A stretch of DNA of 64,000 bases, from IMG/VR virus record IMGVR_UViG_3300020046_004224, one strand, 5' to 3'. The stretch comes from a virus (lineage: Duplodnaviria > Caudoviricetes). This document shows positions 1-64,000 of this stretch, in pieces. Both the position numbers and the translations under genes were made by a program. The stretch's first letter is position 1. Each line of letters opens with the position of its first letter. The notes under the pieces are model-generated. The model made no database searches. It worked only from the letters and a program-made list of their open reading frames with translations, and was not told the origin of the DNA.

Positions 1-101
1 TTTATTGCTGCGTTTAAGGGTATCGAAAAATTTTCCCTTAACATCTGGTTCATTAACATCTGGTTCTGTATTTGTATCACTCATAGGCTTCTATTATATC
101 A

Positions 102-446
102 CTATTGTTTGTCTTTGTCTATCTGTTTTTTATATTTTCTGAACATTTCTGCTACCTCCGCCTTCCCCCATAAACCGAAACATGCTTCTATTTTATGTTT
201 CCCACGCCACGTTGTAACGCCATAATGGTTTCTCGAAGAATTTTTATATTCATCAGAATCTTCTGATGTATTCCACACTTCATAAGGAATTGTATATTTT
301 TTCTCATTTATATCATACAAAATAAGGCCAATGACTTTGCTCCAATTAAATTGATAAGGCTCGCCATCGATTACAATAAATCGAAATCCTTTTCGTTTTT
401 TAAAAAGTGAAGTATCCACTTCATGTCCCATCATTTTAAGAATCAT
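102..446 (-). CDS. hypothetical protein
   Basis: ORF in a tightly packed minus-strand run. Confidence 0.6.
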   Translation of the reverse strand: MILKMMGHEVDTSLFKKRKGFRFIVIDGEPYQFNWSKVIGLILYDINEKKYTIPYEVWNTSEDSDEYKNSSRNHYGVTTWRGKHKIEACFGLWGKAEVAEMFRKYKKQIDKDKQ

Positions 447-457
447 ATATTATATCT

Positions 458-664
458 TTAATTATTATTGACGAGCGTGTAATCCTCATCAATATCATAC
501 ACATCTATCATATATCGTTCAACCTCTTCAATTTGTCCAATGGATAAATGTACTTCAACTTCATCATAACAACACCCCTTAGAACACATTTGCATCTTTT
601 TAATCATCATAGGCTTTAATGCCTTGATGGTTAAATCATCATATATAGATTCATCGCCAATCAT
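458..664 (-). CDS. hypothetical protein
   Basis: ORF coupled to the clamp loader stop. Confidence 0.55.
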   Translation of the reverse strand: MIGDESIYDDLTIKALKPMMIKKMQMCSKGCCYDEVEVHLSIGQIEEVERYMIDVYDIDEDYTLVNNN

Positions 665-1566
665 AGTTTCTGACTCAGGTTAAACAATAATGCACTGAAA
701 TTGATTTCAGTATCAGCAACAAATGCATGTTTGTACATATAATCGGCAATCAGTAGCACTGCAACAGTATTACACTCCTTTACATATAAGTCAAATAGAG
801 ATTTCATCAATTGATGATAATCGTTGCCGAATTTATCGGAGTTAGAAATAACAAACTTTCTAATTTCAAATGCATCTTCCTTTGCTTTTAGTTTCGTTTT
901 GACGGATTCTGCAACGCCTGTATCAGTCTTGATCTTATAGATAAATGCACCAGTAGAACAATTTCTCTGCAATTCATTAATAGTTTTTCGAATATCAGGA
1001 AAATAGGTTTTAACCAAAAGACGAATATTTAAAACTTGTTCTTTCTCTACTTTAATACCTTCTGATTTTAAAATAGTAACTACCCTCTCAAGGATTTCTT
1101 TTTCGGTAACGGTGAATGTAAATTCTTGGCATCTCGACCTAATAGCTTCGATGATCTTGGAACGATAATTGCCAGTTAGAATAAATTTAACTTGATCTAG
1201 ATATTCTTCCAAAGTCACTCGCAATGCTTGTTGAAAAACTGTGCTTGCTCCATCTACTTCGTTGAGGATGACCACTTTAGGATTATCATCGATGCTTGCA
1301 ATTTCGATATATCCTTGAATTTTCTCTCTTAATACATCAATGGTACCCTGTTCGGATGCATTGATGATCATATAAGAATGCGGGGAAAACTTATCAGCAA
1401 GAATTTTTGCCATTGAGCTTTTTCCCGTGCCTGGACTTCCTGTAAAAAGGAGATTATTAGGTATTTCTTTTAAATTTAGGAAAAAGTTTTTATCTTCCTC
1501 ATTTAAAAGAACATCTTCTATTGTTTTCGGACTATATTTCATAGTCCATACTTGATTAATTGTCAT
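661..1566 (-). CDS. clamp loader AAA+ subunit (T4 gp44/RFC small-like)
   Basis: W-x-x-KY-x-P N-terminus, Walker A GSPGTGKS, INASE, NEVD Walker B variant, SRC motif. Confidence 0.92.
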   Translation of the reverse strand: MTINQVWTMKYSPKTIEDVLLNEEDKNFFLNLKEIPNNLLFTGSPGTGKSSMAKILADKFSPHSYMIINASEQGTIDVLREKIQGYIEIASIDDNPKVVILNEVDGASTVFQQALRVTLEEYLDQVKFILTGNYRSKIIEAIRSRCQEFTFTVTEKEILERVVTILKSEGIKVEKEQVLNIRLLVKTYFPDIRKTINELQRNCSTGAFIYKIKTDTGVAESVKTKLKAKEDAFEIRKFVISNSDKFGNDYHQLMKSLFDLYVKECNTVAVLLIADYMYKHAFVADTEINFSALLFNLSQKL

Positions 1567-1769
1567 TATTTTTTTATTTTAAGTGTGAATGGAACGCCTC
1601 CAACGATTTCGACTTTACCTTTTATCTGTTGGAAAAATTCTTTAAACACTCTTTTATGTTCATCGCTCATCGGTGGTGATGGCGGAGCAATTAAAGGAAT
1701 GCTATCAATTTGTAGATATGGTATTCCTTCTTTTGTAAGATTCCAGTACATATCAATAACATTTAGCAT
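1566..1769 (-). CDS. hypothetical protein
   Basis: overlapping start/stop with neighbours. Confidence 0.5.
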   Translation of the reverse strand: MLNVIDMYWNLTKEGIPYLQIDSIPLIAPPSPPMSDEHKRVFKEFFQQIKGKVEIVGGVPFTLKIKK

Positions 1770-2090
1770 TCAGGGTTCCCCATATGAATAGATGGACTCC
1801 GCCAACTATCAGTACGCCTTGCGCACCAAAGGATATGTATATCCCTAGATATACCATGCATTTTGCTATTTCTTTATAATGTTTCTTTATTGTATCTAAC
1901 ATAAGTGTAATCTCCGATTCTAAATGGTTTACCGTCTTGGGTATGAACTGCAAACATTGCAATATCCGTTTCCAATGTCTCTAATGCCGTCCACAATGCA
2001 TTTAATGATTTTAATTCTTGCGGACTGCATTTTTTCGCAATTTCAATACAATCTTTCGCAAGAGTTTTTACATCCTCGAAAGATGTAAGA

Positions 2091-2273
2091 TTAGCCGTTA
2101 ATGAGGGATTGACCATTATATTGTAAAATAGGTGAAGGATTTTGTTCGTTGACCTGAATACCTTGTAGAGTTGACAGAAGATTTATCACTTGACCCACTT
2201 TATCGGCAGGAATTGCGAATGTTTGATACCCGACTGTGATGTTAATACGATTAGAGCTTATAAGATTTGCCAT
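2091..2273 (-). CDS. hypothetical protein
   Basis: ORF directly behind a sigma70-type promoter. Confidence 0.55.
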   Translation of the reverse strand: MANLISSNRINITVGYQTFAIPADKVGQVINLLSTLQGIQVNEQNPSPILQYNGQSLING

Positions 2274-2307
2274 GTAGTATTATAGTGGAGTGCCTAATCT
2301 AATTCAA
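2274..2307 (-). promoter_or_regulatory. sigma70-type early promoter, probably giving a leaderless mRNA
   Basis: TTGAAT-17nt-TATAAT-5nt-ATG. Confidence 0.7.
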
Positions 2308-2332
2308 GGATGTTCTGTAACAAAAAGAAAAA

Positions 2333-2533
2333 TCACGCTTTAGTGTATAATTTCTTAAACTCTTCGACTGACATATAATATTCCTTCTTTTTATCTTCGT
2401 GATATGCAGTAACAGTCGGAGTGTTCTCATATGTGAATACTGTATATTTTCCACTTCGAGATGAATCGCTGGCACAAATCAAATTGCGTTCAAATGCTTT
2501 AAAGTCCGTCATCAAAGAGGTCATATTTTTCAA
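2333..2533 (-). CDS. hypothetical protein
   Basis: ORF. Confidence 0.5.
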   Translation of the reverse strand: MKNMTSLMTDFKAFERNLICASDSSRSGKYTVFTYENTPTVTAYHEDKKKEYYMSVEEFKKLYTKA

Positions 2534-2843
2534 TTAGTTCAGGATTTTCAAATATATTTCCGATAATTCTAAGAGGTCTAATCTGGTCATAGAAACTATA
2601 CCCGCTTTCTCTTAAAACAAAAGCCCCATTATTACTAAAGTCGATAATATCTATAATCTGGTTCTTATGGCACAGCGTTTGTGTCTCAATTATATCTCCT
2701 TTATAAATATCTTTTTTATTTTGGTCAACCATTCCCGTCCACTGGTGTATGATGTACTCAGGATCGTCAAAATTTATAAAACAGTTCCAGGGAATAAATT
2801 TTAAAAGCTTCGTGTCCCATACACGGAATTTGAAATTGTTCAT
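2499..2843 (-). CDS. YopX-family protein
   Basis: KFRVWD...QWTGMVD..K.IY.GDII...IIGNIFENPEL signature. Confidence 0.85.
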   Translation of the reverse strand: MNNFKFRVWDTKLLKFIPWNCFINFDDPEYIIHQWTGMVDQNKKDIYKGDIIETQTLCHKNQIIDIIDFSNNGAFVLRESGYSFYDQIRPLRIIGNIFENPELIEKYDLFDDGL

Positions 2844-2869
2844 AATGTATGATAAGCTAAAATCTTAAC

Positions 2870-3124
2870 ATGTCAATTAAAACATCAAAAATTGAAAAAT
2901 ATGGATTCTATGCATATATAAAGGGATTGGAAAAAGGTCTTGGGCTTGTTGTTCTAGGAATAGATACTGATGTATCGGGTGTAAAACTTCATATAGGTAA
3001 GATAGAGCGATTTTCAATGAAGAAGACCGAATTTGAGCGCCTGCTTAATTACGACATAATAGAATTTGTAGATATTGTTCCTAAGTTCGTATGGAAAGAG
3101 TACAAAAAGACATATGATAAATGA
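2870..3124 (+). CDS. hypothetical protein
   Basis: ORF. Confidence 0.6.
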   Translation: MSIKTSKIEKYGFYAYIKGLEKGLGLVVLGIDTDVSGVKLHIGKIERFSMKKTEFERLLNYDIIEFVDIVPKFVWKEYKKTYDK

Positions 3125-3158
3125 TTTGACTATGGCTCCTTGACGCTTATACTATCTC

Positions 3159-4079
3159 ATGCAATATGACAAACTTATTATAGATGGTAACAACTTTCTA
3201 TTTCGGGCTTTCTTTACAAAAAGACCCAACAAATATATTAACGGAATAAATGCAACGCCTATTCATCAGTTTATGAATATGATAAAATCGGTTGTTGGCA
3301 AGTTCCGTCCTAAAGAAATATATCTAACATGGGATAAAAAACTAAACTCGACCAAACCGAATTTTAGAAAAACTCTTGTTCCATATAAAGAACAGAGAAT
3401 TGAAAGTGATGCAATGCATGAACTGTTTGAGACTATTCCATATATTCAAGAATTTATGGATGCACTCGGAGTTAAAACGATCTATCCTGTCAACATGGAA
3501 GCGGATGATGTTATTCGATTTTTATCCATAGGTTATCTAAAAAGCACCATTATTGTGTCATCTGATAATGATCTTCTCCAGCTTATCACCGACGATGTTC
3601 ATCTATATCTTCCTACGAAAGATGTTATTGTAACATTGGAAAATTTCGAAGAGGTTGTAACTGTCAAGCCTGAATTGTTTATTCTATACAAAGCTATTTT
3701 AGGAGACAAATCAGATAATATCGAAGGTATATCTGGTTATGGTCCAGTTAAATCTAAAATTCTTGCACAAGAAATATACGATGACCACGAAATGGGCGAC
3801 GAAGACCCTTTGGATAAATATCCACAAGAAATTTTTGCTAAAATTGATCTCAATAAACGTGTCATGGATTTGAGTCGCACAGAATCGGAACAACCAGAGG
3901 AGTATGAATTTTATAAAGATCAGGCACGCAACTTTAATACTGAGTTCAATTCTGATAAGCTTCATGAACTATTTGAAAATCTTGAAATGATTCAGTTTTT
4001 AAAGAATTTTGGTGAATGGAATAGATTGTTTAATCCTGATTATGATAATAGTGATTTACTTTTACAAATTTGTATGTAA
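3159..4079 (+). CDS. rnh: 5'-3' exonuclease / T4 RNase H-like flap nuclease
   Basis: IDGNN, YK.R, EADD, SSDNDLLQL, GDKSDNI.GI.GYG motifs; upstream TTGACT-N-TATACT promoter. Confidence 0.9.
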   Translation: MQYDKLIIDGNNFLFRAFFTKRPNKYINGINATPIHQFMNMIKSVVGKFRPKEIYLTWDKKLNSTKPNFRKTLVPYKEQRIESDAMHELFETIPYIQEFMDALGVKTIYPVNMEADDVIRFLSIGYLKSTIIVSSDNDLLQLITDDVHLYLPTKDVIVTLENFEEVVTVKPELFILYKAILGDKSDNIEGISGYGPVKSKILAQEIYDDHEMGDEDPLDKYPQEIFAKIDLNKRVMDLSRTESEQPEEYEFYKDQARNFNTEFNSDKLHELFENLEMIQFLKNFGEWNRLFNPDYDNSDLLLQICM

Positions 4080-4092
4080 ATAAAACATATAT

Positions 4093-4281
4093 ATGCAATT
4101 GCTACAAAATACCCCTATTACATGTCGATCATGTCAAAATCCTACAATGGGCCGTGAGACTCCAGTGAGAAAATCAGATGGTTCATTAGTTATGGAATGT
4201 GATTGGCGCTGCCAGAGATGTGGAACATACCTCAAACATGGCATAACCAGAATCATCGAATCGGCTCCCCAAAAGAAATAA
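4093..4281 (+). CDS. small zinc-ribbon protein
   Basis: CRSC...CQRC. Confidence 0.6.
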   Translation: MQLLQNTPITCRSCQNPTMGRETPVRKSDGSLVMECDWRCQRCGTYLKHGITRIIESAPQKK

Positions 4282-4679
4282 TGAAAACAAGTAAAAAGAT
4301 TCTATATATATGTTTATCTTTATTGATAACCGCTACAATAAGTGGGGGTCTATCATTAGGGGTCGAACTATTTCTTGCACTCTCGTTCTGGAAAAGTTTC
4401 TTTTTCTTCTCAACAGCACAATTAGTAATTCCCTTTCTATGGTCGAAATATTATGAAACAGCTAATTTACTTGCATATGCAAAAGAATATGCAAGTAAAC
4501 CATTTAAGGAATATCGAATCGGACTTAACTGTGCCCATTGTGGACACAACAACAAAGTCGAAGTTAATCTAGTTGATACAGAATTTAAATGCACCAACTG
4601 TGGAAAGGACAACGGTATTCATGTAGAATTTATGACTGCCGCTATTACCGAACCTATTGGTGATACAAATTTTCTATGA
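4281..4679 (+). CDS. membrane protein with C-terminal zinc ribbon
   Basis: two hydrophobic helices, CAHC...CTNC; start re-called to ATG 4281. Confidence 0.6.
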   Translation: MKTSKKILYICLSLLITATISGGLSLGVELFLALSFWKSFFFFSTAQLVIPFLWSKYYETANLLAYAKEYASKPFKEYRIGLNCAHCGHNNKVEVNLVDTEFKCTNCGKDNGIHVEFMTAAITEPIGDTNFL

Positions 4680-5122
4680 GTTTAATTAAGCCTGATATGG
4701 ATTATGATCCGACTAAGCGTATGGATATGTATATCCCTGGAAAATCCCAGACAATAATGCCGGAAAAACTAGAAAAAATTCCAACCACATCAAAAGAGGA
4801 ATTTCACCAGAGTCTTCAATTATTCATGAATAATTTCGAAGATATGGATTTTATCCGATTCTATAATCTATCCAAGATAACCTTTAAAACAAGTATAAAT
4901 GTCCAAGATAGTGTCTCGTTTTTCGAGAAATTCTCAACATTATATGTCGGAGCACTGAAAAAGAACTTTCCGACTAAAGACTTAGAACAAGTAGAAAAAT
5001 CTTTATATATTATAAAAACACATCTTGCAGAAATACTTAAACATGATAATGTTGAGAACAAATTTTTGTTGCCTATGTTGATAGGCATGACAGAAGGAAT
5101 ATTAAATGATGAAAACTATTAA
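4676..5122 (+). CDS. hypothetical protein
   Basis: coupled ORF. Confidence 0.6.
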   Translation: MSLIKPDMDYDPTKRMDMYIPGKSQTIMPEKLEKIPTTSKEEFHQSLQLFMNNFEDMDFIRFYNLSKITFKTSINVQDSVSFFEKFSTLYVGALKKNFPTKDLEQVEKSLYIIKTHLAEILKHDNVENKFLLPMLIGMTEGILNDENY

Positions 5123-5660
5123 GAAATTAGCAAAAGAATATTATAAACCCGACAATGATACTGTGGATTGGTCTAAGCTCGTAGGAAAAACATGCGTAGT
5201 TGAGGTATACAACCGGCCAAATAACACACGGCTTATCAAAGAATTATATATTATAGATTTCGAAGAGACTAATAATATTATAAAATTTAAATACGATAGC
5301 GATAAAGATTCACAATGGTTAGGGCTTGATAGTTATACGGATGTCAACTTTAGACTTATTTTTGTGTTTGAACCTATAAAACCCGAGGAACCGAAAAACT
5401 ATAAAGATTTATCACTGATTCTCGAAGAGGCCAAAAAGAATAATGAATATATTCCACCGAAAAATCCTCTAAGACCGGTATATCCATACAACCCAGGATG
5501 GGATTATCCTGTTAATCCTCCGTCATGGCTGAAACCGAATAATCCACTTCAACCATATTGTTTAGAGAACGATATGTTTAGAGTGCATGATCCGATATAC
5601 TCCCATCAAAAGGAATACGATGATCATGAACCTTGGACTTGCCACGATCTACAAAATTAA
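5106..5660 (+). CDS. hypothetical protein, Pro-rich C-terminus
   Basis: coupled ORF. Confidence 0.6.
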   Translation: MMKTIKKLAKEYYKPDNDTVDWSKLVGKTCVVEVYNRPNNTRLIKELYIIDFEETNNIIKFKYDSDKDSQWLGLDSYTDVNFRLIFVFEPIKPEEPKNYKDLSLILEEAKKNNEYIPPKNPLRPVYPYNPGWDYPVNPPSWLKPNNPLQPYCLENDMFRVHDPIYSHQKEYDDHEPWTCHDLQN

Positions 5661-5665
5661 TTTAA

Positions 5666-6205
5666 ATGGAAAATATAAACACATTCATCTTGCCGGAAAT
5701 TAAAAAACCGGAAAAACCAAAAAAAGAACCTAAGAAAATTCTTGATACTAAAGAACGTTTGACACGAACCAATCGAGAGGTTACGTGTGCATACTGCAAC
5801 GACTTGAAAATTCTTAATCCAGATCAATATCAACTTTTATATGATATTCATGGGTCAGATGAAAAGATTGCAGATGAATATATGTGCAAACCTTGTGAAA
5901 TGAAATCTAAGAATAATCCAGTAGAATTCTGGATAACACATGGAGAACTTTTACAAAATCTTTCTAAAGACCTGAAAGATATGTTTGATGCATTCAACGG
6001 GTCGTTTAAGACTCAGCAAGACCTGACAGTATTACAAAGTATTGTGACAGGAAAATTAAAGGAGTCTAAAATAGTATCTTTTAATATACTTCTTTCCCGT
6101 GACAACCTCGCCAAAGGTGTCCAAATAAAAGATTTCCCGTTTGTGGGAACAATAAATCTAAAAATATATGAACAAAGAAAAAATCGGATCGAAGTTATCA
6201 GATAA
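5666..6205 (+). CDS. hypothetical Zn-binding protein
   Basis: CAYC...CKPC. Confidence 0.6.
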   Translation: MENINTFILPEIKKPEKPKKEPKKILDTKERLTRTNREVTCAYCNDLKILNPDQYQLLYDIHGSDEKIADEYMCKPCEMKSKNNPVEFWITHGELLQNLSKDLKDMFDAFNGSFKTQQDLTVLQSIVTGKLKESKIVSFNILLSRDNLAKGVQIKDFPFVGTINLKIYEQRKNRIEVIR

Positions 6206-6491
6206 ATATAAAATTAAACCCGCATCAGAAATGTCCTTAGAGGAGGAGGCAAAATGGGTAGCATTATGTAATGCATTGAAATTTATCAATACAACTAGTC
6301 AATTAACAGGAATGGTGGTAGAAGAAAAGGATATTTCACACGGAGATTTACTAACTTATATTAATAATGTAAGCGGTGATATAAAAACCTGCGTTGAGCA
6401 GATGGGCGGAATACCTTTTAAATATTCTCTACGAGGTGGAACAGAAGAATCAAAAAATACAGAAGAACTAACATACGAATTTTTAGCATGA
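6168..6491 (+). CDS. hypothetical protein
   Basis: ORF. Confidence 0.55.
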   Translation: MNKEKIGSKLSDKYKIKPASEMSLEEEAKWVALCNALKFINTTSQLTGMVVEEKDISHGDLLTYINNVSGDIKTCVEQMGGIPFKYSLRGGTEESKNTEELTYEFLA

Positions 6492-6730
6492 AGAAATATT
6501 TTCTATTAATAGCTGGGGATGACTACTATCCTGCAAATGGTACGTATGACTGGCAAGGATGTTATGAAACATATGATGCTGCTTATGATGCTTATTTAAA
6601 ATTGGATAGATGCTATGATTGGCATAATATAGTCGATCTACGAGAGTGGATGAACAAAAAAATCTTAAAAATCCCAGGTGAAAACCTGGGATTTTTTGTT
6701 TCTGTAAAAAATGTTTTTGATGATAAATAA
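6488..6730 (+). CDS. hypothetical phage protein
   Basis: F.L.AGD.YYP..G..DW motif typical of small phage ORFs. Confidence 0.55.
   Translation: MKKYFLLIAGDDYYPANGTYDWQGCYETYDAAYDAYLKLDRCYDWHNIVDLREWMNKKILKIPGENLGFFVSVKNVFDDK
6667..6697 (+). terminator. rho-independent (bidirectional) terminator
   Basis: AAAAATCCCAGG-TGAAAA-CCTGGGATTTTTT. Confidence 0.75.
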
Positions 6731-6734
6731 TTAC

Positions 6735-7415
6735 ATGGCACTAGGCAGTATCAAAAACGCAAGAGAAGTATTTCAGCAACACGATTTTTCGAGATCATGG
6801 CAGATTAGAATTTTGAACATGAATAATGTTCCTGATTATGTGTATAGAGAAATTATCGAAAAACCTGCTGGAATGGGTGGACACGTTTATGCTAAGACAT
6901 TAACTATTCCTGGTCGAGAAATTACAAATATCGAAGTTCCATATCAAGGGTTTCCTATCAATGTTCCTGGTATGGCAAAATATACGCCAAACCCAATTTC
7001 TATAGTTTTCAGAACGCCATCCGATTACTTGGTTCGAAATGCATTGGAAAGATGGAGCTTTGAAACCATCAGTGATGAAACTTCCTGTGGAAAGGGATCA
7101 GCATGTGATAATACCACTATAGACTTGGCTGTGTTAGCCCCTAATTGTGATATTATGCGAGTATATAGATTACATGGAGTGTATCCTCAGAGTGTCGGCG
7201 AGATTGCGTACGATATTACAGGCAACGATTTAACCGAATTCACGGCAGCATTTCAATATCAATACTGGAGAATCGCTCATGCATACGAAACTGGAGTACT
7301 AGACTCTAATGCCGGGGCACAGGCCGAAATTGACAATGTATTCGCGTCTTATGAGGCGAAGATTTTGGCTGGATCAGGTTCGACATGTCCTCCACTAAAT
7401 CTTCCCCAAAGATAA
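6735..7415 (+). CDS. T4 gp19-like tail tube / tube-initiator protein
   Basis: TLTIPG...EVPYQG....PG...Y, R.Y.L.GVYP.SVGEI.YD......EF...F.YQYW; preceded by ATAAATA. Confidence 0.8.
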   Translation: MALGSIKNAREVFQQHDFSRSWQIRILNMNNVPDYVYREIIEKPAGMGGHVYAKTLTIPGREITNIEVPYQGFPINVPGMAKYTPNPISIVFRTPSDYLVRNALERWSFETISDETSCGKGSACDNTTIDLAVLAPNCDIMRVYRLHGVYPQSVGEIAYDITGNDLTEFTAAFQYQYWRIAHAYETGVLDSNAGAQAEIDNVFASYEAKILAGSGSTCPPLNLPQR

Positions 7416-7452
7416 ATTATATTGATTTTACTTCTTCTTAGTTTTATAGTAT

Positions 7453-8694
7453 GTGATGAGAAAATCATGGCCTAAAACATTGGAAGATGTTAAAGTATTG
7501 CTACCCGATTATATAGATATTAAGGATGAAACCTATCAAGGATTTCATAAATCTGCAACATTTATTGATAAGGATTATAATACAGAATTTATAAGAACTG
7601 TTAGATATGTAGTGGTGTATAAATCTGGCTGCAACGAAAGACAAAAGAACCATCGCCAAGATCAAAAATTATATTATTCAACCGAATATATACAGGACAC
7701 ATGTAACAGTGTTCGTTCTAGAAAAGAATTACAAGATAAATTTCCGACAATATTCAATTATATTAAAAATAATGATATACCATTCAACTTGTATTGCTCC
7801 CATTTTATTAAAAGCAATTCATCCAGGGGCGAAGAAATAACCAAATTAATAGCACAAAAATTACTACATCCACATCCATTTATCGAAAATTGTCGAGATG
7901 CTATTCCTTGTTATAGGGCAGAACTGGATATATATTTTCCAACATTGAAAATAGCGTTTGAATATAATGGGTGGTATTTTCATAAAAAGGAACATACCAT
8001 GAATAAAGATACCGTAAAGAAAATCAAGTGTGCCGAAAATGGTATTCTGCTACTGGTTATAAATGAATCCCGAGAGGGTATTGAACATACTAAGGATATA
8101 ATAGTTTATATAAAACAGTGGTTCATTCAAAACATTGATAAAATAAACAATTATTGTAATATATTATATCACCCATTAGACATTAATTCTTTAGATATTT
8201 CTATCGAAGATGTTTATAAACATTTAACCTCTCTGGACGATATTAAATCTTCTATAAAAGAGTGTTCAAGTCTTACCGAATTTAAGGTGAAACACAAAAA
8301 TAGCTGGAACATTTTACGCTATAATGATTTATTATACTTGTTAAATGATCTTCCTATTATCAGAGATTATAATAAATATACGGATGAGGAATTTATCCAA
8401 AAAGCAACTACAGAATTTACGTCGTATGCCGATTTTATCAGATCAAAACTTTTTAAAAAGCTTATCAATAATCAAAACAGAAGAAAAATATTGGATACTA
8501 TAAGAGATATATTCCCTAAATTTACCCATAACAAATACCATTGGTCCGCATTTTCCGATTTTGAATTAATAAATTTTATTGCAAAGAAATTCTCTTCTTA
8601 TAAAGAATTTTCCAAAAACAAGCCTCTTTATAAGAAATGTCATAAGAGAGGTTTAGTTAAAACTATTAAAATTAATTTTAGTAGTTTTCTCTAA
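7453..8694 (+). CDS. putative homing endonuclease (PD-(D/E)XK/Vsr-like with repeated helical modules)
   Basis: ELDIYFP.LKIAFEYNG.YFH...D..K...C...GI.L. Confidence 0.75.
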   Translation: MMRKSWPKTLEDVKVLLPDYIDIKDETYQGFHKSATFIDKDYNTEFIRTVRYVVVYKSGCNERQKNHRQDQKLYYSTEYIQDTCNSVRSRKELQDKFPTIFNYIKNNDIPFNLYCSHFIKSNSSRGEEITKLIAQKLLHPHPFIENCRDAIPCYRAELDIYFPTLKIAFEYNGWYFHKKEHTMNKDTVKKIKCAENGILLLVINESREGIEHTKDIIVYIKQWFIQNIDKINNYCNILYHPLDINSLDISIEDVYKHLTSLDDIKSSIKECSSLTEFKVKHKNSWNILRYNDLLYLLNDLPIIRDYNKYTDEEFIQKATTEFTSYADFIRSKLFKKLINNQNRRKILDTIRDIFPKFTHNKYHWSAFSDFELINFIAKKFSSYKEFSKNKPLYKKCHKRGLVKTIKINFSSFL

Positions 8695-9334
8695 TATGTT
8701 TCTCATATCTTTTACGAACAATTGTTTTTAAATTATATCCTTTATCTTCGATTTGTGGAATTAGATTATTTCGTAACCAGTTTCGACGATATGTTTCATC
8801 AGTATTGGTTTCATCTTCTACAACATATTTCTCCAAATCATGTTCTTTGACAAAAGCCCGAAACTCTTCCTTTTCATTTAGAATAAATGGGCGAATAATA
8901 GTAAGACCGAAATCTTTATATTCGGTAACAAGGGGGACTGGGAGGTATTCCGGTACTCCGTTTAAACAATTATACATGTAATTTTCACATGCATCGTCGA
9001 TGTGATGACCTGTGATAACGTGTCCCATTCCAGCCATTGCTTTATAACGCAATGTTCGTAATTCCGCCTCTGTGGTATGAAAATGTTCAGAAGTATCTAA
9101 TCTCCTTTCCCGCCAAACAAGACCAATATTAAAATCAATACAGAAATCAACAACTGCTTTTTCCATGAGATCGTTCTGTGGACGCAGTTTATGATTGAAA
9201 TGAAAACAATTAACATTGATCTTAGGGCATTTCATTTTAAGAAATGCCGCAATAGCAAGGCTATCAACCCCGCCACTACATGCAACGGTTACTTTGTTGT
9301 TTGCTAATTTCAGAATTTGAGGAATGAATCTCAT
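8678..9334 (-). CDS. tilS: tRNA(Ile)-lysidine synthetase (N-terminal PP-loop domain only)
   Basis: ACSGGVDS, HFNH.LR, E...R..RY, TGHH.DD..E, RP, DETN....YRRN.LR. Confidence 0.92.
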   Translation of the reverse strand: MRFIPQILKLANNKVTVACSGGVDSLAIAAFLKMKCPKINVNCFHFNHKLRPQNDLMEKAVVDFCIDFNIGLVWRERRLDTSEHFHTTEAELRTLRYKAMAGMGHVITGHHIDDACENYMYNCLNGVPEYLPVPLVTEYKDFGLTIIRPFILNEKEEFRAFVKEHDLEKYVVEDETNTDETYRRNWLRNNLIPQIEDKGYNLKTIVRKRYEKHIRENY

Positions 9335-9347
9335 TCCATATCATACA

Positions 9348-10106
9348 CTATTCACCAGCTAAGTCAACCATATCTGTCATATATGTATAAGTTGTTTTTA
9401 ATATCCATTTCTTTGTTGCATCAGATACTTGGCCCATCCAATGTTCTTGTGGTAATTTATTAAGAACCGCTTTAACGGCACGGTTGATAGCTGTTTGTTT
9501 TTGCGTCTCATCTTCTGCATTATGTGCTTGCATCAAATGATATTGGACCATTTGGTTATTTTGTATTTCCCCCGGCAACCAGCCCATGAAATGTGCATTA
9601 ACCTCATCGTCCGAATTTATATATTCGTCTTGCGACGTTGGACGGTTATTTTTAAATCGACCAACATCCTGTACAATATCCTCATATGCATGAGCAATTT
9701 CATGACGAAGCATGTCTTTAATATATTTAGGAAGACTTTTGTTGATGAAATCTTCGAATTTTCTTTCTTTATAGTAGTCCTGGTCTTTCTTAGATGCATT
9801 TACATAGATTTCAATACGTCCATTAGATTCTGCGGTTTCGGGGAAATACATTGCAGAGGCACCGGATTCATTATCAGTCGGATTTTGTTGCATCTCTGCT
9901 CTTGCTGCATGAGAACGTCCTTTATATAATTTAATATCTAAATCATACATATCACCAATGGATACTGTAATAGTATCACCAGAACGTATTGATTTCTTCT
10001 TTGCAAGTTTTTCTTGTAATTGATTAATTACGTCTTCTGATAATGTGGCAAGATCGACGAAATATGCACGTTCTCTAAGTAAAAGATATTGTTTAAGGTC
10101 TAACAT
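9348..10106 (-). CDS. putative zinc metallopeptidase-like virion protein
   Basis: HEIAH (HExxH) plus downstream E; TAAGTA late motif upstream. Confidence 0.55.
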   Translation of the reverse strand: MLDLKQYLLLRERAYFVDLATLSEDVINQLQEKLAKKKSIRSGDTITVSIGDMYDLDIKLYKGRSHAARAEMQQNPTDNESGASAMYFPETAESNGRIEIYVNASKKDQDYYKERKFEDFINKSLPKYIKDMLRHEIAHAYEDIVQDVGRFKNNRPTSQDEYINSDDEVNAHFMGWLPGEIQNNQMVQYHLMQAHNAEDETQKQTAINRAVKAVLNKLPQEHWMGQVSDATKKWILKTTYTYMTDMVDLAGE

Positions 10107-10114
10107 AAAAATAC

Positions 10115-10149
10115 TTATCGGCTATTCAGTAAAAACCAAATAGCCGATA
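10115..10149. repeat. inverted repeat overlapping a late-promoter motif
   Basis: TTATCGGCTATT...AATAGCCGATAA. Confidence 0.65.
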
Positions 10150-10209
10150 AATACGATGGAGAAACTCATCACAGTTTCTCAGATTTAGGGTAGATTGCCC
10201 TAAAAATTA

Positions 10210-10551
10210 TTACATACAATTTTCGAGATGGCTGGCAATCCAGCGGAAAGACATTCCCTTATCATTCAATTTCATGAGATTCTCGGTTACTGCGGAATCT
10301 TCAAAGGTCAAGACCTTTGGAAGGAAGTTGTATTGCTTTCCTGATGGTGCTCCTGCCATCTTTGTGATAGAACCCTTATTCACGCCTGCAATACGGTATG
10401 CAACGCCTAAAACGTCATATGCATCATCCTGTGGATCACGCATTCTGCCGTTGGTTTGTGTATATCTTCCACTACGCAGTGCTCTCACAAGTTTGTTGCG
10501 AAAACGACGTGGGAGTTTTTGATTTTTAATTTCTGTATTTTCTGTTTCCAT
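10210..10551 (-). CDS. hypothetical phage protein
   Basis: ALRSG.Y.Q..G.........LGV...LND.G.SF..IA pattern common in phages. Confidence 0.65.
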   Translation of the reverse strand: METENTEIKNQKLPRRFRNKLVRALRSGRYTQTNGRMRDPQDDAYDVLGVAYRIAGVNKGSITKMAGAPSGKQYNFLPKVLTFEDSAVTENLMKLNDKGMSFRWIASHLENCM

Positions 10552-10589
10552 AAGGCTTTAAACTTAACATATCGGCCAAACCGCTTCAA

Positions 10590-10805
10590 CTAAAATCTAC
10601 GAACAATTCTGCCTTTTGTATAATCTGTCGGAGACATTTCTAGTAATACCTTATCGCCAACTTCTGGCTTGATTCTATTCTTTGTCATCTTCCCTGATAG
10701 ATATGCCAAAACTTCGGCATCGACCTTTTCCAATGTAACTTTAAAAAATCCATTTGGAAGAATTTTTGTTACTAATGCCTTAACTTCGACACATGCTGTT
10801 TTCAT
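10590..10805 (-). CDS. infA: translation initiation factor IF-1
   Basis: LPN..F.V.L......LAYLSGKM..NRI....GDKV..EMSP.D.TKGRI..R. Confidence 0.95.
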   Translation of the reverse strand: MKTACVEVKALVTKILPNGFFKVTLEKVDAEVLAYLSGKMTKNRIKPEVGDKVLLEMSPTDYTKGRIVRRF

Positions 10806-11035
10806 AAATGAAACTTATACAATTTATTTGTCAAATCAACATTTTTATATAATTGCATATCAATTACATTCTCACGTTCCCGTCCATCTCTGTATGAGAT
10901 ACCAAATTCTTCTTGAGAATCAACAGTAATATCCAATTTAATTGGTGTTTTGGTATTTATACTCTTTTGGATGAATGCCATCATTACCAATATTGGTGAC
11001 AAAAGATCATCGCTTCCTTCTAATTCTAATTTCAT
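10802..11035 (-). CDS. hypothetical protein
   Basis: coupled to infA. Confidence 0.55.
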   Translation of the reverse strand: MKLELEGSDDLLSPILVMMAFIQKSINTKTPIKLDITVDSQEEFGISYRDGRERENVIDMQLYKNVDLTNKLYKFHL

Positions 11036-11046
11036 TTAACTATGTA

Positions 11047-11126
11047 TGAGGCGGCTCAGGGGATCGCACCCTGCTTTTTAATAAGAATTTTGCAGATTCT
11101 CCGTTTCACTAGCCACGTCAGCCGCC
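11047..11126 (-). tRNA. tRNA-Cys(GCA)
   Basis: anticodon arm AGAAT-CTGCAAA-ATTCT, U73. Confidence 0.85.
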
Positions 11127-11238
11127 ATTTATTTTACTTATAGTAGAGTACGATACAACACATCAACAAACATGCAAGTCATTTTCACTTTAAAGTTAAA
11201 ATGGTATGATATTGCGGGATGCAACTATAAGTATGTAT

Positions 11239-12177
11239 ATGTGGTTTGATAAATATATTTTCTATGATAAATTAGTATCTCCTATAAACGGATATGAATG
11301 TAAGCGGTTATCGTGCCAAAATATTAAAAATTTTGGGTTTTCTTCGATGGAGGAATTTCATAAAGAATATCCAGGATTTCCTACAAAATGTGAGAAACAA
11401 AAAACAATATATAAAGATTGCTTACAAGCAATGAGTGTTATAGGCAATGAAGTGGCTCGACAAAATAAAATTAAACGAATAGAAGAATATAAAAAATCCC
11501 CTAAGTTATGTATCAAATGTGGTAAAAGCTTGTCATACGAGCAACTTTTAGAAAACGGGGTATATTGTGGAAGAGTATGTGCCAACGAAAATAATAATGG
11601 CAAAACCTTATCCGAAGAAACAAAACAAAAAATAAAACAAAGTTTAAGAGAGCATTATGATGCCGATGGTATTGTGCTCAAGAAAAATACAACAATTCAG
11701 AAACAATGTATTATGTGTAACAAAAATTTCTATTGTAATTACAATTCCAATGCAAAAACATGTAGTTCAATATGTCGGACTGCTATTTGTACAAAAAAGT
11801 CGCGTGAAAATCCTAACTGCGGAGGGCAAAAACGGACACATAGAACATACTTCAATAATATTATAGGAGATTCTGCTTATTTAGAAAGTTCATTTGAAGT
11901 TCGTCTGGCGACCATCTTAAATAATATGAATATATTATGGACACGCCCTTCTTATCTGTGGTATCTAGATAAAACCACAAATAAAAGACGATATTATCCA
12001 GATTTTTACCTACCCATTTATAATGTGTATCTTGATCCTAAAAATGATTTCTTAATCAAGACTGATAGTAAAAAGATTGAAAGTTGTGCCGAATATAATA
12101 ATGTCAAGATATTCATTCTTTCGGATAATATGATAAACGAGTCATATATAACAGAGTTTATTCAGAAAATCTCATAA
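11239..12177 (+). CDS. homing endonuclease (NUMOD3, Zn fingers, PD-(D/E)XK)
   Basis: GKTLSEETKQKIK, ESSFE, RRYYPDFYLP....LDPKN; start re-called after TATAAGTA. Confidence 0.8.
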   Translation: MWFDKYIFYDKLVSPINGYECKRLSCQNIKNFGFSSMEEFHKEYPGFPTKCEKQKTIYKDCLQAMSVIGNEVARQNKIKRIEEYKKSPKLCIKCGKSLSYEQLLENGVYCGRVCANENNNGKTLSEETKQKIKQSLREHYDADGIVLKKNTTIQKQCIMCNKNFYCNYNSNAKTCSSICRTAICTKKSRENPNCGGQKRTHRTYFNNIIGDSAYLESSFEVRLATILNNMNILWTRPSYLWYLDKTTNKRRYYPDFYLPIYNVYLDPKNDFLIKTDSKKIESCAEYNNVKIFILSDNMINESYITEFIQKIS

Positions 12178-12182
12178 AGCAG

Positions 12183-12257
12183 TGGTACCCAATACAGGAC
12201 TCAAACCTGTAACTTTCGCAATGTAAATGCGACACTCTATCATTGAGTTAATCGGGC
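12183..12257 (-). tRNA. tRNA-Val(TAC)
   Basis: TCGCA-TTTACAT-TGCGA, CCA. Confidence 0.9.
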
Positions 12258-12271
12258 ATGTTTCATAAATT

Positions 12272-12348
12272 TGGTACCTATACAGAGATTCGAACTCTGA
12301 ACAAAATGTTTTTGAGACATTCCCCTCTGCCAATTGGGGTATATAGGC
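12272..12348 (-). tRNA. tRNA-Leu(CAA), short variable region
   Basis: AATGT-CTCAAAA-ACATT, CCA. Confidence 0.88.
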
Positions 12349-12359
12349 ATTTAAAAATT

Positions 12360-12440
12360 TGGTGCCCTCGACGAGATTCGAACTCGTAATTATGTCACAG
12401 TTTTTAAGACTGCCGGATATACCAATTCTCCTACGAGGGC
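12360..12440 (-). tRNA. tRNA-Leu(TAA)
   Basis: GCAGT-CTTAAAA-ACTGT, CCA. Confidence 0.9.
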
Positions 12441-12459
12441 TTATATATTACTTTTACTT

Positions 12460-12535
12460 TGGTACCCCTAGTAAGATTTGAACTTACAAACCAGGCTTCT
12501 AAGACCTGTACGGTTGCCAATTACGTCATAGGGGC
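12460..12535 (-). tRNA. tRNA-Leu(TAG), short variable region
   Basis: CAGGT-CTTAGAA-GCCTG, CCA. Confidence 0.9.
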
Positions 12536-12545
12536 ATTTAAAATT

Positions 12546-12621
12546 TGGCGAAGTGTACTGGTAATGCTCCAGCTATTTCTAACTTGACAGGTTAGCGACT
12601 CTACTTTTTGTCCTACACTCC
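12546..12621 (-). tRNA. tRNA-Asp(GTC)
   Basis: CTAAC-CTGTCAA-GTTAG, G73-CCA. Confidence 0.88.
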
Positions 12622-12694
12622 AAAGACCCCGAAAATTATGCATTATTAAGAGGCATCCAAGGTTTAATAATTCTACTTATACCATACACCAACA

Positions 12695-13309
12695 TTATTC
12701 TTTTGTAAAGCTTAATTTTGTGTATTTTCTCATATATTCTTGATACAACATATAAGTCCCTGACGAAAAATCAAATACCTGTTTATCAATCAAAAACCAA
12801 GGATCATGACTCATGACAATTGATGTTCCTTTAATTGTTGGTAATACATGATCGAAAAAAATGTGCTTGGCACGAACATCTAAATTTCCATCAATCTCAT
12901 CAAATATAAAAAGAGTCTTTTCTTCGTTTTTCTTTTTTGCCATTGCTACTATCTCCGCCTGACAATTAATCCCTTCTGACGAATGCAATGAGCCAATTCC
13001 TGCCGCTGACTCCATAGTTAGGTCTAAGTCTACCCACATACTTTGCCGAGTTTTAGCAGTGTAATGCCAAACATCAGTTATATCATCAAAACCTTCAAAT
13101 GAAAATCCCTTCATCATATAGTCTGGTGGAGGAGTCATCCAGTTTCCCTTTTTCTTTAACTTTTTATTTAGAAAATTAACTAATGTGGAAAATGTGACGG
13201 TTTTACCAGAACCATTTAAACCTACTACATATGTTATTGCATTTGGAATTATAGGAAGTTCAAAACCTTCTGGAATATTTTTTAAACCCTTTTCAAATTT
13301 TATTTTCAT
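12695..13309 (-). CDS. ABC-type ATPase
   Basis: GLNGSGKT, S.EG, FIFDEID.NLD, SHD. Confidence 0.8.
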   Translation of the reverse strand: MKIKFEKGLKNIPEGFELPIIPNAITYVVGLNGSGKTVTFSTLVNFLNKKLKKKGNWMTPPPDYMMKGFSFEGFDDITDVWHYTAKTRQSMWVDLDLTMESAAGIGSLHSSEGINCQAEIVAMAKKKNEEKTLFIFDEIDGNLDVRAKHIFFDHVLPTIKGTSIVMSHDPWFLIDKQVFDFSSGTYMLYQEYMRKYTKLSFTKE

Positions 13310-13312
13310 ATT

Positions 13313-13696
13313 TTAATCTTTTACTGGATATTCAAACATACTGAGGTGGCAATATCCATCTTCTCCTAATTCGTCCAGCCATACTGCACACCAAGAGGAA
13401 TATACTTCACATTTCTTAACAATATAAATTCCTCCTGTATGAAGTTTCTCTTTTGCATTTGCAATAATATTAGTAAAATGAGGATAAAACATTCCTTCGG
13501 CAGTTAAGAACTTTACTTTATCACCAACTTTCGGCCAATGATCGTCTTTAGGTTTTCTAAAAAAATCAGTCATTTCTTCGGGAGTAGCTATTGTATAGTC
13601 TATAGATTTATTCGATTTGGGTCGTGTTGGTCTGGATAGATATTTATATATTTCGTTATTCATGATGTTTTCCGAGCCATCGTTCATAATCCACAA
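13313..13696 (-). CDS. hypothetical protein
   Basis: ORF. Confidence 0.6.
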   Translation of the reverse strand: MWIMNDGSENIMNNEIYKYLSRPTRPKSNKSIDYTIATPEEMTDFFRKPKDDHWPKVGDKVKFLTAEGMFYPHFTNIIANAKEKLHTGGIYIVKKCEVYSSWCAVWLDELGEDGYCHLSMFEYPVKD

Positions 13697-13941
13697 CTTA
13701 CACAGGTTTCATAGGTAATCAAGGGAACAATTTTATTTTCTCCTGTTTTTTCTTTTATAAGAAGTGAGATATCGTGATAGAATTCCCACCACTCGGAGAA
13801 TGCAAACTCCAAACCATTTAATCTCATTACAGTTTTTACATCTGTATGATTTTCTATATTTGGATAATAATATAAACTATTCAACTGTTTAATTTTACCT
13901 TCTTTGAGAAGTTCTTGGGCTTCTTTTTCCGTTATCATCAT
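13684..13941 (-). CDS. hypothetical protein
   Basis: ORF, start re-called to coupled ATG. Confidence 0.55.
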   Translation of the reverse strand: MMITEKEAQELLKEGKIKQLNSLYYYPNIENHTDVKTVMRLNGLEFAFSEWWEFYHDISLLIKEKTGENKIVPLITYETCVSCGL

Positions 13942-14165
13942 ATACTTGTTAATTTTGTTATATCTATGATCAATTGTTCCAGCTTTTCGATTTTTCTTAT
14001 ATACTCGCCGCATCCATGATAATCTGTTTGTTCACAATCCCAACATTTATATTTCGGTTCTACTAGATTATTCGTTACAGGACAATCGTCATAACCGTAT
14101 TTACAGCCACAAACCTTGCAGCAATGCGTCTCACAGCATCTATGAGCTTGGAAGTTATCTATCAT
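13938..14165 (-). CDS. Cys-rich small protein
   Basis: HCC..CGCKYG.DDCPV. Confidence 0.6.
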   Translation of the reverse strand: MIDNFQAHRCCETHCCKVCGCKYGYDDCPVTNNLVEPKYKCWDCEQTDYHGCGEYIRKIEKLEQLIIDITKLTSI

Positions 14166-14181
14166 CTGATATATTTTTAAT

Positions 14182-14261
14182 TGGTATCTCCTGTGGGAAT
14201 TGAACCCTTATACAATTCAAAGTTCGAAGCTTTGCGTGATGTTCCATTTCACTAAAGAGAC
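14182..14261 (-). tRNA. tRNA-Arg(TCG)
   Basis: CAAAG-CTTCGAA-CTTTG, CCA; imperfect T stem. Confidence 0.8.
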
Positions 14262-14285
14262 ATTTAATTTAATCATCTTCCATAT

Positions 14286-14360
14286 TGGTGCCTCATCTAG
14301 GATTCGAACCTAGAATTCAAAATTCGTAGTGTTGTGTGATATCCATTTCACCAAAGAGAC
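14286..14360 (-). tRNA. tRNA-Arg(ACG)
   Basis: loop CTACGAA, CCA. Confidence 0.85.
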
Positions 14361-14367
14361 ATTTAAA

Positions 14368-14454
14368 TGGCAGAAACGGAGGGATTCAAACTCTAGACAC
14401 CTTGCGGTGTACTTGTTTTCCAAACAAGCTACTCAGTCAACTAGTTTACCTTCC
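14368..14454 (-). tRNA. tRNA-Ser(GGA)
   Basis: CTTGT-TTGGAAA-ACAAG, long variable arm, G73-CCA. Confidence 0.8.
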
Positions 14455-14464
14455 TTTTAAAATT

Positions 14465-14552
14465 TGGTGGGACAACCTAGAGTTGAACTAGTTGCCGCCG
14501 CCGCACTTATTAATGGCAATAGATTTACAGTCTACCGTGCGGGGATTATCCC
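14465..14552 (-). tRNA. tRNA-Tyr(GTA) with no canonical D arm
   Basis: GGGATAA/TTGTCCC-ACCA, GTAGA-CTGTAAA-TCTAT, only 10 nt between acceptor and anticodon stems. Confidence 0.75.
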
Positions 14553-14584
14553 TTTTGATACAATATCATATACTTATAGTTCTG

Positions 14585-15142
14585 TCAACCATAATAGTAA
14601 TCTTTCCATCTATCTCCTAAAATATCATATAAATTTTTCAGATCAGATTTTAAAATCTTATTAGTGTGTACTAGTCTATGACAGTTTGGACATAATAAAG
14701 TTAAATTTGTGTGGTTGTGCGGGTCGGGTATTTTTCGACCGTTGATGTGGTGAATGTCGCACGTTGATTCATTCCATGAACAAATCGAACATCCTATGTT
14801 TAATCTTTTTAAGATTTTAGAGACTGTTCTCTTGGAGAATTCTAGTAAAGATGTCGCTGTATCGGCTTTAAATTTATTTTTCGTTCCTCCACCAACCCTT
14901 TTCGATCTTTCGTCTGTTGATAACAGATTGTTATATTTCTTGCGAACAACGTTTTTATAATCCCCTCTTTCGTGCTTTAGGCTAATAGCATCTGCTATCT
15001 TTTTATTGTGTTCCTCCGAATGAACAGGTCTTTTTCTATTACTCGCCTTCGCTGCGCACGATAAATTACAAAATCTTTTATATGATTTATCCCAATTTGT
15101 TTTTGGAATAAATTCTAGACCACATTCTTCACATATTTTCAT
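14585..15142 (-). CDS. HNH homing endonuclease
   Basis: C..C...DIHHI......N...NL.LLCPNCH..VH. Confidence 0.88.
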   Translation of the reverse strand: MKICEECGLEFIPKTNWDKSYKRFCNLSCAAKASNRKRPVHSEEHNKKIADAISLKHERGDYKNVVRKKYNNLLSTDERSKRVGGGTKNKFKADTATSLLEFSKRTVSKILKRLNIGCSICSWNESTCDIHHINGRKIPDPHNHTNLTLLCPNCHRLVHTNKILKSDLKNLYDILGDRWKDYYYG

Positions 15143-15150
15143 TTTACGAA

Positions 15151-15190
15151 TACAGACTCCCGCTACACCACCAATCGTAGCCGTTAACGC
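15151..15190 (-). pseudogene. 5' half of a tRNA-Tyr(GTA), truncated at the anticodon
   Basis: GCGTTAA-CG-GCTAC-GATTGGTGGT-GTAGC-G-GGAGT-CTGTA, then the HNH start codon. Confidence 0.55.
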
Positions 15191-15214
15191 ATATTTACTT
15201 TACTTATCTTAAAA

Positions 15215-15412
15215 CTATCGAATATTCGCAGATACTACTTTACCATCTTTAATAACAAAATTTACTCGGTCGGAACGGGCATCCATAGTTACGAAAAATT
15301 TTTCATCGTCTCGCTCTAGCACCCGTGCTCGAAAGCCTTTTGACTTTGCCAAATCTCTTGCATCTTCTTCGGTTAGATTAAAATATTCTTTCATATTAAC
15401 ATACTCTTTCAT
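15215..15412 (-). CDS. small protein, I78 peptidase-inhibitor-like
   Basis: RV......VTMD.R.DRVN....DGKV. Confidence 0.6.
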   Translation of the reverse strand: MKEYVNMKEYFNLTEEDARDLAKSKGFRARVLERDDEKFFVTMDARSDRVNFVIKDGKVVSANIR

Positions 15413-15438
15413 AATCCACTACTATATCATCAGTATCA

Positions 15439-15723
15439 TCAAGTGTCAAGACGCTTCTGTTTATTATAGTACCAATTTGTTATCATCTTTATAAATGTCT
15501 TGTCTTTAAAATAAAGACAAAAAGTATATATAATGGCTAATAAAATCCCTACTATGAACACTGCTATTACAAATATATTTGTCCAGGGTATAATGCAAAA
15601 TATTATTGGCGGATCAGATATGGCAAATGTATGAAAATTAAAAAATTTAAACACTTTGTTCCAATATTTTCCGATAAAAAGAGCCAGAACAACACTGAGA
15701 ATATAATAAAATAAATAAATCAT
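15439..15723 (-). CDS. membrane protein
   Basis: two hydrophobic segments. Confidence 0.55.
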   Translation of the reverse strand: MIYLFYYILSVVLALFIGKYWNKVFKFFNFHTFAISDPPIIFCIIPWTNIFVIAVFIVGILLAIIYTFCLYFKDKTFIKMITNWYYNKQKRLDT

Positions 15724-15740
15724 AATTTTTAAAATTAAAC

Positions 15741-15817
15741 AGTGATTAAAGAGGCTCGAACTCCTTATTTCGGACTGACTATATATTGCCGCGTAATGTC
15801 CCTTATACTAAATCACC
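15741..15817 (-). ncRNA. tRNA-like RNA with aberrant anticodon arm
   Basis: acceptor GGTGATT/AATCACT, T loop TTCGAGC, enlarged anticodon loop. Confidence 0.55.
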
Positions 15818-15828
15818 TAAATTAAATT

Positions 15829-15902
15829 TGGTACTCTAGGTTGGTATCGAACCAACGTCTGCGACTTATCGGGTCGCTGCTAGGCCACTCAGCTACAGGA
15901 GC
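15829..15902 (-). tRNA. tRNA-Ile(GAT)
   Basis: GCGAC-CCGATAA-GTCGC, CCA. Confidence 0.88.
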
Positions 15903-15906
15903 ATTT

Positions 15907-15999
15907 TGGCGGATAGCAGAATATTCGAAATCCAACCTTGGATTGACCAAGATCACACTCCTTAGCAGGGAGGTCTACTGCCTTTGTAGTTTACTATCC
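15907..15999 (-). tRNA. tRNA-Ser(GCT)
   Basis: loop CTGCTAA, long variable arm, G73-CCA. Confidence 0.85.
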
Positions 16000-16695
16000 A
16001 TTAAAATTCTTCACCAAGGTATCATACACTTCTGAAAATGTCAACCCGTCTTTTAACTTTAAAATATCACCTTTTCGTAATACATAAAGTTTATGAGGAA
16101 AACTTTTCCATTTACATCTATCTTTTTCTGTTTCATACCCTTTAACTTCTACATAACATCCTAAAGTCTCTATGTAAAAATCAGGCGTATAATGACTGTC
16201 GATTCCGACCTCATTTGTATAAGGAAACCTTCTAGTATTTCGATCCCATATTAAATCAGAATTGTTCAATGCTTTTACAACTTCAACTTCCCAAGTTCCA
16301 TCTACTGATATATCGCACTGCTTTGATGTATTATACAATGTAATCTTTTTACATCTTCCGGCAGTAGATACCCAACCGTTCTCGTAACGTCTAAGCATAT
16401 CAAATTTTCTATCGCTCTTAAATTTAATCTTTTCTAATTCAGTCATCCTACCCCACATCGAACCTCTTTCGACTAAAGATTCTCGCATCTTATTCCTCAT
16501 ATTTTCTGCTAACTCAACTCCGTAGATTTCATCATACGTCTTACCTTTCCTACATGACGGAATAATATGCTTATATCCTTTCGGAAGTCCAGTTTTATGT
16601 TTGATTTTATCAGGATTTTGATCACACGACATTTCATGTGCTTTCATAGACCCTGCGTTATTAATAGTTCTTTGACAAAATTTACATTCCATCAA
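15994..16695 (-). CDS. homing endonuclease (PD-(D/E)XK)
   Basis: GTWE, YTPDFYI....YVEVKGY; stop codon lies inside the tRNA-Ser 5' end. Confidence 0.8.
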   Translation of the reverse strand: MMECKFCQRTINNAGSMKAHEMSCDQNPDKIKHKTGLPKGYKHIIPSCRKGKTYDEIYGVELAENMRNKMRESLVERGSMWGRMTELEKIKFKSDRKFDMLRRYENGWVSTAGRCKKITLYNTSKQCDISVDGTWEVEVVKALNNSDLIWDRNTRRFPYTNEVGIDSHYTPDFYIETLGCYVEVKGYETEKDRCKWKSFPHKLYVLRKGDILKLKDGLTFSEVYDTLVKNFNG

Positions 16696-16946
16696 ATTAC
16701 TTATTCAAATTCCTGCGAAAAACCAACATTCGCGTCTAATCCAATTTTATGAATACATTAATGCACCAAGAATAAGTCCTACGATAGACATAACCCCAAC
16801 AAACAAGAGTCCTCCACAAAAGGCTAAACCATGCCAATTAGAATAATCCACATTGTAATCTTTTTCCAAATCGTTGAATGTATAATGCAGTAGTTTTTTC
16901 ATGGGTTAATATTAACGCAGTTATTGTTTGTTGTCAACGAGATATT

Positions 16947-17330
16947 TCAGGGATAATGAGTTTCTTTACAAGCCTTCTCGATAAGTTTAATCCTGTCTAC
17001 TACATCCCCATGTTTCCGTAACTTCTGCAAACATACTCTCATATCAATTATATGATTTTCAAGAAGTTCTGCCCACCATTTACCCTTGGGGGTATTTCTA
17101 CCTTGTTTAGCATCATGTTCAAATAACAGTTCAGTTGTATTATCGATGCCTATTTGGATATTTCGAATAATCTCACCGATTTCAGTACTTTCTATACTCA
17201 CTGTCAAAGGTTCATAATCCTTTGGTGGAAGTAGAATATCAGGCATCTTTTTAGGGAAACATTCCGAACCATCGAAAAAATCTCTTTTGACGGAATCTTT
17301 CATCCAGTGTGTATTTGAATAATCACTCAT
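16947..17330 (-). CDS. hypothetical protein
   Basis: ORF. Confidence 0.55.
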   Translation of the reverse strand: MSDYSNTHWMKDSVKRDFFDGSECFPKKMPDILLPPKDYEPLTVSIESTEIGEIIRNIQIGIDNTTELLFEHDAKQGRNTPKGKWWAELLENHIIDMRVCLQKLRKHGDVVDRIKLIEKACKETHYP

Positions 17331-17499
17331 ATTTTATTAATGATTTAAATTCCAAATCTATCTCTTTTATTCGACTATTAATTAATTTAGTACGCCGTTG
17401 TCCGTAATCGGAAACCATATCTATTAATATTTGATATAGTTCCTTCCTCTCATTTGCAAGAGTATACACTAATGCTGATGTTGGATTATCTGTTTTCAT
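17323..17499 (-). CDS. hypothetical protein
   Basis: start re-called downstream of the RNA gene. Confidence 0.5.
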   Translation of the reverse strand: MKTDNPTSALVYTLANERKELYQILIDMVSDYGQRRTKLINSRIKEIDLEFKSLIKYE

Positions 17500-17510
17500 A
17501 AAATAATTAT

Positions 17511-17667
17511 AGGATAATAACAGGACTCGAACCTGTAAGGGACTTTCGTCTTCCATATATTTCTATACAGCCATAGTTAATTCTTTGACCTGGGGTACCG
17601 AACCTTTCGGTTTATTTATTCAGCATCTCTACACGATCCCCGCGTTTGCCATTTCGCCACACTATCC
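17511..17667 (-). ncRNA. tRNA-scaffold RNA with ~100-nt structured insert replacing the anticodon arm
   Basis: acceptor GGATAGTG/TATTATCC, D arm GCG-AAATGGCAAA-CGC, T arm ACAGG-TTCGAGT-CCTGT. Confidence 0.7.
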
Positions 17668-17670
17668 TAT

Positions 17671-17744
17671 TGATGTCCGTACGGTGCTCGCAACCGTTTC
17701 TCGTCCTTACCAAAGACGTGCATCACTACATATGCTTACAGACC
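17671..17744 (-). tRNA. tRNA-Thr(GGT)
   Basis: CGTCT-TTGGTAA-GGACG. Confidence 0.8.
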
Positions 17745-17761
17745 ATGTAATCTTCATCTTT

Positions 17762-17968
17762 CTAAAAAACTGTCTTTTGTGGAATGTTATGTGGTTTGCC
17801 TGTAACATCCTCTATTTTATCAAGTCTAAATCCGGCCCCTCGTCTTTTATTTCCAAAAATTTCTTTAGCAGATTTTAAATCTTCCGCAATTATTCTTCGA
17901 ATAGGCCAAGATGAACGGCCAGACCATTTACCTTTATGATAACTGTAGTGAAAAAGAAATACTCTCAT
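17762..17968 (-). CDS. hypothetical basic protein
   Basis: start re-called downstream of tRNA-Ser. Confidence 0.5.
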   Translation of the reverse strand: MRVFLFHYSYHKGKWSGRSSWPIRRIIAEDLKSAKEIFGNKRRGAGFRLDKIEDVTGKPHNIPQKTVF

Positions 17969-17992
17969 TTTGTCTTTTATTTTATAGTTTTT

Positions 17993-18080
17993 TGGCGGCG
18001 AGATAGAGATTCCAACTCTAGACACCTTTAACAGTGCAGGCATTTTCAAGATGCTTTCTTCGTGCTTCCAGACCCTCGCC
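17993..18080 (-). tRNA. tRNA-Ser(TGA)
   Basis: loop CTTGAAA, long variable arm, G73-CCA. Confidence 0.82.
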
Positions 18081-18103
18081 ATTTTATTCTACTTATTATT
18101 TTT

Positions 18104-18215
18104 TGGTGGACTATTTGAGATTTGAGATTTGAACTCATTCAGGCTGCGCGAACCTTTTCCAATTGTGTCATAGAGACTGCCTCTACTAATACCGTTGCAG
18201 GTAATTAACTAGCCC
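18104..18215 (-). ncRNA. tmRNA-like mini RNA (Ala identity, tag-like ORF)
   Basis: GGGCTA/TAGTCC-ACCA with G3:U70, T loop TTCAAAT, internal ORF ending GCA GCC TGA; own TTGACA-17-TATTGT promoter. Confidence 0.55.
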
Positions 18216-18389
18216 AATACTCTAAACAATAACCCTTGATTGTGCTATTGTCAAGAACTGAATATCTCAGGTAATGCAATAAAGAAACAATGTATTAAAA
18301 GAAATATCACATTTCCGACTAATGGTTATTGGCAGAGGATTCGTGCAGGTTATTCTCATGAAGAGGCACTTAATATTCGTCGAAATTAA

Positions 18390-18464
18390 TGGGGTTCTTG
18401 CCGAGGATCGAACTCGATTATATCGCTCCACAAGCGAGTGCATCACCAAAATGCTTCAAAAACC
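18390..18464 (-). tRNA. tRNA-His(GTG)
   Basis: loop TTGTGGA, G-1:C73 8-bp acceptor. Confidence 0.88.
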
Positions 18465-18476
18465 ATCTTTAAATTA

Positions 18477-18602
18477 AACAATATGTTGTATACCTCGAAG
18501 AACTACAACTATACACGTCTCAACTTTCGAAGCAGGATGAACGCCTCTTCTATTATCTTACGTGGTAAATCCTGAGATTGTTCATAATCTAGATATATTG
18601 TT
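18477..18602 (-). ncRNA. putative multibranched structured RNA
   Basis: closing AACAATAT/ATATTGTT, inner AGATT/AATCT, CAGGAT/ATCCTG, GTTGTA/TACAAC. Confidence 0.45.
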
Positions 18603-18639
18603 ATCGTAATATAACACTGGTGCTTCTTCTGGTCAAGCA

Positions 18640-19578
18640 TTATCTGTAGAGATAATCTGGTAGATTGAAATGTTCTTTAACTTTATTCGCAGCGTCTATC
18701 TCAGAAGAAAATCTCAAATAGACGATCCCCTTCTTATCTTTCTTCAACGAAAATATCCATTCATCTCTCTTCGAATCATACGAAACATATTTGTATTTTG
18801 ATTTTGGGATATAAACTGTTTTGATTTTTTTATTGATTGCTTTATTCTGTCTAGAAAATGGTGAAATATTTTTACTGTCAATATTATAATCTTTACACCA
18901 TTTTTTAATAGTATTTCCAGTCTTTAACCCAAAATTCTTTGCCACACATTCCATTGATTTAGTAGTCAATAATAAAATCAATTCCTCTTTGGATGGACGG
19001 ACAGCTTTACGTCTACGCTCTCCATCACATGCGATACACTTACCTCTTTTATTATTTTTACAAATAACATTATCACACTTTTCACATCGAGGCAGAGTTT
19101 TCTTATGCCTTTTTCCTGCATAAGTCTCTGTCTGTGAATGACAGTTGGGGCACAAGAATGATAAATTGGATATTGTGTTATCGTCTGATATTCCGTTTTT
19201 ATGTTCCAGTTGTAGAGTGAGTGATTTATTATTCCATTCTGGAAGAATCCCACATTCATCACATATATATGGTACTAAATTAAATCTTAAAACGTATATC
19301 TTTACTTGATTTCTTGATATATATAACTTATTATCTATAATATCTCTAAACTTAGCTTCCGTCATCGTTCGAGTCAAAATAGATGATTTCTCTCTATTAA
19401 GAAAGTGGGAATGATCTACATTCAGAGCTTTCATTCGTTGTTTACATGTAATAAAATTATTACCTTTATTTTGTAATCCGAATGTTCGCAACAATTCCGA
19501 CATCGTTTTTGAATTTTTGACTCTTGTGATGAACTCATCATCAGGTATTGACCATATTATACTAGTTCTTTTTCTCAT
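18640..19578 (-). CDS. HNH homing endonuclease with HTH and AP2-like C-terminus
   Basis: LQLEHKNG...DN..SNL.FLCPNCHSQT; SKYKYVSY......W. Confidence 0.88.
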   Translation of the reverse strand: MRKRTSIIWSIPDDEFITRVKNSKTMSELLRTFGLQNKGNNFITCKQRMKALNVDHSHFLNREKSSILTRTMTEAKFRDIIDNKLYISRNQVKIYVLRFNLVPYICDECGILPEWNNKSLTLQLEHKNGISDDNTISNLSFLCPNCHSQTETYAGKRHKKTLPRCEKCDNVICKNNKRGKCIACDGERRRKAVRPSKEELILLLTTKSMECVAKNFGLKTGNTIKKWCKDYNIDSKNISPFSRQNKAINKKIKTVYIPKSKYKYVSYDSKRDEWIFSLKKDKKGIVYLRFSSEIDAANKVKEHFNLPDYLYR

Positions 19579-19639
19579 TACACTTACTTACATAAGTAGT
19601 AATAGATTGTATACATGTATTATTGGTTCGTTACTTTTT

Positions 19640-19714
19640 TGGTAGCCTCTCCCAGATTCAAACTGGGAATGTCGCAGTCAAAGTGCGAAGTGTTGTCAAT
19701 TACACCAAGAGGCT
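19640..19714 (-). tRNA. tRNA-Gln(TTG)
   Basis: TCGCA-CTTTGAC-TGCGA, CCA. Confidence 0.9.
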
Positions 19715-19729
19715 ATCTTTTTACTAAAT

Positions 19730-19803
19730 TGGCAGCGAATGAAGGTATTGCGCCCTCTTTCCAGGGGTTGGAAGCCTGTACATTACTTTTATGTTAACTC
19801 GCT
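19730..19803 (-). tRNA. tRNA-Trp(CCA)
   Basis: loop TTCCAAC, A1-U72, G73. Confidence 0.75.
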
Positions 19804-19989
19804 ATTTCTTTTCTTTACTTTACACTATATACTTATCTTTGTCAACCTCTTTTGATATGTTATCTAAAATGCTCTTGGTTATCTTATTTTGATTTTCGAT
19901 AAATAATTTAAACAATTCATGGGCCTGTCCCTCGGTTACAGAACGGTCTATATCTGATGGACAATCGGGGATAGGTGTTGTAAATTCAA

Positions 19990-20250
19990 TCATATTTTTA
20001 TAAAATCTTCGTTATCATATTTACCGTGTACGATATTCATTGCGAAAGCAAGACCGACAGGACCGCTCATAGGCTGAACACTGACGATTTCGTGTATCAA
20101 AAATTCAGGACTCATGCGCCGAATCATAGGAATCATGATTTTAGAAAAATCTGGAACTGCGGGTTCTACTACTTTTGGTAGTAACGGTGCAACAACAGTC
20201 GCAACCACGGTTCCGAATAATTTCTTGAAAAATGTACGTCTTGAATTCAT
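19990..20250 (-). CDS. Tat-signal-like mini-protein carrying a gp23 major-capsid (Gol-region) segment
   Basis: SRRTFFK plus hydrophobic stretch; IPMIRR..P.......SVQPMSGPVGLAFAM. Confidence 0.7.
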   Translation of the reverse strand: MNSRRTFFKKLFGTVVATVVAPLLPKVVEPAVPDFSKIMIPMIRRMSPEFLIHEIVSVQPMSGPVGLAFAMNIVHGKYDNEDFIKI

Positions 20251-20255
20251 TTTTA

Positions 20256-20338
20256 TGGAGCTAACGGTCAGATTCGCACTGACGGTGTGGTATTCATTCT
20301 TACAAGGAATGCGCTTTCGACTTCTCAGCCACGTTAGC
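20256..20338 (-). tRNA. tRNA-Thr(TGT)
   Basis: CATTC-CTTGTAA-GAATG, CCA, enlarged variable loop. Confidence 0.85.
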
Positions 20339-20354
20339 AATTTTATTAACTTTT

Positions 20355-20431
20355 TGGTACTCCTGACAAGATTCGAACTTGCATCAAAATCGCCCTTAAC
20401 GATTCGCCTCTACCAATTGGGCTACAGGAGC
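20355..20431 (-). tRNA. tRNA-Leu(AAG), short variable region
   Basis: AATCG-TTAAGGG-CGATT, Leu-type D loop, A73-CCA. Confidence 0.8.
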
Positions 20432-20436
20432 ATTTA

Positions 20437-20838
20437 CTACTCAAACTTTAACTCTTTTTCTTCTTTTGTCAATGAGATATTCTTCTCAAAAGGATACTCG
20501 TTGTAAAATATAACATTATACCACCATCCGATATATTCCTGTTCAGGACATCCACCATCATCGTCATAAGGCAATGCATCATACAACTCATGAACCTTTT
20601 CTACATTCTTTTCGAGGAATGCATCCAATATATCCAATTGTCTTTGAAGTTGATCACCAGTAAAATTTTTCGCCAACCGCTGTCTTTCCTGTTCGGGAAA
20701 GAACTCATATTCCTTTGTGATTGTTTTTACAATTTTCATTTTTTTCATATATTGGTTTATAAGGTCTATTACAAATAGATCAGACTCCTTCCAACTTTCT
20801 CTCGCATCATTCGCAAAACATATATCGGATATACTCAT
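20437..20838 (-). CDS. hypothetical protein
   Basis: start re-called downstream of tRNA-Gly. Confidence 0.55.
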   Translation of the reverse strand: MSISDICFANDARESWKESDLFVIDLINQYMKKMKIVKTITKEYEFFPEQERQRLAKNFTGDQLQRQLDILDAFLEKNVEKVHELYDALPYDDDGGCPEQEYIGWWYNVIFYNEYPFEKNISLTKEEKELKFE

Positions 20839-20841
20839 ATT

Positions 20842-20916
20842 TGGTGCGGTATGTCGGAATCGAACCGACATATGAAACTTGGAAGGCTCCCATAATAACC
20901 ATTATATTAATACCGC
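20842..20916 (-). tRNA. tRNA-Gly(TCC)
   Basis: loop CTTCCAA, CCA. Confidence 0.9.
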
Positions 20917-21002
20917 ATAAAATTGTGCGCTCTACTTTATCCCCTATCACTGTCGAATATCACAGTATAGATTCGGGGGTTGAAACACAAATTCGATTTC
21001 AT

Positions 21003-21075
21003 TATCAAAGGTGAGATTTGAAACTCACACATCCCCTGCAAGCAAGAGGGCATTCTCCATTAAATTACTTCGATA
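21003..21075 (-). pseudogene. degenerate tRNA-like element
   Basis: ATCGAAG/CTTTGAT acceptor, D and T arms, non-canonical anticodon loop, no CCA. Confidence 0.5.
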
Positions 21076-21082
21076 AAATTAT

Positions 21083-21343
21083 TTATACTTCAATTGTCAC
21101 ATACTCAACAACCTTTACATAAGACTTTTTTTGTTTTACCATGATAACTTTAACCTCCTCAAGGGCAGTTTTAACCGCTTCCATACTATAAAACAAAGTT
21201 GGAGATGGACTTGACCAACCATCTCTTAATGGTACAAATTCTGATGCAACAACCCAAAACAATCCTAGCCATAATTGTTTCACAAAGTAAACCGTGTTTC
21301 CTCTGTCATTTAACTGTTCGTATATTCTAAATTTCTTCTTCAT
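21083..21343 (-). CDS. hypothetical protein
   Basis: ORF. Confidence 0.55.
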   Translation of the reverse strand: MKKKFRIYEQLNDRGNTVYFVKQLWLGLFWVVASEFVPLRDGWSSPSPTLFYSMEAVKTALEEVKVIMVKQKKSYVKVVEYVTIEV

Positions 21344-21381
21344 ATTTTTGTTAGTTTAACGTAGCACAACCGTTGATGATG

Positions 21382-21597
21382 TCAAGAGACTTTGTAAACC
21401 AATGATTCGCCATCTTTAACAACTTCTATCAAGTCTTTCATATCAAATCGTATAGACATCTCAGGAATACCAAACGGACTAACATCCACAGACCCGTCTG
21501 ATTTTCTCCAATGCTCGACGTATGTACTGAACCATCTTCCCCTCGGAACGCACCAAAGAGTACCTTTAAATTCATCGCCCTTCATAACATTATTCAT
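21382..21597 (-). CDS. hypothetical protein
   Basis: ORF. Confidence 0.5.
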   Translation of the reverse strand: MNNVMKGDEFKGTLWCVPRGRWFSTYVEHWRKSDGSVDVSPFGIPEMSIRFDMKDLIEVVKDGESLVYKVS

Positions 21598-22198
21598 GTG
21601 TGCCTCCGTCTAAGAACATTTTCCATTCATCACGCATAAAATTGAAGATCATTCCATTTTTTGGCTTAACAGGCTTTCTCACAAGCTTTAAACCACATTC
21701 TTTCGGAGTTCTGTCACCTTTCCAAATATTGAGCGCCTTATCACACGTCGCCAAATTTTCCCAACTGTTCTGACCGCCTCTTGAGCTAGGCAAAATATGA
21801 TCGATACTGACAGATTCTCTATCAAGTTTCTTACCAGTGTATTGACAGGTGTAGTCATCTCTTTGCCATATATTAGACTTGGTAGGAAATACAACTTTCT
21901 TAAAAATGATTTTGTTGAAACTTGCACATACAATGATTGCAGGAAGACGAAATTCTTCTTTTGAAGTTTTCACAGATTCGTCATATGATCGAACTGGTAA
22001 TTTTCTCCAATCTTCGAAATCACGAACAACTTCCATATATTCGATTTTATTCTTGTTTATATTTCCGTCTTCGTCGATTTCATAAGAAATATCAATAGGG
22101 AATGCCGCACCCGATATTATATCAATCATGGCGGTTTTCCAGTTACTAACTCCACATGGAAAAAATCCCTTTGTTAATTTTAATATTTCTTGTTTCAT
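21590..22198 (-). CDS. HNH endonuclease (McrA-like)
   Basis: RD.YTCQYTG......SIDHILP.SRGG.NSWENL.TC....N..KG.RTP. Confidence 0.88.
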   Translation of the reverse strand: MKQEILKLTKGFFPCGVSNWKTAMIDIISGAAFPIDISYEIDEDGNINKNKIEYMEVVRDFEDWRKLPVRSYDESVKTSKEEFRLPAIIVCASFNKIIFKKVVFPTKSNIWQRDDYTCQYTGKKLDRESVSIDHILPSSRGGQNSWENLATCDKALNIWKGDRTPKECGLKLVRKPVKPKNGMIFNFMRDEWKMFLDGGTHE

Positions 22199-22509
22199 TG
22201 ATTACTCTACATTAAATCCTTTCATCTGTCAACAGCATTCGCCGATTATTCCGCGCACGGCTTGATATATACTAAAGAATAAATTCTTCCTACCGACTCC
22301 TAGTTTATGTATATCCCAATAATGTGTTGAAATTTATTCGTCCAAAGGTTTTAATTCTAAACTAGAATAAACCTCTTCTCTAACTTTTGAATCCATCATC
22401 ACTGCGAATGCAATATTTAATAATTGTATTCTAATACATGTGAGTTCGTAACTAGAAAATCCATGGCAGTCTCTGAGGTCTTCTAAAATTTTATCGATTG
22501 TTGGTGTTT

Positions 22510-22722
22510 TCATTTCCAAACTTTCTTATAGATTCTCATTTTTGTTTCTATGCTTGGCGAATCGCCTTCATAGTAGCAACCACCATAATCAGTTTCAGAA
22601 CTAATATCTATTCGAACATCAGCATTTTCAAAAACAGTATAACGGTATGAATCGATAATAGTCTCTGAAACTAGTTCTAGATGTTCGGTGAAGGGTTTTT
22701 TTGTAGTTTTCTTTTTTGCCAT
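22510..22722 (-). CDS. hypothetical protein
   Basis: ORF. Confidence 0.5.
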   Translation of the reverse strand: MAKKKTTKKPFTEHLELVSETIIDSYRYTVFENADVRIDISSETDYGGCYYEGDSPSIETKMRIYKKVWK

Positions 22723-22723
22723 A

Positions 22724-23176
22724 TTATTGTAACTTACTTCCTACCAATGTTGAAATTGTTCTGTTATCAGTTGCACCATTTACAAGCTCTGAAACACGTT
22801 TGATAACCTTACCCATATCCTTCTTAGATGTGGCTCCAAGCTGTGCAATAACACCGTCAACGAGGATTTCGAGTTGCATATCAGTCAGTGCAGGAGGAAG
22901 ATATTCGCGGAGTAATTGCATCTCCAAAAGTTCCGTTGCTGCTAATTCGATTCTGTTTTCCTTTGTAAAAATATTAAAGGAATCTTCTCGTTGTGCAACT
23001 TGTTTACGAATAATACTAAGTGCCTCAGTATCCTCTAAGGGCGTATTAACATTTCCTTTGATAATTGCGGCATTTGTGAATGCATTTTTAAGTTGCCGCA
23101 ACATTGCAAGCTTGGTTTTATCAGACTTGCGCATTGCATCCTTGATATCTTCGTTAATTTGTTCTTGTAGTTTCAT
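22724..23176 (-). CDS. yqeY: GatB/YqeY domain protein
   Basis: D.K.AM...D...L..LR, K....R.DS...F....R.ELA, YLP..L, KDMGKV. Confidence 0.9.
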   Translation of the reverse strand: MKLQEQINEDIKDAMRKSDKTKLAMLRQLKNAFTNAAIIKGNVNTPLEDTEALSIIRKQVAQREDSFNIFTKENRIELAATELLEMQLLREYLPPALTDMQLEILVDGVIAQLGATSKKDMGKVIKRVSELVNGATDNRTISTLVGSKLQ

Positions 23177-23462
23177 CTTTTAATATTTTTTCAGTTTTCT
23201 TTTTTCACATCGTCTGCCGCAAACTTTACATTTTCCATATTGTCCAATATGAGTCAAATCGCATCTACACCAGAAATATTCTTTCTTTGCCGTGAGACTC
23301 TTTTCTCTATTGGTTTTGGAATATTCCATAAATTTACCATTCTCGAAAAACGGCATCCCAATCGACAGATTCTACCTCTTCTTCGGTAAAGAATAAACTC
23401 AGAGTTATTGCTGGTTCATCTCTAGATTCTATTTGGGTTGATTCATTCATACTTTAAAAAAT

Positions 23463-23619
23463 TGGTCGAAAAGGATAGGGGATGTCCTATCGTTTCGATG
23501 ACTTTCATCATCACATCATACACTCCTTGCCATCCGGTAAGGGTTAGCGCCAGTAACGGGTAGGATTTCTATCATAGCTAATAGAAATATACTGCTTGCC
23601 ACACTCAGCTACTTCTCGA
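23463..23619 (-). ncRNA. tRNA-scaffold RNA with branched anticodon domain
   Basis: CGAGAAG/CTTTTCG-ACCA, D arm, GATGAT-GAAA-GTCATC variable arm, GATAGG/CCTATC arm. Confidence 0.7.
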
Positions 23620-23629
23620 TTTTAAAAAT

Positions 23630-23705
23630 TGGTGGGCTAGACACGACTTGAACGTGCAACTTAGAAATTAAAAGTTTCTTATTCTACCAATTGAATTACT
23701 AACCC
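23630..23705 (-). tRNA. tRNA-Lys(TTT)
   Basis: AGAAA-CTTTTAA-TTTCT, CCA. Confidence 0.9.
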
Positions 23706-23722
23706 GATTCTATACTATACAC

Positions 23723-23768
23723 TGCATTGAACTTAAATCAACAAAAACATTGATTTAAGTTCAATGCA
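23723..23768. repeat. perfect 19-bp inverted repeat in a divergent promoter region
   Basis: TGCATTGAACTTAAATCAA-8nt-TTGATTTAAGTTCAATGCA. Confidence 0.85.
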
Positions 23769-23784
23769 TCGCTAAATACTTAAT

Positions 23785-24822
23785 ATGAAAAAATGTTTAA
23801 TATGCGATTTATCTCTTAGTGGCAAACAACGATTATTCTGTTCCAGATTATGTAAAGACAAACACTATGCAACCATGGATGATTCTTTAGACGCACCTCT
23901 TATAGAAGAAATAAAAATGTTGTATAATAGTGGTTTAAGTTTTCGACATATAGCAATACTAAAAGGTATTCCCAAACTCGTTCTTTGGAAATTAGGGCGA
24001 ACGGGGGTGGTCCCTTCCCGAACACGGGGTCAACAAGCAACTTTAACCAATACAGGACGCACACAAAGTCCAGAATCTAGGGAGAAAATATCCAAGGCAA
24101 GAAAAAAATTCTTATCCGAGAATCCAAATATGGTGCCGTATAAACTAAATCATAAGCACACCAAAATATCTTACCCAGAACAATACTTCATAGAATGTTT
24201 TCAAAACAAATTCGTCTATCAGCACAGAGTTTCAACATATACCTTAGATTTTGCTGATATCGAAAATAAACTGGATATAGAAATTGATGGATGTCAACAT
24301 CGTTTAGACCCTAAAATTGTTAATCATGATTGGAAAAGAAACATATACTTAACTGAACATGGATGGAATGTTTTACGAATAAACTGGTCAATCTTTAAAA
24401 GTCTTCCACCAGAAAACCAACGAAATATAGTGAAAGATATACTACAGGATATTGTTCCTAGTTCTTCGTCGATATCGTTCTATCCAGCAAACATTGCTAT
24501 ATCTAATGAAGAATTTATGATAAATATTCAGAGATTAAAGAATCGTAATATATGTCCTATATGTGGTTCGCATAAATGTGCAGAATCTATAAACTGCTCC
24601 AAATGTGCAGGCAGCACCCGAGTTAAAATACCCTGGCCCTCTGTTGAAGAAATGTCAAAGATGATCTGGGAAATTCCTGCAACTCGGATTGCACAAAATA
24701 TGGGAATATCAGACAATGCTGTTATCAAATTCTGTCGAAAACATAATATCTCAAAACCAGAGCGTGGATATTGGCAAAAACTATATGGTGGAGACACGGA
24801 GAGTCGCGCTCCGAATTCCTAA
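23785..24822 (+). CDS. homing endonuclease (NUMOD3 + DUF559/Vsr-like)
   Basis: TGRTQSPESREKIS, YTLDFA.....LDIEIDG.QH...R..YL...GW.V.RI.W. Confidence 0.82.
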   Translation: MKKCLICDLSLSGKQRLFCSRLCKDKHYATMDDSLDAPLIEEIKMLYNSGLSFRHIAILKGIPKLVLWKLGRTGVVPSRTRGQQATLTNTGRTQSPESREKISKARKKFLSENPNMVPYKLNHKHTKISYPEQYFIECFQNKFVYQHRVSTYTLDFADIENKLDIEIDGCQHRLDPKIVNHDWKRNIYLTEHGWNVLRINWSIFKSLPPENQRNIVKDILQDIVPSSSSISFYPANIAISNEEFMINIQRLKNRNICPICGSHKCAESINCSKCAGSTRVKIPWPSVEEMSKMIWEIPATRIAQNMGISDNAVIKFCRKHNISKPERGYWQKLYGGDTESRAPNS

Positions 24823-24860
24823 TTGCAAGTTAGGTGTGTTACTGTTAGCACTATGCCCCC
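24786..24860 (-). tRNA. tRNA-Ala(TGC)
   Basis: CCTAA-CTTGCAA-TTAGG, G3:U70, ACCA. Confidence 0.9.
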
Positions 24861-24871
24861 TTATATCTTTA

Positions 24872-24946
24872 CGGTCTAGATAGTGAGTACCGCCCTCACA
24901 TCCACTGAATCCCAAATTCAGGGCATTACTTGTCTGCCATATCTAG
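24872..24946 (-). tRNA. tRNA-Pro(TGG)
   Basis: CTGAA-TTTGGGA-TTCAG, C1-G72, A73. Confidence 0.8.
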
Positions 24947-25009
24947 ATTAAATCTTTCGGAAAATTATAAACTTAATATTCCCTGCCCTTGTCAATTCAA
25001 GTCGTTATG

Positions 25010-25084
25010 TGCCGATTGCGGAAGTCGAATCCGCATTTTCCAGTTTGAAAAACTAGTGCTCTAGTCCAGTTAAGCTAAATCGGC
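25010..25084 (-). tRNA. tRNA-Glu(TTC)
   Basis: CTAGT-TTTTCAA-ACTGG. Confidence 0.78.
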
Positions 25085-25095
25085 TTTTGTGAAAT

Positions 25096-25191
25096 TGGTG
25101 GGCGGGAATTCTCGCTATTATGAAATACGTTTCACGATACTTTCAGCCATACGAGCTTAGGAAATCATGAGGTACTTGTCAAGCGCCGCCC
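25096..25191 (-). ncRNA. ACCA-tailed structured RNA without a cloverleaf
   Basis: GGGCGG/CCGCCC-ACCA, CGCT/AGCG, GTGAAA-CGTA-TTTCAT. Confidence 0.6.
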
Positions 25192-25220
25192 ATTTAAAAC
25201 TATCTTTTTAATTGATTATA

Positions 25221-25455
25221 TTTTACAAAAGGTGTGCTTCTACGCCAAAGAAGAATCAAGCCTTACCAGTTACGGGGTACTCTTTTACTTTCCACGGTTA
25301 GACGGTATCCAACTTGAGTATCAATATCTAACTTTGATATACTCAAGTCACCACAATCATTAGTTACTTAAAACTAACTCGTTGGCATCGGAGGCCCGCG
25401 TTTCGCTTCACTCATTAAAGATGGCTGCTTCTAAGCCAACTACCTTTTTATAAAA
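25221..25455 (-). ncRNA. 23S rRNA GTPase-associated-centre (H43/H44) mimic RNA
   Basis: GTTGGCTTAGAAGCAGCCATC...TTTAATGAGTG[insert]GCGTAGAAGCACAC closed by a terminal stem. Confidence 0.8.
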
Positions 25456-25461
25456 AAAACT

Positions 25462-25577
25462 TTCTGATTATAGGACTCGAACCTATACCTACTTAATGTC
25501 GTATCTAATACTCTAGTCGGAATTGCACCGATTTCCGCCCCTCGACGGGGTTGTGCTGCCATTAACACCAAATCAAA
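25462..25577 (-). ncRNA. tRNA-like RNA with two T-arm-like hairpins
   Basis: TTTGATT/AATCAGA, D arm GTGT/GCAC, TCGG-TGCAATT-CCGA and ATAGG-TTCGAGT-CCTAT. Confidence 0.55.
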
Positions 25578-25580
25578 AAT

Positions 25581-25655
25581 TGGCGTCCCCTGTTGGAATT
25601 GAACCAACGTTTATAGTTCGAGAAACTATTATCCTAACCGCTAGACGAAGGGGAC
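25581..25655 (-). tRNA. tRNA-Glu(CTC)
   Basis: ATAGT-TTCTCGA-ACTAT, GTCCCCT/AGGGGAC-GCCA. Confidence 0.9.
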
Positions 25656-25680
25656 ATTTGCTACTACTCACTAAGATACA

Positions 25681-26001
25681 TCAGGTTTCAGAAGAGTCAA
25701 GAAGTTTTTGAAATTCTCGGAGCTTCCAGATCATACTCAATGCATACTTCATTTTGAGTTCTTCTCTTGAAAACATTTTTGGGTCTTCTGCTATCTTGTA
25801 TTCGCCACCAGAATGATTGCAATATTCTTTCCAAGAAACTCTCTTCATTTCAGGAGATTCATCATAATCAAATTTAGGAAATGCACCATAACTATAGAAT
25901 CCAACATGCTTGCCCACCTGAACATCACATTCTTGATGCTCTAGCAAATCTTTCTCTAGTGCATTTGCTGCAAAATATGCTAATAATATGTTTTCATTCA
26001 T
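25681..26001 (-). CDS. hypothetical protein
   Basis: ORF. Confidence 0.55.
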   Translation of the reverse strand: MNENILLAYFAANALEKDLLEHQECDVQVGKHVGFYSYGAFPKFDYDESPEMKRVSWKEYCNHSGGEYKIAEDPKMFSREELKMKYALSMIWKLREFQKLLDSSET

Positions 26002-26019
26002 TCTATCATTTCTTAATTT

Positions 26020-26097
26020 TGGCTCCTACCCGTGGTTACGATCCACGCTTATCGAGATTAACAGTCTCGCGCTTAACACCAAGCCAGCCCGATAGGA
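26020..26097 (-). tRNA. tRNA-Asn(GTT)
   Basis: CGAGA-CTGTTAA-TCTCG, G73-CCA. Confidence 0.88.
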
Positions 26098-26100
26098 ATT

Positions 26101-26337
26101 TTATATTCTCGTTTCTTTATCCAATTCGACGAACTCTTTCCATAAACTCAAAATTTCTTCTTTTTTCGACGAATTGTTCATTTTGAACACCGTCTTTTCT
26201 TTCTCCCATAACTTAACATTCATTTCGAAATCGTCAAACGCTTTGTCTAATCTTTTTCCTTGGTCAATAACTTTTTGAACTCTTTCTATAAATTCTTTAT
26301 CGATTAAATCAATATCATATTGAAAAGAATTATCCAT
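26101..26337 (-). CDS. hypothetical protein
   Basis: ORF. Confidence 0.5.
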   Translation of the reverse strand: MDNSFQYDIDLIDKEFIERVQKVIDQGKRLDKAFDDFEMNVKLWEKEKTVFKMNNSSKKEEILSLWKEFVELDKETRI

Positions 26338-26523
26338 ATATTAATCTGCCGCTCTGTTTATTTCAAATGCTTCTAACCCACACACCTTTGCAACAGTACC
26401 ATCTTCACAGTAAAGTGCAACTTCTAATCTCTGCGTCTGCTCAACTTTGACAACTTTTTTACCTTTATAGTGTGGATAAAATGATAAAACGTATTGTGCA
26501 GTTTCTATCTTATTCATAAATTT

Positions 26524-26599
26524 TGGTTGCTTGAGTCGGTTACGATCCGACCTATATAGTTCTTCAAACTATCGCTTTCACCAGATTAGCTTTCAAGCA
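26524..26599 (-). tRNA. tRNA-Phe(GAA)
   Basis: ATAGT-TTGAAGA-ACTAT, CCA. Confidence 0.88.
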
Positions 26600-26625
26600 A
26601 TTAATATATTTCTTTAATCATTTTT

Positions 26626-26817
26626 GCCGTTTCCGGCCCTACACCACCCGTTCTTAGGTTGTGTCACTCTATTATTATTTGCCGTATTTGAGTTAATAAT
26701 TGAAACCTCTCGTCGGATGCTCCGAACGGGTTTCCCTCTATCGGAGTTATGAAAACTGTATATTTCGTTCCCCAATGGGTGTAAACGAAACCACAGTCCC
26801 GGTCTTTGCCGGACTGC
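26626..26817 (-). ncRNA. unknown ~190-nt structured RNA
   Basis: series of GC-rich hairpins in an AT-rich genome, ending GCCG-GAAA-CGGC. Confidence 0.6.
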
Positions 26818-26918
26818 CTTTAAAACTTTGATGTTTTGAATATGTTCTCATATTATTATCTTTACTTACTCTACTTTACACTATTTTGTTTTGTTATGCA
26901 AATCTAATTTCTTTCATA

Positions 26919-27401
26919 TTATTTCAATAATTCAGGATTTTCAAATATATTACCGATAACACACATTCTTGCTCTGCCACAAATAGGAGAAGATGGAGGT
27001 AGTTCATATCGATATATAGTACCTGTCGAATCGTCTCCTACTATATAACGCATCCAACTAAAATCTCCAATACCTCCGTCTGGGGCAGTGCCCAATTTAA
27101 TCGGTTTCAACTTAAATGCACCGTCATCAAAGATAACTTTGAATAAACAAGATGTATCAACTTCGATCACATCATAATACTTTAAATAAACTATATCGCC
27201 CTCATATATTTCTTGTTTGTTAACATCTTTTTTTCCTGTAAATGATTGAACAACGAACCAATCGTCTGTTCTTTTGAGAAATTCTGAAACAGGTGCATTC
27301 CCTTTTAAAAGATATGATGGTTCAAAGTCTAATCCATTGGAAGTAGATAAAAAACGATTTTGTCCACGACTTTCCCAAATTCGGAATTTAACATCTTTCA
27401 T
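26919..27401 (-). CDS. YopX-family protein
   Basis: KFRIW...Q.FTG.KD.N..EIYEGDIV...VIGNIFENPELL. Confidence 0.85.
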   Translation of the reverse strand: MKDVKFRIWESRGQNRFLSTSNGLDFEPSYLLKGNAPVSEFLKRTDDWFVVQSFTGKKDVNKQEIYEGDIVYLKYYDVIEVDTSCLFKVIFDDGAFKLKPIKLGTAPDGGIGDFSWMRYIVGDDSTGTIYRYELPPSSPICGRARMCVIGNIFENPELLK

Positions 27402-27429
27402 ATTGTTTTATCTTTAATTGATTAGTTGT

Positions 27430-27506
27430 TGGTACTTCATCAGACACTCGAAATCTGTTTTATTCGCATATGAAACGAACTCGATAGCCACTACCGACCA
27501 TGAAGC
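27430..27506 (-). tRNA. tRNA(CAT), probably Ile2 (or elongator Met)
   Basis: TTCGT-TTCATAT-GCGAA; acceptor resembles the Ile(GAT) gene; TilS nearby. Confidence 0.75.
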
Positions 27507-27518
27507 ATTTTTAAAAAT

Positions 27519-27603
27519 TGATGCGGAGGTGGGAGTCGAACCACACTAGGTCAAAGGACAACGGGATATGAACCCGTCCAGCTACCGTTGCTGACACTCT
27601 GCG
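27519..27603 (-). tRNA. initiator tRNA-fMet(CAT) with extended variable arm
   Basis: C1xA72, GGG/CCC anticodon stem, variable GTC-CTTT-GAC. Confidence 0.8.
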
Positions 27604-27634
27604 ATTTAAATATTACCACTACTTATCCTTTTTG

Positions 27635-27850
27635 TCAACGTTTTTCTCTAAAAGTTTCAAAAACACTCCAAATTAAAGAAAATATCAATATTGCAAATGT
27701 AATTCCCCCGCATACAAATGCCATTATAATAAATTTACAGATTGAACCATTGAACGGGACAACTCCAACTGACATACACTTTTTAGAATAATCCCTAAGA
27801 AACAAGAATCCTATAATAGAATAAAACAAATACATAAGGAAATACACCAT
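27635..27850 (-). CDS. membrane protein
   Basis: two hydrophobic segments. Confidence 0.5.
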   Translation of the reverse strand: MVYFLMYLFYSIIGFLFLRDYSKKCMSVGVVPFNGSICKFIIMAFVCGGITFAILIFSLIWSVFETFREKR

Positions 27851-27898
27851 TAACTAATATACTGGAACGGTTTAGCAAATGCAATAAATAAATTCATA

Positions 27899-30800
27899 AT
27901 GATTTTAAATAGTGTCACATCAGCCGCAGCGTTCCCAACCGAAGAACTTGTAATAAATATTAATGATGTGTCCCCTGCATTGAATAATATTCGAACAGGT
28001 GTTCGCTATACATATTATCAATATAATAACTCAGATAAATTTTTAACAAACACATCTTACTCACTGTCATCTATTGCAACGGAAGTAGACTTTAATAATG
28101 ATCTGTATCAGCCGACAACTTCTGCCAATCTTCCCGGCGATTTTCCGGTTAAATGGACAATAAATCACACATCAGTTCCTACCAATACTAATCACTTCCT
28201 TTATTTGACATTCCTTGGTGGTGCATCTGCAATATCAGTCCATCCAACCCAGCCTTATCCAATAGTAACAAAACTATCAAATAGCCAGATGACGGTATCG
28301 TGTGGTATGTTACCATTTCAGTCATATGAAGGAGAAGTCACAAAAGACGATTTTCGCCATGATCTTTCTACATCTTTGGTGAAAAATGCATCAACCTTTG
28401 GTATGACTTTTACCGTTTCGTTACCGTATATATCCAAAGGAAGACGAGATTTTGTTTTTGCTAATACGAAAAATTACTCCAATACACTGAAAGCAACCCT
28501 CGATAAAAACATAATCGGAAATAGTTTTAGTGTTACAGTTCCATTGGTATCTGCCAAAACCCAAACCGACTATACATGGAACACTGTTTTATATGATAGA
28601 ACATCATTAGTGACATCCCAAAATACAGAATCAATAACATTGACATCATTATCCTCGGAAGAATTACAACAAGAAGTCGGTGTAAATGCCCCTTATTTCG
28701 GAACATCGACCCTCAATCTTGCAACAGGTGCATTGAACTTGATTACAAAAGCACCTCTATTAGTGGCAGGAAATGATACAATCATATGCACATACGAAAC
28801 ATCTTCTGTATTATCTCCTTCTGAATATACGGTAACTACACCAGGAGCAAATTATTTCAACATATCGACAAACACAAATCCTATCTATTTTTACAACTAT
28901 GGTTTTAGATATTCAGGAACAGGTGTAACCGCAAAAGATGCATTCACTGTTAGTTTTTATCCTTCTGCTGGTATTACTGCAACCGGGACATCCGACTCTC
29001 TGGGAGTATCGTCTGTATATGTGTCAACTGTTTTCAACGATAGTTTCTTCCAAACATCGTATCCTATAGAAATAAATTCATCAAACATGAAAAAGCGTTT
29101 CATAGAACGATCCGATGATTATTCTCTTAGTGCATTTGATGTTGCCACAAACATTCTTTATAAAAATAATCAATGGATGCCTGCAAGTGCCGTGATGCGA
29201 TTTGTGAATGATGGGTTAGGAAACAATTATACTGCGGGAATACAATTAAGTTCTAAAATAGGAGCAATTTACAATTGTACAGAAGATGTTAATTTCCTTC
29301 TTAATAATAAGAATATTGTATTTTCATTATATCTAACAGAATATGATGATGTTTCTGCCCGTGTAAATGCCGTGGTATTCCCTTCACCCGATCCTGAACT
29401 GTTAATAAAGTGGGGTGCATTTCCTCCAGAAAATATAACACTGAGGGATGTCAACACTGGTCAAGAATTGGAACTTGGTGAATATTATCCTGCGGGAGAC
29501 ATCGAGGTAGATGTTTACAATCTCGGTGTAGATAAAACTCAAATAACCTTGTATTCACAAGAATTTGAAACCTCTGCAAGCACTTATTGGTTTCCATCTT
29601 CTTCTGTTATAGGTGATGTGTATTTAGAAATTCGTGATAACCTTACCGATTATAATCCAACAAACACAGGAGAGATAAGTGCATTCTTCAATAGACGTGG
29701 ATATTTATACCGTGTTCCGACCAATGCGAATATCATATGGTCCGAACGTATAAATTCCGATCTCGGTACCATAAGGTTCAATACTAGAGATAATGCTCGA
29801 CTCATAGAGGAATCGACCGTTTATCCATCAACTATAAATTATTCAGTGATGCAGGCATCGGTATCTACTCTTCCTGTTATTAAGAATCCATCAAGAGTCG
29901 CATTCAGTATATCTTGTAATGTGTTTGATGAGGATTATTCTATAGAAGGTAACAGATTAATTTATTTCCGTGCATACCCCGAAGACATACTATTATACAT
30001 GATAGCATCGTCGGGAGTGGGGTATGAGGATAGTAGTGAACGCACCAATATAATATCAACAACTTCTGGAATTTGGTCATTATCGGCCCAATATCCTAAT
30101 CTTGTTATCGATTCGTTATCTAGTATAATATGGACTAGTCATAATTCCAACGGAGTCACATTAACTGGAAGTGGTGATACATTCTCATTAACTTTAAGTA
30201 CTCTATCTGCATATGTGAACATCTCGGCTGCAAATGTCACACCGTTCTTAGGTAACTTCAAAAGTTATAATTTTTATGATACATTGAATTTCTATCTACT
30301 TTCATCACTTCCTGTTATGGATTATATAGGGTTTCCTGAATTTAAATATGATACTACCGGAAAAACACAGTTAACATATAATACACGCACCGCCTCCCAA
30401 GGTATGACATCATATAATCCATGTCATACAGAGAATTTCTTATTCTCTGCAACACCTGGATTTACTACATATAAATGGTCTTTGGGTAATTTGAATATAA
30501 CTACAGATTCCAATCTTGTCACCATTCCTGTAGAATATTCAGATATCTCTGCATCGGGACTTATTCAGCTATCCGCCTTTAATGATGTATTTCTGGAGTC
30601 GGATCAAAAAACAGTTTATAATTTTGTATCATCAGATAATTCAACCAAATATAAACAAGATATAGATTTTATAAACTATAAAGATAGTTCAATAACACTG
30701 TCTGTTGATAATGATCTTTATGATACTTCTAAATATACATCTAGACCGTTGATGTCAGTTGTTATAGACACCAAAGACCTAATGTTAAATTCATTTGACA

Positions 30801-33067
30801 TAAATGTGGTTCTTAGTGGAATCAGCGGTGTTCAGTTGAAGAACTTAGTGGGCACTATCAATGCATTTGATAAACAATTCAAGGCAGACATACAGAATTC
30901 AGATTTCATCATTGCAGAAAATTCATTCAATAACTTCAATCTATATCTTTCAGGTAATGTAAATGTAACCTATGGTTCTGGGTTCTGTTCCAGAAATCAA
31001 CCAGTGTCATCCTCAGTAATTCCGTTGTCAGTGTTTAATGGTCCAAATCTAGATTTATATACTGAAAAAAATATTATTTCTTCTGGAGAGATAGCATACT
31101 TCTACAACAGAAGCAATGATAATTTCTCATCAAATTCATATAGAAGTTTTACTGCATTTACGTTCGATGCAGGAGATGGAACATTAACATCGTCTACATC
31201 TGCTATTCTATCAGCGGCGTATGTCAGCGAGGGGGTTTATACTCCCATGTTGACTGGGTTCTTAACCACCGGTGAAGTGCTAACCTCTCAATGGTCTAAG
31301 ATGGTATGTGTCCACGATTCATTCGACTCTTATGATGAGAATATTCTCACACAATTCAATAGTGAATATAGCTTGCCATATTCTTTAAATGATGTCAAAA
31401 TAAGCGCAAACTCATGGCAATATGCCTCGGTTATAAACAATTCGTTTGATAAATTAAAGACCAATTTGGAATTCTTATCATCCCGATGTGCCTCGTATAA
31501 TACAAATTATCCGATTGCATTTGGCGGATATTTAGGAACTAAGTTTAACAACTTCAAATGGATTACCAATTATGACACAACTGATGTAGATAACAACGTA
31601 TTCGAAAATATCAATTGTGGAACCATATATGATGGTAAATTAATTTGTATGAATGGTGGTAACTTGGAAATATTTGATATATCTTCAACACCATCTAAAT
31701 TATACTCTTCGTCAAAAATAAACAAAAACGAAGTATTCATCAATGTTGTTAAATTAAAATATGATGGTAATCGTCTGTATATCCTTGATAGAGGGCGTAA
31801 GTCATTTTTCGTTTTATTATTTGATATAGACTCTCCTGAAACATCAGAGCTTACTCATTATTGGGGCGGGATCGGTGATCGTCTAGGTCGAACAAAATTC
31901 AACGATCCGGTAGATTTTGTGTTGGACTCTGATAATAATATATACATATTGGATAAGGCGTCCTATATAATCAAGGTTTATAATAAAAATTTAAACTGGA
32001 TAAAAAACATAGAAATAGATGGACTTTCTACAACAAATAAACCTATTTCTATAGATATAGACAACGATGTTATGGTTGTTACAACTGAAACAGGTGACTC
32101 TTACATATGTGATATAAATGGACAAACTGTTAATACTATCACGGTGTCAGGTGCAACACGCACAGTTCTAAATATGAATCATACAGGAATAGTGTATATA
32201 TTACAGGATTATAATGTATTAAAATATATGACCAATGGTGTATATGTTGCCAAGGAAACTTTGTCAGATTACCCAATAGATGTCTTATTTGATAGTTATC
32301 ATAATTATACACTAACCTCTAAATTTATAAACAAAACCGTAGACTTTATTACAGTAGATCGACTATTATCATCTACCCATTTCTTATTAAGTTCATGGGA
32401 TGATGTTTATATACATGAACATGAATTCGTAACTGATTATATCTTCAACGATTCCTTTAAAAAGATAAGAGATAAAGTTAATATACTAAATTCTAGTATC
32501 ACACAAAAATATTTGGTCGATCTTGACGTTTATGGGGATATCATCTCACAATCGGTTTCGGCATGTTCTATACCCGATATATCAAACATATCCACTATAG
32601 GCACTAATGAACCTGTGTTGTATGATACAATTAATAGAAGTATTTACGAATTATATAGTTGTATGACGGAATTCAAAGATAACATCGAAGTTGTCTACAG
32701 TTATCCAAATAATAATAACGACATATTCTGGAGATGGAAATATCATTACATAGATGGTATTCAGCGTCCATCCCTTGATAAGAATCCAGTATCATGGAGA
32801 GAATTGAAAAGTTCTAAACTCGCATTCAATCCTGCCCTAAGTTCTGCATCTGCATGGTGGGTTATTCGTGAAGGTCTGGGAGGAAATCATAGCGAAATAT
32901 GCTGGGATTATCTTCATTTACAGGATGATAGTTATTTCCCACTTACATGGCAAGAGACTGAACAATATAATCTATCTGGTCATGTACTAACATGGGAACA
33001 ATTAGAAACAGATTGTTGTGATGTTGCTGAATTCGTATTTGACGACTGTAAAACAATCTGTCCATAA
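27899..33067 (+). CDS. large virion structural protein (beta-rich, PKD-like and NHL/beta-propeller regions)
   Basis: Ser/Thr-rich, FDAGDGT, KFNDPVDF..DSDNNIYILD; ATAAATA upstream. Confidence 0.7.
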   Translation: MILNSVTSAAAFPTEELVININDVSPALNNIRTGVRYTYYQYNNSDKFLTNTSYSLSSIATEVDFNNDLYQPTTSANLPGDFPVKWTINHTSVPTNTNHFLYLTFLGGASAISVHPTQPYPIVTKLSNSQMTVSCGMLPFQSYEGEVTKDDFRHDLSTSLVKNASTFGMTFTVSLPYISKGRRDFVFANTKNYSNTLKATLDKNIIGNSFSVTVPLVSAKTQTDYTWNTVLYDRTSLVTSQNTESITLTSLSSEELQQEVGVNAPYFGTSTLNLATGALNLITKAPLLVAGNDTIICTYETSSVLSPSEYTVTTPGANYFNISTNTNPIYFYNYGFRYSGTGVTAKDAFTVSFYPSAGITATGTSDSLGVSSVYVSTVFNDSFFQTSYPIEINSSNMKKRFIERSDDYSLSAFDVATNILYKNNQWMPASAVMRFVNDGLGNNYTAGIQLSSKIGAIYNCTEDVNFLLNNKNIVFSLYLTEYDDVSARVNAVVFPSPDPELLIKWGAFPPENITLRDVNTGQELELGEYYPAGDIEVDVYNLGVDKTQITLYSQEFETSASTYWFPSSSVIGDVYLEIRDNLTDYNPTNTGEISAFFNRRGYLYRVPTNANIIWSERINSDLGTIRFNTRDNARLIEESTVYPSTINYSVMQASVSTLPVIKNPSRVAFSISCNVFDEDYSIEGNRLIYFRAYPEDILLYMIASSGVGYEDSSERTNIISTTSGIWSLSAQYPNLVIDSLSSIIWTSHNSNGVTLTGSGDTFSLTLSTLSAYVNISAANVTPFLGNFKSYNFYDTLNFYLLSSLPVMDYIGFPEFKYDTTGKTQLTYNTRTASQGMTSYNPCHTENFLFSATPGFTTYKWSLGNLNITTDSNLVTIPVEYSDISASGLIQLSAFNDVFLESDQKTVYNFVSSDNSTKYKQDIDFINYKDSSITLSVDNDLYDTSKYTSRPLMSVVIDTKDLMLNSFDINVVLSGISGVQLKNLVGTINAFDKQFKADIQNSDFIIAENSFNNFNLYLSGNVNVTYGSGFCSRNQPVSSSVIPLSVFNGPNLDLYTEKNIISSGEIAYFYNRSNDNFSSNSYRSFTAFTFDAGDGTLTSSTSAILSAAYVSEGVYTPMLTGFLTTGEVLTSQWSKMVCVHDSFDSYDENILTQFNSEYSLPYSLNDVKISANSWQYASVINNSFDKLKTNLEFLSSRCASYNTNYPIAFGGYLGTKFNNFKWITNYDTTDVDNNVFENINCGTIYDGKLICMNGGNLEIFDISSTPSKLYSSSKINKNEVFINVVKLKYDGNRLYILDRGRKSFFVLLFDIDSPETSELTHYWGGIGDRLGRTKFNDPVDFVLDSDNNIYILDKASYIIKVYNKNLNWIKNIEIDGLSTTNKPISIDIDNDVMVVTTETGDSYICDINGQTVNTITVSGATRTVLNMNHTGIVYILQDYNVLKYMTNGVYVAKETLSDYPIDVLFDSYHNYTLTSKFINKTVDFITVDRLLSSTHFLLSSWDDVYIHEHEFVTDYIFNDSFKKIRDKVNILNSSITQKYLVDLDVYGDIISQSVSACSIPDISNISTIGTNEPVLYDTINRSIYELYSCMTEFKDNIEVVYSYPNNNNDIFWRWKYHYIDGIQRPSLDKNPVSWRELKSSKLAFNPALSSASAWWVIREGLGGNHSEICWDYLHLQDDSYFPLTWQETEQYNLSGHVLTWEQLETDCCDVAEFVFDDCKTICP

Positions 33068-33082
33068 TCTGTAAATATTCAT

Positions 33083-34450
33083 ATGACTAAAATAAGTGGT
33101 AATGAAGACTTTGGAGATTATGTAGGGCAGTACATAACTATGAATGACAACGGAACTCTAAAAAAGTATCTAGTTAAAAATGTCAATAAAGATTCCATCG
33201 TCAGAAATGTCAGTTACCTTGTTCCTGGTCAATATGAAATATTAGGGGAGTCTGATAATCAAAGATGTGATATGTGTGAAAATGCATGTATAAACAATAT
33301 TCCTATATTTAAACTGCATTTTGCAAATATTGGATATTTGAATAGTCATTATTTGAATAATGACTATTCAAATGATCGATATGCATTATATTTGAATAGT
33401 CATTATTTAGGAACTATTAATACTAGTGCCTATCGCACGGATAATAATCAGATATGGTTTATTCCGAACAATTGCCTCGTATCTTCTGTTGATACTGATT
33501 ATATAAATTACACATCTTTGTGGAACATACCAACGGCAGGAGGGTTTGGATTATCCGCATTTGATCCATCTTTCCTAAATGTAGGAGATTGGAATAATTT
33601 AGAAATTCGTGCAGTAACAGCTATAAATCCTAATATGGGTCTTATCAACGGGCAAAATGTAGATGATTTTTATATATTTCCCGAAATAGTTCTTGATATT
33701 CATAAAATATTTGAGACGACAAATACCAATATTAATGTTTTATCATGTCAACGTTGGCAAATGCATGATTTTCGCCAAGCATATACAGATATTGGAGGCG
33801 GAATCTCTCAACATTTCTTACCTGGATTTACTGCACAGTCACTCTCAGCCGGTACGTTTTATCAGCAATTTAGTGCAACTTTCTTATATCTTAATCCTTG
33901 TGTCAAGACTGATGTAGAGGGATATACGCTAGACACCGATCATTATTATAGATTCCAATCAACCGAGGGAAATATATATATTCCACAGATGGCATATGGG
34001 TATTATCTTGACCCCAATGTGTATGGCAGTAACACCGAAGAATACTATTATTTATATAATGACGAGTATCCAGTGCCGTCCGCTCCTACACTTAGAAGAT
34101 ATGAATTCTACACAGATACTTCTCTTTCCGCTACCGCACCGCTATTCTGTGGTAAAAATAAAAAATCTCCGACTACAAGAACGTCGAATCCATATGCTTT
34201 CGGTGGAGGCATTTCTACATGTTCACCCTGGGGACTTGTAACATACAATATCCCACCATATTCGTTATTATACTCTGACTACGGTCAAACGTTATTTGAA
34301 GGAACGTTCTATATAAAAAGAGATACTTCATGTTTCAGCGGACCTATACAGACACAGGCAATATTAGCAACAGCTATAGATACCGGAACATTAGATATAA
34401 ACAACAACAAAATTTATGAGTATATATTATCTGGTGGAATGATATCATAG
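33083..34450 (+). CDS. putative virion/tail-associated protein
   Basis: late cluster, TAAATA upstream. Confidence 0.55.
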   Translation: MTKISGNEDFGDYVGQYITMNDNGTLKKYLVKNVNKDSIVRNVSYLVPGQYEILGESDNQRCDMCENACINNIPIFKLHFANIGYLNSHYLNNDYSNDRYALYLNSHYLGTINTSAYRTDNNQIWFIPNNCLVSSVDTDYINYTSLWNIPTAGGFGLSAFDPSFLNVGDWNNLEIRAVTAINPNMGLINGQNVDDFYIFPEIVLDIHKIFETTNTNINVLSCQRWQMHDFRQAYTDIGGGISQHFLPGFTAQSLSAGTFYQQFSATFLYLNPCVKTDVEGYTLDTDHYYRFQSTEGNIYIPQMAYGYYLDPNVYGSNTEEYYYLYNDEYPVPSAPTLRRYEFYTDTSLSATAPLFCGKNKKSPTTRTSNPYAFGGGISTCSPWGLVTYNIPPYSLLYSDYGQTLFEGTFYIKRDTSCFSGPIQTQAILATAIDTGTLDINNNKIYEYILSGGMIS

Positions 34451-34492
34451 AATTTCTTTGATAAACCGATACACCTATGTAAATAATATAAC

Positions 34493-35194
34493 ATGGATTA
34501 CGTAAAAGAAATTTGCAAAGTTACTGATAATCAGTTGGTTTTTCCAATCAAGGATTATGAAAATATAGGAGATTCATTATCTTCTATAAATTATAATTTC
34601 AATGTACTGGATGTATATACTTGTAATTTCGAATACAGTGCATTAAACATTTGGAATTCTGTTTATAATTTAGTGAACTCAAACAGTGCCAATTGGTTGG
34701 ACACTATCACAACCGTAAACGAGAATAGTGCATGTTGGGATGATACATATACCACTGTTAGTACATTAAGTTCCTTATGGCTGAAACCTATCTCATTAAT
34801 TTACCCATACCCGTTTGAAGAGAGTGATAACGATGGATCAATAATTTCTGACATAACCGCATGGCTCGATGAAACTCTTCCAGTTCTTAGTAATGAATGT
34901 TCTAACTTCATTGTTGGACAAGAACTATACGTGTTTACTCCTTTATATTCCCAGATAAATCGAATAATAACCCAAACAAAAACAATTGGTGTAAAGAGTA
35001 TATCAGTTCAGTATTATTGCTATTGTATCGGAATGGGTCTGCGATCAAATAAGAAAAATGCATCTATTGACTGTGGAAGTTCGACTTTGGAAGTTGCCGT
35101 CCCTGATAAGTATGTCGAAAGTATCAAGGGTCTTAAATACACCATAAATCCAAATACATTAACATGGCAGTTCGATTCAGTTCTTTACAATTAA
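34493..35194 (+). CDS. putative virion protein
   Basis: E.IGDSL..IN.NF motif shared with the next ORF. Confidence 0.6.
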   Translation: MDYVKEICKVTDNQLVFPIKDYENIGDSLSSINYNFNVLDVYTCNFEYSALNIWNSVYNLVNSNSANWLDTITTVNENSACWDDTYTTVSTLSSLWLKPISLIYPYPFEESDNDGSIISDITAWLDETLPVLSNECSNFIVGQELYVFTPLYSQINRIITQTKTIGVKSISVQYYCYCIGMGLRSNKKNASIDCGSSTLEVAVPDKYVESIKGLKYTINPNTLTWQFDSVLYN

Positions 35195-35195
35195 A

Positions 35196-36500
35196 ATGAT
35201 CACCCAATTATCGGAATATGAATATCTCGGCAATAGCCTGAATAAATTCAATGCGAATATGCACGAATTGAATGTGCGTATGGATAATCTTTTCTCTGAG
35301 AAGGGTAAATGGGATTCATTAGCAAAGACTATAGGAACCTTATCAGCTAATTTGGGTTCGTTGGTGACTACTGTTCCAGAAACAACCGGGAATTGGAAAA
35401 ACACTGCAAATTTAGTTTATAATATACAGGGCTATTGGGAAGAACCGATTACTGTATTATTTAAGAATACATTTAATATAGTTGCGAATTTCTTTGAAAT
35501 AGAAAATTGGCTTAATGAGAATTTTGATCCTGATCAGTTCCCAGAAAATCAAAACATAAAATGTGATTTCCTATGTAAAAACTATGGTCCTGAAAATCTC
35601 GAAGGCACCATTATGGAAAGAGTTGATACACAAGTGTTGGAAGCTCTTGCGAAATCCTATGGTGTACGAACTTATGAAATTTTAAACTATTTGAGTTATA
35701 AAAACCAAATTGATGCAATAGTGTCGATACTAAATTCTTTTATACGGAAAAACTCGAAGACAGATTTAATAATTACTGAATGGACTCAGGTCGATGCATG
35801 GATCGGCAGTATAGTTTATAATACACTGACTGATGTATTTTCTTCTGATGTGTTTACTGGATTCTCCCAGACAGATTTAAAGTTCATCCATTCATACATT
35901 TATCAATATGCAATTATTGCGCCACGTTATCAGAAATTAATAAACAAAAAAATATCAACAATCTCGGTAACAATCCTTAAAAAGTTTCAAAACAAAAATT
36001 TAGAAGTTCATACTGGCGGAAGTTTCTTTTATAGACGAGTGAACGGTAATTGGTCGTATTATCCATACAAAGGTATCGAATTTTGTTCAAATAACTATTG
36101 CGGTGATTGTTATGACCTTCTAAATATTCATGAGTTATATACAGGTGAACCACCTTGTTTAAATCCATACAAATATGTGCTAGAAGAATGTACATTTAGT
36201 GTGGATCAACCTACTCCAACAACTACAGAGGAACCAACAACTACAGAGGAACCAACTACAGAAGCTCCAACAACTACAGAAGCTCCAACAACTACAGAAG
36301 CTCCAACAACTACAGAGGAACCAACTACAGAAGCTCCAACAACTACAGAGGAACCAACAACTACAGAGGAACCAACAACTACAGAGGAACCAACTACAGA
36401 AGCTCCAACAACTACAGAGGAACCAACAACTACAGAGGAACCAACAACTACAGAGGAACCAACTACAGAAGCTCCAACAACTACAGAAGCACCTCCCTAA
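35196..36500 (+). CDS. putative virion protein with mucin-like PTTTE(E/A) tail
   Basis: E.LGNSL..FN.N N-terminus; 16 Thr-rich repeats. Confidence 0.65.
   Translation: MITQLSEYEYLGNSLNKFNANMHELNVRMDNLFSEKGKWDSLAKTIGTLSANLGSLVTTVPETTGNWKNTANLVYNIQGYWEEPITVLFKNTFNIVANFFEIENWLNENFDPDQFPENQNIKCDFLCKNYGPENLEGTIMERVDTQVLEALAKSYGVRTYEILNYLSYKNQIDAIVSILNSFIRKNSKTDLIITEWTQVDAWIGSIVYNTLTDVFSSDVFTGFSQTDLKFIHSYIYQYAIIAPRYQKLINKKISTISVTILKKFQNKNLEVHTGGSFFYRRVNGNWSYYPYKGIEFCSNNYCGDCYDLLNIHELYTGEPPCLNPYKYVLEECTFSVDQPTPTTTEEPTTTEEPTTEAPTTTEAPTTTEAPTTTEEPTTEAPTTTEEPTTTEEPTTTEEPTTEAPTTTEEPTTTEEPTTTEEPTTEAPTTTEAPP
36216..36491 (+). repeat. coding tandem repeat with 15/18-bp units
   Basis: CCAACAACTACAGA(GGAA/AGCT) and CCAACTACAGAAGCT units. 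Confidence 0.95.
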
Positions 36501-36511
36501 ATTATAAATAA

Positions 36512-38017
36512 ATGAAAAAACTATTAACCATAGGAATGGCAACGTATGATGATTTTGATGGGGTATTCTTCTCCATTCAAGCCCTAAGATTATATCAATT
36601 ACATAATATATTAGATCAAATAGAATTTATAGTAATAGACAACAACCCCAACGGAGAACATGGGAAAGCAGTAAAAGAATTTATAGAAAAATCCGTCAAA
36701 GGTATATATATTCCTATAACCAACAAAGTCGGAACATCTATTAGAAACGAAATATTCAAACATGCTACTGGTGAGTACACCCTATGTATGGATTCGCATG
36801 TTATGTTTGAACCAACTGCTATTGAAAATCTATTAAACTATTATAAAAAATTTCCCGATACTAAAAACTTAATTCAAGGACCGTTGATGATGGATAATAT
36901 GAAGGATGTGTATACGCATTTCGATCCTGTCTGGCGAGGAAATATGTTTGGAATATGGGCTAATAATAAAGAAGCATATGTCTTAGGCGAACCTTTTGAG
37001 ATAAATATGATGGGGCTTGGCATGTTTTCATGTAAAACGTCTGAGTGGTGTGGTTTTAATGTAAATTTCAAAGGATTTGGTGGAGAAGAAGGATACATCC
37101 ATGAGAAATTTCGCAGGGCTGGCGGAAAATGTATATGTATACCTCAACTAAAATGGAATCACAGATTTAAGCGACCCGCTGGTATACCATATCCGAATAC
37201 AAAAGAAGATAGGATTCATAATTATTTTGTTGGATGGTTGGAAATACTACAAGACCCTGACCATCATTTTATAAAAGAAATTATAGAATTTTTCAGTACA
37301 ACTGTACCAGAGGAAAAGATACACAAAATTTTAGATGAAGTGTTGAAATATAATATATTGAATGATAATCTTGGTCCATTTTTTAAAAACAAAATTGGGA
37401 AACGTGGTACGGCTGAGAATTTTTTCATAGATAATAAACTCTTAAATCCTAATAATAAGGGAACTTTTATAGAAGTCGGAGCAAGTAACGGCATAGCACT
37501 AAGTAACTCATTCGTGTTAGAAAACACCTTCGGGTGGACTGGTGTTTTAATTGAAGGAAATGATATACTGTTCAAAGAACTAACCGTTAATAGACCTAAC
37601 TGCACATTAGTAAATTCGGTGGTATGGGACACTGATGACTCATCTGTTAATTTTAGGGAAATAACCTTCGATCCTACTATACCTAATTCAGCACACTTAG
37701 ATCATTCCCAAGTATGTGACAAAGTACTGGATAGATTTACAAAAACAAAAACTACAAAAACTCTCACTACTATTCTATCTAATGCCAATACACCCTCAAG
37801 TATCGATATTATGGTGATTGATGTGGAGGACGGTTTTTATGAGGTTCTGAAAGGAATGGACTTTTCAAAATATAAAGTCAATCTTCTTGCTGTGGAACTT
37901 AAACATACGAAAAACTTCCATAAAGCTATTAATCTATTATGTGTGAATAATTTTAAACTAGTTGGTTGTAATGAGTCTGGTCCTGATTATTTTTTCACAA
38001 ATAATGATAGAACATAA
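36512..38017 (+). CDS. GT2-like glycosyltransferase fused to FkbM methyltransferase
   Basis: VIDNN, MDSH, GFGGEEG; FIEVGA.NG...SNS..LE..FGW.GVLIE, IDVE. Confidence 0.85.
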   Translation: MKKLLTIGMATYDDFDGVFFSIQALRLYQLHNILDQIEFIVIDNNPNGEHGKAVKEFIEKSVKGIYIPITNKVGTSIRNEIFKHATGEYTLCMDSHVMFEPTAIENLLNYYKKFPDTKNLIQGPLMMDNMKDVYTHFDPVWRGNMFGIWANNKEAYVLGEPFEINMMGLGMFSCKTSEWCGFNVNFKGFGGEEGYIHEKFRRAGGKCICIPQLKWNHRFKRPAGIPYPNTKEDRIHNYFVGWLEILQDPDHHFIKEIIEFFSTTVPEEKIHKILDEVLKYNILNDNLGPFFKNKIGKRGTAENFFIDNKLLNPNNKGTFIEVGASNGIALSNSFVLENTFGWTGVLIEGNDILFKELTVNRPNCTLVNSVVWDTDDSSVNFREITFDPTIPNSAHLDHSQVCDKVLDRFTKTKTTKTLTTILSNANTPSSIDIMVIDVEDGFYEVLKGMDFSKYKVNLLAVELKHTKNFHKAINLLCVNNFKLVGCNESGPDYFFTNNDRT

Positions 38018-38657
38018 TATACATCAGATATGGGTAGGTCCATACCCATTACCTTATCGAGAAAAACAATACATACATAATATATGTAAACAAAATCCTT
38101 CATATAATCATATGTTGTGGACCGATAATAATTTACCTACCCTCCCCAATAACATACAATTATTGTTCGATTTTTTTCAGAAAAAAGAAGATTATGCATT
38201 TCAAGCTGATATATTGCGAATATTCTTAGTATATAAATATGGGGGAATGTATTTGGATGTCGATTTTAGGGCCGATTTACCATTGGATGAACTCGACCTT
38301 TCAGGTGATGCATTGTTCGGATACCATCGAAATATTAATGATCATACAATTCCTAATGGATTCTTCGCTGGTAGGCGCGAAGCTATGGTATTTAAATATT
38401 TAATAGATAATATAGATATTAAAAAAGAATCGTGGTACGGTCCTTCGTGGTTGGGCAGAACAGTCAAAGAATTCCTCAACCTCCCATATTCGATTGATAA
38501 GTTATCTTTGATCAACTCCGCCTCTCCCCATAATATAAATTTTATATTATGGGAAAATCTAGAAAAAGTTATAAAACATACCGCATTATATTCTTGGGCA
38601 CCCGAAAATAAGTTGAAATTTAAACTTGGTGATATAAATTATACTGATGAACCATAA
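38004..38657 (+). CDS. GT32/OCH1-like DXD glycosyltransferase
   Basis: IHQIWVG, ADILR...YKYGG.YLDVD, GP. Confidence 0.88.
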   Translation: MIEHNIHQIWVGPYPLPYREKQYIHNICKQNPSYNHMLWTDNNLPTLPNNIQLLFDFFQKKEDYAFQADILRIFLVYKYGGMYLDVDFRADLPLDELDLSGDALFGYHRNINDHTIPNGFFAGRREAMVFKYLIDNIDIKKESWYGPSWLGRTVKEFLNLPYSIDKLSLINSASPHNINFILWENLEKVIKHTALYSWAPENKLKFKLGDINYTDEP

Positions 38658-39489
38658 AATATCCTGTATAATGAATACATATCGTAGATTTACTTGTGTC
38701 AATCGATCAATACAATTTTTCCTAAATCAAGACACACAAGCCGACACCGAACTGATAATATACAACACAGATGTTGAGAATCCGATGACGCTATCCAATG
38801 AATTAAGTGATAAAAATATCAGGGTCGTTAATAACAATACTGATTATGTCACCAACAATCCGTATACAAACATAGGAGATATACGTCGTGATTCATTGGA
38901 CAGTGCCACCGGAGATTATTATATATGCTGGGATGATGATGATATATTCATGCCTTGGCATATCCGACAATGTATAGACGGATTTTCTAAAAATCCCGAC
39001 ATTTGGGCATGGAAACCACATACTAGTATGTGGTGGCAAATAGGTCAAAAACCCGCACTTGCATGTAATAACATGGAAGCGAGTATAATAGTTAGATTAG
39101 ATAAATTACGCGAATATAATTTTACTAGTCACTTAGGAGGCGGTGAACATTTACGATGGATGAGCGAATTTAAAAATGTGAACAAATTATACACAGATAT
39201 TGATAGTGTGCCATCATATTGTTTCAACTGGCACGATTCTGATACCAAGGTGCGTGGACATAAACAGAGTGGTTCTATAAACAGAGTAGATAATTTCAAT
39301 TTCCATAAGAAACATACCACAGATTTTGCTACAGGACCACTGTCGGGATGTGCTAACATTAATGACATATACGATCAACATATACAACTTATAAAGAATA
39401 ATATAGAAATTAAACAACCTAATAATTATATAATATCTACATATAATTATGAAAAATACTGTAAGCAGTATGATAAATATGATGAATGA
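38647..39489 (+). CDS. GT2 glycosyltransferase
   Basis: ISCIM.TY.R, ATGDY..CWDDDD. Confidence 0.85.
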   Translation: MNHKISCIMNTYRRFTCVNRSIQFFLNQDTQADTELIIYNTDVENPMTLSNELSDKNIRVVNNNTDYVTNNPYTNIGDIRRDSLDSATGDYYICWDDDDIFMPWHIRQCIDGFSKNPDIWAWKPHTSMWWQIGQKPALACNNMEASIIVRLDKLREYNFTSHLGGGEHLRWMSEFKNVNKLYTDIDSVPSYCFNWHDSDTKVRGHKQSGSINRVDNFNFHKKHTTDFATGPLSGCANINDIYDQHIQLIKNNIEIKQPNNYIISTYNYEKYCKQYDKYDE

Positions 39490-40126
39490 TTCAGTATTAG
39501 ATCATTCATCCATACTAAAGAAAGCATGGACTGCTGATTTCCTTCATAGAACCAGATTACATAAAAATGGCATGGAATCATTGGCTGGGTACGGGTCTTC
39601 ATTAAAATATGTAATACCTATTATAGAAAAACTACCCACTATCTTCGAAGAGTTTACAGTGAAGTCTGTATTAGATTTACCATGTGGGGATTATAATTGG
39701 ATGAAACATGTAGATAAGTCTTTCATTACATATATTGGTGGAGATATTGTGGATGAACAGATATCTTATAATATTGAAAATTTTGCTGATTTTGATTTTC
39801 GAATAATTGATATGATACACGATTCTCTTCCTACGGTTGATTTGATTTTTACTAGAGATTGTTTAATGCATCTTTCTGAGCGAGACATTGTTCAATTTTT
39901 TAAGAACTGTATAATGTCTCGCTCTAAATATATTATGTTAAGTACTTGTCCAGATGTTGATATCAATAAAGATTTAACAGGTGTGATAGGTTGGAGGTCT
40001 TTAAATCTAGAGAAACCCCCCTTTAACTTACCCCCTCCGATAAAACTTATAAAGGAAAACTCTTACGGTGATGTCAATAAACAAATGGGACTATGGGCAA
40101 TGGATTCTTTGGCATCATTATTTTAA
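39479..40126 (+). CDS. class I SAM methyltransferase
   Basis: G.GSS, SVLDLPCGD.NWM, YIGGDIV, DLIF.RD.L.HL. Confidence 0.85.
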   Translation: MMNDSVLDHSSILKKAWTADFLHRTRLHKNGMESLAGYGSSLKYVIPIIEKLPTIFEEFTVKSVLDLPCGDYNWMKHVDKSFITYIGGDIVDEQISYNIENFADFDFRIIDMIHDSLPTVDLIFTRDCLMHLSERDIVQFFKNCIMSRSKYIMLSTCPDVDINKDLTGVIGWRSLNLEKPPFNLPPPIKLIKENSYGDVNKQMGLWAMDSLASLF

Positions 40127-40163
40127 ATAAATAACTATAAATAGTATTTAAGGAAAAATATTT

Positions 40164-40496
40164 ATGTTTCAGTCACTTACAGCATCATTTGCCATATTCA
40201 AAAATCTAGGGAAAATTAAGGAAGTACTCAATGTTGCATATACTGCTGTTGTGAAACTTCATGCGGTATTGGTTTTTCTCGATAGTCAGACCAATGATAC
40301 AAAATTAGGTAAAGTCCTAGAAGGATATCTACCAAAGACTGTAGAAACTCTTGAGAAAATACTTGAAGTGTTCAAAAAATATGGAAAATATATCGATTTG
40401 GATACTACTGCCGTTGCACAATCTATATTAAGTGAATTGACTCTAATCGAGGAACTTGAGAAATCAAATAAAGAATTGAATGGACTTCTTAAATAA
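40164..40496 (+). CDS. hypothetical late protein
   Basis: TATAAATA upstream. Confidence 0.55.
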   Translation: MFQSLTASFAIFKNLGKIKEVLNVAYTAVVKLHAVLVFLDSQTNDTKLGKVLEGYLPKTVETLEKILEVFKKYGKYIDLDTTAVAQSILSELTLIEELEKSNKELNGLLK

Positions 40497-40704
40497 AATA
40501 ACATCCGAACAAGTCAAGGCATTCCTTGCAGTTTTTGCCGTATTCTCCGTCATCATCGGATTTTTCCTGCATATTGTTCCAAGTGAAATATTCTTCACAA
40601 TTATTGGTGGACTTATATCACAATTCTATCAATCAGGTAAAGTAACAGAACTAACCAAAAAAGTTGAAACACAAGAAGCAGAGATACAATCTCTAAAACA
40701 CTAA
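40480..40704 (+). CDS. small two-TM protein (holin-like)
   Basis: two hydrophobic helices, charged tail. Confidence 0.45.
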   Translation: MDFLNKITSEQVKAFLAVFAVFSVIIGFFLHIVPSEIFFTIIGGLISQFYQSGKVTELTKKVETQEAEIQSLKH

Positions 40705-40705
40705 T

Positions 40706-41191
40706 TTGGCAAAGAAACGAACATACCGTGAGTTTAAGCAGGGTGTTTACAAACCCCTTGATACAAAAAAATGTTTAAACAAAACATTTCCTATATATCG
40801 TAGTGGTCTTGAAAGACAGATGATGTTGGTTCTTGATAAAAATCCAAATGTATTATCTTGGGGAAGTGAGAATGTAATTATTCCTTATTATAAGAGTGTG
40901 GAAAAACGCACCGCCCGTTACTTCCTAGATTTCTATATAAAACTTCAAGTGGGAGAACTGATCAAAGAATTTATAATTGAAGTCAAACCTCATAGTCAAA
41001 CGGAGGAACGAACATACCGTAAAGGAACCAAGGCATCGACAATCCTTTATGAATCACTGACTTTTAAGACAAATAAAGATAAATGGTTAGCTGCACAGAA
41101 ATGGTGTAAGGAACAAAAGGATAAAAAAAACCGTGATATTGAGTTCATCATTATCACGGAGAAAAATATTGCAACTATTTTTGGTTCTTAG
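40706..41191 (+). CDS. head completion nuclease (T4 gp4/TnsA-N-like)
   Basis: QG.YKP, YRS.LE......D.NPNV..W.SE...IPY, RYF.DF, IEVKP.SQT, N..KW.AA, ITE. Confidence 0.9.
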   Translation: MAKKRTYREFKQGVYKPLDTKKCLNKTFPIYRSGLERQMMLVLDKNPNVLSWGSENVIIPYYKSVEKRTARYFLDFYIKLQVGELIKEFIIEVKPHSQTEERTYRKGTKASTILYESLTFKTNKDKWLAAQKWCKEQKDKKNRDIEFIIITEKNIATIFGS

Positions 41192-41193
41192 TA

Positions 41194-41613
41194 TTAGGCT
41201 TGAGTCAATCCCTTTTCAATTGATTTAGACAAGGCTTTTAGTACATCAACAAGAACTGTGTTTTCAGCGATCTTAGCCTCTACACTTGCACCATAATATG
41301 CTTTATACAATGCAACTACTGCAACAACAACTGCGGTTGCTTCTGGTGTTTCCAACTCTTTAATCTTAGCCGATTTGATAGCTTGTTCAAGTGCTTCTGG
41401 GGTTAAGTCTTCTCCAAGTGCAAAAGTGTTCACAACGGTCACTAATGCTCTAAGGTATGGCTCTGATTTCGGTTGCTTCTTCACACCGATCTTAACGGCA
41501 GAGGGAACCACATTGTTAATAAGCTGTGGGGCTTTGGATACATCGAATTTATTTTCGAGGGACGAACATGATGCCATGCACAATGTGAGTATTGATAGTA
41601 TTAATGTTTTCAT
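41194..41613 (-). CDS. putative lipoprotein
   Basis: MKT-hydrophobic-MASC lipobox. Confidence 0.6.
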   Translation of the reverse strand: MKTLILSILTLCMASCSSLENKFDVSKAPQLINNVVPSAVKIGVKKQPKSEPYLRALVTVVNTFALGEDLTPEALEQAIKSAKIKELETPEATAVVVAVVALYKAYYGASVEAKIAENTVLVDVLKALSKSIEKGLTQA

Positions 41614-41673
41614 AATTCAACTGTATTTATCTTTTCATGTTCTAATTTCTATTTATTATACTAAAATCTATCT

Positions 41674-42939
41674 CTAAATCTTAATATTTTCAAAACTATT
41701 CGGTAACATCAATTCTTTTAAATCGATCTTAACTGGATTGAACACCAAACCCGATACTGGCTGGATAAAATCATCACCAGTTACTTTCCTCATAATATTA
41801 ATTGCGCCATTTAAGTCTGCATTAATAAATTTACCTCTACTACTTTTAAAGAGTCCCCTTTTTACTCTTCTACCTAAATAATTTTCATGTTTTTTAACAT
41901 GTTCATTATCTAATGAACTACATTTAGACGTATAACTTTCTTCATTAATAGTAAATTTAATACCTACTTCAGTTAATTTATATCGAAGCATTTCTTTAAA
42001 TTTAAAATAAGGAATAGAATTAAACTTCTGATTATTGATATTTCCTATATTAATATTTTGTTTCCATTCTTTATTATACCCTATTATTACTTCACTTACC
42101 AGATTTTTAATACAAAATTTTACTAGAAAGTTGCTGTATTGGTGAAAGTAGTTAGAAATATAACCATGTCTATGATCCTCTAGTTTTTGTAGTTTTCTCG
42201 ACCAATGTTTATCATTATCTGTTTTCAGTAGGGACTTAACTTTTGCTTTCTTCTTATTATAATAACTATTATATGATTTTAAAGGTTTACCATTCAGAAT
42301 GAACGGTCTAGTTACTGTTGAATAAACTGCTGCAAAATTATTTATTCCTAAATCAATACTTATTTTATTAGTGTCTACGGTATTAATCTGTGGTTTTATC
42401 TCTTCTCTATAGATCAACATTAATTTAAAATATTGTCCATTGTTGATTGGTTTTAGCACCACTTGCTGAACTTTACCATTAATTTTGCTATTATATTTGA
42501 CTGATATTTTAGGCACGGAATTTATAGATTTATAGGTTCTACTAATTGCTAATTGAATTTTTCCATCTTTTAAAATAAATGATTGATTAGTAAAATAGAC
42601 ATCGTACACACCTCCCCTTTTCCTATATTTAGGAATAGATATATTTCCCGAATATTGACCTTTATTCTTTTTATTTAACACGGATAAGAATGATCGGAAA
42701 TTTTGATCAATCAATTTGACTATTTGTTGAGAACAATGAACTGGTAATAGTTTATAATTTTCATTGGCACATACTAATTTGTCTAATTTAAATCTGCCGA
42801 TATATTTTCTAGTTTCTTTAAAATATTCATTTACGATATATAAACAATAATTGTAGAGATTATTTGAGTAATGAGAGTAATTCAGAAGATGTTTATAATC
42901 TTTTGAATTTGTTTTTACTTTTGAATGTAGCACTCTCAT
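41674..42939 (-). mobile_element. tnpB: TnpB RNA-guided nuclease (IS200/605/607 family), no TnpA
   Basis: SIDLGINN, IIGYN..WKQ, EESYTSKCS, R.KRGLF, INADLNGAINI. Confidence 0.92.
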
Positions 42940-43039
42940 CTATTTTATTTATTCTTTCTATTAGATTTCTCAATAGAATAAGAATCTTTTCATAATTGAA
43001 TTCGCATTACCTTGTTTTTATCATAAATAGTTGTATATC

Positions 43040-44920
43040 ATGGCGACTAAAAAACGAGCTAGGAACACACGGTCAGTAAAATCTAAATTAAAAGAAATTT
43101 CTCTTGATGAAATGGAATCGGATTTTCCAACAACCTCTAAGGAGGTCCAATCAAAAGGTGTCGGTTTTAGACTAGATGTTAAAGTCAATCACCAATTAAC
43201 TGATAAACAAAAGGACATACTAAAGAGGATGACCGACTATAAGACACGAATGGTACTAATCGATGGTCTTTGGGGCACAAGTAAAGCACAACCATTAGAT
43301 TCAAAAATACTAACACCATCAGGATGGACAACGATGGGGTCTATATCTGTCGGTGATTTTGTGATTGGTTCTGATGGAAATCCTACGCAAGTATTAGGCG
43401 TTTTCCCACAAGGAGAAAAAGAAATATTTAAAGTGACCTTTTCGGATGACAGTTCTACAGAATGTTGTCTGGATCACTTATGGTTAACACAGACCGAGTA
43501 TGAAAGAAATAAACAGAAACGAGCAAGGAATGGCGGAAATCCCATATACACCAAAACACCAGCACCACCACAGGTTCGCACATTAAAGGAGATACAGGAA
43601 AGTATTCTAGTGAGCAAGGACCATTTAAATCACTCTATACCAATAACACAACCAGTTAATTTTGAACCAGTTCAACATTATATAGACCCATATATTCTCG
43701 GGGTTCTTCTAGGTGACGGATGCCTACGTAATCAAGTGTCATTTACAACCATCGACTCGGAGATACATGAGAAAGTGCGTGCGTTATTACCGGAGAAATT
43801 ATCATTGGTACATAGAATAGAAAATATAACATATGCAATAGTGTATAAAAAAGGACATAAATCTCCTATAAAAGAAGAACTCAGGAGATTAAAATTGTTG
43901 AATCATTTGTCATTTGAGAAATTCATTCCAGACGAATATAAATTCGATTCTACAGAAAATAGAATAAAACTTCTTCATGGTTTGATGGATACTGATGGAA
44001 CCACTGATGGAACATACACCAGTTTTTGTACAACATCTGATAAATTACGGGATGATGTTAAATTTATTGTTCAATCGTTGGGGGGAACGTCATCACATAA
44101 GACGCATAGACAAAATACATATACATATAAAGGAGAGAAAAAATTAGGAAGAGTATCATATATAGTAAGCATCAAACTCCCTAATAATATTTGTCCATTT
44201 ATGTTAGAGCGGAAGAGAATTAAACTAATCCCTAGAACAAAATACTTTCCTATTAGGTATTTTAAAAAGATCGAAAGTGTAGGATATAAACATGCACAAT
44301 GTATATTGGTGGATGCACCTAATCACTTATATTTAACAGATGATTGCATCGTCACACATAACACATTTATTTCCGTTTTATCCGCCTTGACTCTAATGAG
44401 TACTGGATCAATTAATAAAATATATTATGTGCGCTCTCCTGTAGAATCTTCGGATACTGCAAAAATTGGAACACTTCCTGGTGATTTGGCCGAAAAGACT
44501 GGCGCATATATGGCAGTGATGGAAGAAAAACTTGCTGAATTTTTGCCATACAATCAAGTAAATCGCCTTATACAAGACCAATATGTAGAATTTCTTCCAC
44601 CAGGATTTATGCGTGGAAGAAGTCTCGATAATTCTGTTCTTATCTGTGATGAAGCATCTAATTTCTCATGGAAAGATATGCTTTTAATATCCTCCCGTTT
44701 AGGAGTCAATAGTAGAATGTTCGTTATCGGTGATTCTTTCCAAAATGATATTGGAAACAAATCAGGATTTGAAAGATTCTTCAATTTATTCCAAAACGAT
44801 GAAGAAAGCAAAACCAACGGTATTCATACATTTACCATGAAAAATAAAGAAGATATTCTTCGTAGCGGATTTATCCGATTTGTCATGGAAAAGGCGGGCG
44901 TTCTTACTTTCGGAAGATAA
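43040..44920 (+). CDS. phoH: PhoH-like ATPase with intein
   Basis: G.WGTSK|T, R..VES....IG.LPG...EK, FMRGRSL......DEA.N, SRLG..S....GD..Q.D. Confidence 0.9.
   Translation: MATKKRARNTRSVKSKLKEISLDEMESDFPTTSKEVQSKGVGFRLDVKVNHQLTDKQKDILKRMTDYKTRMVLIDGLWGTSKAQPLDSKILTPSGWTTMGSISVGDFVIGSDGNPTQVLGVFPQGEKEIFKVTFSDDSSTECCLDHLWLTQTEYERNKQKRARNGGNPIYTKTPAPPQVRTLKEIQESILVSKDHLNHSIPITQPVNFEPVQHYIDPYILGVLLGDGCLRNQVSFTTIDSEIHEKVRALLPEKLSLVHRIENITYAIVYKKGHKSPIKEELRRLKLLNHLSFEKFIPDEYKFDSTENRIKLLHGLMDTDGTTDGTYTSFCTTSDKLRDDVKFIVQSLGGTSSHKTHRQNTYTYKGEKKLGRVSYIVSIKLPNNICPFMLERKRIKLIPRTKYFPIRYFKKIESVGYKHAQCILVDAPNHLYLTDDCIVTHNTFISVLSALTLMSTGSINKIYYVRSPVESSDTAKIGTLPGDLAEKTGAYMAVMEEKLAEFLPYNQVNRLIQDQYVEFLPPGFMRGRSLDNSVLICDEASNFSWKDMLLISSRLGVNSRMFVIGDSFQNDIGNKSGFERFFNLFQNDEESKTNGIHTFTMKNKEDILRSGFIRFVMEKAGVLTFGR
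43286..44362 (+). mobile_element. intein with LAGLIDADG endonuclease (Ala1, class 3-type)
   Basis: AQPLDSKILTP...HLW...LGVLLGDG...LHGLMDTDG...AQCILVD...VTHN/T. Confidence 0.9.
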
Positions 44921-44924
44921 TATA

Positions 44925-45620
44925 CTAAGAATAACAATTGACTATATTTGTGCCAAAGATCGGATGAGTATCTTCCTCTGTATTATCATAGAAACCACCT
45001 GGATATAGAGTTGGAGGGATATATGTGCGATTTCTTGTAACTATATCGCCCTCATCGTCGAGTATGTCATAAACGTTAGGATTTAATTCCAATCGTTCAA
45101 TTACATCTGTACCGTAAAATACTCTTTGTTTACCATCGATTTTTTCAACCAGAAGTGCTGCTTTCTTCACATCATCATAGAACTGTACACGCACACCAGA
45201 TGTCCAATGAAATGACCTTATGGGTTGTTTTAATGTCATGATGCATATCGGTTTCCAGAAAGGAACTACAACTCTTATATGATTCGACACCCCTTCTAGG
45301 TTGTACTTCGTTCCATTATTAACAAGGACTTTATAATACGTATTGGTCCTTGCACTGAGAAAGGTTAACAGGGTGGATAGAAACTCAAGTGCATTATTAT
45401 TCGTGTCGGTGAATAGATCAATATCACCAGGAATCTTAAACGGATTTTTTGCAGTAATTGCCATTGCAATCGATCCTCCGATTACCAAATCACATTTCTT
45501 TATATTATTCAGAATGAACGAGTTTTGTTTAACCCATTCATTACCAACATCTTTATATAATTCTTCCAAACTAAGAACCAGATTAGAAGTATATTGTTTA
45601 GGTTTAAAACGATTTGGCAT
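44925..45620 (-). CDS. putative nucleotidyltransferase (Pol-beta fold)
   Basis: IGGS.A.....PGDIDLF. Confidence 0.6.
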   Translation of the reverse strand: MPNRFKPKQYTSNLVLSLEELYKDVGNEWVKQNSFILNNIKKCDLVIGGSIAMAITAKNPFKIPGDIDLFTDTNNNALEFLSTLLTFLSARTNTYYKVLVNNGTKYNLEGVSNHIRVVVPFWKPICIMTLKQPIRSFHWTSGVRVQFYDDVKKAALLVEKIDGKQRVFYGTDVIERLELNPNVYDILDDEGDIVTRNRTYIPPTLYPGGFYDNTEEDTHPIFGTNIVNCYS

Positions 45621-45622
45621 AA

Positions 45623-45937
45623 TTATTCTACAATTGAGTAGTCTGTTGGTTCATTTCCGTACTTGAATTGCAGCACCCATTTCTCCCCGTTCCAAATATT
45701 ACGCCAGCTTTGGAATTTCTGCATATTCCCGAAATGACCACAAGTATTACAGAGACTGGACATTTTCTCTTCGTGAGTTGTCCAGTGCTTGCATTTCGGG
45801 CAATATTGATCAGTGCTCCATTTTCCTGAGTTTTCTGTTAATTTCCAATCCATCGGGTCTTTAGCGGGTAATACATACCCTTTCGGGAGTATACCGAATC
45901 TATATGCAACAGTCTTTAACTTAAATATGAGAGTCAT
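45623..45937 (-). CDS. Zn-finger protein
   Basis: CPKC...CNTC. Confidence 0.5.
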   Translation of the reverse strand: MTLIFKLKTVAYRFGILPKGYVLPAKDPMDWKLTENSGKWSTDQYCPKCKHWTTHEEKMSSLCNTCGHFGNMQKFQSWRNIWNGEKWVLQFKYGNEPTDYSIVE

Positions 45938-45939
45938 AA

Positions 45940-46266
45940 TTACTTTTGAATAGCAAATCTTTGTTCTAACAACCAATCAATCAACTTCTTCGTTTTCTTC
46001 TCTTCTTCTGTTTTTGCTCTTGCAACTTCTGTAGCAAGGTTTTCATCAAATCGGCAAGTAACTTCTGAGGGCAAGGTTTCTTCTTTTTCATCAAATTCTT
46101 GTAATAGCTCGTCTGCGATAGTATCTAAATCTTTTTTTATAATATCCGTATAATCCGTATAAAACTTCAAAAGTTTGTCAATAAATGTTATACGTTTAGA
46201 ATCATCGTCAATTTTTGCAAGATGTTGTAGAAACAATAGTTGGAAGTCATCAGTCATGACTGACAC
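45940..46266 (-). CDS. hypothetical protein
   Basis: ORF behind TTGACG-16-TATAGT. Confidence 0.55.
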   Translation of the reverse strand: MSVMTDDFQLLFLQHLAKIDDDSKRITFIDKLLKFYTDYTDIIKKDLDTIADELLQEFDEKEETLPSEVTCRFDENLATEVARAKTEEEKKTKKLIDWLLEQRFAIQK

Positions 46267-46295
46267 TATAACAGAGAAACATGATTCGTCAACAC

Positions 46296-46325
46296 AAAAA
46301 AACCGCTGATTTCTCAGCGGTTTTT
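46296..46325. terminator. bidirectional rho-independent terminator
   Basis: AAAAAAACCGCTGA-TTTC-TCAGCGGTTTTT. Confidence 0.85.
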
Positions 46326-46781
46326 ACTTTAGACATTTTTTTCAAAATGTTCGATGGTAGATTTTAAAATTCCCATCTGTTCTTTTGTAATTCGAACTTT
46401 TCCGTTGTAATCGTCAGAGATAGTAAACTCTTCTTCACTAACTCTTTCGACAATAGGACAGGAACCTTTGCGACAACATAATTTTACTGTATTTTGATTT
46501 AGAAATTGCATAACAAAGTTATTTACTTCTTATCACCCAACAACTTCAATATTTTTTCACATCTCTCTGCACTTTTTACGGAATTCCAAGTTATCGATTT
46601 TCCTTGTAATGCATCTTCAACATCAAGAATATCACACTCCAACATAAATTTTTCATATTCCAAATCCTGTACCACTTGTCGCATCTCGTTTAATACCTCT
46701 TTTACAAGATCAGGAACATCATCACTCTCTGATATTTTTTGAACAATATTTATATAACAACCAGAACTCATAAGCTTCATA

Positions 46782-47474
46782 CTATTTGTCTAATCCGACT
46801 TGTTTTCTAAGTAATGCTTCATCGTATACAGATTCCAAATCTCCTAACACTGAACTAGTTGTTTCAATAAGATGTCCTTCGGGATTAAGATATTCTTTAA
46901 TAGTTGCTATTTTCTGGTCTAATTCCCCTTCTAAGACGATAAATGCAGGTTGACTTTCTTTATCGAAGATAAGACCCTTATTTTTCTTATAAGATTCGTA
47001 TACTCCGTGGAAAATATTATCTATCTCTTCGCGATATTCTACACTTGATGAACGATTTTCACGATCCTCTATCACAATATTTGGATTAAGCGGCAACCAA
47101 AACACAACATCATAAAACTTCATACACTCTCTTGTGAGATGAATTGAAGACGTAATAAATTCTTCTACTTTTGTCTGATTATCTCCTAATTTACCCTTCT
47201 CCTCCAGCCAGAATGTATATACAAGATTATCAAGTATACACCTATCGTGAATTGTTTTCGACTTTCCTGCATTGTCTAATGCACGATCTGCCATAAAATC
47301 TCGACTCATTAGTTGTGCTTCTAATGAACCTTCTTCATTAACAACTAATCCTTTCTCCTTTAACATATCCCGGTATGATTTCTCAGGAGATTCGTACATA
47401 GGCCAATAAGCCTTAAATGTATTAACTAATGTTGACTTGCCAGTACTTTGCGCACCCGTTACGGTTATTCTCAT
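46782..47474 (-). CDS. P-loop kinase (AAA_28/NadR-like, putative dNMP kinase)
   Basis: GAQSTGKST, DRC.LD.LVYT. Confidence 0.75.
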   Translation of the reverse strand: MRITVTGAQSTGKSTLVNTFKAYWPMYESPEKSYRDMLKEKGLVVNEEGSLEAQLMSRDFMADRALDNAGKSKTIHDRCILDNLVYTFWLEEKGKLGDNQTKVEEFITSSIHLTRECMKFYDVVFWLPLNPNIVIEDRENRSSSVEYREEIDNIFHGVYESYKKNKGLIFDKESQPAFIVLEGELDQKIATIKEYLNPEGHLIETTSSVLGDLESVYDEALLRKQVGLDK

Positions 47475-47517
47475 ATATTATAATATACTATTACAGGTTC
47501 TCTCATGCAAGACAATT

Positions 47518-48687
47518 CTATTCATAGTCTCTAAATAATGCATTACAATAAGGAATGAGGGGCACTTTATAAACCGAATACTCTTGAAATTCCACTGTTA
47601 CCCACTTACCTATGTGTTTTTCACGATTTATCCATAATTCTGCCAATTCTTCCATAGTCCCACGGATATTTGATTCAAAAGTTTCTTTACCGTTGCCTGA
47701 TGTTTTAGGGAGTTTACATACAACTTTCTTCACCTTTCCGGCCCAATTTCCTTCACCTTCAATAAAGTCCACAACTTGAAATTCGGCATCTTCCATAGTC
47801 TTTAATTTGAGCATGAATCTACTTCTCTTATTTAGATAAGGAGCGTCTAGAACTTTGATAACAAGTCCTTCTCTCTTTTCGACAACAACATCATCCATCA
47901 TAGAAAGAATCTCTTCATATGAAGAAACTAGAGTATAATCATGTAAGATTATATATTTTCCATCTTTTAATAGTTGTCGTAATGCCAATTTACGTATGGC
48001 AAATCCCGTAGAGGGAACTATTTCATATTGATCGGTGTCCCTCGTTTCGAGATAACTAAAACCAAAACCGTCATAAACATGATACTGGATAATATCCTTT
48101 GCCCGTTGTCTGTCCTCTTCTGAAACATCTTTATCTTTACGATTGACACTTACAAGGGATGCGATTTTACTAAGCTCGTTTCTTAATGAGGGGTTGAATA
48201 ATTCGCCGTCCAATCGAAGATTTGGGAATTTTTCAAACAAAGGTTCCAACTCTTCCTTAATATGGTCAAGACAAAAGAATTCTTCACCTGTTCTGGAAAA
48301 TGCGCCCTCTTTGGTAATAGTGCAACGAATTCCGTTCAACTTATCCTCGACTGCAACTGGATATTTAATCTTATCCTGATATTTGGTAAACTTATCTGCC
48401 AACTGAACTTGAAAGAAAGTCTGTTCGTCAATCTTCGAAATATCTTCCTTATAATCTTCCTTGATTTTCTTTTTCCAGATTGCCTTAGCTTCTTTCAGAG
48501 CTTGTTCTTCGCCATTAGTTTCATTGGCTTTTCCTGGGTTTTTTCCATTACAATATGTTGGAAGTGTCGTTACTAATTGACCCTCCACTTGTCCATAGGT
48601 GGTTCGATACCAATTGGCTTCAATCTCTATCTCCCACTGCTGGATTGCACCTGTACTTGTTCTTGCGTATAATTTAGGTAATTTCAT
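47518..48687 (-). CDS. ATP-dependent DNA ligase
   Basis: KLNGIRC, SRTG, LDGELF, EGLVIK....Y..KRS...LKLK..EDAEF. Confidence 0.92.
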   Translation of the reverse strand: MKLPKLYARTSTGAIQQWEIEIEANWYRTTYGQVEGQLVTTLPTYCNGKNPGKANETNGEEQALKEAKAIWKKKIKEDYKEDISKIDEQTFFQVQLADKFTKYQDKIKYPVAVEDKLNGIRCTITKEGAFSRTGEEFFCLDHIKEELEPLFEKFPNLRLDGELFNPSLRNELSKIASLVSVNRKDKDVSEEDRQRAKDIIQYHVYDGFGFSYLETRDTDQYEIVPSTGFAIRKLALRQLLKDGKYIILHDYTLVSSYEEILSMMDDVVVEKREGLVIKVLDAPYLNKRSRFMLKLKTMEDAEFQVVDFIEGEGNWAGKVKKVVCKLPKTSGNGKETFESNIRGTMEELAELWINREKHIGKWVTVEFQEYSVYKVPLIPYCNALFRDYE

Positions 48688-49148
48688 AGTTTATATATTT
48701 TAACTTTTATTTCGGAATTTTCAAATGCAGCATCAATCATTTTGGAGACAACATAAAAATCTCCTCCTGCACGGTCGCAACCAATTTTGTAAGGCATTCC
48801 AATAGATGTAATATTATTCAGTTCACAATATTTTTTAATAAGTTCTAGACCTTTTTCAAATGCTTCATAGTTGAAATATTGCTTCGGCGGAGGACCGTAA
48901 TCATATTGTGCATATAGATTAAAAATATATCCGAGATTGTTTCTTGCAACAGAAAAGGTGCCAAGTTTATCAGTCAGTCCTTTATCAGTATTACAATCTG
49001 CATCATATGCTTCTGGAAAACTCTCGCGGATAGCTTTAGCCACCCCAGACCCCATCGTACATTGACAGTTCGCACAATGAATTATTCCCTCAACTTCTCC
49101 GTTTTTAAATCCCTTAATCAAACAACCATCTATATTTTCAGCTTTCAT
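48684..49148 (-). CDS. macrodomain ADP-ribosylhydrolase
   Basis: IIHCANC..TMGSGVAK.I...FP, NLYAQ, PYKIGC.RAGG. Confidence 0.88.
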   Translation of the reverse strand: MKAENIDGCLIKGFKNGEVEGIIHCANCQCTMGSGVAKAIRESFPEAYDADCNTDKGLTDKLGTFSVARNNLGYIFNLYAQYDYGPPPKQYFNYEAFEKGLELIKKYCELNNITSIGMPYKIGCDRAGGDFYVVSKMIDAAFENSEIKVKIYKL

Positions 49149-49151
49149 ATT

Positions 49152-49409
49152 TTAGGAATCTTTCTTTTTTGGTTTCACCTTCGACGGAATATCTTCCTCT
49201 TCTTTTTTCGATTTCAGATTTAGTTGAACATTTCCCAACATAGCCCTCACGGACTGTTTATCATAATTACTGACAATTAGAGGGTATTTAGGATTTGTGG
49301 TTCCTATACACATCTTATGACGTTTACATATAAAATGTAACTCCATCAAAAATTTATCAACTTCCTTGTTCGGAAGATTCTGTTTCTTTGCTATATCTAT
49401 ATACTTCAT
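49152..49409 (-). CDS. hypothetical protein
   Basis: ORF. Confidence 0.5.
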   Translation of the reverse strand: MKYIDIAKKQNLPNKEVDKFLMELHFICKRHKMCIGTTNPKYPLIVSNYDKQSVRAMLGNVQLNLKSKKEEEDIPSKVKPKKKDS

Positions 49410-49412
49410 AAA

Positions 49413-49826
49413 TTAAATTATAATCAAGCTATCACGGACCTCGATAATCTCCTTCATACTCTTCTGATCCCTGTCCCACATATGATCTTGTAAACTAAGA
49501 ATGTCATCCAATGAATGTTCTATCATAAATTTATCAAGTCCTTGTTCTTCGGGTACATCAGGAAAATTACTCCACATCTGATTTAGTTTATTATCCAGAA
49601 TAGGACGCTCCTCTTTGATCCAGTAATAAACGTCCTCTATCCGCTTCAAAATACTTTTATGACCCTCGTCATCTTCCCATATATTATTATCAATACCATT
49701 ATCAACCTCGACAAAATGTACAATCATCTTATAGAGAACATCTCGCATCAAATCCGGCATTTCAATTTTACGATTTGGGATTGAATTAACTAACCATCTT
49801 TGATTATTTTTAAATAATGAGAACAT
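49413..49826 (-). CDS. hypothetical protein
   Basis: ORF behind a TTGACA promoter. Confidence 0.6.
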   Translation of the reverse strand: MFSLFKNNQRWLVNSIPNRKIEMPDLMRDVLYKMIVHFVEVDNGIDNNIWEDDEGHKSILKRIEDVYYWIKEERPILDNKLNQMWSNFPDVPEEQGLDKFMIEHSLDDILSLQDHMWDRDQKSMKEIIEVRDSLIII

Positions 49827-49863
49827 GTATTACGATATAGGTGATTATTTTCTTGTCAACTCC

Positions 49864-50256
49864 TTATTTCTTTTTGATCTTCTGAAATTCGGAAAATGAC
49901 ATGCTATTCATATCATCTTTAAGCTGTTCCAATTCACTAGTTGTTAAAACATATTCTTCAACTTTGGGTTCTTGATATGCTGCGCTCCAAGGAGCCGGAA
50001 CTAAGTTTCCATCACGATGTTGCATATTTACAAGGACAACAGCAGGAGATTTTTCAATATATTTAACATTTGAATAATATTGCTCTTCTGTTATTTTTGA
50101 TCCTATTGGAATATTTTTAAATGCGGTCATATCCACATCTTTTTCTCCAAGTTTATCAATCCACTGAGTAACTGTTAATTTCTCAGGAAATGGATAGTTG
50201 TTCCAATATGCACTTAGATTTGCGCCTTTACGTAGAGATGATCCTTTGCCAGCCAT
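49864..50256 (-). CDS. hypothetical protein
   Basis: MAGKGS start behind TTGACA-16-TATAAT. Confidence 0.55.
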   Translation of the reverse strand: MAGKGSSLRKGANLSAYWNNYPFPEKLTVTQWIDKLGEKDVDMTAFKNIPIGSKITEEQYYSNVKYIEKSPAVVLVNMQHRDGNLVPAPWSAAYQEPKVEEYVLTTSELEQLKDDMNSMSFSEFQKIKKK

Positions 50257-50331
50257 AATATCATTATTATACATGTTAAAAAGTTCATGTCAAGGGTTGA
50301 CATAGAAAAATAGTGATTTATAGTGGATGAT

Positions 50332-51132
50332 ATGATAAACAAGCCATATAAATTTAAGCGAGAAGATTTTGATCAAATTCTCTTTACATCAGACACACAC
50401 TATAATCATGCACCTAAATGGGATATACCCCTTTGTAAGCGCAGAGGTTTTGATAGCTTAGAGGACCATGATAAATGGTTAGAGGATCAATACTTGAAGG
50501 TATCTAATAAATCGATTATATTTCATTTGGGTGATGTGGCCTTAAACACCACTCCTCTAAAAACTCTACAACTATTCAATAAAACTTTAGCTCCAATTTG
50601 GTTTATTTTTGGTAATCATTTTTCACCTGATTATTCGCTGTATAAAAGTGCAATGAATCAATGGTTATTTAGAAATGTTGTCGGAGATGATAGTATTACG
50701 GGGTTTAACGTAGAGTCATCACTACAATATGAAATATACCCTTTTCATATTAACCGATTCGTTGATCTAAATATAGGGCAATTCCGAACTATTGGCACTC
50801 CTCCTAAATATTTCGTAGATGGTAATCCTGGCGCATCTATTAATAATTATACATTAACTTATCTTGGGATTCAAGCAAATATCCAAATCGATAAAACCCT
50901 TATTCAGCTTTCGCATATGTGCCCAAAAATATGGACAAGAGGTGCAATAAGTTTATTTGGGCACAGTCACGGAGAACTTGAAGGCGTACAACCAGAAGAT
51001 ACCGAAATGAAACTCTTGGATTGTGGTGTTGAAAATTCAATAAAATATAATAATTCCGCATTCTTCACATTTGAGGAAATTCAAGATATTATGTCTAAAA
51101 AATCAAATAAAACTTTTGATACCCATAGTTAA
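50332..51132 (+). CDS. calcineurin-like metallophosphoesterase
   Basis: SDTH, HLGD, GNH, SH, GHSH. Confidence 0.88.
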   Translation: MINKPYKFKREDFDQILFTSDTHYNHAPKWDIPLCKRRGFDSLEDHDKWLEDQYLKVSNKSIIFHLGDVALNTTPLKTLQLFNKTLAPIWFIFGNHFSPDYSLYKSAMNQWLFRNVVGDDSITGFNVESSLQYEIYPFHINRFVDLNIGQFRTIGTPPKYFVDGNPGASINNYTLTYLGIQANIQIDKTLIQLSHMCPKIWTRGAISLFGHSHGELEGVQPEDTEMKLLDCGVENSIKYNNSAFFTFEEIQDIMSKKSNKTFDTHS

Positions 51133-51133
51133 A

Positions 51134-51355
51134 ATGAGAACAGACCAAGAAATTATAGATCAAACAAATAAATTAGCCCGTATTCTTTATAGAATACACG
51201 GTTATGTGGTAGACGTGAACTTTAAATTCTATCTATCAAAACATCCTCATGAACTACAAGCATGGCACGGTGCATGTGAGGCACAATCATTGTTGACGGA
51301 TACCAATCCATATAATGCACTCGACAATCTGGATATCGAGTATAGTATGAAGTAA
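51134..51355 (+). CDS. hypothetical protein
   Basis: ORF. Confidence 0.5.
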   Translation: MRTDQEIIDQTNKLARILYRIHGYVVDVNFKFYLSKHPHELQAWHGACEAQSLLTDTNPYNALDNLDIEYSMK

Positions 51356-51356
51356 T

Positions 51357-51581
51357 ATGAACGAGGAAGAACTATTAAAACGTCTAAAAGATGCTGATAG
51401 TGCAATAAGAGATTGTATTGCATGGGCGAATGGACGGCAATATGAATGGGGTGATAGAGCGGAAAATGCATTTCAATTTCTTGAAAATTATGAGAATAAA
51501 TATCCAACGATTCCCGTAATTAAAGAAACTTATGAATATTATCCACTGGACAATTCCAATTCTTCGACTATGATAGATTAA
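51357..51581 (+). CDS. hypothetical protein
   Basis: ORF. Confidence 0.5.
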   Translation: MNEEELLKRLKDADSAIRDCIAWANGRQYEWGDRAENAFQFLENYENKYPTIPVIKETYEYYPLDNSNSSTMID

Positions 51582-52021
51582 TGAACGACACTTGGATAAA
51601 ATCTTTCGGAAAATTACAGATCACGGATAATGCTATCCGTGTTTCTGTTTCCATGGATTTTATCCAGTATTACAAACAGTTTGTTGATAAACAATTTCGT
51701 ATTTTCAGTCACTATCCCGCCCATGGTGGGCATATTACCCTGACTCAAATAAAGGTTAATAAATCTTTTGGCTATAAATCATATAAACATTTATCCGGTA
51801 AAATCATAAACTTTGAATATAATCCTGACATTATTGTCGGTGGTCAGACCAAAGGATTTATGAATTTCTGGATGAAGGTTCGTAGTGCCGAAATCGACAA
51901 ACTTATGAAAGATTTAGGAATTGTTCAAAATCTACACCTGACTATCAGCAATACAAAGGGTGGGATCAGACCTTATATTTGGGAAACCCCTAAAATCAAC
52001 AAAGACCTTAAACCAAATTAA
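51581..52021 (+). CDS. 2H phosphoesterase-like protein
   Basis: two HxT motifs (GHIT, LHLT). Confidence 0.7.
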   Translation: MNDTWIKSFGKLQITDNAIRVSVSMDFIQYYKQFVDKQFRIFSHYPAHGGHITLTQIKVNKSFGYKSYKHLSGKIINFEYNPDIIVGGQTKGFMNFWMKVRSAEIDKLMKDLGIVQNLHLTISNTKGGIRPYIWETPKINKDLKPN

Positions 52022-52024
52022 TAA

Positions 52025-52819
52025 ATGAGTTATAAACCTACATTACTAATCGAACCTGATCTGTTCTATGAAGATGAGATACAAGACACTAAAGCCGTGA
52101 TGTCAAAATACTTCGAAATCGAAGAGATAGACCCATCACGGCTACAAGTCCCTTCATTGGTTGGAAAAGAGTTCAGAACGAGCTTAAACATGGCAAGGCG
52201 GATGCTTGTATGTACGAAACCATATGACTGTACTTCATGGGTTCCCCATTTGCGGGAATTTATGATTTCGCCAAGTACTCTCCAATTTAATGAATTAGGA
52301 TTTTTCAATTCATTCTTTTCGGATTACAACTATCCTGTGTTTATACGACCAAACAACGGTTATAAAACATTCAGCGGACAAGTCTTTTATTCAAAGGAAG
52401 AATTCGATAAAGAATATAAATGGTTAAAACAACAAAATGTTGGTGATGACTTACTGTGTATGTTCAATGATAATTGTAAAATACTTGAACGGGAATATAG
52501 ATGCGTATTCATTGATCATAAATTCGTTGACATGTCTAGATATATGGCATATGGGGATAAGGATGTCGTGTATGAACACAATCCCAATGTTCAAAAGTTT
52601 GCAGAGACTATAATGAATAAACTAGTGAATAATGGGTTCGCATTGAATATTCCTAATATAGTTATTGATATTGCTATCAACGAATCCGATTGTTCTGTGG
52701 TGTATCCGCGTTTAAAATTGATCGAGATAAACATGTTTGAGACTGCAAGTTTTTATGCATGTGATTTGGATAAAATCTACAGTGCATGGCAACAACAAAT
52801 TTTTAAATCTTATGAATAA
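52025..52819 (+). CDS. ATP-grasp domain protein (R2K/DUF4343-like)
   Basis: FIRP..G.K.F.GQ, EYRC, VIDIA, LIEIN....A.FY. Confidence 0.8.
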   Translation: MSYKPTLLIEPDLFYEDEIQDTKAVMSKYFEIEEIDPSRLQVPSLVGKEFRTSLNMARRMLVCTKPYDCTSWVPHLREFMISPSTLQFNELGFFNSFFSDYNYPVFIRPNNGYKTFSGQVFYSKEEFDKEYKWLKQQNVGDDLLCMFNDNCKILEREYRCVFIDHKFVDMSRYMAYGDKDVVYEHNPNVQKFAETIMNKLVNNGFALNIPNIVIDIAINESDCSVVYPRLKLIEINMFETASFYACDLDKIYSAWQQQIFKSYE

Positions 52820-53441
52820 TATACCAAATAATATAAATGATAATCCATGGGGATACGTCCTCAAAAACAATGTACTCGGTTTCTATACCGGGATTTTCTC
52901 ACAATGGTATGGGTCATATAAGAATCAATCGGCACCATTCACTATTCATCTAGATGAATTTACTCGATTATATCTTTTTGGGGAAGATTACTATGCGGAT
53001 GTTCAAAAATTCTTCGATTATTATGATCAACCGGATAAACCCATTCAACTAAGTTTCACCACTGCTGAACAAGCAATGATGTTTGGTAAGGCTGTTCTTT
53101 TTCACGACTATGAAACGGCTGATAAACTTCTCAAAACGAATGATGCAAAGACTCAAAAAGAATTAGGGCGGGCAGTTAAAAATTACGATGATAAAATATG
53201 GTCAAAACAGCGTCTACGTTGGGTCACTAAAGTCAACTATCATAAATTTAGTCAAAATCCCGAATTGAAAAACTTCTTGGTTAATACGTGTAAGAATTAC
53301 ATATTAGTAGAAGCGTCTAAAGACCTCATATGGGGATGTGGTTCATTATTATATGATGATTGTACATTTAACGTTGATGCGTGGACAGGACAGAATCTTT
53401 TAGGTCAAGCGTTAACGAATGTCAGGGAACAATTGTCTTAA
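52812..53441 (+). CDS. NADAR (YbiA-like) protein
   Basis: FSQW, TAEQ.MM..KA.LF.D, K.LGR.V.N, KFSQN, VEAS.D.IWG.G, GQNLLG. Confidence 0.92.
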   Translation: MNNIPNNINDNPWGYVLKNNVLGFYTGIFSQWYGSYKNQSAPFTIHLDEFTRLYLFGEDYYADVQKFFDYYDQPDKPIQLSFTTAEQAMMFGKAVLFHDYETADKLLKTNDAKTQKELGRAVKNYDDKIWSKQRLRWVTKVNYHKFSQNPELKNFLVNTCKNYILVEASKDLIWGCGSLLYDDCTFNVDAWTGQNLLGQALTNVREQLS

Positions 53442-54368
53442 TAAACATTCCAACTCTTTCTTTAAGTTCTGTTTATAATTTATCCGAAAAATAGGTATGC
53501 TGTTGTTCAAACAATACTCATTTTTTAAAACATCTACACGTTTTATAATTTTTAGGTATTCATCACCTCCCCAATATGGGATACTTTCAAAATGATGCTT
53601 TCCATCATACTCTATAACAGTATTGATTTCATTTAAATAAAAATCAAAACGAAATGGCCGATTCGTCAGAGGATTCTTAAAATCTTCAAATGTTTTCTGT
53701 GATGTGAATTGAATTCTTCTCTTCGATAATATATCATTTATATATTTTTCAGATTTCGAGTATGTATTACATACCGGACACCCCTTCGCACATGATATAT
53801 GATTATTAGGATTCTGAACAAAGACTCCATGCTTTCTGCATATTATTGGTAATTTCGTCTTATATCCGATATACTCTTTAATTAAAGAGTAATCATATAA
53901 ATCTCCGTGAATTTCTTCGGCTTTTTTTAAAAATCCGCTCACACCTAAACAACTCATATCATAAACCCTCTTCTTGGTACATGCTGGACATCCCGAACCT
54001 TTGTGGTGGTTCCATGCAAAAACATTGAAATCACCATGTAACGGGCAAGTTACTACAACACGGTGTTTAGCAGAAATATATAATGTTTTACTGTAATCAT
54101 AAAAATCAGCATGTCGCAATTTACATTTTTCAAGAAATTCGTTATTTGTTAAACTATGTACCTTACTAATATTGTCGTTTTTACATAAAGGGCACCCCCG
54201 ACCAGCCATATGATGATCACCCCTCTGCGAAAATATACCATGGGGTTTACATAGTATATCAACTTTCTTCATAACACCAGAAAATACCACCCTCGAATAA
54301 TCATACCTGTCACCATGTATTATTTTACATCTTTCTATAAATGTATCTCTATTTAATTTTTTACTCAC
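53412..54368 (-). CDS. homing endonuclease (DUF723-type repeats + Vsr-like)
   Basis: three HG..YDYS...C..HG.F....H..G.GCP.C repeats; FDFYL.....IEYDG..H. Confidence 0.85.
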   Translation of the reverse strand: MSKKLNRDTFIERCKIIHGDRYDYSRVVFSGVMKKVDILCKPHGIFSQRGDHHMAGRGCPLCKNDNISKVHSLTNNEFLEKCKLRHADFYDYSKTLYISAKHRVVVTCPLHGDFNVFAWNHHKGSGCPACTKKRVYDMSCLGVSGFLKKAEEIHGDLYDYSLIKEYIGYKTKLPIICRKHGVFVQNPNNHISCAKGCPVCNTYSKSEKYINDILSKRRIQFTSQKTFEDFKNPLTNRPFRFDFYLNEINTVIEYDGKHHFESIPYWGGDEYLKIIKRVDVLKNEYCLNNSIPIFRINYKQNLKKELECLLRQLFPDIR

Positions 54369-54481
54369 AATACTATTTACCAAATAGTGTCTCAAAAATC
54401 AAACCCCATATTGTATCTCTTCATAGTTTTTAAGCAACAGAACGGACTTGACAGTTTTATATTGTGGAGTAGTGTATAACT

Positions 54482-55546
54482 ATGTGGGAATCTGAATACA
54501 TACCTAAAAATCCAAATCCATTACTTTCGAGAGATGATTTTAGAGAGGGGGTCTTTAAAAGGGACAATCATACCTGCATCATGTGTCAAAATCCCGCGCA
54601 AGATGCCCACCATATTTTAGAAAGAAGACTCTTTTCAGATGGTGGTTACTACATTTCGAACGGCGCATCTTTATGTGGTGAATGTCACCTGAAAGCCGAA
54701 ACTACCGAGATTTCAGTTGAGGAAATTCGTGAAAAATTAGGAATAAAAAAGAAGGTTCTTCCTCCACATTTATATACAGATGTAATCTATACCAAGTGGG
54801 GCGATACCATTCTATCTAATGGTATGAGGACTCCTGGTGAATTGTTCCACGACGAAAGTGTTCAAAAAGTTCTAAAGGCTGGTAATATGTTGGATCGCTA
54901 TACGCAATACATTAAGTACCCAAGGACGTATCACGTTCCGTATAGTGGATATATAGGGGAAGATGACCGGATTCAAAATGATATGTCCATTTTTAAAGGA
55001 GATATAGTCGTCACAGAAAAACTTGACGGTGAAAATACAACAATGTATAACGATCATATTCATGCTCGTAGTGTTGATGGAAATAGTCATTGGACTCAAT
55101 CGTATGTTAAACAACTTCATTCAACCATAGCATATGATATCCCGAAAAATTTTAGAATATGTGGTGAGAATATGTTCGCCAAACACTCAATAAAGTATGA
55201 TAATTTAAAGTCATATTTTTATGTTTTCAGCATTTGGAATGAAAAGAATATATGTCTTTCTTGGGATGATACATGTGAATGGGCGGCACTATTCGGTTTA
55301 GCAACTGTTCCTGTTCTATATCGTGGACAATGGGACGATTCTCCTGAAAAATTACACAAACATATTTGGGAGAAAAAGATTGACGAAACCCGACATGAAG
55401 GCTATGTTATAAGAAATGCGGGCGAATTCTCATACGGTCAATTCCGAACAAATACAATGAAATATGTGCGTAAAAATCATGTCACTTCGGCATCGCATTG
55501 GAAATTTAGCAACATAGAACAGAACGAATTACAACATGACAACTAA
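54482..55546 (+). CDS. HNH-RNA ligase fusion
   Basis: C..C....DAHHI.ER...C..CH; KYPRT.H, TEKLDGEN, GEN, EGYV.R, KYVR. Confidence 0.85.
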   Translation: MWESEYIPKNPNPLLSRDDFREGVFKRDNHTCIMCQNPAQDAHHILERRLFSDGGYYISNGASLCGECHLKAETTEISVEEIREKLGIKKKVLPPHLYTDVIYTKWGDTILSNGMRTPGELFHDESVQKVLKAGNMLDRYTQYIKYPRTYHVPYSGYIGEDDRIQNDMSIFKGDIVVTEKLDGENTTMYNDHIHARSVDGNSHWTQSYVKQLHSTIAYDIPKNFRICGENMFAKHSIKYDNLKSYFYVFSIWNEKNICLSWDDTCEWAALFGLATVPVLYRGQWDDSPEKLHKHIWEKKIDETRHEGYVIRNAGEFSYGQFRTNTMKYVRKNHVTSASHWKFSNIEQNELQHDN

Positions 55547-55784
55547 ACAAACAATCTCTGAATGGTACGATAAAGGTGTTGAGGACGGGCATATATTCAT
55601 GTTTATCATGTGTGATACATATGACTGGGAAGATTATCCTAAATATGCGAGTACTTTGGAGGACGCCTATATCATATATACAAATTTTCCATCAAATATG
55701 CAAAAAATTATGGAAATATATGATCTTCGAAAAGACAAACAAAAACAACTTAATACACACTTAAATATGTGTGAAATAGAATAA
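55536..55784 (+). CDS. hypothetical protein
   Basis: CDT.D.EDYP motif. Confidence 0.55.
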   Translation: MTTKQTISEWYDKGVEDGHIFMFIMCDTYDWEDYPKYASTLEDAYIIYTNFPSNMQKIMEIYDLRKDKQKQLNTHLNMCEIE

Positions 55785-55787
55785 TAT

Positions 55788-56246
55788 ATGAATACACTAA
55801 AAATATTTATGGGGATTCCAGGTTCAGGTAAGACCACTAGAGCAAAGAAAATCGCGAATGTGGTTTTTGAGGCTGATAATTATTGGCTCAACTGTGTTGG
55901 CGAATATCTCTTTGTTCCTACAAAGATAGGCCAAGCTCATCAATGGTGTCAGTCCGAAGTGAGAAAAGCGATGGAAGATGGTAAAACTTCTATCGCAGTT
56001 GCGAATACATCACTAACTCCCAAGGAGCGCAAACCATATATCGATCTTGCAAAAGAATTTGGGTATGAGGTTTCTCTCGAACTTCCCGATTCTCCTTGGT
56101 TCCTTGAAATCCTTCCACGTCTTCGCGATAAGACCTTTACAGATGATGATGTGTGGACTTTTGTCAGAAAAAATACTCACGGAGTTCCGTTCGATTCTAT
56201 CAAAAATATGATGAATCGTTGGGACGAAACTTTTAATATAGAATAA
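55788..56246 (+). CDS. polynucleotide kinase-like P-loop protein (AAA_33)
   Basis: MGIPGSGKTT, EAD, AH.WCQ, V.NT, NTHGVP. Confidence 0.85.
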   Translation: MNTLKIFMGIPGSGKTTRAKKIANVVFEADNYWLNCVGEYLFVPTKIGQAHQWCQSEVRKAMEDGKTSIAVANTSLTPKERKPYIDLAKEFGYEVSLELPDSPWFLEILPRLRDKTFTDDDVWTFVRKNTHGVPFDSIKNMMNRWDETFNIE

Positions 56247-56416
56247 AATGAAATACCAACCACCATTCAATCTAGAGATTTATGAACTAGGTGGATGGCA
56301 CAGCATAGACGTTATACACGAATTAGAGGATGCACTTTATGTTGCATCCTCTTTTTGTAATAGCCTCGAAGGTCTTCCAGAAGAGAAGGTTCGGTTAATC
56401 GATTATAACAATCATG

Positions 56417-56959
56417 TTATATAGTCCAATGAACCTTCTCTGAGAACGGATTGGAAAATATGAACCTGTTCGATGTGAACGTTTTCCCAATTAGATCACA
56501 TTCCATATCAGTATAAAAATGTCCTGTTCCTTTTCTTGCATAAAAAATGGTGCAATGTGGGTGGTATACCGGAAATGAATTCCCTGGACAGTCGAGAGTA
56601 TCAACAATATGGTTATGTATGTCGTGTAAATCTTTTGATAGGATGTCAAATTTAACCACATCAAACTTCTCGTTTTCAAATAACGATATCCCTTTAAATC
56701 TAAATTTAACAGGATACAGTTCTGCTGCATTATAGACATCCATAGGCGTGTATTCGGCGTCTATACCATAACAGGCAGTAACATGTGTTTCCGTCTCGAT
56801 ACCGTGCCCTGGTTCGTCATCATAGACATCACACGGGCATATCTGCTCCTGCATCTCGGTTACTTCTTCACTCCACTCACTTAAATCTAACATAAGACAT
56901 GAATACTTTCGTATTGCAGAGCCTTCTTCTAGTATATTTATCAATTCATCTAATTTCAT
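56417..56959 (-). CDS. 2H phosphodiesterase, Acb1/T4 57B-like
   Basis: E.ETHVT.CYG ... YHPHCTI.Y. Confidence 0.75.
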   Translation of the reverse strand: MKLDELINILEEGSAIRKYSCLMLDLSEWSEEVTEMQEQICPCDVYDDEPGHGIETETHVTACYGIDAEYTPMDVYNAAELYPVKFRFKGISLFENEKFDVVKFDILSKDLHDIHNHIVDTLDCPGNSFPVYHPHCTIFYARKGTGHFYTDMECDLIGKTFTSNRFIFSNPFSEKVHWTI

Positions 56960-57873
56960 TTTTTATTAGTATTTTTTCTAAACTCTATTACCTGTTGGGG
57001 CCATAGATATGTCAACAAAGTACTATCGTTCTCCTTTGATAAGATTTCAAGTAATTCGTTCTTGTCTTCCTCTACAGACCCTCCTTGAGGAAATCGTTTT
57101 TGTAACTTATTAAGGAAATCATCTAATTTGAATTCGTCTCTCGGTTTTAGAATTCGTCCTTTTAATTGGGTATCATCGTCAATCGTTCTACTTCCTCTGT
57201 AATCATATTTTTGTATTTTATCCTTATCGCCGTATTCTTTTAGGAAATCTCTTCTCGACAATCGTCTAAAGGTAGAAAATCTAGAATCTTTGTCAGGAGT
57301 AGGATTGACCCATACTGCTCGTATGGAATTAGGATCAAGCTCTCCTATAAACAGAGCTTGATTTTCTGTATTATTAAATAGAGTTTCAGCAAGATCGGGA
57401 CGATCACTCTTTGATATTGCATCGTTTTTATGTTTTTTCAAATCTGCTACTCTCTTCAATCTGTGTAATTCTCTATCATTATCATCCGAGAAATATTGAG
57501 ACATCTGCCCCTGAACTGTGTAACCACCTCCAGGCCATACGGGGGCTTCTAGATCGGATGTGCTAGTATGAAATTCTATAACACATTGTCCAAATTCCTT
57601 TGCCGTATCCAATGAGAGACTGACAAACAAACCTTTCGGATTGTTATTTGTTTCGTATGAGTACACTCTACTTGGTCGTTCCTTTCCAGACAACCCATAT
57701 TTAACAGTTCTGATAGCATCCACCATATCGCGAAATCCGTGATATACTCGTATAGTCTTATCACCCGCCAAAGGCGCATAATCAGAGGGATACGGATTTC
57801 GAAATGGCCTTTTGCTTCTAACAGGGAGAACATCTGCTTCCACCAATAATTTATATAATTCTTGAAACTTCAT
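56956..57873 (-). CDS. hypothetical protein, possible ADP-ribosyltransferase-like fold
   Basis: RVYHG, GLFVSLS...AKEFG, E.Q. Confidence 0.45.
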   Translation of the reverse strand: MKFQELYKLLVEADVLPVRSKRPFRNPYPSDYAPLAGDKTIRVYHGFRDMVDAIRTVKYGLSGKERPSRVYSYETNNNPKGLFVSLSLDTAKEFGQCVIEFHTSTSDLEAPVWPGGGYTVQGQMSQYFSDDNDRELHRLKRVADLKKHKNDAISKSDRPDLAETLFNNTENQALFIGELDPNSIRAVWVNPTPDKDSRFSTFRRLSRRDFLKEYGDKDKIQKYDYRGSRTIDDDTQLKGRILKPRDEFKLDDFLNKLQKRFPQGGSVEEDKNELLEILSKENDSTLLTYLWPQQVIEFRKNTNKK

Positions 57874-57876
57874 ATA

Positions 57877-60627
57877 TTATCCTTCACTTGCAAAGATTTT
57901 TGCATTTGCCTCCATACGTTTTGCAACACCACTACCCGCATCTTTTGCCGACTCATACTCTCGGTTATCGAGATATGCTTTTGCTGCCTGTGGAAACTTC
58001 CTGCTTTTTAGGAGTAGCCGTGTTTTAGGAGAACCTGATAAATCACCACGGAAATATCCATCCAATATTGCAGTCTTCATGTTATCGGAATAGGTATCAA
58101 ATACTTTTCCAAAATGCTTCCTAATAAGTGTTAGCTTATTTTTAACATCATCATTAAAAATAGCTTCAATTTCTTTTTCAGTTAACGTCTTTCCTGAAAA
58201 CTTCTTAATCTCTTCTGGCTTAACAAGATGTCCTATACCAATGGTTCTATTTCCGTATATATCTCTATACATCACATTTCTAACCCCTTCGTGTTTTCGA
58301 ATATAATTCATCGCATTTGATACGAACGAGTTTATGCTTTTTTTAGGCGGTCCCGATGTAATAATTGTCTTCTTGGGTTGTTGAACGGAAAACGAATTAA
58401 TCTTATTTAATATCCTATCAATAAGAGGTGTTTGTAATTTTTGTGGAATCTCTTTCTGAATTTGTTGAATTTGTTCTGGTGATGACTGGTTTACTTTTTG
58501 TGACACCAACTCTTTCAACTTAGGAAAGGTATAATTATAATCAGTTATTCCTAATAATAGTGCTGCTGCGACCAATACCTTTGGATTTTTAAGGTAATCA
58601 GTGAAAGATTCTTCTACAACATCCACATTCTTATCTGCTATAAATCCTTCAAAGAAATTCTTGAATGACATTTGTCCACCAATAACCTCTTCTAATTGAT
58701 TATTTATATCCCTTATATCAACCTTTGTATAAAAAAACAGATTATTTTTTGAATCTAAGACATCCTGCACTGCATCATTTGTTATTGCAGTGGATGGACT
58801 GTTATTATAAACCGATCCTACATAACGATCTCCGTATTTGGTATATATAGAACTACTTGTATTGTTTGTTGCTATCACATCCACATCGTCTATAGTAATC
58901 GGAACTCTCTTGTGAACATATGGGGATATGATCTTATGTTCTACCTGTGTTAGATATGTCTGAATCAGTTTTATACTCTTGTCCAGCCTTATTAAATGAT
59001 CTAACTCTTTTTCAAAATCATATTTTTCCTGTTCATCGGCATCGTATTTAACACATAATGTAAATGTGTTGTATTGTTTTTTAATGTCTAAATTATTGAA
59101 ATCATGTAGGATGTGTTTTTTTATATATTTCCAGAATAGAATATAAATCAACACATCCCCGTATATTTCAGATTTATTCATACATTCTTTTACATTATCG
59201 TCTGACAATATACCGTCCATTCTACCGAATATACTGAATATAGATAATGCATTTTCTGTTGCACCAATGTTCAACTCGGGTGATGATATTGTTATATCTA
59301 AGGATTTTCGTGCCTGTTCATACTTTAACTTTTTAGTATATTTTTTCACCTCGGTAATAAAAGTCGATAATTCAGATGTGGTCACGCCGTCCAGTTCCAA
59401 CATATTAGGTACATGTTTTTCGATAAATTCTTCTTCATCGAAGTCTTTATTATATCCCTTATAAAGCTCACACTGTTGTTCGAACGCTTTAAGTCCTTCC
59501 TTTGAATATGCAAAACTATTATCTGAGTCTTCTATATCCGCCCTGATAATAAATGAAGATGCATCATTATAACTCTCCTCAACTGTCACATCTGTCACAT
59601 ATACATCCAATATATCATTTAAATATTTCCTTGCAGGAGAATTGTATTTCATTTCGAAACCTTCATCCACTTGACTTTTAGATAGACCAACATCTTCGTA
59701 GTCAATCTCTATATAAAAAGACATCATTATGTATATATCGTTATCAGTATCAGAATCTAAGTATATAGTATAATGTTTGAAATATTTTTGATAATCATTG
59801 AAAACTTTTTCAAAATCATCATAACCTATTAAATGTTCTTCAATTTTTGCTAGAATTTCATCTGAATTTGGATAGTCATCCGAATTTTCGTTTATATAAT
59901 TTTTAAGATCAACATTAGTAAAGTCGTTACCAGAGTCGTACTCAGTGTCGTATTTGAAAGTTTCGCCTTGTATAAGAATATCAGCAATATAGGGATGATA
60001 TACACTTTTTGGTTTAGAGTTTTTCTTGCCTTTACATTGGTACCACACACCGTCATCAGGACTAATAGATATAGTTATAAATGGTTCTACCGTATTTGTT
60101 GATTTTTCAAATTTTCTAAGTGAGTACAGTGTATCTCCCTTACTTGTACTTGCACAGTGTCCCATTGCACTTGCTTCACATGAATCCTGCTTAGATTCTA
60201 AATCCACCCAATAAAAACCATCCTTATAAGTTTTTATAACAGTATTGGTTTCAATTCCCTCTATGCTAGAGGTCGTCATATTGGTATGATATTGGTCTGC
60301 TGCGGCTATTGCCCCGTCCCAATCATAATCCTTCAACAAAATATTAGGAGTGTTTCTTACCCAATCCACAATTCCTTGCATTCCTGTTCGTAGATTATTA
60401 ACAAAATTAACTTTATTGTTAGAATTTTGAAAACCAGGCATTTTTGCAATTTTATCAGCAAACCATAACGAATATTTATCATTAAAATTGTGCAGAAAAT
60501 CTGCAACATCCTGGGGAATACCGAATCCTACCATCTTTTTTCTGTGGTCCTTTTCCTCTATTACCTGTTTTTTATTCGTTATAATAGAACATAATTCTAA
60601 TTTATTATAAAGATCATCAAATTTCAT
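57877..60627 (-). CDS. large multidomain protein with C-terminal GH24 lysozyme
   Basis: I.KHEG.R..MY.D..G..TIGIGHL; TAAATA upstream. Confidence 0.75.
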   Translation of the reverse strand: MKFDDLYNKLELCSIITNKKQVIEEKDHRKKMVGFGIPQDVADFLHNFNDKYSLWFADKIAKMPGFQNSNNKVNFVNNLRTGMQGIVDWVRNTPNILLKDYDWDGAIAAADQYHTNMTTSSIEGIETNTVIKTYKDGFYWVDLESKQDSCEASAMGHCASTSKGDTLYSLRKFEKSTNTVEPFITISISPDDGVWYQCKGKKNSKPKSVYHPYIADILIQGETFKYDTEYDSGNDFTNVDLKNYINENSDDYPNSDEILAKIEEHLIGYDDFEKVFNDYQKYFKHYTIYLDSDTDNDIYIMMSFYIEIDYEDVGLSKSQVDEGFEMKYNSPARKYLNDILDVYVTDVTVEESYNDASSFIIRADIEDSDNSFAYSKEGLKAFEQQCELYKGYNKDFDEEEFIEKHVPNMLELDGVTTSELSTFITEVKKYTKKLKYEQARKSLDITISSPELNIGATENALSIFSIFGRMDGILSDDNVKECMNKSEIYGDVLIYILFWKYIKKHILHDFNNLDIKKQYNTFTLCVKYDADEQEKYDFEKELDHLIRLDKSIKLIQTYLTQVEHKIISPYVHKRVPITIDDVDVIATNNTSSSIYTKYGDRYVGSVYNNSPSTAITNDAVQDVLDSKNNLFFYTKVDIRDINNQLEEVIGGQMSFKNFFEGFIADKNVDVVEESFTDYLKNPKVLVAAALLLGITDYNYTFPKLKELVSQKVNQSSPEQIQQIQKEIPQKLQTPLIDRILNKINSFSVQQPKKTIITSGPPKKSINSFVSNAMNYIRKHEGVRNVMYRDIYGNRTIGIGHLVKPEEIKKFSGKTLTEKEIEAIFNDDVKNKLTLIRKHFGKVFDTYSDNMKTAILDGYFRGDLSGSPKTRLLLKSRKFPQAAKAYLDNREYESAKDAGSGVAKRMEANAKIFASEG

Positions 60628-60670
60628 ATTAGTATTTACAACAAAGATATCCATAACTAAATAGTGTAGT

Positions 60671-60895
60671 ATGAACAACTTGCCGCGAACCGCCCTTTAT
60701 ATTGGACTATGTGTAGTATTATCTGTTTGGATCAGTGGTTGTTGGAACACCATTGATAAAGCAATGGATAGTAACCTTTTCAAACCAGAACCACCAAAAA
60801 GTAATCCCGGTTTATTTTTATTTCCTAATATACCATCCCTTACTCCTCCTGCAAGTAAGTTCGAGAAAAATTTCTCTTACAACTCAAACCAGTAG
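60671..60895 (+). CDS. small lipoprotein-like protein
   Basis: hydrophobic N-terminus, ISGC. Confidence 0.45.
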   Translation: MNNLPRTALYIGLCVVLSVWISGCWNTIDKAMDSNLFKPEPPKSNPGLFLFPNIPSLTPPASKFEKNFSYNSNQ

Positions 60896-61600
60896 TTTGG
60901 AAATATCGACAACTTCGTTGATGTCTAAACATCTTTGAATCGATCCATTTACGGGATTATATTCTATACTTGAGAAATGGAAATGCCCGTACCAATGTCC
61001 AATTGATGGTTTTACGTGGTCGTATAGCTTCTGAATGTTGGCACGTTCTTCTATCAACTCGTCTCTAAGAGTAGGATCATCCTTAAACCATCCTGATATT
61101 TTACTCAATCCGTCAACTGGGTATTCGTTGCCGCCCGATGAGTGCGTGACAAGAACATCACATTTATCTAATGCGAGGTAATCGTCGCGAAGAATAAACG
61201 GTTCACCTCTCCACCAACTCTCATTCTCTGTTCTTTTAACACGGTCGATTGATGTTGCGCCTCCGACAAATAGAAAAACTTTACCATTTATTGTATAATA
61301 CGAATAATCTGGAACAAAGGTAACTCTACTAAAAGATGATGTCCAGTGTGGCTTGTGGTAAAATGCTGGGTCGGAATGGTTGCCCCTGACTATAAGAATT
61401 TGACCATTGTTTTCCTCACAATATTTTTCCAGTCTATCTACATCATATCGGTCAGATGCCTCATGTTGAAATCCTTCACCTGCATCACCCACATGAATAA
61501 GGATAAAATCCTTTATACCATAATGTTTAAGCAGTGATGTAAACCTTAGTTCGTGGGTATCTCCGATAAGATATATATTTTTACTCTCTAGTTTGATCAT
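60884..61600 (-). CDS. calcineurin-like metallophosphoesterase
   Basis: GDTH, VGD.G, RGNH, GGA.SIDR, VTH, GHFH. Confidence 0.88.
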   Translation of the reverse strand: MIKLESKNIYLIGDTHELRFTSLLKHYGIKDFILIHVGDAGEGFQHEASDRYDVDRLEKYCEENNGQILIVRGNHSDPAFYHKPHWTSSFSRVTFVPDYSYYTINGKVFLFVGGATSIDRVKRTENESWWRGEPFILRDDYLALDKCDVLVTHSSGGNEYPVDGLSKISGWFKDDPTLRDELIEERANIQKLYDHVKPSIGHWYGHFHFSSIEYNPVNGSIQRCLDINEVVDISKLLV

Positions 61601-62084
61601 TGGATTTAAATGCATTCTTTTCTCTAACTCTTATGTCTTCGTTCGTCTCCCAGATATGAAGGGGTGAATTCTTATAGAAGTCTATATCAGTTTTCTTTTT
61701 TGTCAAGACCTTCTCTAAAAATCCCTTCATTTCTCGACCCTTATCAGTTTTCATATCACTATTCAAGAGTATTTCATACAATACCTCTGTCGAATTGTAT
61801 CTCGCCCAAAACATTGTATGAAATTTCTGATCTATCTCTTTCTCTGTGACAACAGACTTGTTTTCATTAATTATATCCGCTAATCGTCCTGTATCATAAT
61901 CCCCGATCCATTTGAATCGAGATAGCACTATTTCATTATCATCAAATCCTAAATCCTTTAGTTTAAACTCTCGTATTAAAAGAGTTTTCCTTATAGATTC
62001 AGGGAATTGAGATATGTCGGTAGTAAAACAGGTCAACTGACGAGTCTTATTGTTAAACAGTGCATATATCTTATATTCTTCCAT
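61581..62084 (-). CDS. hypothetical protein
   Basis: ORF. Confidence 0.55.
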   Translation of the reverse strand: MEEYKIYALFNNKTRQLTCFTTDISQFPESIRKTLLIREFKLKDLGFDDNEIVLSRFKWIGDYDTGRLADIINENKSVVTEKEIDQKFHTMFWARYNSTEVLYEILLNSDMKTDKGREMKGFLEKVLTKKKTDIDFYKNSPLHIWETNEDIRVREKNAFKSNDQTRE

Positions 62085-62085
62085 A

Positions 62086-62436
62086 TCATCTAATTTCACC
62101 AGTATTTGGTGTCAATCCTACGGCTTTATCATCCCAAAGTTCATACATTGCTGAATATTTAATTGCAGTTACATCTAGTTCTTTTCCTATATATTTTATA
62201 CACCAATCCTTAATTGCACGTTCCCCTAATTCAATTTCTTCTCTTGAATGATCTGGTGCAACCCTTGCAGTGAATATCTTGACTCGTTTTCCCTCAGACA
62301 ACCATTTTTTCACACGGTTCACCATGAGAGGGATAGGCTCCCCTAATGTGGTAGGGGAAACCCATTTGTCATATGTTGCAAGGGTTTTATCGAAGTCAAC
62401 TCCAATATATCCAGGCATTCGATATTTCTTACCCAT
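62086..62436 (-). CDS. HAD-family phosphatase
   Basis: VDFDKTLA, IFTAR, K, WDDKA. Confidence 0.82.
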   Translation of the reverse strand: MGKKYRMPGYIGVDFDKTLATYDKWVSPTTLGEPIPLMVNRVKKWLSEGKRVKIFTARVAPDHSREEIELGERAIKDWCIKYIGKELDVTAIKYSAMYELWDDKAVGLTPNTGEIR

Positions 62437-62439
62437 ATA

Positions 62440-63996
62440 TTATAGATATTCGTTTACGACCTTGGTATTGATGACAAGACCATCATATTCAAAACTATCA
62501 GATTTATCAACATCCACAAACCAGCTATTGGTAATCATGAGGAAGAATTTGATTGATGACACTTTCTGAGAAAGTAGGTCAACAGTATCCTCGACACCTT
62601 CTAATGTTTTCTGACAGAATTCGACGAATGTCTCTTGCCCAAGAGCAACGAGTTGCTTTTCATATTTCTCAAACAAAGGCCAACAAATATCATCACCAAC
62701 ATTTGGTTTGCCTTTTTTCTCATATTTTTCAAATGATTTACTTGCCGAGATAGTTGATGCACCTTTCAATTGTGCCGTTAGTTCAATGAACGGAACGAAG
62801 TCTGCATTTTCATCTTTTGGTTTATATGCCTTTTTCGGTGCATAACGCATCTGCGAATCAAGGCCCATTTCTTCAAGAAGTTTAGCACCTTCGACACCAT
62901 AATTCTGTACACGAAGATCGACTAGATTTTTTTGTTCAGAATATTTCTTAACATAGAACCGAAGAACGCTTGCATGAGCTTTCTCCGAAATAAGAGCCTT
63001 ATAAAGATTAGCAAAATCTTTAATCTTAATAGTCTTTTGATTTTCGTCGAAGAGATCAATAGATTCATTAGGATCGACTGTATACCCCAACGATGCTTTT
63101 ATCGCTCCAACGCTATTATCAAACTCTAAGGAGATTGCATCATAATTAAAGTCACCATTTGCAACAAATGTATAGTTCCTAAATGTCGGAGCCTTAATAG
63201 GTAACTCAATCACGGAATTTCCTGAAAGACCGCCGTTTTCAACAGTCGCATTATATGCCAATACTCGATTACCAAAATCAATATCAGTATATTGTTCAAT
63301 CTGTCCTTCACGAACTGTTAGGAATGAAATATTCGCACGATCTTCGTTTCCAGTGATTCCTACAATTTTAGCAGATGAATCGTTTGTCTTAAATTCTACT
63401 TTACTGACATCCTCGCCTGATCTGGTCACGGATTTATATGGAGACTTAGCCAAATCAATGGATACTTTTCCAAGATTATCCTTGATCGATTTAACAAACG
63501 ACTCAAGAGAAACAGTAATTGGCACGGTTTGCTTATTAATAGTAGAACCTACTAATGCGAATGCCTTTAGATCGTTCTCAGAACGCCCTTTCTGAGCCAC
63601 TGTGAACGACTTCTGTAACATTTTGGCTCTAAGTGCATCTCCTGCTTTTCGAAGCACAGAAACGCCTAGATTTGCAAGATTTTTCTGTGATAGAATATAT
63701 GCAAGTGAATAAACAAACTTACCGTCTTTGAGTTGATCATCTGGAAGATTATCGATTTCGGTAAAATCAATTGCAAACAGTTCACCGTTGTTTTCAGTTT
63801 CTAATACTTCAACCTGTTTGTCCTTACACACCAGCGGAATAATCTCAGAATCAGTCACTTGCCAAATCACATCATAACATTTATCAAGATCAACAATCTT
63901 AACAGTCTTTTTAGACTTAACAAGAACTTCGCCACTTGCGGTTAATTCAGTATAATTTGAAATATGACTAAATGTTCCATTGATTGCTTCTGTCAT
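62440..63996 (-). CDS. large hypothetical protein, probably 5'-truncated by the window edge
   Basis: open frame running to the window end. Confidence 0.6.
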   Translation of the reverse strand: MTEAINGTFSHISNYTELTASGEVLVKSKKTVKIVDLDKCYDVIWQVTDSEIIPLVCKDKQVEVLETENNGELFAIDFTEIDNLPDDQLKDGKFVYSLAYILSQKNLANLGVSVLRKAGDALRAKMLQKSFTVAQKGRSENDLKAFALVGSTINKQTVPITVSLESFVKSIKDNLGKVSIDLAKSPYKSVTRSGEDVSKVEFKTNDSSAKIVGITGNEDRANISFLTVREGQIEQYTDIDFGNRVLAYNATVENGGLSGNSVIELPIKAPTFRNYTFVANGDFNYDAISLEFDNSVGAIKASLGYTVDPNESIDLFDENQKTIKIKDFANLYKALISEKAHASVLRFYVKKYSEQKNLVDLRVQNYGVEGAKLLEEMGLDSQMRYAPKKAYKPKDENADFVPFIELTAQLKGASTISASKSFEKYEKKGKPNVGDDICWPLFEKYEKQLVALGQETFVEFCQKTLEGVEDTVDLLSQKVSSIKFFLMITNSWFVDVDKSDSFEYDGLVINTKVVNEYL

Positions 63997-64000
63997 ATCT

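Follow-up and report, generated by a model that had tools for sequence, protein, structure and literature searches.

A tRNA-rich region of an uncultured large phage: probable conserved translation core with single-gene add-ons

Introduction

The tRNA operon of bacteriophage T4 also yields the stable RNAs C and D, which are excised by tRNA-processing enzymes, and the region is interleaved with segB, a free-standing homing endonuclease. Huge phages encode numerous tRNAs along with tRNA-modification enzymes, IF1 and further factors, repertoires whose proposed role is to intercept the host's translation and redirect it (Al-Shayeb et al. 2020, PMC7162821). Here we analysed a 64,000-nucleotide stretch of viral DNA (the window), in which an island of about 19 kb combines approximately 30 tRNA genes with genes for three translation proteins and a number of unusual non-coding RNAs (Table 1). 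With a gp44-type clamp loader encoded at 661-1566, the phage sits close to the T4 group; the source is probably an uncultured, distantly T4-like large phage, and the island its tRNA/translation-support region. As in the T4 tRNA region, tRNA genes are interspersed with non-tRNA RNAs and homing endonucleases, but the island greatly exceeds that region in size, with about 30 tRNAs and at least six endonucleases, and adds translation proteins and an rRNA-domain mimic. With the huge-phage repertoires it shares a large phage, many tRNAs, a tRNA-modification enzyme and IF-1. That survey lists protein and tRNA/tmRNA genes per genome, without a GAC-mimic RNA or Gol-region mini-protein; D-armless tRNAs and an IF-1/HExxH/mini-TilS cassette, both in the island, are likewise not in it, and the word 'lysidine' is absent from its text (PMC7162821).

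tRNA genes and mosaicism

A first-pass annotation had described the island as an array, on one strand, of about 29 tRNAs, translation proteins and structured RNAs. Nearly all of the listed parts were found, and its overall observation is partly confirmed. We counted approximately 30 tRNA genes: 17 by ARAGORN at default settings, 3 further at or above the Rfam gathering score, 6 further by relaxed ARAGORN, and the Tyr, Pro, Asp, Trp and Ser(GGA) tRNAs by hand reading supported by orthologues in relatives. One third were missed by standard tools; 20 pass curated thresholds and the remainder are backed by orthology or covariation. The set covers all 20 amino acids, and eight of its members have co-varying D-loop and T-loop changes. 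All listed parts lie on the minus strand, as does everything else in the island except two endonuclease genes. The homing-endonuclease genes interspersed among the parts number at least six, and the region is mosaic, with orthologues in the relative L096 for only about 10 of the 37 ORFs tested. The 204-aa ABC-type ATPase protein, for which no orthologue was found in the relatives' syntenic 20 kb, has a weak ABC-F/EttA likeness (29 bits, far under the cut-off).

Table 1 Features of the island
Feature	Position	Strand	Remarks
Mini-TilS, tRNA(Ile)-lysidine synthetase, catalytic PP-loop domain only, 218 aa	8678-9334	-	
p252, conserved 252-aa protein	9348-10106	-	HExxH
IF-1	10590-10805, within 10210-11035	-	TIGR00008, 66.5 bits (cut-off 61.15)
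113-aa DUF8296-like ORF (conserved); 77-aa ORF	within 10210-11035	-	flank IF-1
tRNA-Cys, Val, Leu(CAA), Leu(UAA), Leu(UAG)	within 11048-12621	-	ARAGORN
Endonuclease	11206-12177	+	
tRNA-Asp(GUC)	12546-12621	-	non-canonical elbow; region homologous to L206
Single ABC-type ATPase domain protein, 204 aa	12695-13309	-	
tRNA-Arg(UCG), Arg(ACG)	within 14182-14552	-	ARAGORN default
tRNA-Ser(GGA)	14371-14455	-	orthologous to ARAGORN-called tRNA in L203
D-armless tRNA-Tyr(GUA)	14465-14552	-	syntenic copy in L207
HNH nuclease	14585-15142	-	
tRNA-Ile	within 14585-16743	-	
tRNA-Ser(GCU)	15907-15999	-	
Endonuclease	15994-16695	-	
5′ half remnant of another tRNA-Ser(GCU)	16706-16743	-	beside endonuclease gene
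Orphan tRNA-framed RNA, 157 nt	17511-17667	-	8-bp acceptor, canonical T arm
tRNA-like RNA, 112 nt	18104-18215	-	alanine identity marks; homologue in L203
tRNA-His, Gln	within 18390-19803	-	ARAGORN, Rfam
HNH nuclease	18640-19578	-	
tRNA-Trp(CCA)	19733-19803	-	non-canonical elbow
Mini-gp23, 86 aa	19990-20250	-	twin-arginine-like leader, then T4-type major capsid Gol region
tRNA-Thr, Leu(AAG), Gly; 144-aa ORF	within 20256-21075	-	ARAGORN, Rfam
tRNA-like gene	21002-21075	-	
HNH_4 homing endonuclease	21590-22198	-	orthologues in L096, L206, L207
Small ORFs	within 21590-23176	-	between HNH_4 and YqeY genes
YqeY	22724-23176	-	PF09424, E 8e-38; orthologues in L096, L206
Orphan tRNA-framed RNA, 157 nt	23463-23619	-	directly after tRNA-Lys(UUU)
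tRNA-Lys(UUU)	23630-23705	-	
DUF559/Vsr-type endonuclease	23785-24822	+	
tRNA-Ala(UGC), Glu(UUC)	within 24786-25084	-	ARAGORN, Rfam
tRNA-Pro(UGG)	24868-24945	-	non-canonical elbow; orthologous to ARAGORN-called tRNA-Pro in L206
Orphan RNA, 98 nt	25095-25192	-	7-bp acceptor-like stem, ACCA end
Mimic of 23S rRNA GTPase-associated centre (H43/H44), 235 nt	25221-25455	-	insert of ~160 nt
tRNA-framed RNA, 118 nt	25461-25578	-	directly after tRNA-Glu(CUC)
tRNA-Glu(CUC)	25581-25655	-	
tRNA-Asn, Phe	within 26020-27602	-	ARAGORN
Conserved non-coding element, ~190 nt	26700-26885	-	identity 89% L096, 74% L206
YopX protein	26919-27401	-	
Two CAU-anticodon tRNA-like genes	27430-27506, 27522-27602	-	

Translation proteins

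The presence of TilS, IF-1 and YqeY was confirmed by profile matches for all three, TilS with its N-terminal domain only. Mini-TilS matches TIGR02432 (lysidine_TilS_N) at 115.8 bits against a cut-off of 93.6, contains the SGGVDS PP-loop motif and belongs to a family of at least 135 clusters whose members are roughly 200-250 aa long; its orthologues in L096, L203, L204 and L207 are accompanied by orthologues of the IF-1 region at 58-96% identity. Always between IF-1 and mini-TilS lies the gene for p252, in which H135-E136-x-x-H139 is invariant across five orthologues. Peptidase_M91 gave weak matches in three of these five (best E 0.0053), a search for its fold identified none, and we consider p252 a putative zinc metallopeptidase. 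The IF-1/DUF8296-like/HExxH/mini-TilS cassette adjoins the tail-tube module.

GAC-mimic RNA

The GTPase-associated centre (GAC) of bacterial 23S rRNA comprises H42-H44, the uL11- and thiostrepton-binding domain (PMC1802607). The proposal that the island encodes a mimic of it was borne out on several counts. Against E. coli, blastn of the mimic matched 23S rRNA only; 92 of the 94 IMG/VR loci carrying its 21-mer are not rRNA; and the mean length of the closing helix across the mimic family is 7.6 bp, compared with 3.2 in controls, with the flanking pair being Watson-Crick without exception, of four types. The 21-nt block matches the H43 loop region at every position, a GCGUAGAAGC hairpin resembles H44, and the closing helix occupies the place of H42. 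In contrast to the rRNA domain, the mimic is free-standing, phage-encoded amid tRNA genes and split by an insert that spans 56-349 nt across the family. With full-length homologues in L016, L019 and L025, it is a member of a large, widespread phage RNA family, which we did not find in Rfam 15 or the searchable literature. Among 35 large phage records carrying the mimic, three encode IF-1 and none a TilS above cut-off. The suggestion that the island RNAs are freed from tRNA precursors is well supported for this family: all 441 tRNAs in 78 unique mimic loci are on the mimic's strand, and in 17 of these loci a tRNA ends 10-17 nt ahead of the conserved core.

tRNA-like and tRNA-framed RNAs

The RNA first read as tmRNA-like stands as a conserved tRNA-like RNA with alanine marks. 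Like tmRNA, it has G3:U70, A73, CCA and a UUCAAAU T loop and lacks an anticodon arm. Its homologue in L203 (225-331) is 71.5% identical (nhmmer E 4e-9), three pairs are compensatory, and a TTGACA-17-TATTGT site ends 11 nt upstream. Unlike tmRNA, it has no pseudoknots, matches none of the Rfam tmRNA models and is not called as tmRNA by ARAGORN at default or relaxed settings, and its open frame is not kept at the peptide level. The tag peptide is not conserved, and the ribosome-rescue role built on that tag frame is not supported.

At least four tRNA-framed RNAs had been proposed; we identified five candidates. Conservation accompanied by compensatory changes was seen for the alanine-type RNA and the 118-nt RNA; the other three have no homologue in the DNA searched. 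The 118-nt RNA, with four compensatory pairs and a canonical T loop, has its homologue in L206 at 2365-2483 (nhmmer E 3e-11).

The three orphans may be non-functional debris of tRNA genes broken and patched by homing-endonuclease traffic, a reading that we hold tentatively. Searches of about 1.7 Mb of DNA from related phages and of three relatives returned no homologue of them, and L206 keeps the flanks of the orphan that follows tRNA-Lys(UUU) without the RNA itself. A clear tRNA-Ser remnant adjoins an endonuclease gene, and the T arm of the window's alanine-type RNA has a 7-nt duplication that is missing from the L203 copy. Against debris, the orphan after tRNA-Lys(UUU) and the 98-nt orphan fold better than shuffles (z-scores -2.67 and -3.36), the orphans retain full-length acceptor stems and CCA-type ends, and these ends are unlike those of any tRNA present in the window or L096. 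The remaining orphan (z-score -1.35) carries about 100 nt of additional hairpins, scores 26.7 bits with the Rfam tRNA model, under the cut-off of 29, and is called 'His + 83-nt insert' by relaxed ARAGORN.

The D-armless tRNA-Tyr belongs to a family of seven distinct sequences in which 96% of cells are paired, 15 of 26 pairs are compensatory, the pseudoknot helix is 100% paired and the anticodon loop is canonical and invariant.

Mini-gp23

The Gol-like peptide was verified by a PF07068 match (1.6e-11) and alignment to residues 87-133 of T4 gp23. Its homologues of 76-99 aa share an RRxF[LF]K motif (RR and F invariant, K near-invariant) and, with dN/dS of 0.16-0.49, constitute a conserved gene family under purifying selection. 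In T4 exclusion, Lit is activated on EF-Tu by the Gol region of gp23 (PMC3014915). Mini-gp23 is homologous to the gp23 segment containing this region, and the gene of an HExxH protein lies 10 kb from it; however, the segment is here a separate gene with its own leader, and the HExxH protein has no detectable Lit likeness. The claimed action on EF-Tu, drawn entirely from T4 Gol biology, was not upheld.

In distant phages, mini-gp23 lies among Gad2, Tad3, T7 Gp5.9-like and PNKP genes, and a small RF-1-domain protein occurs near it together with PNKP; this recurrence of a translation theme around mini-gp23 hints at more functional linkage than pure accretion predicts. The defence-related neighbours are also consistent with a mainly counter-defence island. 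On this reading the tRNAs, among them the rewired Tyr and those whose elbows are altered, would stand in for host tRNAs under attack from anticodon nucleases or survive longer than these. Mini-gp23 would serve early on to decoy defences that sense the capsid, Lit being one example, and the GAC mimic would decoy a factor or toxin binding that ribosomal site. Phage tRNAs are known to act against tRNA-cleaving defences (PMC10264068, PMC11464382), and the Lit mechanism and the eight tRNAs with altered loops fit the same picture. We nevertheless consider it unlikely: a search for known anti-defence families among the window ORFs found none, IF-1, TilS and YqeY have no known counter-defence route, and the invariant tRNA-Tyr anticodon loop differs from the escape mutations described for phage tRNAs.

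Comparison of four lineages

We compared the window, L096, L203/L206 and L207 over syntenic 20-kb pieces, 'absent' meaning absent from those 20 kb. The existence of the parts and of their families is a matter of observation, as is the following distribution. The tRNA array, HNH202 and the IF-1/p252/mini-TilS cassette are co-inherited in all four lineages, with TilS identity down to 60%, and YqeY occurs in three. The other parts are patchy, each found only in some: the GAC mimic in the window only; mini-gp23 in the window and L096 (absent from the L206 piece); the alanine-type and 118-nt RNAs in the window and L203/L206; and the D-armless tRNA-Tyr in the window and L207, as well as in unrelated phages. 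The add-ons thus occur in differing combinations.

This pattern bears on the initial proposal of one coordinated translation-takeover and decoy system acting jointly on the ribosome, EF-Tu and ribosome rescue. The parts are tightly packed on a single strand, the annotated functions all concern translation, the GAC mimic, alanine-type RNA and 118-nt RNA are genuinely conserved, and the core cassette is co-inherited. Yet the packing is explained by endonuclease-driven mosaicism, the parts are inherited separately, the tag frame lacks conservation, and the link to EF-Tu consists solely of homology to the T4 Gol region; we regard such a system as very unlikely. The translation theme and the co-inherited core survive from the proposal, whereas interdependence is not supported. 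We read the island as an accessory region themed on translation, in which a conserved core is joined by exchangeable add-ons, and the single coordinated system is only partly supported.

Discussion

We favour, as a rather likely account, a two-layer region in which single-gene add-ons were inserted between the tRNA genes of a conserved translation core; the biochemical activities of all island parts we infer. The add-ons would be the GAC-mimic member, the alanine-type RNA, the 118-nt RNA, the D-armless tRNA-Tyr and mini-gp23, each probably with its own separate target, and the homing endonucleases, at least six, may have helped to insert such cassettes. The odd RNAs probably lie within tRNA precursors and would be excised by RNase P and 3′ tRNA-processing enzymes. 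The core would comprise the phage's own almost complete set of tRNAs together with an HNH homing nuclease, YqeY and the IF-1/DUF8296-like/HExxH/TilS cassette. Its tRNAs would serve AT-rich codons and replace tRNAs cleaved by host nucleases, TilS would form lysidine on a phage CAU tRNA and so allow AUA reading, and IF-1 would function in initiation. Together, the core may keep translation running and bias it toward phage messages.

Genomic setting and translation genes of the island

The window, with a G+C content of 34%, carries genes for a gp44-type clamp loader, DNA and RNA ligases, a lysozyme-bearing 933-aa protein and a PhoH/terminase-like protein, a gene content that points to a fragment of a large, distantly T4-like uncultured phage. 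No near DNA relative of the window or of its island was found among 50,697 deposited phage genomes (INPHARED). Two further JGI metagenomes (3300020036 and 3300005664) contain the same phage (99.99–100% identical), and the loci L191 and L192, which turned out to be the same phage (99.99–100% identical), provided no comparative signal. The 1,722-aa ORF flanking the island has no Pfam match and no tblastn match in the deposited phage genomes (INPHARED); elsewhere, the phage genome contains a transposase-family gene (phrog_506, 421 aa) and a gene for a 354-aa RNA ligase with an HNH-nuclease-like N-terminal region (phrog_24030, E = 1e-135).

Profile searches bore out the genes for TilS, IF-1 and YqeY that had been read on one strand of the island, and all three are on the minus strand. 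The TilS protein (218 aa) reached 115.8 bits with TIGR02432 (cut-off 93.6), with the motif CSGGVDS at residues 19–25, identifying the N-terminal PP-loop ATPase domain, and 74 bits with the full-length model NF007942 (cut-off 606), indicating that the C-terminal tRNA-binding domains are missing; we refer to it as mini-TilS. Its whole family measures approximately 200–250 aa. Candidates for its cognate tRNA-Ile2, with a CAU anticodon, are two CAU tRNA-like genes that were detected with relaxed ARAGORN settings only and may be Ile2 or Met. IF-1 matched TIGR00008 with 66.5 bits (cut-off 61.15) over profile positions 1–68 of 69, consistent with a full-length S1-like OB fold, and YqeY matched PF09424 (E = 8e-38). 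A further protein, a single ABC ATPase domain of 204 aa that is missing from the relatives, had the ABC-F ribosome-protection and EttA families as its best, very weak matches.

Features of the island and its surroundings (positions in the window)
Feature	Position	Strand	Remark
mini-TilS	8678–9334	−
HExxH protein	9348–10106	−
IF-1	10590–10805	−
Endonuclease	11206–12177	+
tRNA	12183–12257		D-loop GG missing, non-canonical T loop
tRNA	12546–12621		D-loop GG missing, non-canonical T loop
ABC ATPase protein	12695–13309	−
D-armless tRNA-Tyr	14465–14552
Endonuclease	14585–15142	−
Endonuclease	15994–16695	−
tRNA-Ser(GCU), 5′ half	16706–16743	−	38 nt
Orphan RNA	17511–17667
Ala-type RNA	18104–18215	−	112 nt
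Endonuclease	18640–19578	−
tRNA	19640–19714		D-loop GG missing, non-canonical T loop
mini-gp23	19990–20250	−	86 aa
Endonuclease	21590–22198	−	HNH
YqeY	22724–23176	−
Orphan RNA	23463–23619
Endonuclease	23785–24822	+
tRNAs	24786–24945		D-loop GG missing, non-canonical T loop
Orphan RNA	25095–25192
GAC mimic	25221–25455	−
118-nt RNA	25461–25578
Conserved non-coding stretch	26700–26885	−	~190 nt
CAU tRNA-like genes	27430–27602		two genes
1,722-aa ORF	27899–33067	+
Transposase-family gene	41674–42939	−
RNA ligase	54482–55546	+

A conserved core and patchy additions in related phages

A peptide-pattern search of IMG/VR for TilS relatives returned none, and relatives of the phage were obtained via the protein database. 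The comparison covered four lineages, the window and the relatives B (L096; ENA ERZ27280251 k141_1970173), C (L203/L206; Ga0451752_0000206) and D (L207; Ga0558063_0000400), with relatives coming from JGI samples 3300043429 and 3300056673. About 20 kb was read of each relative, and the TilS proteins of B, C and D are 64%, 76% and 60% identical, respectively; an additional fragment (L204) stands at 94%. Orthologues in relative B were found for approximately 10 of the 37 ORFs tested. Common to all four lineages are the tRNA array, the HNH nuclease of 21590–22198 and a cassette adjoining the tail-tube gene, composed of IF-1, a 250–276-aa protein and mini-TilS. The cassette also contains a 113-aa DUF8296-like protein in the window, B and C but not in D, and YqeY is likewise present in the window, B and C. 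Within the approximately 20 kb read per relative, mini-gp23 was shared by the window and B, the Ala-type RNA and the 118-nt RNA by the window and C, and the D-armless tRNA-Tyr by the window and D, whereas the GAC mimic and three orphan RNAs occurred in the window only. The GAC mimic was also followed in 35 large phage records that bear it, of which 18 are at least 90% complete; IF-1 was present in three of the 35 and TilS above cut-off in none.

The first-pass annotation had proposed synteny and co-occurrence as the check on its reading of the island as a single coordinated system. The core was kept in four lineages, and with it the translation theme of the island stands; the mimic, mini-gp23, the odd RNAs and the D-armless tRNA-Tyr are patchy, and this, together with the near-absence of IF-1 and TilS from mimic-bearing phages, does not uphold a single system. 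Judged from gene content, the pattern is one of a conserved translation core with apparently independently moving cassettes, not of one interdependent device.

The 250–276-aa cassette protein, 252 aa long in the window, carries an invariant HExxH motif and is a putative zinc protease; all relatives encode it with IF-1 on one side and mini-TilS on the other. As Lit is also an HExxH enzyme, it is tempting to tie this protein to the Gol-like peptide of the island, yet its sequence is not like that of Lit: five orthologues gave zero matches to the Lit family (Peptidase U49) at E values up to 10, the sole matches being weak ones to Peptidase_M91. With an AlphaFold model of mean pLDDT 72, neither Foldseek nor VIA-align gave an informative match, and the fold was not placed.

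A free-standing RNA resembling the GTPase-associated centre

The RNA that had been read as a mimic of the 23S GTPase-associated centre (GAC) matches E. coli DNA in 23S rRNA only, and the two have the 21-mer GTTGGCTTAGAAGCAGCCATC in common. Among the 94 IMG/VR stretches with this 21-mer, 92 match 23S rRNA over 21–38 nt only and are not rRNA genes. They define a covarying family: the sequence of the closing helix differs in 52 of 58 unique members, while a mean of 7.6 bp is paired versus 3.2 bp in mismatched controls, and the pair flanking the block is Watson–Crick without exception, in four types. Members also have a junction of UUAAAGAGU type, an insert of 56–349 nt and an H44-like GCGUANNAGCAC hairpin. 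The copy in the window belongs to this family by its 10-bp closing helix, H43-like block and H44-like hairpin, and aligns over its full length with homologues in L016, L019 and L025, one of which is a complete 224.7-kb T4-like phage; the insert conserved in this alignment contains AGUA motifs. The 23S-only match, the shared 21-mer and the covariation thus substantiate the GAC mimic. The family is not in Rfam 15, and literature searches for a phage GAC mimic, exact sequence words included, returned nothing relevant. An 11-mer match to the GAC core in locus L193 was rejected as a chance match within a coding region.

Across 78 unique loci of the family, all 441 surrounding tRNAs are on the strand of the element, and in 17 of these loci a tRNA ends 10–17 nt before the GAC-mimic block. 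This strand agreement and spacing give good support to a model in which the mimic would be co-transcribed with tRNAs and released by tRNA-processing enzymes, as had been proposed for the non-coding RNAs of the island.

Promoter-like sites are not enriched overall (99 versus 82 ± 10). On the minus strand, eight exact TTGACA-17-nt sites precede gene groups; two of these eight (TTGACA-17-TATTGT in each case) end 8–11 nt before the Ala-type RNA and the tRNA-Tyr. Terminator-like sites are few. We infer that the island is organized as several short operons, not as one long precursor.

Remodelled and D-armless tRNAs

The estimate of approximately 29 tRNAs was confirmed by combining several searches. 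ARAGORN at default settings called 17 tRNAs in the island, Rfam added three at or above the gathering score, and relaxed ARAGORN settings added the two CAU tRNAs, Ser(GCU), Cys and two tRNAs with apparent inserts. Tyr(GUA), Pro(UGG), Asp(GUC), Trp(CCA) and Ser(GGA) were read by hand; Ser(GGA) and Pro could be aligned with ARAGORN-called tRNAs of a relative, and other phages contain homologues of Asp and of the odd-elbow forms. Together, the island tRNAs serve all 20 amino acids. The window contains 20 copies of the T-loop word GTTCRANTC versus 4.5 expected, 15 of these on the minus strand of the island and some within the odd RNAs. A remodelled tRNA elbow had also been remarked on and can be seen here: the D loop lacks GG in 8 of the 28 tRNAs tabulated, and all eight have a non-canonical T loop. 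The tRNA-Val and tRNA-Gln look like a change from G19:C56 to A19:U56, and similar odd-elbow tRNAs are also carried by three other phage loci (L016, L021 and L082).

All known bacterial tRNAs are stated to be cloverleaves (PMC11551756). The tRNA-Tyr of the island is not of the canonical bacterial type, having only 10 nt between the acceptor and anticodon stems and no D stem-loop. Its family comprises seven distinct sequences from phage contigs, with 96% of cells paired and a compensatory change in 15 of 26 pairs. In all seven members, the 10-nt D region pairs with the variable region, a helix that is 100% paired and in which three pairs covary. Relative D has the D-armless tRNA-Tyr at the same place, directly before tRNA-Ser(GGA).

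A tRNA-like RNA and other non-coding RNAs

The RNA that had been called tmRNA-like, here the Ala-type RNA, has G3:U70, A73, CCA and a UUCAAAU T loop and is without an anticodon arm; its G3:U70, T arm and CCA end make up a tRNA-like domain of the tmRNA kind, which is kept in the homologue of relative C (L203 225–331, 71.5% identical), detected by blastn and nhmmer. In this homologue the identity marks are retained, three internal hairpins together contain three compensatory pairs, and the 7-nt duplication that sets the T stem apart from the acceptor stem in the window is missing. The window copy folds no more stably than shuffled sequences (z-score −0.17), and a search of 1.05 Mb of phage loci with its covariance model R1 gave no copy. 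A tagging tmRNA would call for a conserved tag frame that ends in a degradation signal. The proposed frame is open in the window and in L203, but the two peptides are not alike, ending in VSMTQLEKVRAA in the window and in DSDDAIGKGVRNPE in L203, and no tmRNA was reported by ARAGORN (default or relaxed) or by the Rfam tmRNA models at E values up to 5. We therefore read the Ala-type RNA as a conserved tRNA-like RNA that is probably alanine-accepting, and not as a tagging tmRNA.

The proposal of further tRNA-framed RNAs held in part. The 118-nt RNA has a homologue in relative C with four compensatory pairs, whereas searches of the relatives and of 1.7 Mb of phage loci gave no homologue of the three orphan RNAs; two of the three fold better than shuffles. 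The ends of the odd RNAs showed no likeness to any canonical tRNA of the window or L096. Separately, a non-coding stretch upstream of tRNA-Phe is 89% identical in relative B, which exceeds the value for most shared island stretches (68–97%, mostly 70–82%); it has two invariant hairpins and one compensatory change and recurs in C at 74% identity.

A mini-protein with the Gol-like segment of the major capsid protein

The Gol-like peptide of the first-pass annotation proved to be part of an 86-aa protein, mini-gp23, that matches Pfam Gp23 and whose residues 31–77 align to residues 87–133 of T4 gp23. We take the Gol peptide to be approximately residues 93–122 of T4 gp23. The 29-residue Gol region, where gp23 is most conserved, attaches to EF-Tu, which Lit, an HExxH protease, can then cleave (PMC3014915). 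The family consists of proteins of 76–99 aa with a leader motif RRxF[LF]K followed by a hydrophobic stretch; across 20 members, RR and F never vary and K almost never does. The leader in the window (SRRTFFK) resembles the Tat motif S/T-R-R-x-F-L-K, and the Pfam and NCBIfam Tat signal models gave no match. Values of dN/dS between 0.16 and 0.49 argue for a real gene, not a decaying fragment. In three lineages, mini-gp23 lies within a tRNA array; its neighbours in distant phages are genes for Gad2, Tad3, T7 Gp5.9-like, PNKP and small RF-1-domain proteins, often with an HNH nuclease adjacent.

In three distant phages (L098 9165–9371, L182 8471–8683 and L185 1616–1828), 68–70-aa proteins consisting of an RF-1/peptidyl-tRNA-hydrolase domain only are encoded 0.6–1.3 kb upstream of mini-gp23. 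The complete 224.7-kb T4-like phage with the closest GAC-mimic relative contains a 98-aa ORF that matches profile positions 142–196 of the Gp23 capsid family (G001:C1:69563–69727, locus L190); by this match it is a second kind of putative capsid-fragment mini-gene, with another piece of Gp23 than mini-gp23.

Endonucleases and small ORFs

At least six free-standing endonuclease genes are interspersed in the island, as are approximately 25 small ORFs without a family match. Just upstream of the endonuclease gene at 15994–16695 is the 5′ half of a tRNA-Ser(GCU), 95% identical to the gene of relative B, and a diverged full-length tRNA-Ser(GCU) comes after the endonuclease gene. This arrangement looks like the footprint of insertion of a homing-endonuclease cassette.

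Discussion

A classical counterpart of this island on a smaller scale is the tRNA region of T4, which also encodes extra stable RNAs and segB. It has been published that large phages may use tRNAs, modification enzymes and IF1 to intercept translation and redirect it (PMC7162821), and that phage tRNAs serve against tRNA-cleaving defences (PMC10264068, PMC11464382). We found no description in the literature of the GAC-mimic family, the mini-gp23 family, the D-armless tRNA-Tyr family or the IF-1/HExxH/mini-TilS cassette. The first-pass annotation was largely right in its observations and partly right in its interpretation.

It seems to us unlikely that the core and its additions constitute a layered defence of translation, jointly preventing the shutdown of protein synthesis by abortive infection. 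In such a defence, early mini-gp23 would occupy EF-Tu or a capsid sensor ahead of the real capsid protein, a host factor of translation or defence would be cleaved by the HExxH protein, the GAC mimic would soak up a factor docking on uL11 and the GAC, and the Ala-type RNA, once charged, would serve outside the decoding pathway. If true, this would be the first described phage locus to combine decoys of an rRNA domain and of a capsid epitope with rewired tRNAs.

The interest of the locus is in its individual undescribed parts and in the comparative map of which of them travel together. The comparison counsels caution, in that tight clustering does not prove a single integrated system. Translation genes are a known feature of large phages, and their use is mostly guesswork; this locus shows the tRNA region of such phages as a site that takes up cassettes of unusual RNAs and small proteins, which would act on the translation apparatus. 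Among them are a free-standing copy of the factor-binding RNA domain of the ribosome, a conserved mini-protein made of only the capsid segment that binds EF-Tu in T4, a D-armless tRNA-Tyr family contrary to the all-cloverleaf view (PMC11551756) and a catalytic-domain-only TilS that is always beside IF-1 and an HExxH protein. Each of these parts offers a concrete experimental approach to the ways in which phages protect protein synthesis or redirect it.

Follow-up and report, generated by a model that had tools for sequence, protein, structure and literature searches.

A free-standing phage RNA that very probably copies the GTPase-associated centre of 23S rRNA and may serve as a decoy

The window analysed here, a 64,000-nt stretch of Caudoviricetes DNA (IMG/VR record IMGVR_UViG_3300020046_004224), carries at 25223-25448 on its minus strand a sequence that, with high confidence, copies the fold of the GTPase-associated centre (GAC) of 23S rRNA. 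It is a stand-alone RNA domain outside any rRNA gene, as had been proposed from the letters of the DNA, and reproduces the top of H42, H43 and H44, including the nucleotides of the tertiary fold and the uL11 surface. As the best explanation overall we tentatively suggest, at a strength that falls a little short of even, that it is a free-standing decoy RNA of the uL11/factor site. The family to which it belongs is large, numbering hundreds of members in IMG/VR, and is strongly constrained at the nucleotides that build the site for uL11, thiostrepton and the GTPases. As far as we could find, a stand-alone gene that copies a functional centre of rRNA has not been described.

Location, parts and genomic setting of the element

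On the minus strand the element reads AAAAGG-UAG-UU-GGCUUAGAAGCAGCC-AUCU-UUAAU-GAGU, then 164 nt, then GCGUAGAAGCAC-A-CCUUUU. The strand agrees letter for letter with the sequence quoted in an earlier sequence-only reading of this DNA, and its ends do form the closing stem which that reading described. The parts of the element and the nearest annotated tRNA genes, all on the minus strand, are as follows.

about 25223-25449, minus: the whole GAC-mimic RNA, about 226 nt, non-coding, in the phage tRNA gene cluster
25443-25448, minus: 5' strand AAAAGG of the H42-like closing helix, pairing with 25227-25232 (6 bp)
25227-25232, minus: 3' strand CCUUUU of the H42-like closing helix, pairing with 25443-25448
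25419-25441, minus: copy of H43 with the 1067 loop (A1067 is 25432, U1060 is 25439)
25414-25418, minus: junction UUAAU (1082-1086), with 1082/1086 a U.U in the window member
25410-25413, minus: 5' strand of H44, GAGU (1087-1090; A1088 is 25412)
25246-25409, minus: structured insert of 164 nt, which splits H44 between 1090 and 1091
25406-25409, minus: 5' strand GAAG of the insert closing helix P-a, pairing with CUUC at 25250-25253
25360-25377, minus: variable hairpin UUAGUU/AACUAA, replaced by a different hairpin at the same place in relatives
25311-25349, minus: long hairpin S1 (GACUUGAGU/ACUCAAGUU), nine pairs
25297-25302, minus: 3' strand UCUAAC of pseudoknot S2, pairing with the S1 loop GUUAGA at 25327-25332
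25254-25286, minus: hairpin module P-z with a GNRA-like tetraloop, found in 19 family members
25246-25249, minus: conserved linker UUUG ahead of G1091, nearly invariant in a 73-sequence alignment
25234-25245, minus: 3' part of H44, GCGUAGAAGCAC, with the 1095 loop (A1095 is 25241)
25581-25655, minus: upstream tRNA-Glu(CUC), called by ARAGORN and Rfam, on the same strand as the element
25009-25084, minus: downstream tRNA-Glu(UUC), called by ARAGORN and Rfam, on the same strand as the element

The resemblance to bacterial rRNA is close. The E. coli GAC reference 60-mer is printed as GGGCAGGAUGUAGGCUUAGAAGCAGCCAUCAUUUAAAGAAAGCGUAAUAGCUCACUGCCC, carrying U1061A and altered ends (PMC1802607). The 21-nt block that holds A1067, GUUGGCUUAGAAGCAGCCAUC, is exactly E. 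coli 23S 1059-1079, and the A1095 loop is retained beyond the insert (A1095 at 25241 in the 3' part of H44), both as the earlier reading had it. If the insert is left out of the comparison, the RNA agrees with E. coli at 38 of the 48 positions from 1057 to 1104 (1059-1079, 1082-1085, 1087-1088, 1091-1095, 1098-1100 and 1102-1104), and several of the remaining positions, namely 1058/1080 and 1090/1101, differ in a compensatory manner. The window member retains A1058-U1080 and G1059-C1079 in H43 and G1087-C1102 and U1090-A1101 in H44, whose halves GAGU and GCGUANNAGCAC are both present; the pair 1057-1081 is deleted on both sides. The H43 loop of the GGCUUAGAAGCAGCC type is present as an exact 15-mer at 25423-25437, a sequence that occurs once in the window as against 0.02 expected occurrences even when two mismatches are permitted.

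The element is nevertheless not part of a 23S rRNA gene (RF02541), since no contiguous domain II or other 23S sequence surrounds it. The earlier claim that its flanks hold no further rRNA sequence is borne out by the lack of any LSU match in the window and by neighbours that are tRNA or tRNA-like, and the claim that it lies among tRNA genes by a cluster of 17 tRNAs on the same strand, in which it stands between tRNA-Glu(CUC) and tRNA-Glu(UUC). Its direct neighbours are two tRNA-like elements that were not called by ARAGORN. There is no ORF downstream of the window element, flanked as it is by tRNA or tRNA-like genes.

The same setting recurs among the relatives described below. Same-strand tRNA genes lie within 3 kb in 58 of 85 elements and opposite-strand tRNA genes in none of the 85; in 47 of 85 a tRNA lies within 300 nt, many of them at a distance of 1-12 nt, and in pf16 the element occupies the gap between tRNA-Asn and tRNA-Pro. 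Such an arrangement fits a putative release of the RNA by the enzymes that process tRNAs, RNase P at one end and those of the 3' side at the other. No neighbouring protein family recurred in the 85 loci, the largest cluster comprising 4 loci. A phage uL11 gene was found in none of five carrier genomes, of which four have a completeness of 97% or more, while the control matched in 14 of 14 genomes; a uL11 partner, if there is one, would therefore be that of the host, as the carrier phages tested encode none.

As for the window phage itself, PHROG matches in the window were to a terminase/PhoH-like ATPase, an endolysin domain, HNH endonucleases and a transposase, and show a large, divergent phage. 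Its helicase/PhoH-like protein has only distant relatives, with less than 40% identity, and BLAST searches of GenBank phages with the element region and with a 12-kb stretch of the window gave no match.

Extent of the family and covariation in the core

Scanning IMG/VR for the motif GGCTTAGAAGCAGCC gave at least 120 matching loci, and most of the matches listed have the layout of the window element, unlike that of a 23S gene. In a scripted search of 121 IMG/VR matches for the 3' half, GCGUNNNAGC, plus a closing helix, both halves and the closing helix were present in at least 84 of the 121 matches listed. Element lengths among the IMG/VR members listed range from 64 to 534 nt, and two members (L085 and L017) are insert-free, bare domains like the 58-mer. 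When assemblies of bacteria and archaea were scanned with the 3' half, 29 further true elements were found, nearly all of them on MAG contigs; about 90 of the 120 matches listed in that scan were chance matches without the 5' half, and seven named isolate genomes searched with the covariance model R1 described below contained no match.

Cultured phages were found by only one of the BLAST queries tried, the 51-nt core. This query matches Aeromonas phage 4_4572, Pseudomonas phages pf16 and UNO-G1W1 and Paenibacillus phage Pd_22F, as well as Cronobacter GAP32, Serratia BF, Pectobacterium CBB and phages of Erwinia, Xanthomonas and Vibrio, and the core is unannotated in the cultured phages. The elements of pf16 (KU873925.1, about 29413-29603, minus strand) and 4_4572 (MK813943.1, about 75082-75367) score 80-91 bits with model R1, whereas the phages of Cronobacter, Pectobacterium, Serratia, Erwinia, Xanthomonas, Vibrio and Paenibacillus are represented by matches to the 15-mer or to a pattern; GAP32 and CBB apparently carry both halves, as judged via IMG/VR loci. 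Homologues with both halves, a matter that the sequence-only reading had raised for phage genomes, were thus found in IMG/VR, on MAG contigs and in cultured phages. The element is present once per complete carrier genome in four of four cases, and two tandem copies occur in one incomplete record.

Model R1 was built from 21 other family members, with the window left out. Against the 64-kb window it gave a single match, at 25223-25448 on the minus strand, which covers model positions 1-167 of 167 with a score of 76.2 bits (E = 4.3e-20, the E-values of this model being rough). The family was gathered by sequence patterns, so conservation at the pattern positions is by construction. The members share a signature, G1089 and U1090-A1101, as opposed to A1089 and A1090-U1101 in E. 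coli, and this signature is present even in enterobacterial phages (L015 and L057). Such a signature, kept even in phages of enterobacteria, speaks for a single origin and phage-to-phage spread of the family rather than for repeated capture from hosts.

Single-sequence MFE folding of the window RNA did not recover the GAC fold (z = -1.7), and comparative evidence was therefore needed. The main set consisted of 72 non-redundant elements, parsed by anchors and chosen partly on pairing; because of that selection, the count was repeated on an independent set of 29 genome-contig elements that were not chosen on pairing. In the 72 elements, 94.7% of cells are paired as compared with 70.8% after shuffling, and there are 254 compensatory (double-change) cells as compared with a maximum of 103 in 1000 shuffles. 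The 21-sequence seed without the window behaves similarly (96.8% paired versus 72.7% shuffled; 115 compensatory cells versus 35).

Pairing extends over all of the core helices. The sequence of the closing helix differs in every family member and yet always pairs: the H42-like helix is 93% paired in the 72 elements, as compared with 35-43% when the partner is slid, and all four Watson-Crick types occur in the family at its six pairs. At the base of H43, pair 1058-1080 is UA in 27, GC in 24, AU in 17 and CG in 4 of the 72 elements, and pair 1057-1081 is AU in 57, CG in 7 and GC in 1. Pair 1082-1086 is UA in 36, CG in 17 and AU in 6 of the same elements, and UA in 12, CG in 13 and AU in 2 of the 29 independent ones. 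In the independent set, the H42 pairs form in 25-29 of 29 elements per position and the base of H43 in 26-29 of 29, and compensatory changes occur even within the upper H43 stem.

Individual positions of the core are also conserved. U1060 and A1088 are invariant together, in 72 of 72 and in 29 of 29 elements, which is what a tertiary contact between them would predict. Neither set shows any change at G1091-C1100, C1092-G1099, G1093, U1094, A1098, A1084 or A1085; the junction base U1083 is likewise invariant or almost invariant, and A1095 is kept in 68 of 72. We take U1060, A1088 and the other invariant bases to be those that build the tertiary fold of the rRNA domain in the structures of Wimberly and Conn (1999).

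The 1067 loop is less strictly kept. A1067 is replaced by G in 5 of 29 elements of the independent set, which also has changes at 1068 and 1070; variation in this loop among the unselected members is looser than in bacterial rRNA. In addition, a second hairpin interrupts the uL11 footprint at 1077/1078 in 12 of the 72 members, and this hairpin might hinder uL11 in the members that have it.

The insert in H44

The insert of the family ranges from 0 to 470 nt and lies between U1090 and G1091; where present, its sizes are continuous from 41 to 470 nt and its architectures vary. Homologues of the window insert were found in L042, L047, L059, L125 and L068a. In the window clade, 98.4% of insert cells are paired, as compared with 34-42% for slid partners, and there are 16 compensatory insert pairs as compared with 4.1 in shuffles. 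All four pairs of the closing helix P-a covary in the family seed, and L068a has U-A in place of a G-C pair. With P-a closing the insert and the UUUG linker joining it to G1091, H44 would thus form a three-way junction.

Within the insert, six of the nine pairs of S1 are changed on both sides and the helix is 100% paired. Its loop enters pseudoknot S2, which is GUCAGA/UCUGAC in L042 and GAGAUA/UAUCUC in L068a and is 97% paired, with two pairs compensatory. The P-z module consists of two outer pairs, tandem purine-purine pairs, GAGU/GCUU and then A-CCCC-GUAAC-UGG-UAA-GG; among its 19 members, pairs 164-196 (AU 9, GC 9), 165-195 and 169-171/189-191 covary, and the tetraloop varies among UAAC, UAAA, GAAA and GAGA. 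Purine-purine pairs and GNRA-like loops usually form tertiary contacts, so that the insert, having parts of the P-z type, has the look of a buttress or of an extra surface.

The sequence-only reading had called the insert folded and had named three pairings, not all of which survive comparison. That the insert is a structured domain is supported, and compensatory changes in relatives support GACUUGAGU/ACUCAAGUU. The UUAGUU/AACUAA hairpin is present in the window, but relatives carry a CCU-AGUA-AGG or CCC-AGCA-GGG hairpin there instead. GGGCC/GGCUU does not hold, because GCUU pairs with GAGU (25279-25282) instead, covarying in 19 members.

Several other candidate structures were rejected. For insert nt 45-72, CGCGG/CCGUG, GGC/GCC and UCC/GGA were tried by hand and none is kept in L042 and L068a. 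An apical stem AUAUC/GAUAU of the long hairpin is absent in L068a, where the pseudoknot persists. A copy of the sarcin-ricin loop (SRL) in the window insert was considered on the basis of an 11-of-14 match, AGUAAAAGAGUACC (25277-25290), but this segment pairs differently, and does so with covariation. Good SRL-type hairpins, AGUA-C-GNRA-G-GA, do occur in two sampled members, L050 and L106.

Possible functions and relation to known RNAs

We suggest that the element is made as a stable non-coding RNA within the transcript of the phage tRNA cluster and is probably excised by tRNA-processing enzymes. Its two ends would fold as the GAC, comprising the upper part of H42 and the hairpins H43 and H44 with their respective A1067 and A1095 loops. 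The 164-nt folded domain would branch off from the 5' strand of H44, creating a three-way junction there. Isolated GAC RNA is a classic high-affinity ligand of uL11 and of thiostrepton. The C-domain of uL11 contacts 1058-1060, 1062-1065, 1075-1083 and 1088, and the pocket of its N-domain and thiostrepton comprises 1067-1070 and 1095-1098 (PMC1802607). In the window the C-domain contacts are identical or compensated, except for the deleted 1057-1081 pair, and the nucleotides of the N-domain/thiostrepton pocket are present. Because these contacts and the tertiary-fold nucleotides are retained, the free RNA should bind host uL11. The RNA-uL11 complex would then show the 1067/1095 surface off the ribosome and would compete with ribosomes for the readers of this surface, acting as a decoy or sponge during infection.

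This proposed decoy mechanism is held with less than even confidence. Its target could be uL11, a factor, RelA-tRNA or a host defence effector, and sequence alone does not tell which. A simple uL11 sponge sits poorly with the variation of the 1067 loop in unselected members and with the hairpin that 12 of 72 members insert within the uL11 footprint; nor is the advantage to the phage of titrating uL11 obvious. The uL10-bL12 complex binds lower H42 with its kink-turn. Titration of the whole uL10-bL12 stalk is less likely, because lower H42 and the kink-turn are replaced by a plain helix of 6-9 bp.

Two more specific roles in which the surface is displayed off the ribosome can be set against this general reading, and both appear unlikely. 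One is that the RNA, with or without uL11, diverts a host toxin or immune effector for which the GAC or stalk base is the site of recognition, cleavage or modification. There is an analogy with the tRNAs by which phages make good or protect the host tRNAs hit by anticodon nucleases, and such a role would suit the same-strand location in tRNA clusters with putative co-processing, the frequency of the element in large, tRNA-rich phages of many hosts, the absence of a partner protein encoded alongside, and the conservation of fold-defining nucleotides in an RNA whose loops tolerate purine changes. However, we know of no defence system shown to target GAC RNA, our literature searches did not find one, and the sequence does not separate such a decoy from plain uL11 binding; we therefore regard this role as improbable. 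About equally improbable is that the RNA and host uL11 form a free 'stalk-base particle', an off-ribosome dock for tRNA elbows, RelA or translational GTPases; if so, the relatives that add a sarcin-ricin-loop hairpin would be complete miniature factor-binding sites. Somewhat less probable again is a related reading, in which the RNA-uL11 complex is a platform for tRNA elbows, RelA-tRNA or translational GTPases that would dampen the stringent response or draw factors away. The SRL-type hairpins of L050 and L106 and the co-location with tRNA genes would fit a platform of this kind, but the window insert has no true SRL and the affinity of factors for isolated rRNA pieces is weak. In the RelA complex A1067 stacks on the elbow of the A/R-tRNA (PMC5829649), and isolated GAC (thiostrepton-domain) and SRL oligonucleotides are reported to bind EF-G in vitro (Munishkin and Wool 1997). 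Both would also favour docking, and the EF-G binding counts for the decoy reading as well.

Three readings without such a display are far less probable. Imitation of rRNA by mRNA leaders is a well-known principle, and the element might accordingly have been a cis-regulatory leader that binds an r-protein to control a downstream gene; this is very improbable, given that no ORF lies downstream between tRNA or tRNA-like flanks, that no neighbouring protein is conserved in 85 loci and that no r-protein leader family (e.g. RF00557) is matched in Rfam at E up to 10. Still harder to credit is a mini rRNA exon pair split by a self-splicing intron. The insert does follow U1090 and end in UUUG before G1091, and its removal restores GAGU-GCGUA as in the uninterrupted L085 and L017, but no group I or group II model matched at E up to 10 (the group I intron, RF00028, included), a P1 or internal guide pairing was looked for and not found, and the insert has in P-a a covarying closing helix of its own, is joined by the conserved UUUG and, across the family, grades in size from 41 to 470 nt with differing architectures. 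Equally remote is an inert piece of host 23S rRNA gene that the phage has picked up: the high identity of H43 to rRNA would be expected of one, but a closing helix that differs in every member and always pairs, abundant compensatory changes, a signature (G1089, U1090-A1101) unlike host rRNA even in enterobacterial phages, and single-copy retention across very different phages would not. The decoy of the uL11/factor site thus remains the reading that we prefer.

The statement of the earlier reading that no described family covers this RNA has stood up to database and literature searches. Rfam 15 at gathering thresholds returned only tRNAs from the whole window, and at E up to 10 it returned only tRNAs from 24700-26700, with nothing within the element. 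A search of about 8.4 million full texts found no phage RNA linked to the GAC and no instance of the motif in a phage context, and an rRNA-like motif goes unmentioned in a survey that covers over 10,000 candidate structured RNAs of phages. If the RNA binds uL11 or factors off the ribosome, it would represent a new viral route for acting on translation or on ribosome-directed immunity, and its family would be a source of natural variants, already tried by evolution, of a target that is classic for both RNA-protein binding and antibiotics. The reading as a stalk-base particle, if true, would add viral effectors of a new class, in which an RNA modelled on a ribosomal functional centre would reprogramme or shield host translation or disarm ribosome-directed defence. 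As cultured carriers exist, the hypothesis is testable at once.

The closest known counterpart is the bacterial GAC itself (E. coli 1051-1108; top of H42, H43 and H44), with which the phage RNA has in common the secondary structure, the junction U-U-A-A-N, the partners U1060 and A1088, and the pairs G1091-C1100 and C1092-G1099. A1095 is likewise present in both, in a 1095 loop that reads GUAGAA in the phage RNA and GUAAUA in E. coli. In contrast to the bacterial domain, the phage RNA is free-standing, phage-encoded and about 226 nt long, has an unrelated 6-bp helix in place of the remainder of H42 and a 164-nt domain between 1090 and 1091, lacks the pair 1057-1081, carries the G1089 and U1090-A1101 signature, and sits among tRNA genes with no rRNA operon around it.

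Among off-ribosome RNAs, the autoregulatory r-protein mRNA leaders (such as the L10 leader, RF00557, and those with the L1 and S8 sites) resemble the phage RNA in imitating the site of a protein on rRNA. They are cis-acting and cellular, however, and their likeness to rRNA is confined to small motifs, whereas the phage RNA has no downstream ORF and reproduces an entire tertiary domain nearly to the letter. Synthetic 'ribosome-in-pieces' RNAs (thiostrepton-domain and sarcin-ricin-domain RNAs; Munishkin and Wool 1997) and the 58-60-mer of the uL11/thiostrepton structures (PMC1802607) resemble the phage RNA as an isolated GAC with an arbitrary closing helix, which is reported to fold and to bind uL11, thiostrepton and EF-G in vitro; they are laboratory constructs, and the phage RNA differs in being a natural gene with an added domain. 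Its genomic setting is that of phage tRNAs, tmRNA-like RNAs and Y RNAs of the YrlA type, with which it probably also has in common release by tRNA-processing enzymes. Phages carry tRNAs, tmRNA and a few ribosomal proteins. The phage tRNAs, tmRNA-like RNAs and Y RNAs all mimic tRNA, whereas the phage GAC RNA mimics a domain of rRNA.

Structured neighbours, HNH endonuclease ORFs and a transposase in the window

Two elements with tRNA-like features are found beside the RNA that copies the GTPase-associated centre (GAC) of 23S rRNA, here called the GAC mimic.

25462-25578 (-): tRNA-like element, 117 nt, directly upstream of the GAC mimic
25095-25192 (-): long hairpin with an acceptor-like closing stem

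The first has an acceptor stem of 7 bp and a canonical T arm (GGUUCGAGUCC), and additional hairpins replace its anticodon and variable arms; ARAGORN made no tRNA call at this element, and the Rfam tRNA model gave it only 16 bits. The second is closed by a G+C-rich stem of 7 bp (GGGCGGC/CCCGCCC) followed by ACCA, folds with a z-score of −2.8 and is without a T arm. This hairpin may be a minihelix-type substrate of RNase P or the CCA enzyme, or a further mimic.

HNH endonuclease ORFs are scattered within the tRNA cluster, and the window also encodes a transposase.

18640-19578 (-): HNH endonuclease ORF
23785-24822 (+): HNH endonuclease ORF
41674-42939 (-): transposase (phrog_506)

Variation among family members

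Members of the family are named here by locus (L-numbers). In genome_contigs members retrieved via their 3' half (including L138, L145, L160, L169, L186, L188, L198 and L207), the 1067 loop shows purine changes (GGCUUGAAAGC, GGCUUAGAGGC and GGCUUGGAAGC), and A1067 and A1070 (E. coli numbering) therefore vary within the family. About one-sixth of members (including L005, L021, L031, L035, L062, L067, L088, L098, L112, L115 and L117) have an additional, second hairpin, 20-60 nt long, that enters after A1077, within the segment that in rRNA makes contact with the uL11 C-domain.

L085:4350-4414 (-): minimal member, no insert
L017:3712-3775 (+): minimal member, no insert
L068:5126-5363 (+): GAC mimic, copy 1
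L068:5444-5709 (+): GAC mimic, copy 2

The two minimal members are natural 58-mer-like GAC domains with a short closing helix, and are potentially useful constructs for testing binding. L068, a single phage record, carries two divergent GAC mimics in tandem, separated by ~80 nt, the first of which has C-G in place of G1087-C1102.

GAC and sarcin-ricin elements in one RNA

Good sarcin-ricin-type hairpins are present inside two large inserts (AGUACGGGAGGAA in L050 and AGUACGAAAGGAG in L106).

L050:3688-4064 (-): member with large insert
L106:8575-8988 (-): member with large insert

These members thus join in one RNA the GAC and the sarcin-ricin loop, the factor-binding site's two rRNA elements.
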